Source of the DNA: Eledone cirrhosa
Lineage: Eukaryota
DNA length: 64,000 nucleotides
Direction of reading: 5' to 3'
Assembly: GCA_964016885.1 (NCBI GenBank)
Contig: CAXHJY010000065.1
Coordinates: 1 to 64,000, forward strand
Positions 1-64,000 of this stretch are shown in pieces. The translations under genes were made by a program, and so were the position numbers. The stretch's first letter is position 1; each line of letters begins with the position of its first letter. The notes under the pieces are model-generated. The model saw only the letters and a list, made by a program, of their open reading frames with translations, was not told the DNA's origin and did not search any database.

Positions 1-185
1 CATATAAAAACAGCCTGGGCATTTTGTTCTGGAATTGTCTCTCCTTCCATTGTACAGAGAAGATGAGAGTGGAAGAGTGAGGATGTGAAAAAAATGAGAA
101 AGAAGAGTAAAGAGAGAGAGATGGAGGATATATAACATTTCTATTTTTTTTACGCCCGCTTTTCCCTGCTTGCAAGGGTTGGATA

Positions 186-1073
186 TCTGTATATATAAAA
201 AATTAAGTGTGTGTGTATTACCTATAGGAGCCTACATCTTCCGACCGATTTTCATGAAACTTTACAGGCTCATAGATTAGTCATCGGGGAGTGTTTTCTA
301 TATATCAGCGTATCGTTTTTTTTTATTCCGGGGTCATTCTGCTGATAAAAATCGATAGGGGGGTCACCTTTTTTTAGGTATCGAAAAATAAGACTTTTGG
401 CTCTAGCTCCCACATTTTGCCACCGATTTCGTTCAAATTTTAAAGCAAAATAGAATTTATTATTGCACATCCTGTAATGGCTTTATATTTTGCATTTGTT
501 GTTCAGGGACGGCGTGGCAGCCGCTTAAATTATTCAGAAATACCACTTTTAGACTCAAATTTCCACTTTTTCGGCTCTAGTTCCCACATTAATCAACCTA
601 CTTTGTTCAAATTTTAACTACGTTAGATCTGATTATTTCACGCCTTAAAGTGGCTTTATATTTTGGATTTTTTGTTCAGGAACGGCGTGGCAGCCACTTA
701 AATATTCGAAAATACCACCTTTTCGCTCAAATTTTCGGCTCTAGCTCCCACATTTTTCAACCGATTTCGTTCAAATTCTAAACTTCGGTTCCACCTCACA
801 CATAAATCAATTTATTTGGCTCAACTTTTATACTACAATAGAACCTATCATTGCACATCTTATAGTAGCTTTACATTTTGCATATTTTGTTCAGGGACGG
901 CGTGGCAGCCGTTTAACTCTTCAAAATACGATGTTTTCCACCTCCCACATATTCCATACGATTTCACTCAACATTTCGCCATTTGCTACACCTTACGAAA
1001 CTCGCAGTCGCTAAGATCAGCACCTTTTCATCAAAGCAGATATTATTTTACCTACCGAGGCAACACTGGGTAC
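186..1073 (+). mobile_element. Non-autonomous Helitron-like element with internal ~175-210 bp subrepeats
   Basis: Starts TCTGTATATATAAAA followed by (GT)n and CCGATTTTCATGAAACTT. Three internal repeats (GGCTCTAGCTCCCACATT... and CAGGGACGGCGTGGCAGCC at ~504, ~677, ~892). Ends in GCAACACTGGGTACTA, resembling Helitron 3' subterminal motifs; the terminal CTAG is not seen. Confidence 0.5.
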
Positions 1074-1074
1074 T

Positions 1075-1337
1075 ATAAGAAAATGAGTTTTTTTTTAATA
1101 AAAAAAATGAGATGTCCTACACGGGTGAAAGTACGAGGAAAAGAAATCGAAAATGCAACTGGAGTCTTTAAGAATATTTATTTATTTCCTTTACCGGTTT
1201 CACAGTTCTTATGCTTTTCAAAAGTTCTATTCATCCAAATCAATTCTACTTTTGAATAGCATAAGAACTGTGAAACCTGTAAAGGAAATAAATAAATAAA
1301 ATATTCTTAAAAAGACTTCAGTTGCATTTTCGATTTA
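1075..1337. mobile_element. Fold-back element, family B (Penelope pseudo-LTR-like), with hammerhead 3' half
   Basis: Inverted arms ~1144-1225 and ~1248-1336 with a left-only extension at 1075-1143. The arms read outward GAAAC-CG/CT-GTA-AAGGAAATAAA. Homologous to 21957-22265. Confidence 0.65.
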
Positions 1338-1404
1338 TTACCCATATATATAGAGAGAGAGAGGCGGGGTTGAACAGTAAAAAGAAAAGAATTGATGTCA
1401 GCCC

Positions 1405-1505
1405 TTGAATGGTACTTTATCGAACCCGAAGGGATGAAAGGCAAAGAGCTGGAACAATTACCACAAGGCATTTGTCTGATATTCTAACAATTCTACCAAC
1501 CCGCT
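1405..1505 (-). mobile_element. Degenerate tRNA-derived SINE fragment (Nin/Deu-like domain family)
   Basis: Reverse complement contains CTTTGCCTTTCATCCCTTCGGGTTCGATAAAGTACC, matching the complete SINE at 38521-38708. Confidence 0.55.
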
Positions 1506-2954
1506 ATCTTATCTGGTACTTTTCATTGTTAAAGATGGGATGGTGAGATTTGAGAGAAATTTGGTTGCTATTTTAGGTGATAGAGTGACTATGTAGAGGA
1601 CCCCTATTTAACTTGAAGAGAATAATTAGAGGAATTGAAATCGGATAAATCTGTAGTGCATTCAAAACTTGTTTCTAGGTCTTGGATATATAGTTTATCA
1701 AGCTGTTAGAATAAATCAGTTAATGCCACTAACTGATTATTTTACCTGCAAAACATTGCAGCTAAATCTCACTCACATATCATCATCGTTTAACTTCCAT
1801 CTTCCATGCTAGCATATAATTGTAGAAGAGCAGATGTACATTTGATAAAGTAGTCCTTGATACACACAGCACAAAAAATATAGGATGGTAATGTCTAGGA
1901 CAAATTTGATAAGAGATTTGCTCAATTAATGACCAGCCTGGGGCTAAAACAACCAAAAACACTAATTGTTATAGAATATGTTCTACATAATTAATAGCAT
2001 CAACAGAAATATGGACAACTTTGGTTGAAAGAAAAACAAACTGAAAAAATGTAGGATTTAAAAAGTTAAGTTGATATGAACTCACAATCCATAAGTAGGT
2101 AATCAAATGCCCTATTCCCTTAATCATTTCAGCACATCGAAATTAATGTTTATAACTTTGATTTAAGATATGTTATGGAAATTTACTCTTAAATCATTCT
2201 AAAATTCATTTTGTGAGTATATTTTTGGATTCCTCATAATTTCATATTTCATGTGCAGAATTCTCTATATTACAGAAATCCATAACAACAACAACAAAAA
2301 AAAGACATTAAAATAATAATTAAAAGAAAGAAAGAAAGAAGTAAGGAAAATGGAGAGAAACAAAAATAAACTGATAACAATAGCAAATAAAACTTATGAA
2401 CTACATTTTGAAGTGGAGAGTTGCTTTTCTCTTTATGAAAAATAAATAATAATTATTATATATTTTGTTATTCATTTCTTTTTCAATAATGAGAGATTAA
2501 GTTATATGTATATATATTTAAAAAAACATTTTCGATGAGTAATTTTCATATTATTCACAGTGAAATGGTTACTGAAACATCAATTGTTATTTAAAAATCA
2601 TTAATACATATATTATTGTAATATTTTATCTCATCATATTTACAGATATTAATTTGCTGAATGAAACTGGAAATTGGTGCTCAGCAACCAGCTACACACA
2701 TGGCACTAAATTTATGCTAATGGGAATATTTCATCGCTGCTTCTTTTATTTTTCATTGTATTTATTTATTCATTTGTTTATTTATTTATTTATTTTATGA
2801 GTGTTTTGGTTTGCTTTGTTATTGTTTCGGCAATATACCTTGCTAAATATCACTCAGATGTGAAACAGATAATCATTGTACAAGTTGTCATTTATAATAA
2901 TGTATCATATATTTATAGACTGCAGTCAACTGAAACCTTTAAATTAGCAATATA

Positions 2955-3007
<53 letters not shown>

Positions 3008-3781
3008 GGCAGCTGTAATTATAGCGAGTATGATGCTAAGATAAGATGGTGGTATTTTGGTGTTGTGGTGTTGATTCATTGCTGTGTATGTACTCACTTG
3101 AGGATTGCTCAGTAGTGTTGTCACTGTTGTATAGAGTGTAGGTGTAGGAGATTCATATGCTTGATACAGTGTGACCAGAGATTTCGGGTGTGCAAGTGAG
3201 TAAGTGTTCAATATGATGATGATCATCATGTGATGGTTATTTGGGTAAGTGATCTACCCTAATTACATAGGAAATGAAATATATAAACCACAATAATGCA
3301 AAGCCACTATGTTACTAATTTATTGAATATAACTTTCATTGAAGTTATACAACAATACCTGAAGAACAAACAACCTCAGTTGAATTATGTGATGTTATAT
3401 ATCAGGTATGATGAGTATGCATATTTGCTTGCAAAGGTATTATTAAAAATGTATTTAATAAACTTCTTTTGATGGGATGAATTTTCGCTGGCCTGTCTGA
3501 GAGAGAGAGAGAGAAACCAAGAGAAAGATAGAGAGGGTCTAAGAAAGGAAGGTGTCTGAGAGAGTTGACCACTACATCCTAGCTGGCTGGTATGGGTATG
3601 AACTCTGCAACTGCTATTGTTGACTATGGAATCAAGTTATTTATCAGTAATCCATTCTTTTGTCTCCATTTGACATATCAAACAAGATGACCATTTGATA
3701 TATCAAAACCTCAGACAAGTTGGCAACTGAAAGCCCATTCAGAATGGAACTTATCTATGAGGCCACCAAAGATCAGCTTAA

Positions 3782-3890
3782 TGGTGGCCACTAGTGTGAA
3801 GGTTGGATTCACAATCGTGAGATTGTGAGTTCTATTCCTGGACCAGCGATTCGTTATGTCCTTGAGCAAGACACTTTATTTCATGTTGTT
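3782..3890 (+). mobile_element. tRNA-head + CORE-like SINE, 5' fragment
   Basis: B-box-like GAGTTCTATTCC followed by GTCCTTGAGCAAGACACTTTATTT. Homologous to 47123-47270. Confidence 0.55.
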
Positions 3891-3991
3891 CCTTCTATCT
3901 GGAGTTGCGACCGATAGATAGTATTAGCAATTGGAAAGACCAAAGGAAACATTGTTCCCTTGGTTTAATTTGACAAAGGTCAATCAACTGT

Positions 3992-4030
<39 letters not shown>

Positions 4031-4044
4031 ATATAAATATGTAT

Positions 4045-4335
4045 ATGATACCTTAATTAGCAGTGGGGGAGAGTGCTGCAAGAGCATAATAGCTAGAATA
4101 AGGATAGGCTGAAAGAAATTTAAAGAGCTACTCTCATTATTGATCCCACCAAGGTTGACTTTGCCTTTCATCCTTACGGGGTCGATAAAATAAAGTACCA
4201 GTAATGCACTGGGTAATTTGCTGGCCTTGTGCCTAAAGTAGAAACAATTATTGAAAACAAAAGATTTCTCCCTACATACAAAAGGGTGGCTGTATGATGC
4301 CTGTGTGCAAAGTGTAATGCTGCATGGTAGTGACT
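4045..4335 (+). pseudogene. RTE LINE RT C-terminal fragment interrupted by a SINE 3' part (4143-4252)
   Basis: Encodes ...IARIRIG*KKFKELLSLL / KTKDFSLHTKGWLYDACVQSVMLHGS, homologous to the RTE at 19270-19430. The SINE tail matches 38521-38630. Confidence 0.75.
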
Positions 4336-4339
4336 GCCA

Positions 4340-5365
4340 CATACCTCTTTTGTGGGTTCAGTAGATTAGCTCTCAGGAACTCCCACTGTTTCTCTATATT
4401 GTATGTTACTATTTATTCTTCTTTATTGTCAAAAGCCTCAAGTTGTCCGTAAATTTGTTATAGGCTGAGGGCTCCTGCAATTTCCATTCCCTTCTCCTCC
4501 ACATTGCCGTCTGTCCCTAAGTTCATTTAGCTCTAGCTCTAATTAGCAAGTCACTGACTACTAGGTTATGCTGAAAGGTGCATTCCTTGCCTGGGAGAGT
4601 TTGTGTTTACAACCATCACTTTATCTCACTTCCTGGTGATTCTATTTTGCAGCTGTGCTAACCTGATCGATAGGTGATCAAGTCGTTGACAGGTTTTTTG
4701 GAGTTGGTGTTACTGATCATCAGTTCATTAGCATCGCAGAATTCCAGGAGCCTGGATTCCTCCTCATTTTTTGCACCAGATCTGTACCCACTGTGTGTCC
4801 CATAGAAGCCATCACTGTGTTGTCCAATATGTCCATTAAAGTCTCCTGCTCTGATTAATAATTCCTCGTCGTTCACAAGAAAACTAGGCCGTTTTAGGTA
4901 TTTGTAAAAGCCATCTTTTAGTCAGTCTTGAAGTCCCAAATGTAGTACATATGCTGATATAATTATCACAGTCATACTATCTAGGACTATACTGTGTTTA
5001 ATGTTTCTGTCATTTACCCTGTTGACTGTGATAACATTTTCTACCCATTTTTCTGCCAACACAATACCTACTCTAATTAGCCCATAATCATTTCCAACCC
5101 TGAAAATTTTGTAGCATCCTTCTTTACCAACTAGGAGTCTAGCAGATCCTCCTCTCCACCAAGTATCTTGTACACAACACACATCTACTCTCTTTCATTC
5201 TAACATCACTACAATCTCTCCTCATCTTCCTCTCATTGTACCTGCATCAATAGTTGCAGCTCTAAAGTTTTTGAGTTTGCTGGAGAAGGGGGATTTAGGA
5301 TCTTTGGAAAAGAGGTAGAATCTGTATTGGGGTTTGTGCCAGCTTTCCATACCTGAAATAAAGCA
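4340..5365 (-). pseudogene. RTE LINE 5' fragment (APE endonuclease), degenerate
   Basis: ORF pieces CCVQDTWWRGGSARLLVGK..., GDFNGHIG, LLEFCDANELMISNT, LITYRSG match the APE domains of the other copies. Several stops and frameshifts. Confidence 0.85.
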
Positions 5366-7214
5366 AATTTGCTTGGTCATATGGAGTCAAGTAGATTCAT
5401 GCCAAGAAGATTTTTTGAACCCTGAAGTCCATCTACAATACAATCCATCCAAAGTACACAGCACCCGTACCTTATATTAATAATATTAATAGTGGTAGTG
5501 CTCTTAACATTAACATTTTTGAAGATGAATAACACTACTGTCGTTTGAATGATCTAGAAGAGGAAACTGCGAAGAGACTAAATGCGCCAAAATCTACATA
5601 CAGGATAAATGTATGTTAAATCATATAAGCGAGAAAGAGAAATATCAAATATAATTTATACTTAAATGTACACACTTGTAAACAAATATATACACACATG
5701 CACACATGCATTTTAAAATCGTACCAGAGAAATATTAGATTTATATATAGAAATGTATACAGTTGTATATGCATACATACACACATGCACACACAGGTGG
5801 CTGAAGCAGCAAGAGGGGTTGAAAAGGTTATAGCTCACACACTCATATATATATATATATATGAGCATGTATCATTGTTTTTAGTGCTAGATAACCTTCC
5901 TGACTTCAATCCTTTTAGTCGCCTCTTACAACATGCAGAGATATGCTGTAACTATTCTAAAATCTGGGGTACACCTGGCACATATATATATAAATATATA
6001 GCCCATCTAAGAGGTCAGTGACTCCATTTGAGTACTGACTCATCCTGTCATAACCTGTCCAACTCTTGCTAGCAAGGAAAATAGACTTTAAAATAAGATG
6101 ATGATAATGTTGATGTTGATGATGGTGTTGATACATGCATACATACATATGTAATATGTTTTAATGCATAAAAGAATGAATATATTTTTACGTATAAAAT
6201 ATATAAATAAATGAATAGGTATAACCATTAATATTGATGAAGAGTTATTTTATAATTATGTGTTGTAGAAACAATTGCTGTAGAGCAAAAGCAAACAAAC
6301 AAATAAAATCGATGCAAGAGCTACTGCTAAAATGGATCAGTGTAGTGATTTCTAAATTTATCAAGGAATTAAGGGAACTGGTGTGAAATGAGGAAAATTA
6401 ATGAAAAGAGATTGATGAATATTTTTTAGTTCCATTATTTATGTATTTCATTATTTATTTATATTTGTGCTTTCTGATTGTGACAATATCTGAGATACAC
6501 TCTAATGTTTCATTCTTTTGATGTGTGTTTATTAAATTGATATTAATTAATACCATAAAATCTAATACGCTACTGATTTTTGGCATCATATCAAAGTCAA
6601 TTTTATTGATCCTACATCACCATCACAAAAGCAAAACAATGCAATAAATAATAATAAAGAAAGCAAAACGTATAAACCAAAGTAAATATATTTTTTAAAC
6701 GGCCCTTGCACCCTCTTAAAACGAAATCATTAAACATTAATTATAAAATTATTTCCCATAAAGATATTAAGTGTCTGCAATCATATAGATGTACATGCTT
6801 TAATTACACGTAGGTTAGTGTGTTTTTATGAAAATGTAAGAGTGATTATTATATAAATCAGGTTTCATACATGCACACATGAGTTTACATTTACATTGTC
6901 ACATATATTTTTATATTTATACATACATTTACAACAAAATGTATATAATTATGAGTCACAAATTAAATAGAGATTTTGCTTAGCATTAATAAAATGAACA
7001 ACAATTCCCAATAGTAGTTCAGATATTCAGAAAGAGCGTAAGTCATTGAACATTTATATATAGGTAGACACACATGGCTGATAACTCATAATTTGTTGCC
7101 TTGACTTACCATGAATTCAGTGTTTCATTCAGACTGCCATTATGGAGATAATGTAAGCATTCAAAGAAAATTAACAAATAATATTATTGCACAAGGACAT
7201 AACTGCACCATTGG

Positions 7215-7299
7215 TTAACTCAGTGAGAATCATCTCCTACATCTTGTAACATGTATAATATGTTACAGGATGTAGGAGGTGAATCTCACTTAAAGTTAA
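7215..7299. other. Isolated ~31-bp imperfect hairpin
   Basis: AGTGAGAATCATCTCCTACATCTTGTAACAT (7222-7252) pairs with ATGTTACAGGATGTAGGAGGTGAATCTCACT (7260-7290), with two G-U pairs and one mismatch on the + strand. Confidence 0.7.
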
Positions 7300-8785
7300 G
7301 TGGAAGTAATTAGTTCAAAGTGAATGAATTTTTTTACAAGGAAAATAAAAGAGGGATATGATATCCCTCTATGCATCGATATTACAGTTTACCAATCAGA
7401 AATCGTAACAGTTTTATCATATAAAATGAAGAAAAGAATTTGGGATAACCCACAGAAGATATGTGAAATAGAAGTAACTTGAAAAATGTCTTCAAAAGGA
7501 GATTACAAAAATGGAGTATAATCTGTTCCCCATAATAAAACACTTTTTACAGGCAATGCTTGTTTAGTTTCATGAGGTAACATCCATTATTATCAGCGTA
7601 CATATCTGTAGAATAATCCCCCAATAACTTGAACTATCAGTAAGTTTATTAATATTAAAATGAAAAGACTGTTTAAGAAGATTTATTATCTGCAACACAC
7701 GTGGTTGAGATACTATTTTCACTTCATACATTACAGACTCAAAATTCTTAAATTTAAATGAAAAGAAATATACTGTAAAGACCAAATATTTTATTATCAA
7801 TTGGAGCCTATAAATTTAAATAAGGTATCAGTTCATAATTTATATATCACTTACATTCTCAAATTATATGTAACTGGCACACACAGTAAACTAGAAATAT
7901 CTTAGTTCCAAACGGTAGACAAAAGTTATTCTTTTAGAATTATGATATTTTCAAAATATCAAAAAAATTGTCATTATAGCTGTATTCATTATGCATATAT
8001 CAATGCCTTCTATGCAAGTAGTGAATGTGCTTTAATTGCCCTGGATATACGAGAAGGTATATATTGTCATAGTTTTAACATCCACTTTCCCTGTTAGTAA
8101 GGGTTCGACAGGTCTACATAGACCAAGTTAGTATTGAAGTGGAGCCACTGATCTCCTAAACTAACATCTTGCATTCCATTGAGTGCACAGGAGAGGTTGT
8201 CATGTCTTTGACACAACTCAAGGGTCCTCTCAACCCTTTGTTTGACAAACTGTCTATGGCTGGATGCCCTTCCTATCACCAACCCCTTTACGGCGTGTAC
8301 TGGGTGCGTTTATCATGCAGTCCCCAACATTAGGGAGGTTGTAATGTCTTTGACACAACTGAAGGATCCTTTTTATTTTCTTCATGGAGATAAGAACACT
8401 CAGTGTCAAAAGTGGGAGGTGAAGTGATGGAGAGAATAGTAAAGGTATGATAGTGGTGGGGACATGAGTGTGATGCAGGAATTAGCTACTAGGGTGTGAT
8501 AGTGAGTGTATCTAAGGGTCTTTTTGCGGTGGAGACAGCAGCTAAGGGATAATTAAAGGAGGGACATGGGTGGGTGTAGTGATAGTGAGGAGAATAGCCG
8601 CTAGGGAGTGCTAGTAGAGGCATGGCTGGATGCATAAGAGTGAGGAGAGTAGCTACTAGATTACGATAATGAAGGAGTCTGGAGTCTTTTGACAGCAGCT
8701 AAGGTGTGAGTATGGGCAAGGATGTAGTGATGCTAAGAATAGCTGTTAGAGAGTGATCATGCAAAGGGGGCCACACAGGGATAAA

Positions 8786-9050
8786 TCAAGCCACATTATA
8801 TACTGTAGGCCAGGTCTTCAGCAGCATAGCCATAGTGCCTACCCTTGTGTGGTTTAATTTTTTAAGGTCAATCTTCACAAACTCATCCCTTTTCTTGGGT
8901 CTGCCTCTTCTATGGGTCTCAGCTGTTGGGGTTTCTTTGAATTTCTTTATGCAGCTGTTATCTTCCATGTACATCACCAACACAGTCTTCTCTCTTGCAA
9001 ATTACATCCAATTCCTCTTATGCCAAGTTTTTCCCCCTGTTTGCTTATGT
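8786..9050 (-). pseudogene. RTE LINE C-terminal fragment
   Basis: VMYMEDNSCIKK...RRGRPKKRDEFVKIDLKKL is homologous to the RTE ORF end. Confidence 0.7.
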
Positions 9051-9282
9051 CATGCTGCTCATGCATGCTAACATTACAAATTCATTGGAATATACTCTAC
9101 TCATTATATATATATATAGTGTTTAAGCATATTACCCTTCCATACACATGCACACATGTATATCATGACTCATACACTGTTCACTTTCTTGACATTTGTA
9201 CGTTAGTCTATGTACTATACATGCACCTTTGACAAGTTGTAGTGCACCTGAGAACTGTACACAATAATTTCATTATTATATT

Positions 9283-9373
9283 CCGGGGTCGATAGAATAA
9301 AGTACCAGTAATGCACTGGGTAATTGCTGGCCTTGTGCCAAAAGTAGAAACAATTATTATTATCATTATTATT
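9283..9373 (+). mobile_element. SINE 3' end with (ATT)n tail
   Basis: GGGGTCGATAGAATAAAGTACCAGTAATGCACTGGGTAATTGCTGGCCTTGTGCCAAAAGTAGAAACAATTATT is near-identical to the 3' part of the 38521-38708 SINE. Confidence 0.75.
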
Positions 9374-11460
9374 TGCTAAACAGTTCTTTCTACCTACATC
9401 ATGGATGCAAGAAACCGCAATCTACTACTGCATGCTTTCACCCTCTAACCACATACTGGAGACACTGTTCTTTCCAATGAAACAGCTTGACAGTTATATC
9501 CTCTTTCTATATAATAGAGAGATGTGAGTTCTCAGCTGTAATGAAGATAACTGGACAAATTGAAATGTATACAAAAGATTTTTTACCCTAATCACATAGA
9601 AAAAATATGGACTTCACAAGCTGAAGCAAAGGCAACCCATCTGGAAAAGCAGAAACTCTGAATAAATATTGGTACAAGGTAGAATATTCACTTGATGAAG
9701 GGTGCTGCTTTTAACTTTCACAGTTGTTATAATTAAGGACTCTTCTTAACAACCTGTACATGTTTTCTGAATGGCCTTAGACTCCTATTACAAAGCCCTT
9801 AGTAGTTACCTCATTCATGTCTTCTTACTTCAAGACAAGAAACTGCCCTATAGCCATAGAGAAAGAGAAACCCATTTAGAAAGTTGGGTATTCTGAACAA
9901 ATATATTTATTTACAAACCGAATCCCATTTTAATCTCACTGAAGGAATTTAGAATATACAAGTTATACCAAAGGCAACATATATAGGAAAAAAGTAGCTA
10001 TTAATATAAAAATAATGCAAAGTAGAGGAGGCCCTCACTTTATTATAGCTGATAGTCTCATTAGTGCTGGTGGAATGATAAAATATATCTAATCCAGCTG
10101 TACACACAAGTCACAAAAACAAGGTATGTACAGATGTATGGTTCAGTAATTCCTGAGAGAGCCATAGGGGCGCCATATTGACATATAGCATATCTATGTC
10201 ATTTTTAAACATGGAAGCGCCTATCCCTCTTTAGGTCTGAATACAGCAGATTTCTTCTAGTGAAGGACAGAGAATGAGGGAATGGAAGTGAGAAAGAGAT
10301 ATAGATGAAGAATCGATCTAGTACTAGACTGGTACATTTTTTATCAACCTCAAATAGATGAAAGGCAAAGTTAACCTCAGTAGGATTTGTAAACCTTGTT
10401 TATGGAAAGACAGGGTATACACAGAAAAAACAAAAATGGAAATTTTCTCTGTTTCTTGGTTTGCCAGATGATAAAGCATACGACCTATCCAAAACCTGTG
10501 AAAACAAAATAAAATGATGACATCAATGACAATGATATTGGTGATGATTATTATGATAATATATTTACACATATACATTGACTGCATTAAGATGAATTTC
10601 CACTTGCAATCATGAAATTATAAATTGTTTGCCCTTTTGAACTTCCTCCATTTTGAACTACAACACCATTGTCTCTGTTTCTGTATACAAGTTTGAAATA
10701 ACTGCAAATACAGTCTGTTGCTATAAAATAGCTTATAAAAATCAGGTTTATATTTTCAAAAGCTGTTTGATTCAGCTCTTTATTTAGACTATAATCACAG
10801 TTATTTTCTGTGTCTGAGCTTCCTAGATCTTCTTATAAATTTATTTTCTTGGCACTTAGTAAGTTCAACACTGCAAGCTTCACACACGATATTTTTTTAT
10901 ATTTTCAAAAGCTGTTTGACATATATACATATATTATCGTCACCATCATCACTGTTTAATGTCCATTTTTCCATTCTAGCATAGGTTATATATATATACA
11001 TACATATATATATATTTAAGTGTGTGTGCGTGAGGGGAGCAACATGTTCATGTGAGAGAATTTGCTTACAGTTAATGATGGTCAAAGTTTTATCTAGTAA
11101 AATGTATCTATAAATAACACATACAACATGCAGCTTCACAGAAATAAACTTGGAAATTTAAGATTATGAATTGACAAAAACAACAGCTAGGGCAGCATTT
11201 TCTGAATACACTAAATAAAATTTCAAGATATTGCAACAGAGAAAAACAGAACATGAAAAAGCTCAGTGCCACAGCTTGTCCACAATCTAATCATTGAAAC
11301 TAACTTCAGAATAAAAGAATAATAAAAAAAGAAAATGAGGTTTAGCTAAGAGATTTTTACATTATGAACTGTGACCAAATATATAGACACATGCACCAGC
11401 TACACATACACATCTATTTATCCATCTATCTATCTATCAATATATATATACATATATATC

Positions 11461-14265
11461 ATCATCATCATCATCATCGTTTAACGTCCATATTCCATGC
11501 TTGCATGGGTTTGGACGGGAGTTTTCCCACTTGAGGCAAGAGTGGTTGTCTTGCTCACACAGGACTGTCAGGCGGGTTTTCTACGGCTGGATGCCCTTCC
11601 TAACACCAACCACATTTACAGTGTGGACTGGGAGGTTTTTACCGTGTTACCTACACGGCCACATTACAGCTTGGACTGTGTGTTTTTTTGTCGTGACACC
11701 TACACGACCTCATTTGTTTCAGACTGGATGTTGTGTTACCAACATAACTTTACATTGAAAGAGGTGGTGTGGATGGGTTGGGGGTAGTGAAACGGGGGTG
11801 TATTTTGTTAGAGGTGCCTACTGACTGTAGTAGGTTTCACTTTGTACTTAGATAAGGCGGGTCTTCTCTATCACTGTGTAGCGCCAAAGACCTCGGTCCA
11901 GTGACATTGTCTTGGTGAGCTGTAAGTGTGTGAGGTCGGAATTTATCAAGTCGTCCCAGGTTTTTATGGGTCTGCCTACTCTGTGGCTACCATCTCTTTT
12001 TTATACAGCTGTCATCTTTCATGCGCATCACGTGATCATACCAACGTAGTCTTCTCTTGATTAAACAACATCTGATCCCTCTTATTTCTAATTTTTCCCT
12101 TAGTTCGTTTATGCTTTGCCATTCACGTATATTACTGTTACACATCCAGCGGAGCATGCAAGATTCGTTCCTCTCCAGTCTGCGTATATCCTCTGCACAC
12201 AATGCCCAGATCTCACTGCCATGTAACATTGCTGTTCGTATGCAGGCATCATACAGCCTGATTTCATTTTTTGAGAGAACCCTTTAGCGGCTAATAGTGG
12301 TATAAGCTCTCTGAACTTTTTCCATCCAGTTCTGACTCTAGCTACTGTACTTTCAGAGCACCCTCCCCCACTGCTGATTTTGTCACCCAGGTAACGGAAG
12401 GTGTCCACTATTTCTATAGAACCATCTGTGCAATGGAATGAGCTAGTATTCTGTGGGCACTTGCTGCTACTTATTGCACCAGAGCACCGGCCACATATAA
12501 AATCTATGTTCTTAGTTAGCTTACCTGTGATCCCACTACATCTTTTATGCACCCATACTTTGCATTTGGGACATAAAATGGAGTTTCTACCTACTCCTTT
12601 CCTACACACTGAGCATGGCCATTTCCAGGATGGGATCGGTGCCCTTTTTTCCTTCCTACAAACTAGAACTTTAGTCTTAGACAGGTTAATTTTGATTCTA
12701 GGCCATGCTTCCATGTTTGGAATTTCTTCTCTAGTTCAGCCATTGATTCAGCTATGAGCGTTAGATCATCTGTGTATAGGAGTTCCCATGGGCAGCCGGT
12801 CTTGAACTGTTATAGCCTGAAGGGCAATAATAAATGGTAGGGGGCTAAGAACGGAGCCCTGATGTACACCAGCTTTTACGCTAAACTCTTCACTATATTC
12901 GTTGTTAATTCTAACCTTGCTGACTGTTTCTTTATACATAGCTTGTATAGCTCTCACAAGCCATTCATCAACACCTAGTTTTCTAAGAGCCCACCAGATA
13001 ATGGAACGGGGGACTCTATCGAAGGCTTTCTCCAAGTCGACAAAAGCTAAGTATAGGGGTTTACTTTTAGCTAGATACTTCTCCTGTAGTTGTCTACAAT
13101 GAAAAGAGCGTCTGTAGTACTTTTACCTGACACAAACCCGAACTGCATTTCATCTAGATCAATTCTCTCTCTGATTAGTTGCGCTATTACTTTTTCTGTG
13201 ACCTTCATGACTTGGTCGATTAATTTAATGCCTCTATAGTTACTCCTATCTAGGGCATCTCCTTTACCCTTGTAGCAGTTAATGATGATGCTGCTACGCC
13301 AGTCCTTCGGAACAACCCCATTCTGTATGACTTGGTTTACTATCCGGGTGACCATGGTGTGTCCCACCGTTCCAGAGGCTTTCAGCATTTCATCAATTAT
13401 TTCCGAAGGCCCAGCCACCTTACCCATCTTCATATCTTTGATTGCCTTACTTATTATACTACCTTCGACTAACACTGCTGATCCCTCTATTTGGTCGATG
13501 TGGGGGAGACTGTCTTTCTCCCATTTATTCTCCTCATTTTGTAGCCTTTCATAGTGACACTTCCAAGCTACCTTCTTATCAGCGTCAGTGATGGCGAGTA
13601 CACCATCATCATTAAGGACACACTTCTTCCCGACAATATCACGGTTTTCCTTGACACATTGCCTAGCAATCCTGAACACCTCACGTTTTTGGTCCTCGCG
13701 TTGTAGAACATGCTTGAACTTTCTTTCCTCTGCTTCCCTTCTTGCGAAGTACACTTCTCTCCTAGCTTCCCTCCTGGCCACTTGATAGTCTTCTCTACTT
13801 CCCCCATCCCGCCATACTTTCCAAGCCTGCTTTTTGGCCTTAATTGACTCCTCCACCTTACTGTTCCACCACCATGTTACTCTCCTCCTGCCTACAGGCC
13901 TGCTCCAGCCACAGACTTCGTCTGCCGCCATCAGCAGGTTTGCTTTCAGGAATTCCCACTGTTCCTCTATATTGTACGATTCTAAACTCTTCCTTACTGT
14001 CGAAAGCATCAAGTAATATGCTTTTAAATTTATTTCTGGCTGTGGGGTCCTTTAGCTTCCATATTTTTCTCCCGAAGATAGTCCTCTTCTGTTGTCGAGT
14101 ACGTCTCGTCCTAACTATGAGGTCACTAATTATCAGTCTATGTTGGGATGTGCATTCTTCATGGGGGAGGGATTTAGTGTTTACAACAGACACTCTGTCA
14201 CGTCTTCTGGTAAGGTTATAATCTACCTGGCTGGTATGTTCCCCTGATCTGTAGGTGATCAAGTG
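11461..14265 (-). mobile_element. RTE-clade LINE copy A, 5'-truncated and frameshifted (end of APE, RT, PHD finger, long 3' UTR, (GAT)n tail)
   Basis: ORF pieces contain ITYRSG, VTWWWN, NYRGIKL, QFGF, KAFDRVPR, GVHQGSVLSP, the PHD cysteine pattern and RLRWY. The 3' end is GGACGTTAAAC(GAT)n, and both ends abut TA tracts. Confidence 0.95.
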
Positions 14266-14291
<26 letters not shown>

Positions 14292-14296
<5 letters not shown>

Positions 14297-14480
14297 AAGA
14301 GGGTGGGGTCAGATACCAGGTGGACCATAATGCACCAGAGTACTCGATACTTGGGGTAGTAGAGTGGGTAATATGAAAAGATTCAGGACCCTGATGGCTG
14401 AGCTCTTGCCATTTCGAGAGTTCGGATCTAGCTGTAAAATGGCCGGAGCTCAGCCATCAGGGTACTGAATCTCTTCATAT
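14292..14480. mobile_element. Fold-back element, family C, with hammerhead 3' half
   Basis: Arms ~14371-14416 and ~14436-14480. The minus strand reads GAAAT-GGC-AAGAGCTCA-GCC-ATC-AGGGTCC. Left-only tail at 14292-14370; flanked by (TA)n. Homologous to the 15328 and 34018 copies. Confidence 0.7.
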
Positions 14481-15278
14481 ATATATATATACATATACAT
14501 ATATCAAATTATAAATGCAAGGAAATAATAGACAAAGTATACCTATTGTTTCTTCAAAGTCCCAACTGTAGTTTCACCAATTGGATTGCAGCAACCATAC
14601 AACAGAAAAGTGAACCATCGCTGTGAGGCTGAAGGCTTATCTAGAGACCCTTCAATATAGTGGACTATTTCTTGACCTGACTACTACAAATGAATAATTC
14701 TTGGAAGGGAGAAATTATCTTGTGATACAGTGGTCACAGAAGGAAGGCAAACCCAGACATTTAGTGAATACCGAATATATATATTCGTAGAAATCTGTAG
14801 ATGGAAGATCAAAGAAAACTGCTCAATCTATTGGAGGAGAGCTTATTTAGTTTGAACAAAATTTCATGTATATGCTACCATTGATTTTGAGATAAAGCCA
14901 TGGCCTACACTGTATAATGGAGGAGGCATTTTTAAACTGGCCCTTCATTCAGGTACGTGGACAAAAATATAAAAAAGGGAAGTTGTTGTCCCTAGTCTAA
15001 ATCTCCCTTCGAATTGTGGAGATGTATATTTGAAACAGAGGACGTAATTCTGGCCTGAAAATTTTCTGAATATGAATATATCCAAACATTTCTGGGCTAT
15101 ACTATCCAGTGTGTACATTTGCAAACATGGATATTCACTAAAATATTGTGTCTTTAATGGGGCTTCACCAGTTTTAAGATCTGAGGTGTAAAAGTATGCA
15201 TGCCTGTGTGATCGTTGGTTACAGTTGTAATCTTATGTTGTAATCTTTAAGTCTCTTTCAACAATTAGTGTGTGTGTG

Positions 15279-15319
<41 letters not shown>

Positions 15320-15327
15320 TATATATA

Positions 15328-15513
15328 ACAAAGAGGGTGTGGTAAGATACTAGGTGGACTATAACGCACTAGAGTACTCAATACTTAGGGTAGTAAAGAG
15401 GGTAATAGGAAAAGAGTTACGACCCCGACGGCTGAGCTCCAGCCATTTCGACAGCTAGATCTAGCTGCCGAAATGGCTGGAGCTCAGCCGTTGGGGTCCT
15501 GCCTTTTTTTCTA
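15328..15513. mobile_element. Fold-back element, family C, second copy
   Basis: GACCCCGACGGCTGAGCTCCAGCCATTTCGACAGCTAG|AT|CTAGCTGCCGAAATGGCTGGAGCTCAGCCGTTGGGGTC is a near-perfect palindrome. Same tail as the 14292 copy; TA flanks. Confidence 0.7.
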
Positions 15514-15742
15514 CATACATATATATATTTATATATATATATATATAGTATTAGTTATACTATTTATGGTTTTGTAAATACCTTATGCAGTTATAAGTAT
15601 TTTACACACACCCTAAATAGTGGTAGGCAGTAATGTATTACTACCTTATTACCAGTAAGTTAAGTAGCTCAATGTAAAAACATCAGATGATTTACAGAGC
15701 AGTTATATGAAATATAAGAATCAAAGAACTGTTCAAAACATT

Positions 15743-15796
15743 ATTGTGCTTACAGCTGTTTCCTCCAAACCGAGGTTTGGATTCTTCGGAGCAATT
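15743..15796 (-). ncRNA. Minimal type I hammerhead ribozyme (family E, inverted copy)
   Basis: Exact reverse complement of 16237-16290. Confidence 0.7.
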
Positions 15797-16236
15797 TATT
15801 AATGCATGGACAGTTATATGACCTCCTTTTCAGCCGAGAGACATACCGATACATATTCAAACATTGATACATATTCAAATATTGTGGGTCAACATTCATT
15901 ATAGAATTTAGAGTGGCAGTACACACTTCGAGATTACATTTATATTAAGAGGTACAATCAAAAATCAAAAATACAGGTTAAAATACAACATGAAGATAAG
16001 CGGTTATATAGTGCAAATGTTATATGTGTGGCACGCATGTGCGTCTTGTTTATATAGTGTGGCAGAGAGATATGTGTGGTAGAGGCACTTAGGTAGGTAA
16101 ACAAGAGTGTTAGGTTGGTAGATCTGGTGGCAAATTCTTTATATGATTGATTTGCACTATATAACCGCTTATCTTCATGTTGTATTTTAACCTGTATTAT
16201 TGAAAAGGAGGTCATATAACTGTCCATGCATTAATA

Positions 16237-16290
16237 AATTGCTCCGAAGAATCCAAACCTCGGTTTGGAGGAAACAGCTGTAAGCACAAT
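16237..16290 (+). ncRNA. Minimal type I hammerhead ribozyme (family E)
   Basis: TGCT-CCGAAGA-A-TCCAAACC-TC-GGTTTGGA-G-GAAAC-AGCT-GTA/AGCA. Core has a U4>C variant, a GC-containing stem II hairpin, palindromic stem III ACAGCTGT, and a predicted GUA cleavage after 16282. Confidence 0.7.
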
Positions 16291-16381
16291 AATGTTTTGA
16301 ACAGTTCTTTGATTCTTATATTTCATATATTTCATATATATATATATATTTATTTATATATATATATATATATATTATATA

Positions 16382-16474
<93 letters not shown>

Positions 16475-16523
16475 TTATTTATATATATATATATATATAT
16501 TTATTTATATATATATATATAAA

Positions 16524-16574
<51 letters not shown>

Positions 16575-19500
16575 TGACCATGCTGTAAAATGGAGGGGTA
16601 GAGAGGGCCCTTGAGTCTAGTAGGACATCCTCTCTAGTGCTGGTGGCACAAATAAAAGCACCCAGTCCATGCTGTAAAGTGGCGCTGGTGTTAGGAAGGG
16701 CATCCAACCAGTGTATCAATGCCAAAACGCTTATCAGCACAGCAACAAATAAGAACAAAAACAAAATATGAAGACGTCGCATCTCAGAGTTGCAACACTT
16801 AATGTTGGCACTCGCAGAGTTAGATCTGCTGAAATAGCGGAGATGCTGGAGAGAAGGCAGGTTGATGTGTGCTGCGTGCAAGAGGTGGAATGTAGAGGTG
16901 CCTCTGTGAGACTAGTCGTAGGCAAACGTCTTAGCTATAAGCTATTCTGGGTAGGTAAGGATGATGGGTTAGGGGGAGTGGGCATTTTCCTGGCTGAGAA
17001 ATGGATCAATAAGACAATAGAGATAGTTCGAGTTAGTAATCGAATAATTAAGCTTAGATTAGTTGTAGGCAGGAGACTACTGACAATCATCTCGGCCTAT
17101 GCTCCCCAAGCAGGCCTAGGCAAAGATGAGAAAGACTGCTTTTACGAGCAACTTTTACAAACAATCGCAATGACAGCGGACGGAGACATCGTTATGCTAG
17201 CAGGAGACTTCAATGGTCATGTTGGACAGCTCCAGGATGGTTACACTGGGGTACATGGTGGGCACGGTTACGGCTCAAGAAATGAAGAAGAAGTGAGACT
17301 TCTTGAATTTTGTGATGCAGGTACATTGACTATTTGCAACACAAACTTCCAGAAACCTGCCAATCACCTAATAACCTACAAATCTGGTGAGCACATAAGC
17401 CAGATTGACTTCTTACTAGTTAGGCAGCGGGACAGGCAGATAGTGTCTAATACCAAGGCATACCCTGGGGAAGAATGTACCCCACAGCATAGGTTAGTTG
17501 TTAGTGATATCTCAGTAAGCAAGAGATGGAATGAGACATATAGGAAGGTGTGGAGAAGAAAGGTCTGGAAGCTAAAAGACCTTTCACTAAAATACAAATT
17601 TAGGAAAGCCCTTCAAGATGTATATGACGAAAAAGAAGACGATTTAGAGATGTATGACATAGATAATAACTGGAATTTCTTACGTCACAACTTGCTGCAG
17701 GCTACTGATGAAACTTGTGGCTGGAGCAGAGCTCCAACCAGACAGAGAGTGACCTGGTGGTGGAACAGCACAGTAGATAAGGCCATTAGAGACAAAAGAC
17801 TAGCATGGAAGGCTTGGAAAAAGGGTGGGAGTAGGGAAGAATATACAGCCATTAAGAGAGAAGCTAGACGTCAGGTGTACTTAGCACGCAGGGAGGCGGA
17901 GAGTAGGAGGTTTGCCAATGTTCAGCGACGGGAAGATCAGAGGCGTGCGGTGTTCCACATTGCAAGGCAGTGTGTCAATGCAAATCAGGATGTTGTTAGA
18001 GATAAATGTGTCCGGGATGATGCCGGTGTACTTAGTGTCACAAATGATCAGAAAAAGGAGGCCTGGAAATGTCATTATGAGAGACTGATGAATGTGGAGA
18101 ACGAATGGGAGAGAGAAATTACCCTTAGTAGATCCGACAGAGGGACCAGCTATTGAGATTGACGAATATAGGGTCCAAGAGGCGATTAGGGAAATGAAAA
18201 ATGGTAAGGCTGCTGGACCATCGGGAATAGTTGCTGAGATGCTGAAGGCATCAGGGGACGTAGGCACTAAACTGGTTGCACACATCATCAATCAGGCTAT
18301 ATATGGTGGTGTCATACCCAAAGAATGGTGCAGCAGTATTCTCATAAATTGCTACAAAGGTAAAGGGGATGCTCTGGAGAGGAGCAATTATAGGGGTATA
18401 AAACTGATAGATCAGGTTACGAAAGTGGCAGAAAGGATATTAGCACAACTAATTAGAGAAAGGGTCAAACTAGATGAGATGCAGTTTGGTTTTGTGCCTG
18501 GGAAGAGTACAACAGATGCCCTCTTCTTGGTGAGACAATTGCAAGAGAGGTTCTTAGAGAAAAATAAGCCACTATACTTAGCCTTTGTTGACCTAGAGAA
18601 GGCCTTTGATAGGGTACCCCGATCTGTCATCTGGTGGTCCCTAAGGAAGCTAGGTGTTGAGGAATGGCTTGTGAGGACAGTACAAATTTTGTACAGAGGT
18701 ACTCTCAGTAAAGTCAGAGTAGGAATGGAGTTTAGTGAGGAATTCCAGATACAAGTAGGAGTACATCAGGGTTCGGTCCTCAGCCCGCTCTTGTTCATTA
18801 TAGTCCTCCAAGCCATAACAGAGGAGTTTAAGACTGGCTGTCCATGGGAACTTCTCTATGCTGATGATCTGGTTCTTATAGCAGAATCAGTAGAGGAGCT
18901 AGAGAATAAATTCTAGCTATGGAAATAGCAGTTGGAAGCAAAAGGACTGAGAGTGAACCTAGCTAAGACAAAAGTGTTGATGAGTAGAAAAGAGGACAAA
19001 ACCCTGATTCCATCAGGGAAATGGCCATGTTCGATATGCAGAAAAGGAACAGGCATAAATTCTATAAAATGCACACAATGCAGATCCTGGCTACACAAGA
19101 GATGTAGCGGGATAGCAGGCAAACTAACAGGTAGGGAGAAATATGTATGCAGTAGATGTACAGGGAAATTAGACAGTAGAAGTCGCATTGATAGACACAT
19201 TTTTCAAATGCAGGAGGGCGCTATAGAAGTGGTAGATAGCTTCCGGTACCTAAGAGATCAGATTAACATGGGAGGAGGATGTTCCGAGGCCATAGTATCT
19301 AAAATAAGGATGGGTTGGAAGAAGTTTAGAGAGCTGCTTCCTCTGTTGACGAAGAAGGGTTTCTCCCTGCGTACGAAAAGCCGGTTGTATGATGCCTGTG
19401 TGAGGAGCGCGATGCTGCATGGTAGTGAGACATGGGCAGCAACTGTAGAGGATATGCGACGGCTGGAGAGAAATGAGGAAAGCATGCTCCGTTGGATGTG

Positions 19501-19855
19501 CAGTGTAAATGTACGTGAACGACCCATAATAAATGTGTTGAGAGAGAAACTGTGTCTGAGAGGGATAGAATGTAATGTACGGGAGATGAGACTGAGGTGG
19601 TATGGACATGTGATGCGCATGGAGGATGACCGATGGGTTAAGAAGTGCCAGGAAATGCCAGTTGAAGGAAGACGTGGTAGAGGTAGACCACGAAGAACAT
19701 GGGCGGAGGTGGTGAGAACAGACCTCAGATCATTGAAGCTCATGGTGGAGATGACGAAGGACCGTGATGAGTGGAGAGATGCTGTGCTGAATAAGACCCG
19801 TCCCACCCTTGCAAGCAGGGAAAAGTGGACGTAAAATGATGATGATGATGATGAT
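16575..19855 (+). mobile_element. Near full-length RTE-clade LINE copy B (5' UTR, APE-RT-PHD ORF, short 3' end, (GAT)n)
   Basis: ATG at 16768. APE motifs (ATLNVGT, VQE, GDFNGHVG, QIDF, QHRLV); RT motifs (QFGF, FVDLEKAFD, QGSVLSP, YADD). One frameshift near 18110, TAG stops at ~18914 and ~18927, ORF ends at 19834 inside the 3' terminal stem. Inserted in (TA)n. Confidence 0.97.
16768..19834 (+). pseudogene. RTE polyprotein (~1020 aa): APE endonuclease, reverse transcriptase, inserted PHD finger; 1 frameshift and 2 stops
   Basis: ORF track segments 16768-18156, 18092-18916 and 18932-19834 join into one colinear RTE ORF. Confidence 0.93.
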
Positions 19856-19958
19856 ATATATATATATATTTAATTATATATGAATATATATATATATATT
19901 TATTTATATATATATATATTTATTTATATATATATATATTTGTATATATATATATATA

Positions 19959-20042
<84 letters not shown>

Positions 20043-20259
20043 CATATATATATAAGTATGTACACGTACATACATATATGTATACAGACGTACAGTATTA
20101 TGTATATATATATACATACATGCACACATATATATATATGTACGTATGGATTCACCGAACATTTATTATAATGCTCGGTGTGTTTGTAAACAAACATCCC
20201 GTATTAAGCCGTAGTGTCCAGCAACCATCGTTGCTCATTTGTTCAACACTGACAAAGGA

Positions 20260-20302
20260 ACACTGTACTAGTTTCAAGCTTATTAGCTATCGTCAGCAAC
20301 GT
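20260..20302 (-). ncRNA. Minimal type I hammerhead ribozyme (family A, copy a)
   Basis: Minus strand ACGTTG-CTGACGA-TAGCTAATAAGCTT-GAAAC-TA-GTA/CAGTGT. Intact core, palindromic stem III ACTAGT. Confidence 0.75.
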
Positions 20303-20587
20303 ATACCTTCTTGCCAGATTGTTGAACGTCTGAAAGTATATACTTTCCTTATGCATATTAACGGCTGAGCAGCCTAATTTGCATATCGAGTGGGTTAATC
20401 GGCCGGGTGTACCGAAAACGATAAACGGAAAAAATGAAACGTAATTTCATTTCCCACTCTTAGTACGGCTGTTACTTAAATATAAGTATGTACATGTACA
20501 CTCGATATGCAAATTGGGCACTCAGCCGTTAATAGGCATAAGGTAAGTATATACTTTCAGACGTTCAACAATCTGGCAGGAAGGTAT

Positions 20588-20630
20588 ACGTTGCTGATGA
20601 TAGCTAATAAGTTTGAAACTTGTACAGCGT
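20588..20630 (+). ncRNA. Minimal type I hammerhead ribozyme (family A, copy b)
   Basis: ACGTTG-CTGATGA-TAGCTAATAAGTTT-GAAAC-TT-GTA/CAGCGT. Six-bp stem I; predicted cleavage after 20624. Confidence 0.75.
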
Positions 20631-20922
20631 TCCTTTTTCAGTGTTGAACAAACGAGCAATGATGGTTGCTAGACACTACGGCTTAATACGGGATGTTTGT
20701 TTACAAACACACCGAGCATTATAATAAGTGTTCGGTGAATCCATACGTACATATATATATGTGTGCATGTATGTATATATATATACATACTAGTGTACGT
20801 CTGTATACATATATGTATGTACGTGTACATACTTATATTTAAGTAACAGCCGTACGAAGAGTGGGAAATGAAATTTCGTTTCATTTTTTCCGTTTATATA
20901 TATATATATGTATATATTTATT

Positions 20923-21108
20923 TATCCAGGAGATTCCAACCAGAATGGTTGCATTTTTTCAGGGTATGTCAATATTTATTTATAAAACTAACCTATATTA
21001 TATTTTATTTGATGAAAGCGCACCATAGTTTGCCTTGGTGGCCCTTGATATATGTATAATGAAATAAATATGGTTTTATAAATATAGTTTCCATTTGTTA
21101 ATATATTG
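20923..21108 (+). mobile_element. Degenerate single arm of family D with a decayed hammerhead
   Basis: ATTTTAT-TTGATGA-AAGCGCACCATAGTTTGCCTTGGTGGCCCTT-GATAT... is homologous to 44348-44450. The upstream part matches the reverse complement of ~44265-44330. Confidence 0.65.
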
Positions 21109-21140
<32 letters not shown>

Positions 21141-21417
21141 GAATAGAATGAAACGAAATTTCATTTCTCACTCTTAGTACGGCAGTTACTTAAATGTAAG
21201 TATGCATGTATGTATACGTACATACATATATGTATACAGACATACAGTAGTATGTATATATCTACATACATGCACACATTTATATATGCACGTATCGGTT
21301 TACCGAACATTTATTATAATGCTCGGTTTGTTTGTTTGTAAACAAACAAACAGCCCGAATTACACCGTACAGTGCTTACGCAACCACGTTGCCTTTTTGT
21401 TCAACACTGACACAGGA

Positions 21418-21460
21418 ACGATGTACTAGTTTTAAGCTTATTAGCTATCGTCAGCATCGT
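21418..21460 (-). ncRNA. Hammerhead motif (family A, copy c), GAAA>AAAA core mutation
   Basis: Minus strand ACGATG-CTGACGA-TAGCTAATAAGCTT-AAAAC-TA-GTA/CATCGT. Perfect stem I; likely inactive. Confidence 0.6.
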
Positions 21461-21792
21461 ATACCTTCCTGCCAGATGGTTGCACGTCTGAAAGTAGTAC
21501 ATCGTTCCTGTGTCAGTGTTGAACAAAAAGGTGACGTGGTTGCGTAAACACTGTACGGCGTAATTCGGGCTGTTTGTTTACAAACAAACAAACCGAGCAT
21601 TATAATAAATGTTCGGTAAACCGATACGTGCAGATATATATATATGTGTGCATGTATGTATATACATACATACTACTGTACGTCTGTATACATATATGTA
21701 TGTACGTATATATACATACATACTTACATTTAAGTAACTGCCGCACTAAGAGTGAGAAATTAAATTTCGTTTCATTCTATTCCATTTATATA

Positions 21793-21887
<95 letters not shown>

Positions 21888-21956
21888 AGATAGATAGATA
21901 GATAGATATTTATATATACATATATATAGAGAGACAGAGAGAGAGAGAGAGAAAAA

Positions 21957-22265
21957 AAGATGAAATCGAAAATGCAACTGGAGTCTTATTTTTAAAAAAT
22001 ATATATATTTATTTGGTTCCTTTACCGGTTTCGCAGTTCTTCTGCTTTTCAAAAGTAGTTGAGATGGAGGGTCTGTGGTTTTTCTCACATCTACTTTTGA
22101 AAAGCTGAAGAACTACGAAACCGGTAAATGAACCAAATATATATATATATTTTTAAAAAAATAAGACTCTAGTTACATTTTTGATTTCATCTTTTTTTTC
22201 TTTATACTTTCACTCGTGTAGGACACCGGTTATTTTTCATTTTGTAAAAAAAAAATCACTTTCTA
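21957..22265. mobile_element. Fold-back element, family B, second copy
   Basis: Arms ~21957-22064 and ~22084-22195, each with GAAAC-CG-GTA (palindrome ACCGGT). The right-only tail at 22196-22265 matches the reverse complement of 1075-1143. The spacer differs from the first copy. Confidence 0.7.
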
Positions 22266-22306
22266 ATATATATATATATTTATATATATTTATATATATA
22301 TATATT

Positions 22307-22338
<32 letters not shown>

Positions 22339-22641
22339 TATATATATATATTTATATTTATATATATATATTTATACATGGAAAAGAATTAAATGAAATT
22401 TCATTTTTTACTCTTAGTACGGCTGATAATTAAATATAAGTATGTATACGTACATACATATATGTATACAGACGTACAGTAGTATGTATATATATACATA
22501 CATGCACGCATATATATATGTACGTATGGGTTTACCGAACATTTATCATAATGTTCGGTTTGTTTGTAAACAAACAGCCCGAATTAAGCCGTACAGTGTT
22601 CGGCAACCATAGTTGCCCTTTTGTTCAACACTGACAAAGGA

Positions 22642-22684
22642 ATGATGAACTAGTTTCAAGCTTATTAGTTATCGTCAGCCCCGT
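22642..22684 (-). ncRNA. Hammerhead motif (family A, copy d)
   Basis: Minus strand CTGACGA-TAACTAATAAGCTT-GAAAC-TA-GTT. Core intact, stem I decayed. Confidence 0.55.
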
Positions 22685-23070
22685 ATACGTTCCTGTCAGA
22701 TGATTGAACATTTGAAAGTATATACTTTCCTGATGCATATTAATGGCTGAGCAGCCTAATTTGCATATCGAGTTAGTTAGTCGGCCGGGCGTACCGAAAA
22801 CGATAAATGGAAAAGAATGAAATGAAATTTCATTTCGCACTCTTAGTACAGCTGATACTTAAATATAAGTATGTACACGTACATACATATATGTATACAG
22901 ACATACATTAGTATGTATATATATACATACATGCACACATATATATATGTACGTATGGGTTTATTGAACATTTATTATAATGTTCGGTTTGTTTGTAAAC
23001 AAACAGCCCGAATTAAGCCGTAAAGTGTTCAGCAACCATCGTTGCCTTTTTGTTCAACACTGACAAAGGA

Positions 23071-23113
23071 ACAATGAACTACTTTCAAGCTTATTAGCTA
23101 TCATCAGCACTGT
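23071..23113 (-). ncRNA. Hammerhead motif (family A, copy e), 429 bp from copy d
   Basis: Minus strand ACAGTG-CTGATGA-TAGCTAATAAGCTT-GAAAG-TA-GTT/CATTGT. Stem I is retained with a different sequence. Confidence 0.55.
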
Positions 23114-23535
23114 ATAACTTCCTGTTAGATGACAAACAAACCGAACATTATAATAAATGTTCGGTAAACCCATACATATATATATGTGTGCATGCATGTA
23201 TATATATACATACTACTGTACATCTGTATACATATACAGGCGAGAACCCCATTGGCAAATTCATGTACTAAATGGAGTTGCGTCCCCCTGGGGACTATAT
23301 ATTCGAGGCCTGCCTAGGCATAAGCCTCTCTCACATCCTGAACTTCGAAGGAACAAGAACACCTGAGACCTTGTCAAGAGATGACTCCTGCCTCACTTCC
23401 TTCCCCCGCAAGAAGAAGAATACCGACAGCCTAAAGAAATACTCGAACACCACCAAGAGAAGATTTCTGTTCTTCTCTTCACACTCCAGTCTGGGAGATG
23501 TGACCAACTGAACATCTACATGTGGTAACAAATTC

Positions 23536-24780
23536 ATCATCATCATCATCATCACCGTTTTACGTCCGTTCTTCCACGCTAGCATGGGTTAGACGGGTTG
23601 TCCTGTTGTGGGCAGTGTCTGGTCGGCTGACCATGCCTTGCTCATACAGGAACTGATCTGGCTTGATTTCTACAGCTGGATGCCCTTCCTAACACCAACC
23701 TCATTTACAGTGAGTGCTGGGTGCTTTTTCGTGGCGCCTACACGTCCACTTTACAGTGTGGGCTGGGTGCTTTTTTGCCGTGGCACCTCCACGACCACCT
23801 TGCGGTGGGGGGAGTGGGGGCATATTGTTTATATGCTTCAGCATGTACCCATGGGAGGTCGGGTACCCTGTATTACTGCGTGACGCCAGAAGTCACGGTC
23901 GTGTGTCATTGACTTTGAGAGGTGTAGTTGGGTAAGGTCGGCTTTTATCACCTCATCCCAAGTCATCTTGGGTCTCCCCACTCCGCGGTTTCCATCAACA
24001 TCTAGTGCTCTGCACCTTTTTATGCAGCTGTCATCCTTCATACGCATCACATGTCCATACCAGCGTAACCGCCTCTCCTGCACGCAGCATTTGATTCCTC
24101 TTATGCTCAGTCTCTCTCTCAATTCCTTTATGCTTTGTCGTTCACGTATATTACTGTTACACATCCATCGGAGCATGCAGGCTTCGTTTCTCTCTAATCT
24201 ACGTAAGTCTTCCACCTTCAGCGCCCAGGTCTCACTACCATGCAACATCGCTGTTCGGATACACGCATCATACAGTCTGCCTTTCATTCTGAGGGAGAAG
24301 CCTTTTGCAGCTAGCAGTGGTAGTAGTTCCCTAAACTTCTTCCATCCCGTTCTTACCCTAGTTATTGTACTTTCTGAGCACCCACCTCCGTTGCTAATTC
24401 GGTCACCTAGGTAGCAGAAGCTGTCTACTGTTTCTACAGGGCCCTCCCAGAGATTGGTGGTACTTGTTTCCTGTGGCTGTTTGCTTGCTGTTTCAGCACA
24501 GCTGCTGCATGTGAATCCTACATTCTTAATTAAGCTTCCTGAGATCCCGCTACATCTCTTGTGTACCCATTGTTTGCATTTGGGGCAGAGAATGGAGTTC
24601 CTACCTACACCTTTCCTACATACTGAGCAAGGCCATTTCCCTGAGGGGATCTGGGTTCTGTTTTCTCGTCTACTTACAAGGACCTTAGTCTTTGTCATGT
24701 TGACTTTGAGGCCCTTTCTCTCTAGTCCCTGCTTCCAGGTTTGGAATTTATTCTCTAGTTCTACCATAGATTCAGCTATG
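23536..24780 (-). mobile_element. RTE LINE copy C, 5'-truncated, with an open 309-aa C-terminal ORF (23838-24767) including the PHD finger
   Basis: LKVNMTKTKVL-PHD-SFCYLG...RLRWYGHV...GRPK, followed by a long 3' UTR and GGACGTAAAACG(GTGAT)(GAT)n. Confidence 0.95.
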
Positions 24781-24980
24781 AATTATTTATATTAATTTAT
24801 TTGACTTCTGTGAAGTAAAACCTTGTCACAACACTCGCCGGCATTTATTGTCATTCTTGATAATATATATATATACACTGATACTAATATCCTAAAGAAT
24901 TTTAAAGAGTTCAGGATTCCTTTTCCTTTAAGCACATAATTTACAGGGAATAATGAGGGTCAATGGCTACGTTAATTTAT

Positions 24981-25047
<67 letters not shown>

Positions 25048-25191
25048 TAGGGTTAAAATACTGGAGCGTGTTGGAGTTAAACACCCTCTTCGTATTATAG
25101 AAATGACAGTAAAAGGTATAGCTCAATGTAATTAAACAGAGCCGAAGAATTATGAAAGTAAAACAAAGAAGCCTTCAATACATCAAAAGTC

Positions 25192-25243
25192 TTTATTAGC
25201 CAACAATGTTTCGTCCTATTAAGGACTCATCAGGGCAATTAAA
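25192..25243 (-). ncRNA. Type I hammerhead ribozyme (family F, inverted copy)
   Basis: Reverse complement of 26338-26389. Confidence 0.75.
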
Positions 25244-26337
25244 ACAACAAGAAGTATTATCGGCCAATACAAGCCGGAAACTTTACCGGGGTTATTTCCG
25301 AAGTTTTTACTTAACTGCATGTGAGACCTAAATGTATACTTTTGTTTTTGTTTTTTAATTTCCGGTTGATTCTATTTATTTATTTTATTTTATTTGTAAT
25401 ACTACTGTGCATTCTATTTACTGTCTGGCCCTTACTCACTCATCCACATATATGTCTGTTTACCAACCTTGTAATTATAAGTAATTATATATTATATTAT
25501 GTTAATTATTTTATATTGTATTTGTTATTGTACTATCGATCCTTATTACTTACCGTTGATTATATGTAACATTGTGATATGTTAATCTTTATATATCATG
25601 TAAGATGTTTATATTTTTGCACCATCATAATTTTGGGTATTGTACAATTTATTTTTCCTCACCCACTCTGTAACTCTATATGAATTGATTTGTTAACTTG
25701 AATGCCATTATATATTGTATATTATATATGTTATTATATTATTATTATAGTATTATTGTGATATCTATATTGTTTGTGTAAATTAACCGGAGATTATCTA
25801 TTCTATTCTATTATATTATATAGTATATAATTGTATAGTTTATTATATATTATATGTGCTACTTATAATAATATCATATTATTACCTCATGTATATTGGG
25901 TATATGTATTATTATTATTATTATTATTTTTATTCCTATCATGCTTATTTATATTTAAACTCTTAATAAGGTTTAATTTGTGCTGTTGAAGATGGATATG
26001 TGTATTGATGTATGTGTATATGTGCGTACGTGTGCGTACATATATACATATGTATATTGTACCTTTTGATTTTTATTGTAATTTTAATATTGATAAAAGT
26101 ATATTATATTATATTATATTGTATTATATATAATTTCTGCTCTATATAACCACCTTTGTTTAGCTCTAGGCTTTTTTTGCTTTGGACTATATTTGTAATA
26201 TGGTTCTAAATGTTATACACCTCCTTAGTGATTTTTATTATATATTTTTACCCATAATCTTGCAATACTTTAGTGTATGTACACTCCATATTCTTCGGAG
26301 TTTCCGGCTTGTATTGGCCGATAATACTTCTTGTTGT

Positions 26338-26389
26338 TTTAATTGCCCTGATGAGTCCTTAATAGGACGAAACATTGTTGGCTAATAAA
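26338..26389 (+). ncRNA. Type I hammerhead ribozyme (family F)
   Basis: AATTGCC-CTGATGA-GTCCT-TAAT-AGGAC-GAAAC-ATT-GTT/GGCTAAT. Canonical core with a G10.1-C11.1 stem II; predicted cleavage after 26379. Confidence 0.8.
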
Positions 26390-26457
26390 GACTTTTGATG
26401 TATTGAAGGCTTCTTTGTTTTACTTTCATAATAAATATATATATATTTATATATAAA

Positions 26458-29400
26458 GGACCCCTCTTTATTTCAGACACAGATGACCAACAAAATCCTG
26501 TCTCCCACACCCCTCCCTGCACCTCCAACCCATCCATCCCACCCTCCCAACTTCACAGTTGGTACCATGAACGTAGGCACATTGAAAGGTCGCTCAAATA
26601 AGGTTGTAGAGATGCTAGAACGTAAAGAAGTTGATGTTTGTTGTATTCAAGAGACTAGGTGGAGAGGGGGGTCTGCCAGATTCATCGTAGGTAAAAAACG
26701 ATGCTATAAACTTTTCTGGGTGGGAAATGACAACAGACAGGGTGGTGTAGGAATTATGTTAGCTGAAAAATGGGTAGATAAGTTAATTGACGTAATTAGA
26801 GTGAATGACAGAATAATTGAATTAAGACTAGTTCTAAATAGAACTACTGTGACAATAATATCTGCTTATGCACCCCAATCTGGTCTACCTGATGTTATAA
26901 AGGACAGGTTCTATGAGATGCTACTACACACTACCTCCCAAATAACCGACAGCGACTACTTAATTATTACTGGCGATCTAAACGGTCACATTGGACAACA
27001 TAGTGATGGCTATGATGGAATCCATGGAGGCTATGGGGTTGGAAATAGAAATGAGGAAGGCTTCAGAATCTTGGAATTCTGTGACGCAAATAGCCTAACT
27101 ATCTGTAACACAAACTTCAAAAAACGTGAAAACCACTTGATCACCTATAGATCAGGGGAACACGCCAGCCAGATAGATTATATCCTTACTAGAAGACGGG
27201 ACAAAATGTCTGTTGTAAACACTAAATCCCTCCCCTGTGAAGAATGCACCTCCCAACATAGCCTAGTAGTTAGTGACCTCATAGTTAGGAATAGACATAC
27301 TCGATGACAGAGGAGGCCTACATGAGGAGAATAATATGGAAGTTGAAGGACCCCATAGCCAGTGACAAATTTAAAAGCTTATTACTTGATGCCTTTGACA
27401 ACAAGGAAGAGCAATTAGAAACATGCAATATAGAGGAACAGTGGCAATTCTTGAAAGTGAACCTGCTGAAAACAATGGATGAAATCTGTGGCTGGAGCAG
27501 ACCTATTGGCAGGAGGAGAGTAACTTGGTGGTGGAACAGTAAGGTGGAAGAGACAATCAAGGCCAACAATCAGGCTTGGAAAGGATGGGGGAAGTAGAGA
27601 GCACTATCAAGTGGCCAGGAGAGAAGCTAGGAGACAAGTGTACCTTCCAAAAAGGGTAGCAGAGGAAAGAAAGTTCAAGCATGTTCGGCAACGTGAGGAC
27701 CAAAAACGTGAGGTGTTCAGGATTGCTAGACAATGTGTGAAGGAAAACCATGATATTGTCGGGGAGAAGTGTGTCCGTAATGATAATGGTGTACTTGCGC
27801 TCACTGATACTGATAAGAAGATAGCCTGGAAGTGTCACTACGAGAGACTATTAAATGAGGAGAATAAAAGGGGCAAAGATAGTCTGCCCCAAATCGATCC
27901 AATAGAAGGACCAGCGGTGCAAATTAAAGGTAGTATAATAAGTAAGGCAATCAAAGATATGAAGACAGGCAAGACAGCTGGGCCTTCGGAGATAGTTGCT
28001 GAGATGTTGAAGGCATCTGGTATGGTGGGACACACTATGGTCACCCGTATAGTTAACCAAGTAATACAGAATGAGGTCATACCGAAAGACTGGCATAGCA
28101 GCATCATCATTAACTGCTACAAGGTTAAAGAGGATGCTCTAGATAGGGGAAACTATAGAGGCATTAAGTTAGTTGACCAGGTCATGAAGGTCACAGAAAG
28201 AGTTATAGCGCAACTAATCAGAGAGCGAATTGATCTAGATGAAATGCAGTTTGGGTTTGTGTCAGGCAAAAGTACCACAGAAGCTCTTTTCCTTGTATGA
28301 CAACTACAAGAGAAGTACCTAGCTAAAAGTAAACCCCTCTACTTAGCTTTTGTAAACCTGGAGAAAGCTTTTGACAGAGTCCCCCGCTCCATTATCTGGT
28401 GGGCTCTTAGAAAACTAGGTGTAGATGAATGGCTTGTGAGAGCTATACAAGCTATGTATAATGAAACAATCAGTAAGGTTAGAATTAACAATGAATATTG
28501 TGAAGAATTTAGTGTAAAAGTTGGCATTCATCAAGGCTCTGTCCTTAGCCCCCTCTTATTTATTATTGCCCTTCAGGCTATAACAGAGGAGTTCAAGACC
28601 GGCTGCCCATGGGAACTCCTATACGAAGATGATCTAACGCTCATAGCTGAATCGATGGCTGAACTAGAGAAGAAATTTGAAACATGGAAGCATGGCCTAG
28701 AATCAAAAGGTCTTAAAGTTAACTTGCCTAAGACTAAAGTTCTAGTATGTAGGAAGGAAAATAGGGCACAGGTGCCCTCAGGGAAATGGCCATGCTCAGG
28801 TGCAATAAGTAGCAAGTGTCCAAAGGATACTAGCTCCTTCCATTGCCCAGATGGTTCTATAGAAATAGTAGACACTTTCCGTTATCTGGGTGACGAAATC
28901 AGCAGTGGTAGAGGGTGTTCTGAAAGTACAGTAGCCAGAGTCACAATGGGATGGAAAAAGTTCAGAGAGCTTATACCACTGTTGGCCACAAAAGGTTTCT
29001 CTCTAAAAATGAAAGGCAGATTGTATGATGCCTGTAAACGAACACCAATGCTACATGACAGTGAGACATGGGCATTATGTGCAGAGGAGCTGCGTAGACT
29101 GGAAAGGAATGAAGCATGCATGCTCCGTTGGATGTGTAATAGTAATATACGTGAACGGCAAAGCATAAATGAACTAAATGAGAAATTAGGAATAAGAGGG
29201 ATCAGATGCTGTTTACTTGAGAGAAGACTATGTTGGTATGGTCACGTGATGTGCATGAAAGACAACAGCTTCATAAAAAGTGCAGGGCGATCAAAATTGA
29301 TGGTAGTTACGGAGTAGGTAGACCCAGAAAAACCTGGGATGATCTGATAAAATCCTACCTCACACACTTACATCTCTCTAAGACAATGTATCTGGACCGA

Positions 29401-29808
29401 GATCTTTGGCGCTACGCAGTAATACAGAAGACCCGCCTTGCCTATGTAAAAAGCGAAACCTGCAGTCAGTAGGCACCTCTTAACCAAATATACACCCCAA
29501 TCTACTACCCCCTACCCCACCAACAGCACGAGAAAATGAGATCGAGTTCGTGTAGGTGTCACAACAAAAAACACACAGTCCATGCTGTAATGTGGTCGTG
29601 TAGGTAACACGGTAAAAAGTTCCCAGTTCCACACTGTAAATGTGGTTGGTGTTAGAAAGGGCATCCAGCCGTAGAAAACCTGCCAGATAGTCCTATATAA
29701 GCGCGACATGGTCACCCGACCAGCCTTGCCTCAAGTGGGACAACTCCCGTCTAACCCATGCTAGCGTGGAAAATGGACGTTAAACGAAGATGATGATGAG
29801 ATGATGAT
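26458..29808 (+). mobile_element. RTE LINE copy D, near full-length ORF, disrupted, PHD finger deleted, long 3' UTR
   Basis: APE ORF 26483-27307; RT pieces through YEDD at ~28620; GKWPCSGAISSK junction; 3' UTR module and GGACGTTAAAC(GAT)n-like tail. Confidence 0.95.
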
Positions 29809-29810
29809 AT

Positions 29811-29852
<42 letters not shown>

Positions 29853-31879
29853 TCTTCATTTAATGTCCATCTTCCACGCTAGCATGGGTTAGACTGATAT
29901 ATATATATATATACATATATATACATGTATAAACACACACACATGCACACATATACAGATCTCCAATGCCACCACCATCACTGCAGCTTCTACCACCACT
30001 AGATAATCAAATATATGACAGCAAAGACACTTAGCTATGTAGGTTCACACACATAAAGTAACTTAACACACATTACTTAGTAACATACACACAGAGAAAA
30101 AATAGAGTAACATTGACAACTTCCAGATTGACTTTAAGATTGAAAAGGCTGCAAAAAGGATAGGGATCAAATATTCTCTATAATAGAATGAAAAAAAAAA
30201 GATAGGGAAAAAAATTAGCAAGTAACAATATCCAGTTTATGGGATTTTTTTTATTGGCAAATGACCCTTCTACAAACTATATACTTATGTATATATACAT
30301 GTATATATATATATATGTATATATATATACATACACACACACATATATATATGTGTGTTTGTGTGTGTGTGTATGTATATACATACATACATATATATAT
30401 ATAACACCCTCATATATATATATAAATATATACATACACACACATATATATGTGTGTGTGTTTGTGTGAGTGTATATACAGGGCGACAAAATTTCTATTA
30501 ATAATTCATTATCTTCACCGAGATAAAAATGCAGCATCCTTCACATTTATCCATGGGGAAAATAAGCAACAATTAAAAGGAAATTCACAATTTTTTTTTC
30601 CTATTCCATATGTATCAATATTAAATTTTTACACTCTACAATTGTTTCAATGTCCGGGCTTTACTCAACAATCTTATGTAAAATATCTTACATAACTTTT
30701 CTGATTTAAAGACTACTCATCTCCTCTGGAATTCCTAATACAATTAATGAAGCTTTAAGGGAACATCATTTTATAAAATCAACTGAATAAAATAGAAAGA
30801 AAGAAAAACAAGAAAAAAGAATAGAAGACATTAAAATGCACAGGAAGTTATTTATCAAAAGATATAAAATGATCGAAAGAAAAAAAATTTAAACGAAAAA
30901 TGGTGTTTATAAAAGTTATGTATAAAAATCAGTGCAAAAAGAGAAGAGAAAGGAAATGTAATAATTGTTAAAGATTCGATCAGGTTAGCCAGTTAAAGGG
31001 TGCAGAATTTAAAAGCTATGGCATAGTTATGCTCAAAGAATGACTCAGTCTTACCATTACCTTTCTAGTGATCAAAGATTAGCAGACTACGCCTTCCTTG
31101 TTGGAAGAGAACAAAGTGATCATAAACTAAGGCATCAAGATATCAAGTGATAGAGTCAATAAATCTTCTCATATGTGTAAAGAAAAGGGACAAATGAAAA
31201 TTATATATCATAAAAATGTTTGCAGATTAACTCTTTAGCATTTAAACCGCTGTATTCGACCAGAATTCTCTCACCACTATCTGTTCAAACTGGTCGTAAC
31301 TGGCCACTCATACTGATGTTAAGATATTGTACTCAAAAGAAATAATATCAAAATCTTATAGAATCGATATTATGGGAGATAAAGCCTTTACCAGGTAAAT
31401 ACAGTAGTAAATATAGTGTAATGTAAATGCTAAAGGGTTAAAGAAATCTGGCAGATTACATTATTATCTCTGAATACATATTACTATAAAATAATTATAT
31501 AGAATTACTATAAAAATATTTGCAGATTAAAGAACCCAGTCAGAATATATTATTATCTCTTATGATATAAATAAGGATAAAAACATAATCAATAAAATTA
31601 ATGTATTGACAATCATTTGAGCTATAATAATAATGTTTTCAATATGAATAATATTAGTATGATTAATACTAATTAAAATACATAATTATATATATATAGA
31701 TAATAAAAGGAAAAATATAATGACTAAACCAACACTTACAATACAAGTAATTAAGTGTAATATATATATACTCGGTAGCAAAATACTTAAAAAATTGAAA
31801 CGAACAGCACCAAAGAACAATACATTCAAATAAAAATATATTAGTGTAATGCATAAAAAGTGTAATAAAATAGTCTTAA

Positions 31880-32520
31880 CATTTTGGACAGAGAAAGGGA
31901 AAATGGTCTGGTAAAGGGATGCAGGGATATTGTCGAGACCAAGCTAGGTGATGAACAGTGTGGTTTTTGCCCCAGACGCACACTGCAACAGGTCTTTGAA
32001 AAATTGTAGGAGTATTGCCAAGAGGTATATTCTTGTTTTGTAGACCTCAAAAAGACATATGTTCACATTCCTTAGGATCTGCTAGAGAAGGATCTGCAAA
32101 GGTATGGGATCAATTGTCAGCTTTTTGCTGCCCTGATGTCTCTGTACGAATGCCTAAGTATTTGTGTTTGGATAAATGGTGTTAAATCAAAATGATTCAA
32201 TGTGGGAATCAGACTCTACCAAGGATGCATACTGTCACTTTCCCTTGTTCATTATTTTCATAAACAGGATTGACATGTGCAATCTGGTTGGAAGTGGTAT
32301 CACGACTGGCGGGTGTAAAATCAGTCGACTGGAATTTACAGTTCCACTGAAGCAGATGGAGAAATTCAAATAACTCAGGGCTGTGTTCATGAGTGATGGA
32401 AGGCAGAAGGTTGAATTAAGTGCATGAATTGCAGGAGATGGTGCTGTAATGCATCAGCTTCAGTATTTGGTAATCAGAAGAAGGGAGATAGCTGTAAAAG
32501 CCAAACTCGCTATCATCTAT
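31880..32520 (+). pseudogene. Old RTE (Expander-like) RT fragment, different family
   Basis: Translates to IVETKLGDEQCGFCP..., YSCFVDLKKTY, and later LKQMEKFK*LRAVFMSDG; many lesions. Confidence 0.6.
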
Positions 32521-33348
32521 TTGTGCCAATATATATATATTGTATATATATCATCATCATCATTATTAATATTACCATTTAACAATCATTTTCCCAGCTA
32601 GCAAACTATTGTCACAAACGTATTGAAGTCAACATTTGCATGACCTTATGAATTTGTTGATGACTAATCATGCCAGTCTTGGAAAGTCATATATGACACA
32701 AAATCTTTAGACCAAGTTTACCCAATCTACTTCATAAATTAAGCATTTTCATGCAACTGACTTTCATTCTGCACAAGAGATGTTTGCTTTTTCAAAATCA
32801 CCTGTACCAACCTTAATCCATATTCTACATTAGTAACAACGAAAATCAATTTTTTCTCAGTTGTACTCATGCATTTCAAATGTTGTTTAAGATTATTTTA
32901 CATAGTCCAAAAACAACAGCTGTAATTTGTGGTGGGCACTTTCTACTTACTGGTTTACTGAATAGCATTTGCTTCAGGAACCACTGATTATTCATTCATA
33001 CAAGCTGCCCAGTCCCATATAAGCATTTTTTTTGTGTACCATTGCTCAATAGTCATGATGTTGGTTCTCTTGAAAATCTCTGTATATGGATTCTGCGAGG
33101 ACTGACCGACATTAGAATATATCTTAGGCATTTCTGACTAAATAACTCAAAAACGTTTGTGTGAGGCTTGTAAAAGATCCATGCTTCTCATGAATAAAGA
33201 AGAGAAATGAATATACATGCACAATGCACAAAGCATTTTTGTTAAACTTTTAATGCCACATCAGGACCAAGCATAAGATTTAAGTACTCTAAAAGAGGCA
33301 GTTTCTTTCTGAAGCCTTAAAAATATTCCATTATTTAAGGAACAAAGA

Positions 33349-33555
33349 TGGCAGATTGGCAGTATTAGAAGAGTGTCAGACAAAATGCTTTACAGTATTT
33401 ATTCACAATTTCTATGGTCTATCATACCCACCAAGGTCAACTTTACCTTTCGTCCTTCTAAAGTCCATAAAGTAAAGTACCAGTTAAGTATTGGTGTAAT
33501 ATTACCGACTTTCCCTTTCCCCTAAATTGCTGGTCTTGTGCCAATGTTATAAAGA
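33349..33555 (+). mobile_element. Degenerate tRNA-SINE (Nin/Deu-like domain family)
   Basis: TGGCAGTATTAG A-box-like head; CCCACCAAGGTCAACTTTACCTTTCGTCC...AAAGTACCAG...AAATTGCTGGTCTTGTGCCAA. Confidence 0.6.
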
Positions 33556-33979
33556 GTTATGTAACGAGCAAGAACAGCTGGGTGTGCTTGCTCAGGTAGA
33601 AAATTGTGTCTACTACATTCATTTCTCTACTAATCATTTTGTGCAAAAAATTATTTTGAGAAAAATTACTACACCAGCTTATTTCCATAAATTAAATTTA
33701 AATTCTATTTTGAATGTTGATTTCAGAAATACAAAGACTCTTGTAAAGGTTTTGCATTATAAATTCAATGTATTTATATCCTTGATATTTTTGCTGTTTC
33801 CATGTACCATATGTTTTGGTACTGTGCTGTATGTAAACAGCAACACACTCTTACAACTCTCTTTTCAGTTCTACTTATGAATGATCATAAACTTCTATGA
33901 ACGTTTTAACTGCCAGATGAACATGATGTGTTTGGAAATATTATGTTATATATATAAATATCATCATCATCACCACTAT

Positions 33980-34017
<38 letters not shown>

Positions 34018-34018
<1 letters not shown>

Positions 34019-34218
34019 GGAAAATGTTCAAGACCCCGACGGCAGAGCTCAAGCCGTTTCGACGGCTATTTCTTGACCAGGTCCAGAAATAGCCGTCAAA
34101 ACGACCTGAGCTCTGCCGTCGGGGTCTTGAACATTTTCCTATTACCCACTCTTCTATCCTAAGTATTGAGTACTCTGGTGCATTATGGTCCACCTGGTTC
34201 CTTACCACACTTCCTTCG
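34018..34218. mobile_element. Fold-back element, family C, third copy (opposite orientation)
   Basis: Arms 34018-34075 and 34081-34141. The minus arm reads GAAAC-GGC-TTGAGCTCT-GCC-GTC-GGGGTC. Right-only tail; (TA)n on both sides. Confidence 0.7.
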
Positions 34219-34236
34219 ATATATATATATATATAT

Positions 34237-34363
34237 CCAGCCGTAGAAAACCCGCCAGACAGTCCTATGCGAGCAAGACAACCACTCTTGCCTCAAGTGG
34301 GAAAACTCCCGTCCAAACCCATGCAAGCGTGGAAGATGGACGTTAAACGATGATGATGATGAT
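34237..34363 (+). mobile_element. RTE 3' terminal fragment
   Basis: Matches the reverse complement of 11461-11590; ends GGACGTTAAAC(GAT)n. Confidence 0.8.
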
Positions 34364-34609
34364 GGGGGGCGTACATGTGTGCGTGAGTGTATGTGTGTGT
34401 GAGTGTGTTGATCAAACCTTTTTCAAAATTAAAAAAATATGAGTTGTCCAAGGCTATAGCTAGATGAGTAAATTTCTACAATTCACTGGAAAAAACATCA
34501 AAAGACCCCACAACAAAATTCATGTTTAGAAAATGAATTTAGTTAAAATAAAAAAGTAGAACCAGCTTGAACCATAAACATGTAGAGAAATATATACACA
34601 TTAACTACT

Positions 34610-34655
<46 letters not shown>

Positions 34656-35517
34656 GCGCTGAGCAACATCAAAAAAATTAGAAAAGAACAAAAGTTAATT
34701 GCAGATTTATTTTCAGTTAACATGGTTTAAGAATTATGTTGGGTGGGAGAATATACATGGACAATAAAATATGTAAACAAATAAGACCATGATCAACACA
34801 TTTTCACTGGAAAACGACTCTCCATTTGAAATATAATTATCATTGGTTCTGTTTAGAAAGTTGCTATAATGAAGATGGGATTTTAAATATTCAGGCTACA
34901 AACTTGGGTGAAGAAAAAGAGAGGTAAGGTTGAGCAGAAATATATTTATTGGTCCCTATATTTCGGATTCACCATCCATTGCCAAGTGTGTCCAGAGAAA
35001 TCTCTGGAGATCATCGGAAAGAGCCGTTCTGTGCCTCCAAGTGGTTAATGTTTGAGTTAGAACTGATTGAAATTCTCGTTCACCTGACATTTGTACATGC
35101 AGGTTCAACAGGGGCTACTAATCAGTTACCAGCCAGCAGGTTATTGTAGTAGTTGATATGTCACATTGTTGTGAAGATCAATCAGTTAACACTTGATTGT
35201 TTGATATTTTAGTTGCTATGTGGTTGTCTCTTGGCGTTATTTATTCATTTTTTTTTTTTATTTGTTCTGTCATTTCAAATATGTGTTATTGTGACTGGGT
35301 AAAATTAGGCATTGTGCATCAAAAGGGCTTTCTTGATTCAAAGAATACACATGTGCTCTGTGGCTAGTATAGTGACTGTGAGTCTCTTGTCTTTGTTTCC
35401 ACATTTGATGATGTTTCTGAAGTGATGAAGAGTTAGTGGTTACATGTCCCTTAATTCTTATGTGCAGCAGTCAACAGGTAATGCTGATATAGTAATTGTT
35501 GCCCTTGTCATGTTCTA

Positions 35518-36299
35518 ATCTAGCTTATAATAAGAGTGCTGTCTGTCTGTCTGTCCATCTGTCATACTCACTTTATATAAAGAGGGGAAGCACCAAGGAA
35601 AAGATATGTACATAAATAGAGAGAGAAAAGAGAGTGGCGTGTTTTCAAGGTAACAGACACAGATAGATAGACAGAAAATTACGATGTTGCACTTATCTAT
35701 ATATAAACAGGGGAAGTATCAAGCAAGAGATATGGCCATAGAAAGAAAGAGAAAAGAGACACCATGTATTTTCCAGGTGAAAAAAAGAGGTAGATAGACA
35801 GAAAGCTATGACATAGCTCTCGTCTATATATAGAGAGAGGGGGAGTACCAAGCAAAAGAGATGTACATAGATAGAGAGTGAAAATGAATGTCATTTCTTT
35901 AAAGAGAGAGTATGTGTGTGTGACAGATAGAGATAGAAGACAATATCACCGATATCTATATATAGAGAGAGGGGGAACAGCAAGCTTTCATAAACAGATT
36001 CACGTGAAAACTGTTCAGCGGAGACAAACTGTGAATCATATTTATATTTAATTTAGTTCATTTTATTAAATTTGAAATTTGTATTACTCATTGAACAATA
36101 ATGATAAATAATGGAATACATTTTTACATGAATTTACAAATAAATCATTAAGAACACTGTAGAGTTTCACATGCTTTTTTATGAAATAAAATTGTCTCTT
36201 TGCCATTTGCTCATATCTGCACACTTCAGAAAAGATGGGCTTAGACTGATTTTTTGAACAGGAAAATCATTGAGAACTTATTTCTCACAGACCAACTAG
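35518..36299 (+). mobile_element. Possible non-autonomous Helitron-like element with ~130-bp internal tandem repeats
   Basis: Begins TC...TATAATAAGAG + (GTCT)n. Four units of TATATA-GAGAGGGGGA-GYACCAAGC-like sequence at ~35575, 35700, 35825 and 35957. Ends CCAACTAG. Confidence 0.4.
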
Positions 36300-36700
36300 C
36301 TTATATAAAATGTAAGTACATAGGCAATAAATAGCTTGTGTTGTATATTAAGCATGTGTTTTCTGGGTCATGGAGTTGTTTCCTGAATAGGCATTTTGTA
36401 GGGCCCTGAGTGAGTCAGCTGGATATCAGGACCTTCCCTTTGAATAGCTCTGCAGATAATGCTTGTGGTTTTTTCACCAAGGTGTAGGATTTAAGGAAGG
36501 AACTGTTTGTAAAGTCTTTCTGCTTTCTGGAATTGGGTCTCACATTTCATTGGTGAAAGATGTCGGATAACCATTGGTTTCCAACAACTTGCATAGTTGC
36601 TTAGTGTGGGTGGCTCTACTCACTGCATCACTGCATCTGTTTTTATGCATGTGATTTCATTTTTACAACAAAATCTGCATTGTAGCAGCTTCCTAAACAC
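36270..36700 (-). pseudogene. Possible highly decayed Penelope-like ORF remnant (RT-to-GIY-YIG linker)
   Basis: The minus strand translates KQLCKLLETNGYPTSFTNEM (NGYP is typical of Penelope-like ORFs) and, downstream, QAIYCLCTYI. Many stops. Confidence 0.3.
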
Positions 36701-36937
36701 AATTTCTAGATTCCATAAGGCTTCAAGCAAACTGCAATACTCTCTCATAAATAACATTGATTATTACAACACATGTATGTATACAACACCTCTCTATCTT
36801 GTCATATGTATCACATTCAGCTTTTCTGAACCTAACAGAGAGTTTCTGTAGATTCTATACTCTCCTTTTACAAATTTTCTGCATTTCTCGTTCCATCTTC
36901 TGCTTATTCTGATGTCACAAATGACTAACTTATGTCC

Positions 36938-39915
36938 ATCATCATCACCGTTTTATGTCCGTTCTTCCACGCTAGCATGGGTTAGACGGGTTGTCCTGTT
37001 GTGGGCAGTGTCTGGTCGGCTGACCATGCCTTGCTCATACAGGAACTGATTTGGCTTGATTTCTACAGCTGGATGCCCTTCGTAACACCAACCTCATTTA
37101 CAGTGAGTGCTGGGTGCTTTTTCGTGGCGCCTACATGTCCACTTTACAGTGTGGGCTGGGTGCTTTTTTGCCGTGGCACCTCCACGACCACCTTGCAGTG
37201 GGGGGTGTGGGGGCATATTGTCTATATGCTTCAGCTTGTACCCAGAGGTGTAGTTGGGTAAGGTCGGCTTTTATCACCTCATCCCAGCTCATCTTGGGTC
37301 TCCCCACTCCGCGGTTTCCATCGACTTCTAGTGCTCTGCACCTTTTTATGCAGCTGTCATCCTTCATACGCATCACATGTCCATACCAGCGCAACCACCT
37401 CTCCTGCACACAACATTTGATTCCTCTTATGCTCAGTCTCTCTCACAATTCATTTATGGTTTGTCGTTCGCGTATATTACTGTTACACATCCATCGGAGT
37501 ATGCAGGCTTCGTTTCTCTCTAATCTACGTAAGTCTTCTACAGACAGCGCCCAGGTCTCACTACCATGCAACATCGCTGTTCGGATACACGCATCATACA
37601 GTCTGCCTTTTATTTTGAGGGAGAAGCCTTTTGCAGCTAGCAGTGGTAGTAGTTCCCTAAACTTCTTCCATCCCGTTCTTACCCTAGTTATTTTACTTTC
37701 TGGACACCCACCTCCGCTGCTAATTCGGTCACCTAGGTAGCAGAAGCTGTCTACTGTTTCTACAGAGCCCTCCCAGAGATTGGTGGTACTTGTTTCCTGT
37801 GGCTGTTTGCTGCTTGCTGTCCCAGCACAGCTGCTGCATGTGAAGCCTACATTCTTAATTAAGCTTCCTGAGATCCCGCTACATCTCTTGTGTACCCATT
37901 GTTTGCATTTGGGCAGAGAATGGAGTCCCTACCTACACATTTCCTTCATACTGAACAAGGCCATTTCCCTGAGTGGATCTGGGTTCTGTCTTCTCATCTA
38001 CTTACAAGGACAAATGCCAGGTAGAGTGGCTTACTTTTAGCTAGGTACTTTTCCTGTAACTGCCTGACAAGGAAGAGGGCATCAGGGGTGCCTCTTCCTG
38101 GTACAAACCCAAATTGCATCTCGTCTAGTTTCACCCGGTCCCTAATCAACTGTGCTATAACTCTTTCTGTTACTTTCATGACCTGGCCCATCAGCTTTAT
38201 ACCTCTATAGTTTCCTCTATCTAGTGCATCACCTTTACCTTTGTAGCAGTTGACAATGATGCTACTGCACCAATCTTTTGGTATGACACCTTCTAGTATT
38301 ACCTGGTTAACAATACGTGTGGTTATAGTGTGACCTACAGACCCAGATGCCTTCAGCATCTCGGCAGCTATACCCGATGGACCGGTTGCCTTCCCCATCT
38401 TCATATCTTTGATTGCCTTACTTACTACGCTGCTGCTGACTTGTACTGCTGGCCCCTCTATAGGGTCTACTTGGGGTAGGGTCTCTTCTTCCCATGCATT
38501 CTCCTCATTTAGTAATCTATCATAATTGTTTCTACTTTTGGCACAAGGCCAGCAATTATCCCAGTGCATTACTGGTACTTTATTTTATCGACCCCGTAAA
38601 GATGAAAGGCAAAGTGAACCTCGGCGGGATTTGAACTCAGATCGTAAAGGGACGTAACTATGCTTGAAAGCATGGCGTCCGACCCTCTACCGATACTGCC
38701 AGTCCACCGACTCTTCCATGCATCTTTCTTCTCAGCACTTGTGAGGGCAAACTCACCTTTATCATTCCGGATACACTTCTCTCCAATGACATCACAATTC
38801 TCTCTGACACACTGCCTCGCAATCTTGAATACCTCCTGTTTCTGGTCATCACGTTGCAAAACATGCTTGAATTTTCTATCATCTGCTTCCCTCCTAGCTA
38901 AGTATACTTGTCGCCTAGCTTCCCTCTTGGTCTCTATGTAATGTACCCTGCTCCCCCAGTTCTTCCATTCTTTCCATGCCTGTCTCTTGGCCTTAACTGC
39001 CTCATCTACTTTATTGTTCCACCACCAAGTCACTCTCCTCCTGCTTGAGGTCTTACTCCAGCCATAGACCTCATCCGTCGCCTCTAGTAAGTTATTTTTT
39101 AGGAACTCCCAGTTCTCTTCTACATCGAATGTCTCTATCTGTTCTTCTTTACTGTCGTAGGCGTTGAGTTAAATATCTTTAAATCTGTTACTAGTTGAGG
39201 GGTCTTTCAGCTTCCAGATCTTTCTTTTCCAGGTTCGCCTCTGTTTCCAGGTTTGTCTAGTTCTGACTGTGAGGTCGCTGACAACTAAGCTATGTTGGGA
39301 TGTACATTCCTCACTAGAGAAGGCTTTTGTGTTTACGACCGTCCATCTGTCACGTCCTCTGATGAGGATAAAATCTATCTGACTAGCGTGCTCCCCTGAT
39401 CTATAGGTGATCAGGTGGTTGTCGGGTTTTTTAAAGTTTGTGTTACATATCGACATGTCATTGGCGTCGCAGAATTCTTGAAGTCTGAATCCTTCCTCAT
39501 TTCTTGTGCCAACCCCATGGCCTCCATGTACTCTATTGAAGCCGTCGCAGTGTTTACCTACGTGTCCGTTAAAATCTCCTGCGATGATTAGGAAGTCATT
39601 GTCGTCTGTTAGAGCAGTAGTGTGCATTAAGGACTCGTAAAACCTATCCTTAAGTTCGTCTGGCAGCCCCGATTGGAGTGCGTAAGCTGATATTATTGTG
39701 GTAATTGTTTTATTCAGGACTAGTCTGAGTTTAATGATTCTTGCATTTACCCTGTACACTGAGATTACTTTATCTACCCACTTGTCAGCTAGTAGTATAC
39801 CTACACCAACCATCCCATCGTCATTTCCCACCCAGAAAAATTTGTAGCACCGACCTTTTCCTACAAGGACTCTAGCAGACTCTCCTCTCCATCTAGTCTT
39901 TCGCACACAGCATAC
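36938..39915 (-). mobile_element. RTE LINE copy E, disrupted by a SINE insertion, an RT-core deletion near 38010 and a 3' deletion near 37240
   Basis: APE ORF 39169-39906; RT ORFs 38569-39033 and 37994-38569. The LAFV|LVSR junction lacks the KAFD...YADD region. The 3' part is closely similar to copy C. Confidence 0.95.
38521..38708 (-). mobile_element. Complete tRNA-derived SINE (Nin/Deu-like central domain) nested in RTE copy E
   Basis: A-box TGGCAGTATCGG, B-box GAGTTCAAATCC, then CTTTGCCTTTCATCTTTACGGGGTCGATAAAATAAAGTACCAG and an ATT tail. It interrupts the WKS|HYDRLLNE codons of the RTE. Confidence 0.9.
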
Positions 39916-40007
39916 ATTATGTTGTGTGGTGCATTTACCTCTGGGTAAGAAGTGTTGGGTAATAATGGTAGTAATAATAATGACAATATCATTAAGAATA
40001 GATTAAC

Positions 40008-40053
<46 letters not shown>

Positions 40054-40213
40054 GATAGTACTAATGGGAACTTCCCATATACTAAGTCTAAACACCTAAA
40101 GATGCATGTGTATGTATGTTCTTTCTTGAATATGGCGGACCTTGTTGTCTCTTGAGGTCACTGGTTGTGACTTGGTGATAACTCGTATGAACATAAAGCA
40201 AGATAAATGCAAC

Positions 40214-40214
<1 letters not shown>

Positions 40215-40246
<32 letters not shown>

Positions 40247-41000
40247 TTCTTTATTCATTATTGGCCACAAGGGCCAAACATAGAGGACAATTCAAAGACA
40301 AGGGACAGTGGGGATTTACATATATTCGAGTAAAAATTATAAACAAAAACAATTAACAAAAAATATCAACAACAGAATTCCCCAATCAGGTGGCATATCA
40401 CCAGGGCTGATGCTAGGAACCCCACAAATCCCAACCCACTCTCATCTCCACGAGCACCCTACAGCCGCATGTTCAGAGTAGGACCATTCGCATGGGCCAT
40501 CCTCACAGCAATTATCCACATTTAAAAAAAATGATCTGGGGGGCAGCATTTCTCTCTTCACCCTTATCTTCCTTTCCAAGTGGAACTTGAAAAAGTTGAT
40601 GAGGGCTTTGCCGAAAAGGAAAGTGTCTGTCTTCAGACCTTTCAGTCTCATCCACCACACAACCTCTTTTACTACAACAATCAGACAGAAGAAAATTGTC
40701 TGCTCTTCCCCGCCAAAAGAAAGCGGCAGGGCAATCTTCACTATGGATTCAGTCAATAGCTGGATTGGTCACACACACAATAACAGCTGTTCGACATAAC
40801 TCTATAAGTCAGCAATACATAGGCACTGGACAAGTGGGTGCAAAACAGTTTTGTTGCTCTGCGCACATCAGACAGCTCTATCTGATAGCACTACCATGCC
40901 TATAGTGTTTATCTCAAACCAGCATGGCTACCCAGTAGCACTGCCAATCGAGAGATTTCAGGAAATTGACCATAGTGCTTGGCTCGAAATAGTAATAATA
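40215..41000 (-). pseudogene. Tx1/L1-type LINE 3' fragment with (ATT)n tail
   Basis: CCHC-like knuckle remnant at ~40825-40875; ORF ...VVKEVVWWMRLKGLKTDTFL...; AATAAAGAA then (ATT)n. Homologous to 51600-52700. Confidence 0.6.
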
Positions 41001-43049
41001 CAATTAATGCTGTATATATATGTAGTTTTGGAAGGATATGATGGCAACCATATGTAAGACAAATATAAAGTGAAGCATGTATAGTATAGATTCATAAATA
41101 AACATTGATTATATAAGTATATGTCCACATCAAAGAGTACCACATGAAATAAAATGGATGGTGCTCGATAAGTCAATGCATATATCAATGGAATTAAAAG
41201 ATGCTTACTCTGCCTCAGTGAAAAATTTAGGATTTTTCAAGTACTGTACTTACCAAACAAGTGTCTTAACTCCAAATTTGAGAGTTTTAGACATCAGTTT
41301 GCATCTGAAAAGCCATCTCCTGTCCAACTAGAATCCCATGCTCAAAATGTTCCATCATCTGAACGACTAACTGCTTCATGCACTTATTTTCTGTCTCCTA
41401 TACACATGGAAAAACGCACATATAACAGATCCCTAAGTGCACACACACACAGTTTGGATAGTATTAAAAGCACAGATTACGCTTTGCCATTATTTAAATT
41501 CACACTAAATATGTTAATACGTAATCATTTATATAATAAATAGGGTGTTGCTACTGCTTCTGCTACTGCTACATCATCATCATCATCATCATCATCATCA
41601 TTAACATAAACAGATATATATAGTATCTATTCTTAGTAGATACCGGTATGTTTATAAACATATATTCATACACACAGAAATATACAAATATTCTTACATC
41701 AACATACACATACACACATATATTGAATATTTTTACATTATATTTTCTATTGTTTTAGATTTTCATTGATTGGTAGAAAATATATCACGTCACATAAGAA
41801 TCAATATTTTCTGAAATTCCTCTATGCTTGCTATTTACGAAAGTGACATTTAAGCTAGAGAAATATCTTATGCTACCACCCAGTTCATTGTACTAAACTA
41901 AAATACATTGACCATATACTCTGTTTAACACAGAGACAATGGATTCTATTTGACAAGGAGAAATAACTACTTTTAAATGTATCTACATATCCCTTTCATA
42001 AATCACAGGGAAGATATGTTTGTTTATGATTACATCAGTGTTTGTCTTTTTCTTTTTTCTCTTTTGAGTTTTAAATTTTATCTCATTTTTCTAAGTACAT
42101 TTTTAAATTTGGTAGTGGTTCAAGGTTTATATATTGTGATTTTGTTTATAAATTTCAGCTTTGCATTCTATTTGGAAAGTCATAGATCATACATTTTAGC
42201 ATCAACATAAATGTATGTTAAAATCATTCATTTGAGGATGAATGATATGAGTTAAAGAGAATTCTGGAAGAAAAATATCTGAAACTGAACTTAAAATAGA
42301 ACTAATTATGAAAAGTCAGCTTTGAATTACGGTAGTGGGGGAATTGATTAAATTCAATGTTTTACCTTTAAGAAGCTAATGATGGCTAAATAAAAAATTT
42401 AGAATAAATAGAATAAAATAGAATAAAATAAAATTCTTATTTAATCTTTGCAATTTACTTTCAAAGAGAATTTTGTATTTGAAATTACTTCCGCTAGTTG
42501 ATTTCTTTAAATTTGTTCCCTTATAAATGGTTAAAGCAATTTCTTTTCCTTCATTCTTTTCTTTGTTGCATACTAGGGGAACTTTAATGTGTAGAATAGA
42601 AAGAGCTAGTAAATTTAGGTAATTTATGATTTGGCAACAAATGTATGACATTGCCCTTTACTGAAAACTTAGGGCAGATTTTTTTTTTCATAAGTAATTT
42701 TTATTTTGATTAAGCAATTATTGTGATTATGATGAGGATGAGGCAAAGATCTGGGAGATTACTTTTAAAGATTGCAGATTTATTACTTCATTAAATATAT
42801 TTGAATATTGCATTTAATTTTTTAAATATATGTGTATAAATCACTAATGACTAATATGTTGACTGATCTTTCACACATGCACACATCTCCTCCAACACCA
42901 AAACACCCTGGCAGATATTTGTAGACACTATCATAAACATATGTGCAAAACACACCCCAACAAGACCTGTGAACAAAACTATTCTCAGAAAACTAAAAAG
43001 AACAAACAAAAAAAATCAACAAATTAAAATACTGCCAACAACAACACAC

Positions 43050-43610
43050 TGCTGTACACTGCTCAAATAAAACATAATCTCCAACAACACATGAAGACTA
43101 TCATAAATAACTAAAGAACAGCTGAAGAAGAATGAGCTATTGAGTAAATCAAAATCAATCCCAAAGTGTTATTTTCCTTTGCCAAAAAACACAAGATCTT
43201 TACTGTTGGCCCTCTGATTGATGAAAATGGTACTCTTCAAGACAATTCGAAAATGGCAGAAACAATACTGCTGTTTTCAGCAATGCTGATATGGCTGAAC
43301 AGGGCTGTTTCGGTGATGTTAATCCCCAACACACTATATTGAACATAATGTTTGGTGCCCCTGATGTTTTAGCAGCAATAAACAACATTAAAGACAACTC
43401 AGTAGAAGGTCCTGATAGGTTCCCTAGTGTTGTGAAAGTGTGTCAACACCAACTTGCATCTCCTCTAGCTAATCTGTAGTGGAACTTACTAGACACTAGC
43501 TATATACCTGAAAACTCTCTGTCTCAGTCTGTTGTCCCAGGTTTCAAAAAGGGGAAGAAGTCCTTTGCAGTGAATTACTGTCTGATCAAACTCGCATCTC
43601 GTAACAAGTT
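43050..43610 (+). pseudogene. CR1/L2-group LINE RT N-terminal fragment
   Basis: DVLAAINNIKDNSVEGPDRFP...LASPLANL*...VVPGFKKGKKSFAVNYCLIKLAS (RT regions 0-1). Confidence 0.65.
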
Positions 43611-43841
43611 AGACATAGCCTGGCCCAATACTGGCTGAAGCCTATCAAAGTTAAGTATTTATCAAGAAAGCCAACTGCATATAAATACAACCGTATTACA
43701 ATGACAGTTAGCTTTGTTGATGATTTCTTTTAAATGAAACAGTTCTGGTCCTGTATTGAGTACTTTACTTACTGTGGTCACCCCCGATTGAACCTGGGAC
43801 TCTCACACACGCACATATATACACACACACACATATATATA

Positions 43842-43873
<32 letters not shown>

Positions 43874-43879
43874 CAAAGT

Positions 43880-44052
43880 AAACACTGTAAATGAGGTTGG
43901 TGTTAGGAAGGGCATCCAGCTGTAGAAATCAAGCCAAATCAGTTCCTATATGAGCAAGGCATGGTCAGCCGACCAGATACTGCCCACAACAGGACAACCC
44001 GTCTAACCCATGCTAGCGTGGAAGAACGGACGTAAAACGGTGATGATGATGA
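43880..44052 (+). mobile_element. RTE/SINE 3' terminal fragment
   Basis: Near-identical to the reverse complement of 23536-23712 and to 47395-47570. Confidence 0.8.
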
Positions 44053-44195
44053 TATATATATACAAAGGTTATATTTAATTTGTTGGAATTCAACAAACTT
44101 AAAAGTTTTTTAACTGATATAAAGCACTCAACAAATTAGTGGAGTAAATATTCAATATATTAATAAATGGAAACTATATTTATAAAACCATAATT

Positions 44196-44259
44196 ATTTT
44201 ATTATATATATTTCAAGGGCAACCAAGGCAAATTTTGGTGTGCTTTCATCAGATAAAAT
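44196..44259 (-). ncRNA. Type I hammerhead ribozyme (family D, inverted copy)
   Basis: Exact reverse complement of 44348-44411. Confidence 0.7.
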
Positions 44260-44347
44260 ACAAAATTTGTTTTATAAATGTTGACATACCCGCAAAAGAA
44301 CAACCTTGATGGTTGGAGGTTCGCTGGATAGTAATAACAAATTTTGT

Positions 44348-44411
44348 ATTTTATCTGATGAAAGCACACCAAAATTTGCCTTGGTTGCCCTTGAAATATA
44401 TATAATAAAAT
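44348..44411 (+). ncRNA. Type I hammerhead ribozyme (family D)
   Basis: ATTTTAT-CTGATGA-AAGCACACCAA-AATTTGCC-TTGGTTGCCCTT-GAAAT-ATAT-ATA/ATAAAAT. Perfect 7-bp stem I, palindromic stem III, predicted AUA cleavage after 44404. Confidence 0.75.
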
Positions 44412-44477
44412 AATTATGGTTTTATAAATATAATTTCCATTTATTAATATAATGAATATATATATATATGTATATAT

Positions 44478-45470
44478 CATCATCATCGTCGTCGTTTAAC
44501 GTCCATCTTCCACGCTAGCATGGGTTAGATGGTTTTGTTCCATTTGATGCGGGAATGGTTGGGAACCATGTCTCGCTCACATGGAAGCGTCTCTGGCAGG
44601 TCTTTTTACAGCTGTATGTCCTTCCTAACACCAACCACATTTACAGTGTGGACTGGGAGCCTTTTCACCGTGTCTCCTACACGGCCACCTTACAGTGTGG
44701 ACTGTTGTGTCATCGATAGAGTGGATGGAACAGGAGAGGGTGGTGGGATATACATTGAGTTAAGAGGTGCTTACTGACTGTAGGTTTGTATGCAATGGTA
44801 GTAGGGTCTTCTGTACAACTGCATGGTGCCAAAGGTCTCAATCCAGTGTCATTGTCTTAGAGAGGTGTAGGTGGGCAAGGTCAGTTTATATCACCTCGTC
44901 CCAGGTTTTTCTTGGTCTACCCACTCTGCAGCTTCTATCAATTTTCATTGTCCTGCACTTTTTTATACAGCCGTCACATTTGCATACCAATGCAATCTCT
45001 TCTCTAGAACACAACATTTGATACTTTTTATGCTTAGTCTCCTTCTTAGTTCGTTTATGCTTCGCCTTTCGCGCACATTACTATTACACGTTCATCGGAG
45101 CATGCAAGCTTCATTTCTTTCTAATCTACGCAAGTCTTCAGCACACAATGCCCAAGTCTCACTACCATGCAATCTGCCTTTCATTTTTAGAGAAAAACCC
45201 CTTGTGACCAACAGCAGTATTAGCTCTCTGAACTCTTTCCATCCCGTTCTAACTCTGGCTACTACACTTTCAGAACACCCTCCTACACTGCTGATTTTGT
45301 CACCCAGGTAACGGAAGGTGTCTACTACTTCTATAGAACCATCTGGGCAGTTGAAGAAGATATCATCCAGTGGGTCCTTGTTACTTGCATCTGAGCATCA
45401 GACACATATAAAATCTACATTCTTAGATAGCTTACATCTGATCCCACTTCATCTTTTATGTACCCATATT
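44478..45470 (-). mobile_element. RTE LINE copy F, 5'-truncated within the PHD finger, degenerate
   Basis: WVHKR*SGIR...IEVVDTFRYLGDKIS...RLERNEACMLR, followed by the 3' UTR module and (GAT)n. Confidence 0.88.
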
Positions 45471-47122
45471 ATCTTACAACTGTTTTTCATGCTGGGATGG
45501 GTTGGATGGGTTGGAATTGTCTGAGCCTAGATAAGTTGTGGGACCACATCTTGCTCACTTATTCCATTTTTCCTGGGTTTCTACAGCTGGATGCCTTTCC
45601 TAATGCCAACTATCTTATAGAGTGTACTAGGGGTATATCATATTTTATTCAATTATAGATCATACTCATTGGACTGGGGCTAAACTGGAGTATCAACTTC
45701 AAGGTCTTTAACTCCAGTACCAACTTCATTGAACTGTAATAATTTAAATATTGTCATAGAAAGAAACAACTCAACACACTATATTGGTATACAGACATAA
45801 ATATACACATAAATACACACATAAAATTTATATCTGAAATTGTTTGCTTCCTAAATGCAGAAAATGACTGTATTTAGAATCAATCACTATAGGGAGTAAT
45901 TGAGAAAATTGAGTAAATTACTTTAAAGATAGAAAAAAATGGACAGAAGCATCTATGAAGAACCATACCTTATATCTTCTGAAAATCTTGTGTGTGTGTT
46001 AACACCCTCTTCTGAAAATCTTGTGTTATTTTGAGATGCTATATAGCATGGAGTTGAAATGTACCTAGAATTAAACAAGCTATATAAATTGACAAAGCAC
46101 TGAAATTATTTGAAATTTTACATTTTTTAAATGTAAACATTTCAAATGCAGAAAAGGAGTTGAATAACAGTTAATCATGAGAGATAATAGTTGAAAAACC
46201 CTTTAAGACAAAAAAACTGGACAGATGTGCCTATGAGGAATCAAACGCCGAATTCTTTGAATATCATGCAAGTGTGTTAACCATTATCTACAAGAATGAT
46301 AATCATATGTAATCAATCCTTTTGAGAAAAGTGATTTGTTTAGCCAGTATACCTACTTTGCAAGAAATCTTCTTCTGTACTTGCACACACAGCTACATTT
46401 CAATGGTTCCAATGTTAACAACCACCCTTAGCTGTCGTATTACTCTCAAAAGGGAAGAATATATACTTCTGGAGCAAAAATAAATAACTAACTCTTTCTC
46501 TCTCTCTCTCTCACACACACTCAGTATCTCTCTTTCTCTGTCCCTTGTACACCAATTCAATCTCTCTCTCTCTCTCTCTCTCTCATATGCCTGCAGCTTT
46601 TGAAAACTTTGCCAAATTGGCAAAATGCCAAATAGAAGTGATATCTGGCAAATAAGCCTTTTTTCAATGTTTTTGTTTCTCATAAATTTGAAAAATAAAG
46701 TGAATTTGTCTGAAATAAAATGTAGTGAATTTTGGTTTTCTTTCATTTATTCATTATTTTCTTATATTTAAAAGATCTCAGATGAAATACAAACATCAAT
46801 AATATCAATACTAGCCTACTTTAATGCAGACCATTTTTGTATATCTTTGAATTAAGGAAGTGATATAAAATAACATCCAGTTGAAGATGCTTAGAAATGC
46901 TAATAACAGAGTTGAAAACTATACATATTCTCAAACTGTATGGCACTGGCATTGCACACCAGTATAAAAACAAAATGTTATAATTATCTATAATTCAAAA
47001 TATTTTAAGTATTTTGTATTCTTCCCTAAATATATAGTGAGACACTCCTGGATGAATCAACAACAGCTTATGATGCACTGTTTAACCCTTTATCATTTAC
47101 ATTACCTTTAGCATTTACATTA

Positions 47123-47572
47123 GGTGAAGGTGCATGGCTTAGTGGTTAAAGCATTGGGCTTGCAATCAAAAGGTTGTGAGTTCAATTCTCAAACCGGGAG
47201 ATGTGTTGTTTCCTTGAGCAAGACACTTTATTTTCACATTGCTTCAGTTTACTCAGTTGTATAAATGAGATGACAGGACTGGGGTCCCTCTCATTCCACT
47301 GCAAGGCGATCGTGGAGGTGCCACGGCAAAAAAGCACCCAGCTCACACTGTAAAGTGGACGTGTAAGCGCTACGGAAAAAAAGCACCCAGCACTTACTGT
47401 AAATGAGGTTGGTGTTAGGAAGGGCATCCAGCTGTAGAATTCAAGCCAGAATCAGTTCCTGTATGAGCAAGACAAGGTCAGCCGACCAGACACTACCCAC
47501 AACAGAACAACCCGTCTAACCCATGCTAGCATGGAAGAACGGACGTAAAACGGTGATGATGATGATGATGAT
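47123..47572 (+). mobile_element. Complete composite SINE: tRNA head + CORE-like domain + duplicated RTE-UTR module + RTE 3' tail
   Basis: A-box TGGCTTAGTGG, B-box GAGTTCAATTC, TCCTTGAGCAAGACACTT, two GGTGCCACG...GCACCCAG...CTGTAAA-type units, and a tail matching the RTE copy C/E 3' end with (GAT)n. Confidence 0.85.
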
Positions 47573-47880
47573 AATTACTCTATATATACTATTATATTTT
47601 CACTGTAAAGTCTTTACCTCACACAATTATTTCATATAATATCGAATCTATGAGATTTTGATATTATTTATTTTGAGAGCAATACCATAACATCAATATG
47701 AGTGGTCAGTTACAGCCAGTTTGAACAGGAAGAGGACATGGCAAGTTTAAATGCTAAAGGGTTTTAGCAGAAGAAGAAGAATTATAACAATAATAATAGT
47801 ATCAACAATAATGATATTTATAATAATGGTAATATGGTTTTTGTTAAGCTAAAGTATAGCAGTTAGAGGCTTAGTTTTAA

Positions 47881-48548
47881 TGTAATGGTTTGTTAAGTGT
47901 GAGAGAATTGAATGTTTATGGAATAAGTTGTAAAGTCTTCATTAACAGTTTTACACGTTTTTATTCACAACTAATTACAACGAGTTATGTTGAGTTGACA
48001 TGTCAAACAAAGGGATAAATAAATTAAGAGTTAAGAAGTGAATGTGACATTGTGCCAGGCCTAAGGAGGCTGACAGGCCAAAGTGAAGATCTCACTGTTA
48101 CATAATAATGTCCTTTCCTTTCAACGTCCAAGCAGTAAGAGAGAGTATATCAAAAGAAGCGGGAAAATCTTTGCTTGGGCGGAAGTTGGTAATATATATT
48201 TGTGTGCGGCTCACAATTGGCCTTACTTAGCCAAATCATGCACGAATAGTTTATAAATGTGCCAAAGGGAAGTAGCTTTCTACAGGGTTAAATCAGAAAT
48301 ATCAATCCCTTTCACCCAGTAGTATCTAAGAAATTACCAAGTTATATATTTATTAGCCATCTAGCTTGTCTGCAGCCTAGGGGTTGAGGCCAGTACAAGA
48401 ACATAGTAAACAAAAGACTTCTCATTAGTTATATAAGTGTGTATGTGCACACTCCTTCCAGCAGTTCCTGGGTAATTACAGGATACCATCTATTGAATCA
48501 TTTGATGGTTGGGTAGTAAGCTGATATTTCTTAATAATATATCTTACA
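47881..48548 (-). mobile_element. Possible solo LTR
   Basis: TGTAA...TTACA termini. Minus-strand TATATAA (~48430) lies upstream of AATAAA (~47962). No clear target-site duplication. Confidence 0.3.
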
Positions 48549-50619
48549 ACTAGATTGTTAAATACAATTATAGAATTTATATTATATGACTACTAAAATA
48601 TAGTCAAATAAATAACTGATGCACACAAAAATTATCAAGCCCAAATTTATTCAAAATGAAATATACAAGCATACATACTTATTTTCAGAATAATTTTCCA
48701 TTGAGTGTTATGGAAGAAAAATAGCCTTAAGATGGCATCTTACCAATCATAATATAATGAGAAATATCTCCTAGTATTGTTTATTTATTTTTAAAAATAT
48801 CAATTTCAAAAATTGATGCGACTACAAATATTTAATCAAAATCTTGGCATGTAATTATGCAAATCCCAATTAAATATATGTCTAAAATTATCATAAAAAC
48901 AATTGTTAACTTAATTAACTCAGTCTACATTTGTGTAAGGTTGACTACTTCCAGGACACTTCAAATACGTTATAGAATCTATCAAGAACATTATCATCAT
49001 AACCATCATTTGAATTTTTTTTTCATTATGGTAAGACTTGCCTGGGTCTGTGTAATAAATCATATTTGTATTCATCTTATTCCTGCATAATCTTATCTGT
49101 GTGTCTGTTTTGTTCAAATTTAACTATTTCATACAAGTTTGTTTCTCTCCCTCTGTTATATCTATTATTTATCTTTTTGTATCATTGATTTTTCTAGACT
49201 ACCCTATATTAGATATTAACACCACCAATAAAACTATGTTTTGCATAAGCAACTGTCAATATTTCTTGTAGGGAGACAACACAATTTCAGTATTTAGATA
49301 CATTCCTCAATCCTTTTGAATATGAATCTGCATGTCATCTGATGGAGGGTCAATGAAATATGTGCAATTAATATGGTTTTCATGCAGTTTATTTTAAATA
49401 TTTGGGTTTCCTGACATAGATTGAGATTCTATTGCATATTTGTGTATATGTAGGTTTTGCTTGTACTATCCAAACATCATTGACACTGAGCATATTATAA
49501 TTTTATTTCATCATTATCATAGCCACTACACCAAAGGCTGTATCTTTGTATTTGTTCATGCTTCATTCTTAGAAATAACATCTGTTAATTCCCACTAGGT
49601 TTTCCTTTAATTGAAAGTAAGCCTTGTCTTATCAAACAGACTTGTTTATTTCATGGTAACCTGATAAATACATTAAAAGTAAGACTTCTCAATCAACTAA
49701 ATATTCAATATATTTGAATCAGTAAGGAAGCTCTGTGGTAGTTCAGCCTTCTACTAAAAGCAGTTAAAATTCCTTCAAATCACATCCTATAACTTTAAAA
49801 TCAGAAAGACTAAATTTTATTGCATTCTAGGATAAATTGCTGGAATGTCTTGATCAAAGTTTTATACAATCAATGTTGCCTTGGGGCTCAATAACAAAGT
49901 TGACCAAATATTTAACTAAATGTTGAAATAACTTACTGGGTATACTTCTAAACATTTTCTTTTCATATTTTATCTGGGGCCCTTAAGAGCATGGATACTT
50001 AAAGTGATAGAGTACTAGATGACTAATAAGACATTAAGTGATCAGATAATGTCACCTATACTGTCACTTGCCAGAATAAGAAATAATTAATTACCAAATG
50101 ATCCAGTTCAGGAAGCTGCAATTTGGTTGTGTTTGTTTAGCCACAGGTCAGCTTTGATGCAAATAACCAGTTCATAAAACAGGTCCATTCAATAGATCTG
50201 TTTATCCAGTTATTCCATGCTCTTCTGCATAAGAACCATGCTTCATACTCCAGTATGCAGTGTGACATAAACTCATATTATATTCTCTCCATTATCAAGT
50301 CTGTTTATGGAGTTTATGGATACCTGTAAATTCTAATGGTGACATCAGTGAAGGCAAGCTCAATCACAGCACAGCAGTGGCTGTCCAGAGTCTATTAATG
50401 TGGCAGGTATTTTTGTGTGTACTGATTGACCAACCCCAGCCCATCTGAGAAATTAGTAGCTTGAGTGCTGACTTAGTCTATGGCAACCTATCTACATCTA
50501 CTGTAGCAAGGAAAACAGACGTTACTTGATGATGATAATGATGATGATTATGATGAGGATATCTAAACCGAGTGAAAGAAACAGCAATGCTTTAAAAGGA
50601 AGGTGTTGTAATGTTCTGG

Positions 50620-51350
50620 GATCATAACATATTATATGTATCTTGGGGCTTGAACGTGGTGTTTCGGGTTGTAACTAAGGTTTTGTGGGTTGAAGCTTAC
50701 TGTGACAACAAACAGTAACCCTGCCATGTCCTGGTCCAATTACAATATTTTTGTTTTATTGTATAGTTGATCTATAGGTGTGATCGATCCGTGTATAATC
50801 TGTGAGGGTACATAATGGGTTATTGCTTGTTCTTTGTATTATATTCTGGTTTGTTTGGGAAACATTGAGGTTGGTGGGTGTCCAAGCAGGTCTGGTAGAA
50901 TCCTTGATGTTGTGATTCTTTATTTCTCTAGGATAAATGCAGTACCTGTGATTACTCCAGGTGTGTTAGAGTGTTATTTATTCTTCTTTTTCATGTCTTC
51001 CTGGAGTGAATGTTGTAGCACTGTTGTATCTAACTTCTAGTATCTTTGGCTTCTATGTGTGAGGTATGATTATATTGTTGATTATGATGGTTGGTGATAT
51101 ATTATATACTCTGAAAGAATGGATTTGGTAGGGGGTTCATGAAATCTGTTTTTCATTTTAGTCAAGCATCTATGGGACTAATATAGGTTTAGAGTTGATG
51201 TGTAACTGTACTGAGAGAATAATGGGAGAATATGAGTGTGAAATGCTTGCCATATAAAAAGTGCTTGGAGATTGTACACGTATAGATTGAAAAGTGTGAT
51301 CAAGAGGACAGTCTAATTAGAGAGATGTGATTGGTTTTTGCTAGTAGGTC
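50620..51350 (-). pseudogene. Degenerate Jockey/I-group LINE RT C-terminal fragment
   Basis: The minus strand gives PTIIINNIIIPHT*KPKILEVRYNSATTFTP, resembling the K.LGV.FD...F end of RT. Confidence 0.4.
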
Positions 51351-51509
51351 GTGTGACCACATATAATTCACTGTCACCTTATCTAAGGAGTGATCTCTCT
51401 CTCTCATTTGCTTAATACCTCAGAAATTGAAAATAAGCTCTAGACTCATGGACTGTGTATTTCTCACCTTTATACACAAATACATAATTATCATTCAGTC
51501 ACCAATAAA

Positions 51510-51559
<50 letters not shown>

Positions 51560-51599
51560 TAATAATAAAAACAACAACAACAACAACAACAACAGCAAC

Positions 51600-52700
51600 A
51601 ATAATTATTTATTTATTCATTGGTTACTCAGATCAAAAACATTGCGGACAATAAAATAAAGAGGGATATCAAGAATTTGCATATGGATGTGTAAAGAGAG
51701 AATGAAAACAGAAAATAAATAAGAATGCAATAACAAAAGGATTTCTCAATAGAGAGGACCAACATCCAAAAGTAATTAAGAAATTCCACAGATCTGAGAT
51801 CACCCTTGATCATCAAGGGAACCATAAGCAAACACATCACTTCCCTATATTTATTTCAGCCTACAAGCACTAGCTTACAGTAGGCTCATTCACTCAGGCT
51901 ATTCACACTATATTCACCCACCTTTTAACAAATATATTGGTGAGAATCTCTTCCCTCCACCCTCAACTTCATTTCTAAGATGAACTTAAAAGGTTAATGA
52001 CAGCTTGGCTGAAGAGGTATGTGTCTGTTTTTAGCTCTTTCTGCGTTGTCCACCACACAACCTCTTTTGCTAAAACTACTAGAAAGCAGAGATCTGGTTG
52101 TGCCTCATGGCCAAAAGAAAATTGTGCAGTGGTCATGATGATGGGGATTAGCCAATAGCTGGATCCAACCAACATGTGACAAAAGTTGTTCAACAAAAGT
52201 TCACAAGTCAGCAATACATGGACACTTGACAAATGTGTGCAGACTGGGTTCATCAAATGGCATGCATCTCAAATAAGCCTGTATCGCAGCACTTCTGTGC
52301 TTGTAGAAACTAGCATTGTCACTTGGTAGCACTCCCAGTCCAGATATTTCTGTAAATTGTTCTAGTCTCTAGGCCAAATGTCCTCCAGAACAAACTAATC
52401 AGCTCATTCTGATCAACACCTAGATTTTCTTCAAGAATATTGTTGTAATTGACCATTACTAGTCCTCTTCGTAATGCTATTATGGAATTTCCACTGACCA
52501 CATTGCCAAACTGGTAAAGTGCTCTGAATGTTTAACAACATTCCAGATGCCAGGTGCTCTGTCTTAATCATTGCTTGATGCAAGAGTGCAGAAAATAGAA
52601 ACAACTATGATAGGTGGCCATTTCGTCTGACCACTGAGCACATGCTACTGTGAATTGAAAGGATCTAGCCTCTGGCAATAGGATCAAAACTGGCTACCTA
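51600..52700 (-). pseudogene. Tx1/L1-type LINE 3' fragment next to (TAA)n/(CAA)n
   Basis: LAKEVVWWTTQKELKTDTYLFSQAVINL is homologous to the 40442-40756 ORF, with a similar AATGAATAAA + ATT-type end. Confidence 0.6.
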
Positions 52701-52844
52701 AATGATAGCTTCCAAGTATCAATGATTAACCCTATCAAAAGCTTTCAATAAATCCAAATTGATCAGAGCCACACCTAATCTTGATTTACTTCCTAACCTC
52801 TCTATGATGTACCACATGAGGTAGAAAGATTTCACACCTCTACA

Positions 52845-53640
52845 CCAGCAATGCTGCATGGTAGTGAGACCTGGGCATTGTGTGCAGAGGATATACGCAG
52901 ACTAGAGAGGAACGAAGCTTGCATGCTCCGCTGGATGTGCAATAGTAATATACGTGAACGGCTAAGTATAAACGAACTAAGGAAAAAATTAGAAATAAGA
53001 GGGATCAGATGTTGTTTACTCGAGAGAAGGCTACGTTGGTATGGTCACGCATGAAAGACGACAGCTGTATAACAAAGTGCAGGGCAATAAAGATAGACGG
53101 TAGCCACGGAGTAGCAGACCCAGAAAAGCCTGGGACGACATGATAAATTCCGACCTCACACGCTTACACCTCTCCAAGACAATGTCACTGGACCGAGACC
53201 TTTGGCAGTACTCAGTAATAGAGAAGGCCCACCTTACCTAAATACAAAGTAAAACCTACTACAGTCAGTAGGCATCTCTATCAAAACACACCCCCGTCCC
53301 ACCACCCCCACCCCATCCACACCGCCCCTTTCAATGTAAAGTTATGTTGGTGCCACAACATCCAGGCCGAAACAAATGAGATCGTGTAGGTGTCACGACA
53401 AAAAACACACAGTCCACGCTGTAATGTGGCCGTGTAGGCAACACGGTAAAAACCTCCCAGCCCCACACTGTAAATGTGGTTGGTGTTAGGAAGGGCATCC
53501 AGCTGTAGAAAACCCACCAGACAGTCCTATGCGAGCAAGACAATCACTCTTGCCTCAAGTGGGAAAACCCCCGTCCAAACCCATGCAAGCGTGGAACACG
53601 GACGTTAAACGTTGATGATGATGATGATGATGATGATGAC
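52845..53640 (+). mobile_element. RTE LINE copy G, 3' fragment with long 3' UTR and (GAT)n
   Basis: MLHGSETWALCAEDIRRLERNEACMLRWMC... is closely similar to copy A; ends GGACGTTAAAC(GAT)n. Confidence 0.92.
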
Positions 53641-54908
53641 ACCTTCCAGACCACACTTTCAATGACAAGCATCAACCTCCTTACTTGGCACCTTAGCAAA
53701 AAACTTAAAATATGAGCTTAGCAGAGTTATTGGTTGAAAGTTATTAATTATGTCCCTATTGTTCATATTTTTCCTATCATTGCTACTATCATTTCTGCTG
53801 GAAAGATGCACACATCTGCTTGGAATTGAGAAGCCAAAGACCAGATTGTGGCTAAGCTGCCATGCTGCATCTCTGCACTTGGACACATCAAACAGCTTTT
53901 GTTCCCTCATGCCCACATAAAGTGCTTTAGCACTGACAATGCAACCTTCTGAGGGGAATGAGACGAAAGAGGAAGAATAGGTGGAAGGGAGAGGAGCAGG
54001 AAGAGGTTCTGGAGGGGGGGGGAGAAGAAGAAGAAGAAGAACCATCCATTATCAATCTCAATGCTCTCTAAACTAAAGATCAATAAATATAAAATCATTT
54101 ACTTTGCCTTTCATTCAGTATTTTCCCTCACAGCTGCAGAGCCAAAATTACAACAGAGATTAACTTTTAATCTTATGTTAATTAGATTATTTTATAATTA
54201 GTTATTCCTCATTCACTGCCTGTTTAATTTACATTGCTGTATATTAATAATTTTTATTTAATATATTTCCACAAATCCTTTCTGGTCTGGTATGAAAATT
54301 CAAGCTTGTTATTGACAACTCAAAAATCAGGGAAAATTTAGAATTCAGAATTAAGTGGAAGAGAATTTTAATCTATTTAGTAAAAGATATTTTACTGTTT
54401 CATCTCTACTTAATATTTTGCAGGATAATCTTAACCTTTTGAGAATAAGCAACTAAATTATCTGCCACAATATAGTGCCAAGCACAAACTTGCTATCTTG
54501 ATGGCCACTCCCATGATATATTGCTCTCCCACTGTAGGATGCCCCACCCCACCTTAGCAAGCCTGGCGCTTACACTCTTCATTGCCTCCCCTGATAAGCC
54601 AAGGACACAATGAGCATCCAAATGACATAATGATGTAGGATAGCACTGGTGTCAAGATAAAACATCTCCAAACCACATTGTAAGATGGCCATGCTAATGC
54701 CACAACAAATAGCAACTAGTCCACCCTCTAAGATGTTCAAACTAGTGCTACAACAAAAAAAGTGCCCATTCTTTCCTGTAAGGGCCACTAGCACCATAAC
54801 AAAAACACTCAGCTCACCATGGAAAATATGAGCAAGACGTGATCACCTGATCTGTCTGGTCTCATAACATGACAGTCCATCTAACTCATGTAAGCATGGA
54901 AAATCAAC

Positions 54909-55087
54909 AATAATTGTTTCTACTTTTGGCACAAGGCCAGCAATTACCCCAGTGCATTACTGGTATTTTATTTCATTGACCCCGTAAAGATGAAAGGCAA
55001 AGTTAACCTTTGAACTCAGATCATAAAACCCCATAACTCTGCAAAACATGGTGTCTGATGCTCTACCAATACTGCCAATCCACTGCC
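54909..55087 (-). mobile_element. tRNA-derived SINE (same family as 38521-38708)
   Basis: Colinear with the 38521 copy, including the A-box TGGCAGTATTGG and GAGTTCAAA. Confidence 0.8.
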
Positions 55088-58000
55088 CTTGGTGATGATA
55101 ATAATGATGATTTTGTAGTGTCCACAATATGAGCAGCCAATCTATTGGCCACTAAGTTTCCTAGTTTATAAAGAAATTGCTGCAACAATGGCTTGTATAG
55201 TCATGTTAAGAATGTGTGTTTTGTGTTTGTGCATGTGTGTGTATGCGTTTTTAATCCTTGTTTAATAACTCAATTGAAACAGTGGGGAAATAACCAGGAG
55301 CTTGGTATTAAAACAATGAAGATTTCTCACATTTCAACAAAACCCTAAAGTTGAAAGCTATAGAGAACTGAATCAACCCCTAAAATATGCTTAATATTTA
55401 GTTTATTTATTTATGAAAAATTATGTTTAAAGTTGCCTCTCAACCAAGATATGAAATTAGAGTAGTGAGGTAAGAAATTAATAGCTTGTATGCATTTAGC
55501 ATGGTGCTTAACTATTCTTGCTAAACTCTTGCTTTTCTTCACATTAATATCTAAAAATCTAAGACAGCAAGTTGGCTCAGTCATGAGTACTTTGAATAGA
55601 ACGCTTTGCAATATTCTTTCAAGCTCTTTGTACTATGTGTTAATTATACTGATGTCAACTTTGCCTGTTGTCACTTTCAGGTGTTGATGTTAAATAGAGA
55701 ACTGTACTGGTGTTGATTCTTCTTTCTATTTTGCATCCTCTTCCTCTCTGGATTGCATCTGTAATACAAAGTCTAGACTTGTCACATTGTCTCAAACACT
55801 TTTGGAGTGAGAATTGTATTCCACTTATAGAATATCCAGCTGCTCACATTTTAATTTGATGGATAGAAATTTCTGAATGTTCATTATCAAAACTGACAGA
55901 AAATTCACCACCACCACTAAAACTACCCCAACATAACCACCAAAACCATTACTGCCAACATAACCACCAAAACCATTACTGCCATCATAACCACCAAAAC
56001 CACCATGGCAATCAGCACCACTACTAACACCACTATCACCACCACCAAGATGATATTAAATGGAAAAACAATTTTATTCTGTTTACAGAACAAATGAATT
56101 TTTAGATAAATCAATATTAAATAAATAATTTCATTTGAATTGTGATATATTTCATTTCCACTATTTAAAATATGTATTTAGATTTTTTTTAATGTATTTT
56201 ACATATTTAAATGAATTTCATAAATCTCAAATTTATCACTGGTTTTACGACTCACTGAAAGGAATCATAAACAACCAATAAAAGCATATCTATAAGTAAC
56301 TGTTTTTACATGCTGTCAATGTTCATTCTAAATTATTGAATACATATTAAGTTATTCTTATAACTGATTGAATAAGGAAACAAATTTCAAATAAATCCAA
56401 AATTCAAAATATTTGATTTAGTTTGAATGAAAGTGTTCCTTCTACACTTTGTTGTGAGATCACTATGGTATAAGCTAACTTCAGATTTTTGGATGTACTT
56501 CCTCTCCAATAGTAGGCTACCTTTCACTCTGGTAAGCAGTATACAGCCTGTACTCCTCTCACTCTTTTTTCCTTGTCATTATCTCCTCCCTTAACATTCT
56601 TTATTAAAATTGTTGCTATTTCTTTTATTTTCTCCTTACAATGACCATTGTCTTGTTTGACTAACAGTATTTCTAACCTCTGACATTTCCTTTTAATTAT
56701 CCTCTAAAATAAGTTGAATCTTCTTCTCTTATCAATAGTTCAGCCTAAAGCCTTTGATTTCTCTTCTACCTTACAACATAAAATGTATTCTACTGTTTGA
56801 AATAATTCTTTATCTATTCAGTTTGTCTTAGCTACAGACTCAGAAAACATTGGCAAAGATAATAATTGTTATTAAATACTCATAATAAGTAGTTAATTGA
56901 TAAAATCTTTAAAGTTTTATGTAAAATATTTTATTATATTTATTCTAGCTCTCTCTGCTTTAAGTTCAAATTTTGCCCAGTTCAGTTATGCTTTTTCATT
57001 CTTTCATTTTTGATGAAATAAAGTATATGTTTAGGGCAGTAGACTGGTAAAAATGGTAGAGCACTGGGTAGGATAGACTGTGGTATTTCCTTTAGCTTTT
57101 TTAAATATCATGATATTGTCAATGAATGCTTTCTGGTCAGGTCTCTGGCTTGAGGATAACTTACACTTTTCCTCTCATTAGTCTTGGAAAACCTGAAAAT
57201 AAATGTTCATGGGTATTGTCTCTTACTGGCTCTAGCCTTATTGTATAAGTGTTAGTTGTGTTTTTTGGGAAATAAAATAATTGATGTGAAAAGATATTGA
57301 ACTACAAACTGAATTTTGTTGATTCCAAATCTACTGTTGCTTTCTATGCAAATCTATGTACTTAGGAGATGGTATAAACTTATTTGAGCATGTTTTAGGA
57401 AAAAATACAGAATATCTGGCCATCCTTCATTTTCTTCAGATTTAGTATGCTTACATTACATTTTCCAATGCCTTTTCTAGGGTTTTGTAAGAGGGATATT
57501 TTGCTGCCATATATAGCAGATTAAGTGACAACATAAAGGCAATTTTTGAACTTAAATTAAATGTTCGATACAGCAATTATAGCATCTATAGATCTTTGAG
57601 ACTGAATTTAATATTCTACAAAGTTTAATATTTGACACACAGAAGTCTATTTATATTTGTTCATTATTAGAAGGATTGTCTGTAAAGAGGTTTGAACTTG
57701 AAAAATATAAGATGTGATTTTGGCATTGCTGGAAATAGCATTTAATTACATTTCATTGTTGTTACTAAGATGCTTCATTTTGCATTGTCAAAGACGTTGT
57801 TTAGACAAAGAAGGATATGAAAGAGAAGATGTAAGAGAACAAGAAAACCCAACAGTCACAATGACAAAAATAGCAGCAAACAATTTCTTCAATTAAAATA
57901 TTATAATGAAATCAATAATAGCCTTAATCTATAAATTTATAGTATAGAGAATCCAAGTCCTCTGTGAAATTTTAAAGTCTTAATCTGACAAAATTCAGAA

Positions 58001-58187
58001 TATTGTATAGACAATTGATTGTACCAAATTTTTCCCCAGGTGATAGATTGACATTTGGCAAGATATAAGAAAGAAGCAGAATTCAAACAAAGTTTCAAAT
58101 AATAATGATAATGATGTTAAAGATAATAATAATAATAAAAATAATAATAATAAAAATAATAATAATAAAATTAATAATAATAATAAA

Positions 58188-58550
58188 AGATTGTGCTTGA
58201 TTATAGATGTAGCTTGGCCATTCGAGACAAGAGTACAGGAAAAGGAGAGAGAAAAAACAGTACCCAGACATGAAGTGGGAACTGAAAAGGATTTGGAACT
58301 ATCATGATATCAAGGTCATCTCCGTCATCATGGGAGCACTGGGTACTATCTCAGAGAGATTCAAAGGCAGGCTAAAAACCATCAACCCACCCCCTGTTTT
58401 GGAACAATTTCAAAATGCATGCCAACTTGGAATGGCAAGGACTCTCCAATACGCCCTGAATATTTGAGGCTATGGGTAGCAGCTTGATATTCATTAGGGC
58501 AATTATTCTGGTTGAATAACATCAATGACTGAGACATCAAGTAAAATAAT
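58188..58550 (+). pseudogene. R4/Dong-clade LINE 3' fragment (restriction-like endonuclease) in a (TAA)n tract
   Basis: CLIIDVAWPFETRVQEKEREK / YPDMKWELKRIWN...VISVIMGALGTI...QNACQLGMARTLQYALNI* is typical of an RLE C-terminus. Flanked by TAA repeats, the known Dong target. Confidence 0.8.
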
Positions 58551-59493
58551 ATAATGATTTCTTTATTAACTGCAAAGGTTTTACGAAAATTACATTAAGG
58601 ACAGTACAGGAAGGTACACATATGCGTTTCTGTGTGTAAAAAAAGGGAAACAAAAAAAAAGATGTAACAAAAATTTGAAAGAAATAAAAAATTCCAAATG
58701 AGGGGAAGACCACCATGGGTTACTCATTGAGAAAGCCAACAAAAGCCACAGTCACCCTGACAACTAGAGCAAGTACCCTCTCGCAGTCTTGTGCCTCCAA
58801 TCTACAGGCGCATACTCAGAGCAGGCCCATTCACTTGGTCTATGCTCATGTCTCTCACTCATCTTTCAACAAAAGACTATCTTCCTTTTGATCATACGTG
58901 TGTATGTGTGTGTGTGTCCATGTTTGTGTCGGTATGTATTTCTGCATTCACCTGACCCAACTTGCCTCTAATAGAATAACCTGTCTAACCCATGCTAGCA
59001 TGGAAAATGGATGTTAAACGATGATGATGGTAATGATAATGTGTGTATGTGCATGTGTTTGTGCATGTGTTTATGTGTGTGTGTATGTGTGTTTATGTGT
59101 GTGTGCATGCATAGATGCATGTGGATATATCAGTAAGAGTAGATAGATTTTTAGGAATTATTTGTATTATAGGAAATTTCTAAGTGTTAAATTTGTAGAA
59201 ATAATATTCAGAGATGGCAAAACACTTTTAAAAGATAATGTGAAAATGTAAATCAGTTTCTGTGATGAAATTGAAAAAAAAAGAAAGAAATCAGTTAAAT
59301 ATTAGAATATCAGAATATCATAAAAAGTATGATATATATATATGTATATATATATATTGACGTATATATATATATATATCGACGTACATACATACATATA
59401 TGTATATATACTTACATACACACACATATATATATATATACACACATATATACCCATGCTAGCGTGGAAGATAGACGTTAAACAATGATGATG

Positions 59494-59503
59494 ATATATA
59501 TAC

Positions 59504-59534
<31 letters not shown>

Positions 59535-59553
59535 TATATACACACACATATAT

Positions 59554-59584
<31 letters not shown>

Positions 59585-59623
59585 TATATACACACACACA
59601 CACACATATACACACACATATAT

Positions 59624-59654
<31 letters not shown>

Positions 59655-59763
59655 TATATACACACACACACATATACACACACATATATACACACACACA
59701 CATATACACACACATATATACACACACACATATACACACACACACATATACACACACATATAT

Positions 59764-59837
<74 letters not shown>
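59494..59837. repeat. Compound (CA)n/(TA)n microsatellite-minisatellite
   Basis: Repeating CACACACATATA(TA) units ending in a long (TA)n tract. Confidence 0.95.
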
Positions 59838-59840
<3 letters not shown>

Positions 59841-60532
59841 GAGAGAGAGAGAAAAGAGTGATAGAGAGAAATATCCCATAGGATATATTGTGTGAAATAT
59901 ATTCCCAACTAGTGATTGCTATGTTACATTGTAAACATAGTAATTTTGAGGAGATAAATAAATAAAATATCTATGTAAGTATATGATTTTATACCGATAT
60001 GAATTTGATTGTTTTATTACTATTTTTTTCTCCATAAAGATATTCTTTAAAAGGGAAAGATATACATTAGGAAATATTTATTATTCAATATAACCATCTA
60101 GAGGATTGAAACACGAAGACAAAGTAAATAGCTGTATCAATGTGTATTGCGTTTTTGAACAGAGACATTCCCATTAGCTGAATAATACAAATCAGTGAAG
60201 GTTATCGTAGCAATAGAGTTCTAATAACTAATTTTACATTTAGTTTAAAACAGTATTGGTAGACCATTAAAAATACGATTATATATCAGTGTATAGTATA
60301 AGATGAACTTTTAATCTTCGGTATTTAACCCTGATCTGTAACTCTCAATGTAGTCACAGGGGCATTGTAGAGATATACAGAGTGTCTTGGCATTTTAAAC
60401 CTGGTAAAACCCATCTCTCTCTAGGTCTAAATACAGACAATTTCCTCCAAAGAAGAAGAAAGAGAGAGTGATAGAGAGGAAGTTAGAAAGAGATATATAG
60501 GAAAAACTGACCCAGTACTTGACTGGTACATC

Positions 60533-61228
60533 TGTAGTGGATAAATGTATTCCTTTCGTGATGAATGATAAAAAGATTAATGCCAGAATTGTGATGTTAA
60601 CAATGTTTATTTTACAATAACAATATTCACTTGTTGGTACATTGAGCATCGAGTAATAAACTTGTGGCAGCAATTATCACTACATTATTTGCTGACTAGC
60701 TACTTTGAGCTAGTGTGTATACAACGATATAATAGATGTGAAATAACAGGAAGACCAAAGATTAGTGAAAAACAAGTAAAACTACTGCTTGTATGTTTGT
60801 CTATCCTGTAGTTGGTCGATTTTGCCGAGCCGGAATGAAATCTGAGAACCTTAGGCCAGGAGAGAGAAAGAGTAAAAGGTCTGCTGAGAGCCAGTAAGGC
60901 CAGGGGAGAGAGATAGGGTAAAAGTGAATTGGCTACATCGTAATCTCTCACGGACTGCTGCTTCGGTCTGGCTGATGGGTTCCCCCAAGTCCTTGTATTT
61001 ATAATAATGCTATAGCTAGAAGGATGTGTATATGTGGTTGATTTATGATCATCCATGAGGATATCGTCTCTCAGGAAGCTGGGATCACAGGTCAAGTGTT
61101 ATGTATGTTTATCATCCTGGTCTCTTGACAAGACAATGGTGGGAACCTCCCAACAATAGGTGGTTCTAGAGGCAAGAAACCTCAGATTCGGTTTCGAATC
61201 TTCGCCAGTAAAACATAGGAATATTCCA
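60533..61228 (-). mobile_element. LTR-like ~696-bp insertion splitting a SINE
   Basis: TG...CA ends; minus-strand TATAAATA (~61000) and AATAAA (~60608). SINE halves GTCGATAAAA (61229 onward) and GTACCAGTCAAGTACTGGG (to 60529) flank it. No matching TSD is visible. Confidence 0.4.
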
Positions 61229-61786
61229 TTTTATCGACCTCAAATGGTTGAAAGGCAAAAATGTCACTGGTGAGATTTGAAATCAGCTTGCAAAGAGCCA
61301 AAATGAATATTGGAAGGCATTCTATTCAATTTTCTAATAACTCTGCAAGTTCGGACATTTTCGTATTTAGTTATGTCACTTGTGTTTCGTGCCGGATTGA
61401 CCATTGTGCTTAGGTATGCCAGGGAACCCATCTTCCTGCCAAAAAACGTTTTTAACCTCATAACTTAATTATCTTCATATCATAACTAAGCCCTCACAAC
61501 TTAACTAGCACAGGGCCTCATTTGTCCTAAATTTCATCTTCTTCAGTCAGTTCCATAATTCCTATTGAGCCAATTCTCTGACCTTGAGCCAATCCTCTGT
61601 GAAACGTGCATAACAGTTCAATACACTATAAATATCTTTTACAATACACTATAAATATCTTTTACATGTAAACATAACTTCCTCATTTATTTCTAATATA
61701 TACACTCTGCCTGTGTATAGATTGCTTGCTTTAGTACCAACACCAGTAATTCACTGAACCACCAACGCTTTATATATATATATAAT

Positions 61787-62066
61787 TTTACGTCCGCTTT
61801 TCCCTACTTGCAAGGGTGGGACAGGAACTGATTCTGGCTCGATTTCTACAGCTGGATGCCCTTCCTAACACCAACCTCATTTACATGAATGCTGAGTGCT
61901 TTTTTTCCGTGGCACCTACACATCCACTTTACAGTGTGAGCTGGGTGCTTTTTTGCCGTGGCACCTCCACGACCACTTTTCAGTGGAATGATAGGGACTG
62001 GGCCATTTCTACAGCTGAGTAAACTGGAGCAATGTGAAATAAAGTGTCTTGCTCAAGGACACAACA

Positions 62067-62070
<4 letters not shown>
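61787..62070 (-). mobile_element. 5'-truncated composite CORE-like SINE with RTE tail
   Basis: Reverse complement of 47200-47465-like sequence. Ends CCCACCCTTGCAAGTAGGGAAAAGCGGACGTAAAA, the copy-B-type tail. Confidence 0.8.
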
Positions 62071-62108
<38 letters not shown>

Positions 62109-62269
62109 AGTTGTAGGTCTAGGTATTAATATACATTAATAGAAAGAGAGTGAGATGGAGAGATTTGATGAATGATATCTTTTGATACAGTGGATGTAAT
62201 TTTCATAAATATTCATTAAAATTATTTTAATTAGTTTCATTAAATAAATATTGTGTTTGTATATTTTAT

Positions 62270-62510
62270 CAATTGTTGTTGTAGCATTGCTAAACACTGT
62301 TTTAAACATATAGGTATTATAGGTACTCCAGTTTTTTAAATTTATTCTGGTTCTTTACATTCTGAGTTCAAATCCTGCCAAGTTCCACTTTGATTTTCAT
62401 CCTTCTGAGTTCGATTAAATAAAGTACTATTCATGTAAAGGTGTCTGTATAATCAATTTTCTCCTCTCTCCAAAATTGCTAGCCTTGTGGTAAAATTAGA
62501 AACCATTATA
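62270..62510 (+). mobile_element. Degenerate tRNA-SINE (Nin/Deu-like domain family)
   Basis: TCTGAGTTCAAATCCTGCCAAG...TTTCATCCTTCTGAGTTCGATTAAATAAAGTAC...AAATTGCTAGCCTTGTG. Confidence 0.65.
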
Positions 62511-64000
62511 AACAATCCTATGAAGAACCTTTAAACACAATTGCTCTAGCTGCTAAAATTAAATCTGATATTTTGTTAATAGTGATACAACAGCTTTAAA
62601 GGGAAAGACATTAGATAGAATAATACAGTATGTACTTTGAATAAAGTAAAATGTGATGGCCATGGCTGAAACCATTTTGGTTATAGGTCTGTTGGATCTG
62701 GGGCTCAACTGAGGCTAAATAAGCGTTGGAAAAAATTTAGCAGTTTAAGATTTATGAGTCATTTCAATTTAAGTAGAATAACTATTCTCTGGTGTAAGAT
62801 ACATATGGATTATGATATATGGTTAGGGTGATGGTGGAAAAGTAGGAGGGAAAAGGTAGATGTTATTGCAAGTGAATGAAGTTTTCAGTGCATCTTTTTG
62901 TCTTAACTGTTAAGACACATCAGAAGATGAGTGATATGAAGTTTGAGAGAGAAAGATATTGCATCAGGAAAAACGATGTGAGTGAGCAGAAGAAAGAGCT
63001 TGATGAAAATAATTAGAGAGGAAGTGTGAATGAGAAGGATGTTTGAGAGATGGGAAAGAGATTATATATGTTAAGATAAATTGAAAGATGAGAGTAAGAG
63101 ATAAGAAATAAAAGAAAAAGAATTTAGTAAGGGGAATGACACAGATATAAAGAAAGAAAGAAGGAGAGACACAGAGTGAGGGAATAATAGAGAGGGAAAG
63201 TTATAGAAAGTGTAAAGAAAAATAAAAGGAAAAGGAAATAATTACAAGAAGGGAAGATTAGTTAGAGGAGAAATTGGTAAAATAGAATGTAAGGTAAAGT
63301 AAAGGAAGGAAAATGGAGGGGTTATGTTAATAAAATGAAAACAACAAAATAAGAAAAGGAATAATAATGAAAGATAGAGATTATCAGAGATAACTTTGAA
63401 AGCTTTCATTGAACATGATTCTAAAGAAGAAAATGTTTTCTAAACTGAAGATCTAGAAGTAGTTCCTGCAAATGTGATGTGTGCACTCTAGCAAACAAGA
63501 TTGCATTTGCTGATAGATCAAATTTGTTGCTTGCAGTTTTATCTCTACATGATATAGTTGTACATGTAAGCAAAGGTTTTTCCAGCAATAGAATCAATTG
63601 AAGAGTTATTAGGAGCCAACATTCTATGGTTGTCTTTCAAAGTATATTGAATTAAGGAAGTGAACAAGAATTTCGCCCCATTTCTTCTAAATCTTCCTCC
63701 ATGATTGACAAGTTCAGAATGATGGAATAAATTTATAATCTTATTTTAACTCTATAGGATAGCTATTTGTTCAGAAGCAGATTATTGGTAAACAGTCAGT
63801 TGATATAAGGAAATATCAAAATATTGAAAACATTGATAAGAATCAGTGTGGCGTTGGCATTTCTGTTAATGTATTTAACCTGCTTCCTTTTACATATCCA
63901 CCAATTTATTTACCAAGAAAATATTTTAGCTGATTAAAAAAAGAAGCCTATGAATTAGATTTAGTTTTCTCCATAACATATATATTACACATCAGCAGAA

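Follow-up and report, generated by a model that had tools for sequence, protein, structure and literature searches.

Fold-back elements with predicted hammerheads in an Eledone cirrhosa contig: probable truncated ends of coding Penelope-like families and a likely retrozyme

Hammerhead motifs and inverted arms in the window

Six families of elements (A-F) lie beside TA repeats in the 64-kb stretch of Eledone cirrhosa DNA analysed here (contig CAXHJY010000065.1, positions 1 to 64,000; hereafter the window), every named copy at about the position assigned to it in a preliminary description made from the letters alone. Our descriptor for type I hammerheads matched ten complete cores: 20296 (-) and 20594 (+) in A, 1221 (-) and 22052 (-) in B, 44252 (-) and 44355 (+) in D, 15789 (-) and 16244 (+) in E, and 25233 (-) and 26348 (+) in F. 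The corresponding count for 100 dinucleotide shuffles was 0.36 +/- 0.61 (maximum 2), a contrast somewhat flattered by the descriptor, which was broadened post hoc, once the families were known, to admit U3-A8 and U4C cores and a long stem II. Six further damaged cores (three in A, two in B, one in D) and seven half cores (six in C, one in A) were read by eye. The Rfam model RF00163 (Hammerhead_1) detected family F only, at 29.1 bits and thus under its gathering score of 34; besides this, Rfam at E-values up to 1 reported only simple-repeat microRNA noise in the window. The hammerheads of B-F are predicted ones, namely, a sequence motif with predicted pairing in the terminal repeat. The claim that all families carry hammerheads stands at that level of family-wide prediction, but not for the C copies of the window or most genomic C copies, which have the 3' half only.

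A (TA)n tract of at least four repeats was found within 30 nt of 20 of the 23 listed outer ends, vs. 4.8% of window positions, as expected from the earlier remark that ends mostly abut (TA)n; at the B-F ends these tracts hide any target-site duplications. Arms are inverted head-to-head in all copies but one (D at 20923, a single arm), and the single architecture proposed for the six families describes B-F but not A, which is a head-to-tail tandem unit. The two 3' ends used by each family, relative to the predicted cleavage site, are +79 and +144 (B), +22 and +100 (C), +58 and +139 (D), +47 and about +210 (E), +53 and +153 (F), and +217 and +274 (A); the extra tail of the longer arm, previously put at about 70-120 nt, actually measures 57 to about 165 nt.

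The first B copy (1074..1336) has a tailed minus arm (1225-1074, -33..+143), with a U3-A8 core at 1221 that the descriptor accepts, and a short plus arm (1234-1336) with a damaged core; the second (21950..22269) has a short minus arm (22092-21950, -71..+74), with an intact U3-A8 core at 22052, and a tailed plus arm (22083-22269, -43..+144). The D fold-back (44064..44462) joins a tailed minus arm (44344-44064, -142..+139) to a short plus arm (44336-44462, -68..+58), both cores being canonical with an 8-bp AU stem I, and the single D arm (20923..21116, plus strand, -127..+58) has a damaged core. Family E (15548..16329) consists of a tailed minus arm that includes 3' UTR (16151-15548, -400..about +210) and a short plus arm (16201-16329, -81..+47); its two cores read CCGAAGA (U4C), with ACAGCUGU as the stem III palindrome. 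Family F (25049..26432) has a tailed minus arm (25282-25049, -80..+153) and a plus arm (25282-26432) made of 1.1 kb of the parental 3' UTR and the short end (+53); both cores are canonical.

Coding parents of families B-F

Longer genomic copies of all families but A reach an ORF for reverse transcriptase (RT) and a GIY-YIG endonuclease, bearing out the initial Penelope-like (PLE) reading. The reported lack of coding capacity applies to the window copies but not to B-F genome-wide, and the choice that had been left open between truncated and non-autonomous elements falls out by family: coding elements gave rise to B-F by truncation, and A alone is non-coding. Without any (TA)n in between, tails lead to an ATG with a PLE ORF at loci L045 (F), L066 (E), L123 (D) and L159 (C). 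Whole parent units measure 4,692 nt in F, about 4,120 nt in E and about 3,676 nt in D, with frameshifts in each copy seen; the C parents form tandem arrays of ~3.53-3.54 kb with open 784-codon frames. Identity to a parent copy is 98-100% for the E copy of the window (locus L172) and 96-98% for the F copy (locus L166). Endonuclease-positive PLEs are characterized by one ORF that combines a telomerase-like RT with a GIY-YIG at its C-terminus, and this is found in B-F, on the basis of an intact frame in C, frameshifted copies in D, E and F, and partial frames in B; the other PLE features, namely, partial-tandem pseudo-LTRs, an inverted 5'-truncated copy and a tail, are present likewise, in B without an observed pseudo-LTR.

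A model of the C protein built from a 64-sequence alignment (pLDDT 91.7; 32 for the single-sequence fold) had TERT (3du5) as its top Foldseek match (E = 1.4e-8), and a PDB sequence search with the protein and its alignment gave no matches. Pfam scored GIY-YIG and RVT_1 across B-F below threshold only, and gave the intact C protein no match at all. Identity between the C and F proteins is 39-45% over aligned stretches, and an RCTC...GAGY motif is common to C, D, E and F, so that a 13-mer of E and F is not, as had been stated, the only sequence shared between families. The proteins of C, D, E and F have RWR in place of RWK, DKT, a CxCX5C linker, no CCHH, and CxxC plus CxH in the endonuclease (the distal motifs of D being lost through a frameshift in locus L164). 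These are the defining motifs of the Hydra clade, in a comparison with reference proteins made by eye; judged by these sequences, the C, D, E and F parents are Hydra-clade RT + GIY-YIG elements, and B-F are not stand-alone families.

Family B differs in its motifs. By eye, 18 of the 19 other long B copies extend upstream into the same GIY-YIG-coding sequence. The B protein, known from partial frames (no full-length copy was retrieved and the upstream pseudo-LTR was not seen), has RT, a CX4CxxC linker, CxxC between GIY and YIG with histidines afterwards, and a C-terminal endonuclease. This is the combination of CX2-5CxxC linker and CCHH typical of Neptune and Nematis, which the motifs leave unseparated. 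The U3-A8 core occurs in 100/100 among the matches listed, of 11,803; the inverted copy and a tail (65 nt) were seen, and 19 of 25 5' ends fall at -66..-72 in the best-match loci. By its motifs, then, B belongs to a Neptune-type PLE, whose 3' end it represents in inverted form.

Pairing of long and short arms

Fold-backs pair one long with one short arm in 11/11 cases for B, 15/17 for C, 12/12 for D, 10/10 for E and 5/5 for F, counts for which the C-F queries included the tail; among C loci retrieved without the tail as query the figure was 46 of 48 pairs. Each of the two 3' ends occurs in solo copies too. In C-F a hairpin (GCTC…GAGY, the shared motif noted above) stands just after both 3' ends, six of the eight sites matching our strict regular expression and the remaining two only its relaxed form. 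TA microhomology is almost absent at the long end of F. Pile-up of 5' ends is strong in C and B, weak in D (unbiased sample) and absent in E, and arm lengths are free to vary in E and F. The two arms of a C pair differ at 0.67 of 11 diagnostic bases, vs. 4.1 with pairs shuffled. The thousands of copies beside TA repeats are likely the record of one RNA being copied from a pair of start sites.

Half-ribozymes and an untemplated base in family C

The C copies of the window hold GAAA, stem III and the cleavage site only, with no complete ribozyme. Those at 14292..14475 (tailed arm minus, short arm plus; ~83% to the reference copy) and 15328..15513 (tailed arm minus) are fold-backs of two 3' half-hammerheads, and at 34016..34218 a short minus arm (-39..+22) and a tailed plus arm (-39..+98) both begin at the C 5' hotspot, inside hammerhead loop II. 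Genome-wide, exact matches number 12,987 for the 3' part and 949 for the 5' half (~14-fold rarer). Among 45 C arms met by chance in loci of other families, 35 begin at -34..-47 and one at the cleavage site, where there is no pile-up; six of 12 ORF-bearing C copies begin at -46..-22 (by eye). A splice acceptor behind the hotspot was considered and rejected, solo copies having no common upstream exon (by eye). A tandem deletion form of 257 nt was seen in loci L265 and L266.

Junctions vary among 46 C pairs. Where both arms start from -41 with one base between them, that base is G or C in 522 of 601 cases, the parent having T. The G falls on the long arm in 13 of 30 loci and on the short arm in 14 of 30, with several subfamily tags, and therefore does not descend from one amplified clone. 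With one base at the junction, addition of G and addition of C look alike; it takes the two-base junctions to separate them, where CG occurs five times and GC never among the 50 matches listed (P ~ 0.03). The same test found just four matches in B and three in D, where the templated base is already C or G. Direct junctions to (TA)n had no excess of G (T 84, G 7, C 8 and A 1 among the 100 matches listed). An extra G placed at GGTCC was discarded as a candidate, since it occurred in 6/100 among the matches listed and the signal came from the query.

Family A, a non-coding tandem unit

Family A is a head-to-tail unit of 420-500 nt whose longest ATG ORF is 56 aa. In its first insertion (20047..20897), with the cores at 20296 and 20594, the minus arm (20500-20047) spans a head-to-tail unit junction and stops at the short end, and the plus arm (20500-20897) stops at the long end. 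The inverted arms of the second (21134..21789; damaged core at 21454 (-), half core on the plus strand) both stop at the long end and thereby break the long-short rule. The third (22374..23236) is a minus-strand partial tandem (23132-22374) of a 429-nt unit with a short inverted arm (23122-23236); its cores at 23107 and 22678 (-) are both damaged. Exact cores number 23,085 genome-wide. Of three sequencing runs whose contigs were aligned to one A arm, X1 reflects variation within family A, and X4 and X5 gave low-depth pieces only.

The A hammerhead has a 6-bp stem I with an internal loop, a palindromic stem III and a stem II that has a U-U pair at its base. Its stem I pair 122:158 is variable (AU 30, UG 23, GU 10) and is paired in 64 of 70 copies, vs. 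52% expected. Conservation of the core above its flanks, offered earlier as a check on the ribozyme reading, was not observed within A: over 241 nt, none of the 12 invariant core positions was among the ~33 variable places, which is not significant. The 5' ends are scattered, 6 of 19 arms crossing the unit junction and 0 of 19 starting at the cleavage site. The RCTC...GAGY hairpin was not found after the A ends, and a search for a helper among nine other PLE 3' regions found no similarity to A.

In having short tandem units that lack coding capacity and each contain a type I hammerhead motif, A fits the non-LTR retrozymes, and it is likely a retrozyme with a predicted hammerhead, copied in trans by a PLE enzyme. 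We consider it improbable, but worth weighing, that A is instead a satellite that descends from a single PLE end and owes its spread chiefly to tandem amplification in place or unequal crossover (satellite-type spread is discussed in bioRxiv 10.64898/2026.07.22.740005), or the truncated end of a coding PLE. Arrays of 6-8 units do exist and no helper was identified. However, most A insertions are dispersed, of one or two units, 5'-truncated at scattered points, often inverted, and finished at two fixed 3' positions within (TA)n; the long end runs on into the unit's own start in 10,514 exact junctions, and no colinear ORF was found in 55 A-fetched loci, 19 chance-met arms and one array.

Proposed origin of the fold-backs

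We put a probability of roughly 85% on the reading in which B-F are the ends, 5'-truncated and set head-to-head, of five coding PLE families and A is a non-coding tandem unit, likely a trans-copied retrozyme. The details of the mechanism that we propose are somewhat better than an even bet. The GIY-YIG domain would nick both strands of a (TA)n tract, and each 3'-OH would serve as primer for reverse transcription starting from one or other of two sites inside the same sense RNA, in C-F immediately 5' of the RCTC...GAGY hairpin; the two cDNAs would then be joined by their far ends into a fold-back with a one-sided tail. Start sites would also lie near the RNA 5' end, and extension of many cDNAs would therefore end, 60-200 nt on, by running off the capped start. 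The C RNA would start within hammerhead loop II, which would account for the C half-ribozymes. Tandem copies of family A would yield transcripts that its own predicted hammerhead would cut and circularize, with reverse transcription from a circle or multimer, giving scattered 5' ends and copies of more than one unit. In its most specific form, with one capped sense RNA primed twice at hairpin-marked sites, a C promoter starting inside the hammerhead, and A as a retrozyme that forms circular RNA, has over 23,000 hammerheads and is mobilized in trans, the scheme is tentative, and we would give it less than even odds. If the C promoter did lie inside the hammerhead, only a downstream copy could self-cleave, and cleavage would strip the start sites from that copy, in which case the ribozyme would curb full-length retrotransposition.

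Head-to-head arms could alternatively come from self-priming, or from synthesis that folds back on an antisense template, a route put forward for the inversions of rotifer Penelope elements (PMC3846280), but this appears unlikely here. Many junctions are near-perfect palindromes, which would fit this route, as would arms of the same subfamily; it leaves unexplained the fixed second end joined to (TA)n, the solo copies of each end, and why either arm can have an untemplated base at one set 5' position. Less probable still, and largely refuted, is that the short fold-backs of B, C and D are fixed-length non-autonomous units, SINE- or MITE-like, with their clustered 5' ends as boundaries. The tight 5' clusters in B and C, one exact junction common to 522 C loci, and the 257-nt C deletion form would suit such units, but they are contradicted by the varied junctions among the 46 C pairs, a junction G found on either arm and in several subfamilies, ORF-bearing C copies that begin at the same place, the free variation of arm length in E and F, and longer copies colinear with coding parents. 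Inverted arms with TA flanks are typical of Tc1/mariner MITEs, but the possibility that our arms are terminal inverted repeats of a DNA transposon, bearing hammerheads by chance, a check named in the preliminary description, is refuted by their unequal length, their colinearity with RT + GIY-YIG ORFs, the excess of descriptor matches over shuffles and the stem covariation in A.

Significance and comparison with known systems

The classes of element found here are known, and B-F alone would be new members of them. The inverted-arm build of PLEs, U3-A8 cores and a Hydra family from octopus have all been published before; the last, an Octopus bimaculoides family given in the PMC8557442 supplement as having a hammerhead and inserting at (TA)n, makes the earlier phrase 'probably unannotated' doubtful, and such families may also be listed in the supplements of bioRxiv 10.64898/2026.07.22.740005. 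We found no description of a cephalopod retrozyme or of an untemplated base at PLE junctions, in a literature search that was thin on subscription journals and repeat databases, nor, in the available portions of the sources, of the C long-short rule, the C 5' pile-up within the ribozyme or the hairpin after both 3' ends. The origin of PLE head-to-head inversions and tails becomes testable, with thousands of copies following a near-strict long-short rule, aided by a sharply placed 5' end that bears an untemplated base, by the common hairpin and by an intact Hydra-type ORF to express; an in vitro system was named as a next task in PMC8557442. Mobility of retrozymes by PLE enzymes, argued from co-occurrence and phylogeny (PMC7229834 and bioRxiv 10.64898/2026.07.22.740005), likewise becomes testable in animals, family A itself bearing the PLE insertion footprint. 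Tens of thousands of predicted ribozymes would reside in this 3.0-Gb animal genome, mostly under the Rfam threshold. PLE hammerhead variants are reportedly the subject of work by Lünse and colleagues in 2017.

Like A, the non-LTR retrozymes of metazoans are non-coding AT-rich tandem units with type I hammerheads of canonical size (PMC7229834 and bioRxiv 10.64898/2026.07.22.740005), and the U-U pair at the stem II base of A has a cleaving precedent in axolotl HHR_Amex2. Published retrozyme units measure 150-450 nt, so that A stands at the top of that range or above it; A also differs in being mostly dispersed as one or two units, in its inversions, its two fixed 3' ends and its (TA)n flanks. 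The word 'inverted' does not occur in the available text of PMC7229834, nor 'tail' in that of bioRxiv 10.64898/2026.07.22.740005.

Published Hydra-clade PLEs share with C, D, E and F a terminal-repeat hammerhead, (TA)n insertion and GIY-YIG at the C-terminus, and Hydra-1_Obim of Octopus bimaculoides has, by eye, the same motif order (PMC8557442). Their units are generally <3 kb, a typical rather than defining size, and PLE tails 30-40 nt (PMC8557442), vs. 3.5-4.7 kb and 78 to about 165 nt in C-F; Hydra-1_Obim is listed there with 'no pLTR', whereas our families have clear tandem and inverted repeats. The core variants (U3-A8 in C, U4C in E) and the putative C RNA start within the ribozyme also depart from the published clade. 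Minimal hammerheads of the Cercyon PLE of Schistosoma mansoni likewise have a U3-A8 covariant core, mostly truncated copies, and motif pairs 100-700 bp apart on opposite strands (PMC4209133); arm ends, 5' hotspots and untemplated bases are not analysed in the available text of that paper. For Poseidon of Anolis carolinensis (PAc), studied in vitro, two internal RT starts also define a tail, and both strands of an AT-rich target are cut and extended (PMC11167929), as we propose here. The short tail of PAc lies inside the ORF and its start is not homologous to the target (PMC11167929), whereas both ends of our families lie upstream of the ATG and most have TA microhomology.

Hammerhead cores and (TA)n ends in the window

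Judged from sequence, the fold-back set is a genuine feature of known classes, with five families (B–F) that are truncated Penelope-like elements (PLEs) and a sixth, A, that is likely a retrozyme, its cleavage and expression being predicted. Every family copy named in the preliminary description was located in the window, where a type I hammerhead descriptor (broadened once families A–F had been viewed) matched 10 complete cores vs. 0.36 in 100 shuffles, and inspection by eye added 6 damaged cores and 7 half cores. A, D and F have canonical cores, B and full-length C the U3-A8 type, and E a U4C core. Stem III forms a 5-bp hairpin in C; in the other five families it is a palindrome or nearly one. 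Of the six families, an Rfam search of the window reported F alone, at a score below threshold. The proposed association with (TA)n also held, 20 of the 23 listed ends adjoining such a tract vs. a background of 4.8%. Other generalizations had to be narrowed: not every family copy is a hammerhead-bearing fold-back, D at 20923 being one arm only; the C copies in the window, described as ribozyme carriers, are instead half-ribozymes; and the single architecture claimed for all six does not extend to A, which is a tandem unit.

Families B–F as ends of coding PLEs

Coding copies (parents) were sought among the 25 best-match loci per family. Loci were found for F (L045), E (L066), D (L123) and C (L159) in which the tail leads to an ATG and a PLE-type ORF rather than to (TA)n. 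Within 10-kb stretches, units of repeat, ORF, 3' UTR and repeat measured 4,692 nt for F, about 4,120 nt for E and about 3,676 nt for D, with frameshifted ORFs in the unit copies examined. C reads through into its own 5' UTR at 393 exact sites, among them tandem arrays with a period of about 3.53–3.54 kb and open 784-codon frames. For B, the upstream sequence in 18 of the 19 other long copies encodes an RT whose linker is CX4CxxC and an endonuclease of CCHH type, a link built from partial copies, full-length B being absent among those retrieved. Exact cores number at least 11,803 for B and at least 1,205 for F genome-wide (reversed-pattern control 0 for each).

The C–F proteins have RWR, DKT and CxCX5C and lack CCHH, which are Hydra features as defined in PMC8557442. 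Pfam searches of the PLE-family proteins gave weak matches or none; an alignment-based model of the C protein (pLDDT 91.7) had TERT as its top structural match, and the sole species-named match to the F protein came from Argonauta hians, in keeping with a cephalopod source. In the F protein (L166:6139-7488 (-), L170:3317-5278 (-)) a long insert rich in asparagine and serine separates the RT from the endonuclease; a similar insert is reported for rotifer Penelope ORFs in PMC3846280. Further PLE families with RT and GIY-YIG frames lie at L161:3549-5942 (-), L158:7934-9394 (-), L167:6142-7899, L169:2804-4339, L170:6410-6985 and L174:138-1965; some have their own hammerhead-like motif after the frame, one with a U4C core, and at least 8 other hammerhead types occur among the retrieved loci.

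Two 3' ends and their pairing

Counted from the predicted cleavage site, the short (untailed) and long (tailed) 3' ends lie at +79 and +144 in B, +22 and +100 in C, +58 and +139 in D, +47 and about +210 in E, +53 and +153 in F, and +217 and +274 in A. Inverted partners within 1.5 kb paired a long with a short end in 11/11 cases for B, 15/17 for C, 12/12 for D, 10/10 for E and 5/5 for F, short-short pairs being undetectable in the C–F set because its queries included the tail. When loci were retrieved without a tail query, the 48 C pairs comprised 46 long+short, one long+long and one short+short. Subfamily letters are common to both arms of C pairs (0.67 vs. 4.1 mismatches). Each 3' end of the C–F parents is followed, within a few bases, by the start of an RCTC...GAGY hairpin; the match is strict at 6 of 8 sites and relaxed at the other 2, against a strict background of 0.06 per kb of window. 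Both strands are cut and extended by the PLE protein studied in PMC11167929, and its two internal start positions determine the tail. We infer two priming events on a single sense RNA, which, primed twice, would yield the long and the short arm.

The 5' hotspot of family C

Exact matches to the 3' part of the C ribozyme number 12,987 vs. 949 for the 5' half, a ratio that is rough since the patterns were 18 and 21 letters long. The 5' half was present in 5 of 30 C matches among those listed (by eye; 4 by script), and 35 of 45 C arms met by chance begin at -34 to -47. Because ORF-bearing copies begin there too (6 of 12 start at -46 to -22), this hotspot looks like the RNA start of the element itself. 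Where C arms are joined at -41 by a single base, that base is G/C in 522 of 601 cases, the parent base being T; this untemplated G/C occurs on either arm and across several subfamilies. LINE-1 insertions can carry an additional, cap-derived G. Several results count against a similar origin here. At one-base junctions G and C are indistinguishable, and they are told apart only by two-base junctions, with CG 5 times vs. GC 0. No G excess was found at direct C/(TA)n junctions. The two-base search gave 4 matches for B and 3 for D, families whose templated base is itself C or G. Clustering of 5' ends was weak for D in an unbiased sample and none was seen for E among best-match loci. At L265/L266 (G000:C1:27009647-27009921) two C starts lie 257 nt apart in a short tandem deletion form that rejoins the ORF start to the hotspot, possibly a nascent non-autonomous unit.

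Family A

The A unit measures 429 nt within the window and about 420–500 nt elsewhere, its longest ATG frame encoding 56 aa; exact cores number 23,085 and head-to-tail junctions 10,514 exact sites, in arrays of up to 6–8 units. Most insertions comprise one or two units; they are often inverted and their 5' ends are scattered, and 14 of 19 arms met by chance stop within 8 nt of two fixed sites; one pair in the window is long+long. Stem I comprises six pairs plus a second helix. Its only strongly variable pair is paired in 64 of 70 copies vs. 52% expected; the copies are related and non-independent, so this retention supports the predicted stem but is not to be read as a probability. The first refutation test proposed earlier asked whether the core is more conserved than its flanks; A has no measurable excess, and the test is uninformative here because decaying copies of homogeneous sources would show none. 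A search for a helper element gave no candidate: no Hydra-type RCTC...GAGY hairpin follows the A ends, and nine other PLE 3' regions that were compared show no similarity to A. Three near-identical A and D clusters about 7.5 kb apart (L017-L019, G000:C2:237.26-237.28 Mb) form a larger tandem duplication.

Other repeats and frames

Several copies of a probably RTE-like APE-RT LINE lie in both orientations at 12112-14051, 16753-19831 (nearly full length), 23841-24782, 26435-29314 and 37446-40002. An abundant SINE-like repeat ending in a GATGAT-type tail (11568, 23544-23843, 36937-37236, 43883-44053, 44593 and 61833) has its 3' end in common with the LINE, and a fold-back of the LINE/SINE 3' end surrounds a (TA)n tract at 29749-29894. 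A 69-nt imperfect palindrome outside families A–F lies at 7222-7290, and a partial tRNA-like Rfam match (33.2 bits) at 47135-47192 is probably a SINE head. Elsewhere, an open frame downstream of the D copy in L126 resembles a TMC-family membrane protein exon, and frame fragments at L157:7954-9900 (-) resemble Gypsy-like RT and integrase.

Comparison with known systems

Much is already published for PLEs in the parts of the sources available to us (also PMC7229834, PMC2377424 and PMC3846280): inverted 5'-truncated copies, one-sided tails and (TA)n targeting, promoters within the pseudo-LTR, opposite-strand hammerhead pairs and the U3-A8 core (PMC4209133), and an octopus Hydra family (PMC8557442 supplement). 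In the literature covered, which was incomplete and excluded repeat databases, we found neither a numerical statement of the long+short rule nor any mention of the untemplated junction base, of an RNA start within the ribozyme, of the recurring hairpin or of a retrozyme from a cephalopod. The interest rests on mechanistic footprints and an intact ORF, not on element type. By its sequence A fits the non-LTR retrozymes, and differs in bearing a PLE insertion footprint, unmentioned in the accessible portions of PMC7229834 and bioRxiv 10.64898/2026.07.22.740005. For C–F, the motif order, compared by eye, is like that of Hydra-1_Obim in the available part of the PMC8557442 supplement, and in the record preceding Hydra-1_Obim there an RCTC...GAGY-type motif likewise follows the hammerhead.

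Follow-up and report, generated by a model that had tools for sequence, protein, structure and literature searches.

It is probable that the repeat at positions 20047 to 23236 of the window (the whole 64,000-nt stretch of Eledone cirrhosa DNA analyzed here) consists of three decayed insertions of a high-copy, noncoding, 429-nt non-LTR retrozyme, which is likely transcribed from an internal promoter, predicted to self-cleave as a double hammerhead, and likely reverse transcribed into (TA)n by a Penelope-like enzyme acting in trans. The family is a metazoan non-LTR retrozyme, that is, a noncoding, head-to-tail repeat with a type I hammerhead, as the first-pass annotation had proposed, and it joins an element class that is already known. 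Penelope enzymes have been proposed to mobilize animal retrozymes via circles, with the mechanism left open in the available parts of the sources (PMC7229834; bioRxiv 10.64898/2026.07.22.740005). Our analysis adds the Penelope insertion signature on a retrozyme that has no ORF, with exact inferred start sites for reverse transcriptase (RT). It also shows that copies of this family are not usually made from the cut linear monomer, and it defines a candidate promoter common to host snRNA genes and other hammerhead repeats. Three points become open to direct testing, namely the identity of the polymerase behind retrozyme RNA, the role of circles as templates, and the Penelope clade from which the enzyme comes.

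The window repeat comprises three separate insertions from three subfamilies, mostly bounded each by (TA)n (Table 1). Divergence at non-CpG sites was 4.7% between a and b, 4.3% between c and c', and 6.9% between d and e, against 11.0 to 15.5% between insertions, in line with three insertions instead of the single tandem and inverted array first described. Other parts of that description stand, including the inverted arms, the head-to-tail d/e pair, the period of ~429 nt (22380 to 22808 is repeated from 22809 with 91.7% identity over 324 nt), the spacing of 429 bp between hammerheads d and e on the same (minus) strand (CTGA at 22678 and 23107), and four segment ends at about unit position 1 beside (TA)n (20891, 21141, 21783, and 22380). 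A fifth arm end, at 20047, falls at unit position 52, which is the other site where arms preferentially end. The direct repeat placed at 20051 and 20481 has to be withdrawn, as the match extends for only ~20 nt before an inversion at 20500. We infer that the RNA 3' end of arm a was unit position 52, beside the (TA)n tract at 19854 to 20050, and that arms a and b meet at their 5' ends; the 3' end of arm b is unit position 1, with (TA)n after it. The three insertions are separated by two elements from outside the family, a ~270-nt palindrome and a fragment that on visual comparison closely matches the L138 3' end (near-identical), carries its own mutated hammerhead, and belongs to a pseudo-LTR family linked to a Hydra-type ORF. 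GC content in the two 2-kb bins over the locus was 0.31 and 0.37, below 45%.

Table 1. Features of the 429-nt repeat and neighboring elements in the window.
Feature	Positions	Strand	Description	Evidence
(TA)n adjoining arm a	19854-20050			TRF
Insertion 1, arm a	20047..20500	-	Unit positions 52-429, then 1-75	blastn, TRF
Insertion 1, arm b	20500..20891	+	Inverted, unit positions 1-394; 4.7% from arm a	blastn
Insertion 2, arm c	21141..21496	-	Unit positions 2-341, second subfamily	blastn, divergence
Insertion 2, arm c'	21489..21783	+	Inverted, unit positions 1-279	blastn
Insertion 3, units d+e	22380..23132	-	Complete 429-nt unit d joined head to tail with e (unit positions 1-324); third subfamily	blastn, divergence
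Insertion 3, inverted stub	23122..23236	+	Short, unit positions 80-198	blastn
Hammerhead core a	20266..20296	-	Intact; cut predicted after 20266 (GUA)	
Hammerhead core b	20594..20624	+	Helices II and III mismatched	
Hammerhead core c	21424..21454	-	GAAA changed to AAAA	
Hammerhead core d	22648..22678	-	GUU triplet, broken helix I; CTGA at 22678	
Hammerhead core e	23077..23107	-	GUU triplet, G.G mismatch in helix III; CTGA at 23107	
Candidate promoter, arm a	20334..20385	-	12-mer TATGCAAATTAG 20374-20385, TCAGC 20364-20368, TATA-like 20334-20344; predicted start 20307-20312	
Candidate promoter, arm b	20506..20556	+	12-mer variant ending TTGG, TCAGC, TATA-like	
Candidate promoter, unit d	22716..22767	-	12-mer 22756-22767, TCAGC 22746-22750, TATA-like 22716-22726; predicted start 22689-22694	
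3' pseudo-LTR fragment of Hydra-type coding Penelope, outside family	~20925..21100	+	Resembles L138 3' end	
Palindromic high-copy element, ~270 nt, MITE-like, outside family	~21945..22205	.		Predicted fold, depth

The window copies belong to a very large family. Genome-wide, there were 11,136 exact 30-nt cores (0 in the control) and 18,011 exact 24-mers, and head-to-tail copies were found elsewhere in the genome, with 2,737 neighbor pairs at a spacing of 417 to 437 nt (0 in the control). Very high copy number was also evident in contigs of runs X1 to X3 (one sample), and there are long arrays on C1, among them one of at least 23 units (L323). As first reported, there is no ORF beyond short or low-complexity ones, and an LTR-internal-LTR layout was absent from 59 sampled loci. 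Metazoan non-LTR retrozymes, as the available parts of the literature describe them, are noncoding tandem units of 150 to 450 bp with low GC, one type I hammerhead, arrangements from dimers to long multimers, and co-occurring Penelope elements (PMC7229834; bioRxiv 10.64898/2026.07.22.740005). The 429-nt unit is alike in size, noncoding tandems from dimers to long multimers, low GC, single type I hammerhead, and Penelope co-occurrence. Literature mostly outside subscription papers yielded no report of the 429-nt family or of a U6-type promoter in a retrozyme, and the available parts of PMC6466107 and PMC10886601 held nothing bearing on the family.

Genome copies carry one type I hammerhead per unit, with the canonical metazoan architecture of a 6-bp helix I, a 4-bp helix II, and a palindromic helix III of 1 to 2 bp. 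The first-pass annotation was right about the palindrome but not about the type, since the "minimal" Penelope-type hammerhead, as defined in the available part of PMC4209133, is a different one. Its count of one hammerhead per unit holds. The window has five cores, of which one alone (copy a) is intact, and arm c' is truncated within the hammerhead, with CUGANGA missing. The cut triplet of d and e is GTT, not the GTA of the cleavage junction given in the first-pass annotation. Because cores d and e are damaged, this pair could hardly release a monomer by its own cleavage; intact hammerhead tandems occur elsewhere in the genome (L047 and L108). The three varying but paired versions of stem I that had been quoted are present in copies b, c, and e, and variation of this kind extends to the family. 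In the helix I alignment, 94.6% of cells pair versus 30 to 43% when the strands are slid, and pair 40/76 covaries (GU 10, AU 5, UG 4, and CG 1 in 20 rows), with the signal coming mainly from this one pair and relatedness inflating the shuffles, according to the tool's warning. The predicted fold of a complete copy has a z score of -7.15. With Rfam, hammerheads of the 429-nt family had no match at E<=1, the only Hammerhead_1 matches (25195 to 25239 and 26342 to 26386) belong to another family, and miRNA matches in the window were dismissed as TA-rich noise.

From these features, the unit's hammerhead is predicted to self-cleave, and probably as a dimer. By energy estimate, closing helix III inside one hammerhead costs 5.4 kcal/mol, and the co-fold of two palindromes reaches -6.8. 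The palindromic helix III (ACUAGU), too weak alone, would thus pair between two hammerheads, and cleavage would for this reason be partial, yielding monomers, multimers, and probably circles. In axolotl HHR_Amex1, helix III is likewise a single pair with a palindromic tetraloop, and that ribozyme, by the accessible account, cleaves well only as a dimer. Among Xenopus dimers, only one of nine is described as cleaving in the available part of the report (Li, Clavereau and Pollet 2026, bioRxiv 10.64898/2026.07.22.740005).

How new copies arise can be read from where they end. We surveyed 59 loci that were picked on C1 by their position. These gave 101 arms after exclusion of 47 of 148 (single segments within unit positions 38 to 150, the self-palindromic TA-rich part); arms touching a locus edge were dropped as well. 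Specifically, 46 arms end at unit positions 1 to 12 (33 with a microsatellite flank), 37 at positions 44 to 62 (32 flanked), and 18 elsewhere (5 flanked), such that 83 of 101 end at two sites ~51 nt apart, both of which have 3 to 5 nt in common with (TA)n. Head-to-head arms were found in 27 of the 59 loci. Inner ends are scattered, outer ends lie at the two fixed sites on either strand, arm polarity tracks the hammerhead strand, and many copies are single-armed. In the sources as available, anole Penelope (Poseidon PAc) starts RT at two neighboring internal sites, cleaves both strands, and targets AT-rich DNA (PMC11167929), and Penelope elements are marked by tails, (TA)n targets, and truncated copies in inverted orientation (PMC8557442, on the Hydra clade). 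The unit resembles these Penelope-like elements in its two RT starts (tail), inverted 5'-truncated partner, partial tandems, and (TA)n targets, and differs in lacking an ORF and in having a tail of ~51 nt versus 30 to 40 nt; moreover, the PAc starts are described as being without homology, whereas both unit starts match (TA)n. By analogy with such elements, the arm ends, inverted arms, and (TA)n flanks are Penelope-type insertion marks on an ORF-less retrozyme, and they fit the earlier suggestion of retrotransposition in trans. A Penelope-type endonuclease/RT would nick both (TA)n strands, begin cDNA at either of the two internal sites, and copy past the cut site and promoter, sometimes for several rounds, after which two 5'-truncated cDNAs would join head to head. 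Target site, end positions, head-to-head arms, and promoter do not feature in the available parts of the metazoan retrozyme papers (PMC7229834; bioRxiv 10.64898/2026.07.22.740005).

Of the 83 canonical arms, 61 extend across the cut site, 54 reach beyond the predicted start, and 30 are multi-unit. There was no pile-up of 5' ends at either the cut site (3/83, stopping at unit positions 264 to 272) or the predicted start (4/83). Since 61 of 83 arms run across the cut site, new copies usually stem from a circle or an uncut multimer and not from the cut linear monomer. Rare variants offered a way to recognize rolling copies. At L317, nine units over both arms have two rare variants in common and almost nothing else, and the test was partly positive at L262 and L280. 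Most within-locus pairs share 0 to 1 rare variants, so that the test is uninformative for most loci and a single-circle template would be visible only in a few young ones. There is a substantial, if lesser, chance that the template is an uncut read-through multimer, that no circle is needed, and that the hammerhead serves as a protein-assisted or binding module, as in anole Penelope. The cut site is no barrier to arms, L322 and L323 are long source arrays, and GUU is the triplet of one widespread subfamily, being present in 32 of 34 cores from the nearest relatives of d. In addition, hammerhead mutants in the anole system left insertion unaffected, with uncut RNA as the main substrate, according to the available part of PMC11167929. 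Yet the catalytic core is well kept (conservation of 0.985 to 0.988 versus a mean of 0.949 at non-CpG sites, in a sample partly picked by core pattern), and the long arrays are diverged, while the units of L317 and L262 are near-identical and share rare variants.

Each unit contains a 12-mer known from host U6, U6atac, and RNase MRP genes (-78), followed by TCAG and then TATA. This block likely acts as a promoter, judging by its sequence, and would start RNA at the edge of the hammerhead. Three distinct types of U6 promoter (7/12 loci) and RNase MRP (1/1) have the 12-mer at -77 to -79 and TATA at ~-30, and the best of five U6atac matches (1/5) has the 12-mer at -77 to -79 with one mismatch; in five U6 cluster copies, it is shifted by an insertion. 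It is missing from U1 (0/14), U2 (0/14), U5 (0/10), U4 (0/5), and the host RNase P gene, as well as from nine further U6 matches and 4/5 U6atac matches, which look like promoterless copies. The host U1/U2/U4/U5-type promoter has AATTA at ~-90, YCAGT at ~-55, and a TATA-like word at ~-30. By eye, the unit lacks AATTA at the U1 position, and its TCAG-to-TATA distance of 26 nt is as in U1/U2/U5. Within the family, 30 of 75 segments have the exact 12-mer, 27 end in TTGG, and 8 read TATGCATATTGG. The 12-mer also precedes CTGANGA by 67 to 97 nt in 30 loci, 17 of which have no BLAST match to the unit, and a TATA-like word stands at +41 to +44 in 21 of 31 nonfamily loci (under a loose pattern, with 14 of the 31 hand-picked). 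From this recurrence, divergent hammerhead repeats appear to have the promoter layout in common with the unit.

An argument can be made that the block is not a working promoter but a relic or an RNA-structure element, with passive transcription from host genes or neighboring elements; we consider this rather unlikely. The 12-mer and TATA are on the correct strand but are separated by 43 nt in the unit versus 47 to 49 nt in U6/MRP (4 to 6 nt shorter), and the motif varies among subfamilies. The TATA word forms a hairpin loop in the predicted fold and could be kept for RNA structure instead. The 12-mer includes a generic octamer, and octamer-like words occur in other repeats, including, inverted, the Hydra-type pseudo-LTR. 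Nevertheless, four clusters that BLAST does not connect have this motif on the same strand and at the same spacing, the TCAG-to-TATA spacing is that of host snRNA genes, and the chance of a degenerate 12-mer anywhere in 429 nt is ~3e-4 given base composition, for a motif noticed first and tested afterwards. If the block is a promoter, RNA would start 10 to 15 nt ahead of the hammerhead core and the polymerase would continue into the next unit, which would place the promoter at the 3' end of every cut-to-cut monomer. A run of T4 to T6 lies at the tandem junction, and Pol III would therefore have to read through it.

The newt satellite 2 promoter reportedly uses an octamer and a PSE. In the available part of PMC2220036 (citing Coats, Zhang and Epstein 1994), newt satellite 2 is a hammerhead satellite with an internal snRNA-type promoter, as we propose here. 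That promoter is reported to be Pol II, whereas our candidate has the 12-mer of host U6/U6atac/MRP and a TCAG-TATA spacing as in U1/U2/U5. Schistosome Sm-alpha hammerhead repeats are described as SINE-like and Pol III transcribed; their promoter precedes the hammerhead, ends up 3' in the cut monomer, and requires tandems to propagate, as would hold for the layout proposed for the unit, although the unit's candidate is of the upstream snRNA type (PMC6765202, as available). More tentatively, and with somewhat less than even confidence, we suggest that this genome has a whole retrozyme superfamily with a hybrid snRNA promoter, in which a U6/MRP-type 12-mer sits ~5 nt nearer to a U1/U2-type TCAG-TATA. 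RNA would begin at the hammerhead's 5' edge, the polymerase (probably Pol II) would read through T-runs into the next unit, and circles would be rolling-copied by a (TA)n-targeting Penelope RT. If true, this would amount to a complete and testable retrozyme life cycle deduced from marks in the genome, and newt satellite 2 would have an independent counterpart.

Autonomous Penelope elements that might supply the enzyme co-occur in the genome, with RT and GIY-YIG ORFs or a Hydra-type ORF. A Hydra-type element, first suspected through ORFs beside L031 and L039, has a different hammerhead; a single AT-rich word of 11 nt, close to the 3' end of the element, is all that it has in common with the unit, too little for it to be called the partner. 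It is quite improbable that the unit is the pseudo-LTR of an unsampled coding family and its copies 5'-truncated remnants. The end pattern is Penelope's and coding families are many (150 scored GIY-YIG and 113 Hydra-type matches), but among the 77 coding loci examined (30 of the 150, 17 longer regions that include a GIY-YIG ORF, and 30 of the 113), none has the 429-nt unit as a terminus, and other hammerheads are found there. Units in L085, L101, L102, L111, L124, and L140 are mere neighbors of coding loci. Conversely, a Penelope protein match was nearby in 8 of 59 unit loci and a coding ORF was joined to an arm's 5' end in none, in keeping with the earlier expectation that the unit is not always attached to a coding body; upstream of the hammerhead comes another unit, up to arrays of at least 23. 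In Xenopus, 24 of 57 retrozyme families are listed with Repbase matches, whereas no pseudo-LTR relative was found for the 429-nt unit (bioRxiv 10.64898/2026.07.22.740005, as available).

That the repeat is a satellite or a MITE/Helitron-like element that is propagated as DNA and whose hammerhead is vestigial is very improbable, for although there are long arrays with ABAB periods and the inverted arms resemble terminal inverted repeats, the scattered inner and fixed outer ends on either strand, the many single-armed copies, and a polarity that follows the hammerhead strand all speak against it. The two-unit ABAB periods themselves (L108 and L326) point to DNA-level amplification of arrays. Array homogenization is also possible by unequal crossover or gene conversion.

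Our analysis supports the retrozyme-like reading of the first-pass annotation, in that the 429-nt repeat at this locus (hereafter, the unit) shows every testable sequence-level feature of non-LTR retrozymes. It does not pass as an autonomous Penelope element when judged by its ORFs, which are short or low-complexity, in agreement with the earlier claim of none. We numbered the unit along window 22380-22808 on the + strand. The hammerhead lies on the opposite strand, running 429 to 1, which we infer to be the RNA strand.

When the unit was aligned to the window (blastn), eight segments were recovered that make up three insertions (see table). Divergence at non-CpG sites was 4.3-6.9% inside an insertion versus 11.0-15.5% among the three, and we therefore regard them as three subfamilies that arrived separately. 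The annotated ~429-nt hammerhead array stands in the 429-bp spacing of cores d and e but not as one array, and of five cores only that of arm a is intact. The insertions are flanked by RTE-like fragments with (TGA)n tails, presumably RTE-type LINE 3' ends.

Coordinates of the unit insertions, the candidate promoter block, and other repeats
Feature	Position	Strand	Description	Basis
Insertion a/b	window 20047-20891		arms with facing inferred 5' ends	alignment to unit
Insertion c/c'	window 21141-21783		arms with facing inferred 5' ends	alignment to unit
Insertion d-e + stub	window 22380-23236		arms with facing inferred 5' ends	alignment to unit
12-mer TATGCAAATTAG	unit 388-377	RNA strand		
Candidate block, in order	TATA-like word 345, core 299	RNA strand	12-mer, TCAGC, TATA-like word, hammerhead core	
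RTE-like fragment	window 18932-19834	+	(TGA)n tail	
RTE-like fragment	window ~23500-24800	-	(TGA)n tail	
129-nt inverted repeat	window 15704-15832 / 16201-16329		perfect; 368 nt between arms	
134-nt inverted repeat	window 25149-25282 / 26299-26432		perfect; encloses 1 kb AT-rich DNA	
Third hammerhead family, inverted pair	window 44195-44260	-		
Third hammerhead family, inverted pair	window 44347-44412	+		
tRNA-like match	window 47135-47192	+	33.2 bits	above Rfam gathering score

The family is abundant in the genome (3.0 Gb, 1,796 contigs). An exact 30-nt core occurs 11,136 times (control, 0) and an exact 24-mer from a different part of the unit 18,011 times. The head-to-tail copies that the annotation had asked for exist as 2,737 unit pairs (control, 0), including arrays of >20 units. 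One locus (L101:8225-9901) holds a longer subfamily, with hammerheads 483 and 511 nt apart and 73-82% identity to the unit. Across 20 aligned copies, 94.6% of cells pair in the proposed hammerhead structure, compared to 30-43% in a slid control, and four different base pairs occur at one position of helix I. Helix I has a bulge and then a longer interrupted stem beyond, while helix III is a single A-U pair enclosing the palindrome CUAG. By energy estimate, closing helix III inside one motif costs 5.4 kcal/mol, and co-folding two copies yields -6.8. The hammerhead is of the canonical metazoan type I, predicted to work as a dimer, a form described in passages of PMC4209133 and PMC7229834.

Insertion ends were surveyed at 59 loci, taken from the first 100 places of an exact 24-mer in the first 23 Mb of contig C1; of 148 arms, 47 were set aside as noise (TA-rich or self-palindromic), which left 101. 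The RNA 3' end falls at unit positions 1-12 or 44-62 in 83 of these, and a microsatellite adjoins 65 of the 83 versus 5 of the remaining 18. At these loci 5' ends are scattered, arms lie head-to-head at 27, and the script flagged none tail-to-tail. An anole Penelope protein, according to part of PMC11167929, has two neighboring internal reverse transcription starts in vitro and cleaves and extends both strands at AT-rich targets. The unit's two neighboring 3'-end sites, microsatellite flanks, and facing arms match this behavior. The marks also match general Penelope hallmarks, listed in sections of PMC8557442 as tails, truncated copies in inverted orientation, and insertion into (TA)n. A Penelope enzyme probably made the copies via target-primed reverse transcription.

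The ends also bear on the template. Cleavage is predicted between positions 269 and 268; 61 of the 83 canonical arms pass this site and 3 stop nearby, so the usual template is not the linear monomer that cleavage would leave. A circle or uncut multimer would serve instead. At L317, nine units over both arms have two rare variants in common and are otherwise nearly identical, and in one arm of L262 one rare variant is in all seven full units and a second in six. Rolling copying of a single circle would leave such a pattern, but a homogeneous source array or DNA-level homogenization would give the same picture; the comparison was uninformative at most loci. In arrays at L108 and L326, two unit variants alternate (ABAB), as expected if a circle held two units or a dimer had been duplicated.

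Transcription may start within the unit. We noticed an octamer in it first and compared host snRNA genes afterwards. Three distinct U6 promoter types (7 of 12 loci), the best U6atac, and RNase MRP all have the 12-mer at -77 to -79 together with a TATA near -30. The 12-mer was not found upstream of 14 U1, 14 U2, 10 U5, and 5 U4 genes, where YCAGT near -55 takes its place. The RNase P RNA gene (L338, G000:C24:12936134) lacks the 12-mer of U6/MRP and has a U1/U2-like upstream region with TCAGT and TATA, a hint that Pol II may transcribe it. U1, U2, and U5 genes (L153-L180, L302-L311) carry a TATA-like word near -30 plus AATTA and YCAGT; a TATA is unusual in animal Pol II snRNA genes. In the C19 U6 cluster (L147, L148, L150-L152), an insertion separates 12-mer from TATA, displacing the element, in 5 of 10 copies compared.

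With either spacing register, transcription is predicted to begin at positions 310-315, immediately ahead of helix I. Several observations count against a promoter: spacing is 43 nt versus 47-49 in U6/MRP, the 12-mer is exact in only 30 of 75 family segments, the TATA word forms a hairpin loop, and the inverted octamer also occurs in the pseudo-LTR of Hydra-type Penelope elements. Nevertheless, we consider it fairly probable that the 12-mer/TCAG/TATA block is a working promoter. The TCAG-TATA register points to Pol II, as do the 54 of 83 arms extending past the predicted start, most multi-unit ones crossing a junction T4-T6 run. The 12-mer points to Pol III. On sequence evidence, Pol II is slightly favored. 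The combined promoter and rolling-circle reading is tentative, somewhat short of an even chance, and transcription, cleavage, and circle formation are predicted steps.

The same block precedes other hammerheads. A search for the 12-mer 67-97 nt before CTGANGA, excluding the family's usual next base, gave 854 matches (control, 1), which are repeat copies and not independent events. BLAST did not match 17 of 30 loci from this search to the unit; with 14 hand-picked loci added, the resulting 31 group into four clusters, of which one is linked to the unit, plus two singletons. With these hand-picked loci included, a TATA-like word is present at +41 to +44 in 21 of 31, and a script folded 12 of 31 into a full hammerhead. 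One long satellite-like array (L258-L260, L288; G000:C1 ~95.64-95.68 Mb) consists of a 470-nt distant relative, with helix II fully re-paired, a GUC triplet, and the unit's 12-mer and TATA layout. Further non-coding hammerhead families, B (L235, L249, L251), C (L234, L239, L247), and L289-L294, combine the upstream block with a helix III that is palindromic. Members of family B end at (TA)n and are in part permuted in tandem.

Hammerhead repeats with internal promoters are known from newt (snRNA type, Pol II; part of PMC2220036) and schistosome (Pol III; part of PMC6765202), whereas the unit's promoter is a candidate. A Penelope link of retrozymes has also been proposed, in bioRxiv 10.64898/2026.07.22.740005, so the kind of element is not itself new. 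Within an incomplete coverage of the literature, we found no published report that measures the Penelope signature at the ends of a retrozyme, or that describes a retrozyme promoter matched to host U6 and common to hammerhead families.

The annotation had asked whether the monomer is always attached to a coding Penelope body. It is not: a Penelope protein match lies near the unit at 8 of the 59 C1 loci, and at none does a Penelope ORF run into the 5' end of an arm. Several coding families with RT and GIY-YIG domains are present in the genome. Besides these, an abundant family has the Hydra motifs RWR, DKT, and CxCX5C, as compared with portions of PMC8557442; the 365-aa fragment tested had no Pfam match. 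Termini of the coding loci examined carry other hammerheads than the unit's, and candidate partners are Hydra- and Neptune-type families ending in (TA)n. The window's third hammerhead family is the pseudo-LTR of the abundant Hydra-type element (clear match at 23 of 30 loci), in which an octamer in inverted orientation lies upstream of the hammerhead.

Other repeats were noted in the window. Both arms of the 134-nt inverted repeat carry a type I hammerhead distinct from the unit's (29.1 bits to Rfam Hammerhead_1), with no match among the coding Penelope loci examined, and the 129-nt inverted repeat had none in 42 loci compared. The tRNA-like match is possibly a SINE head.
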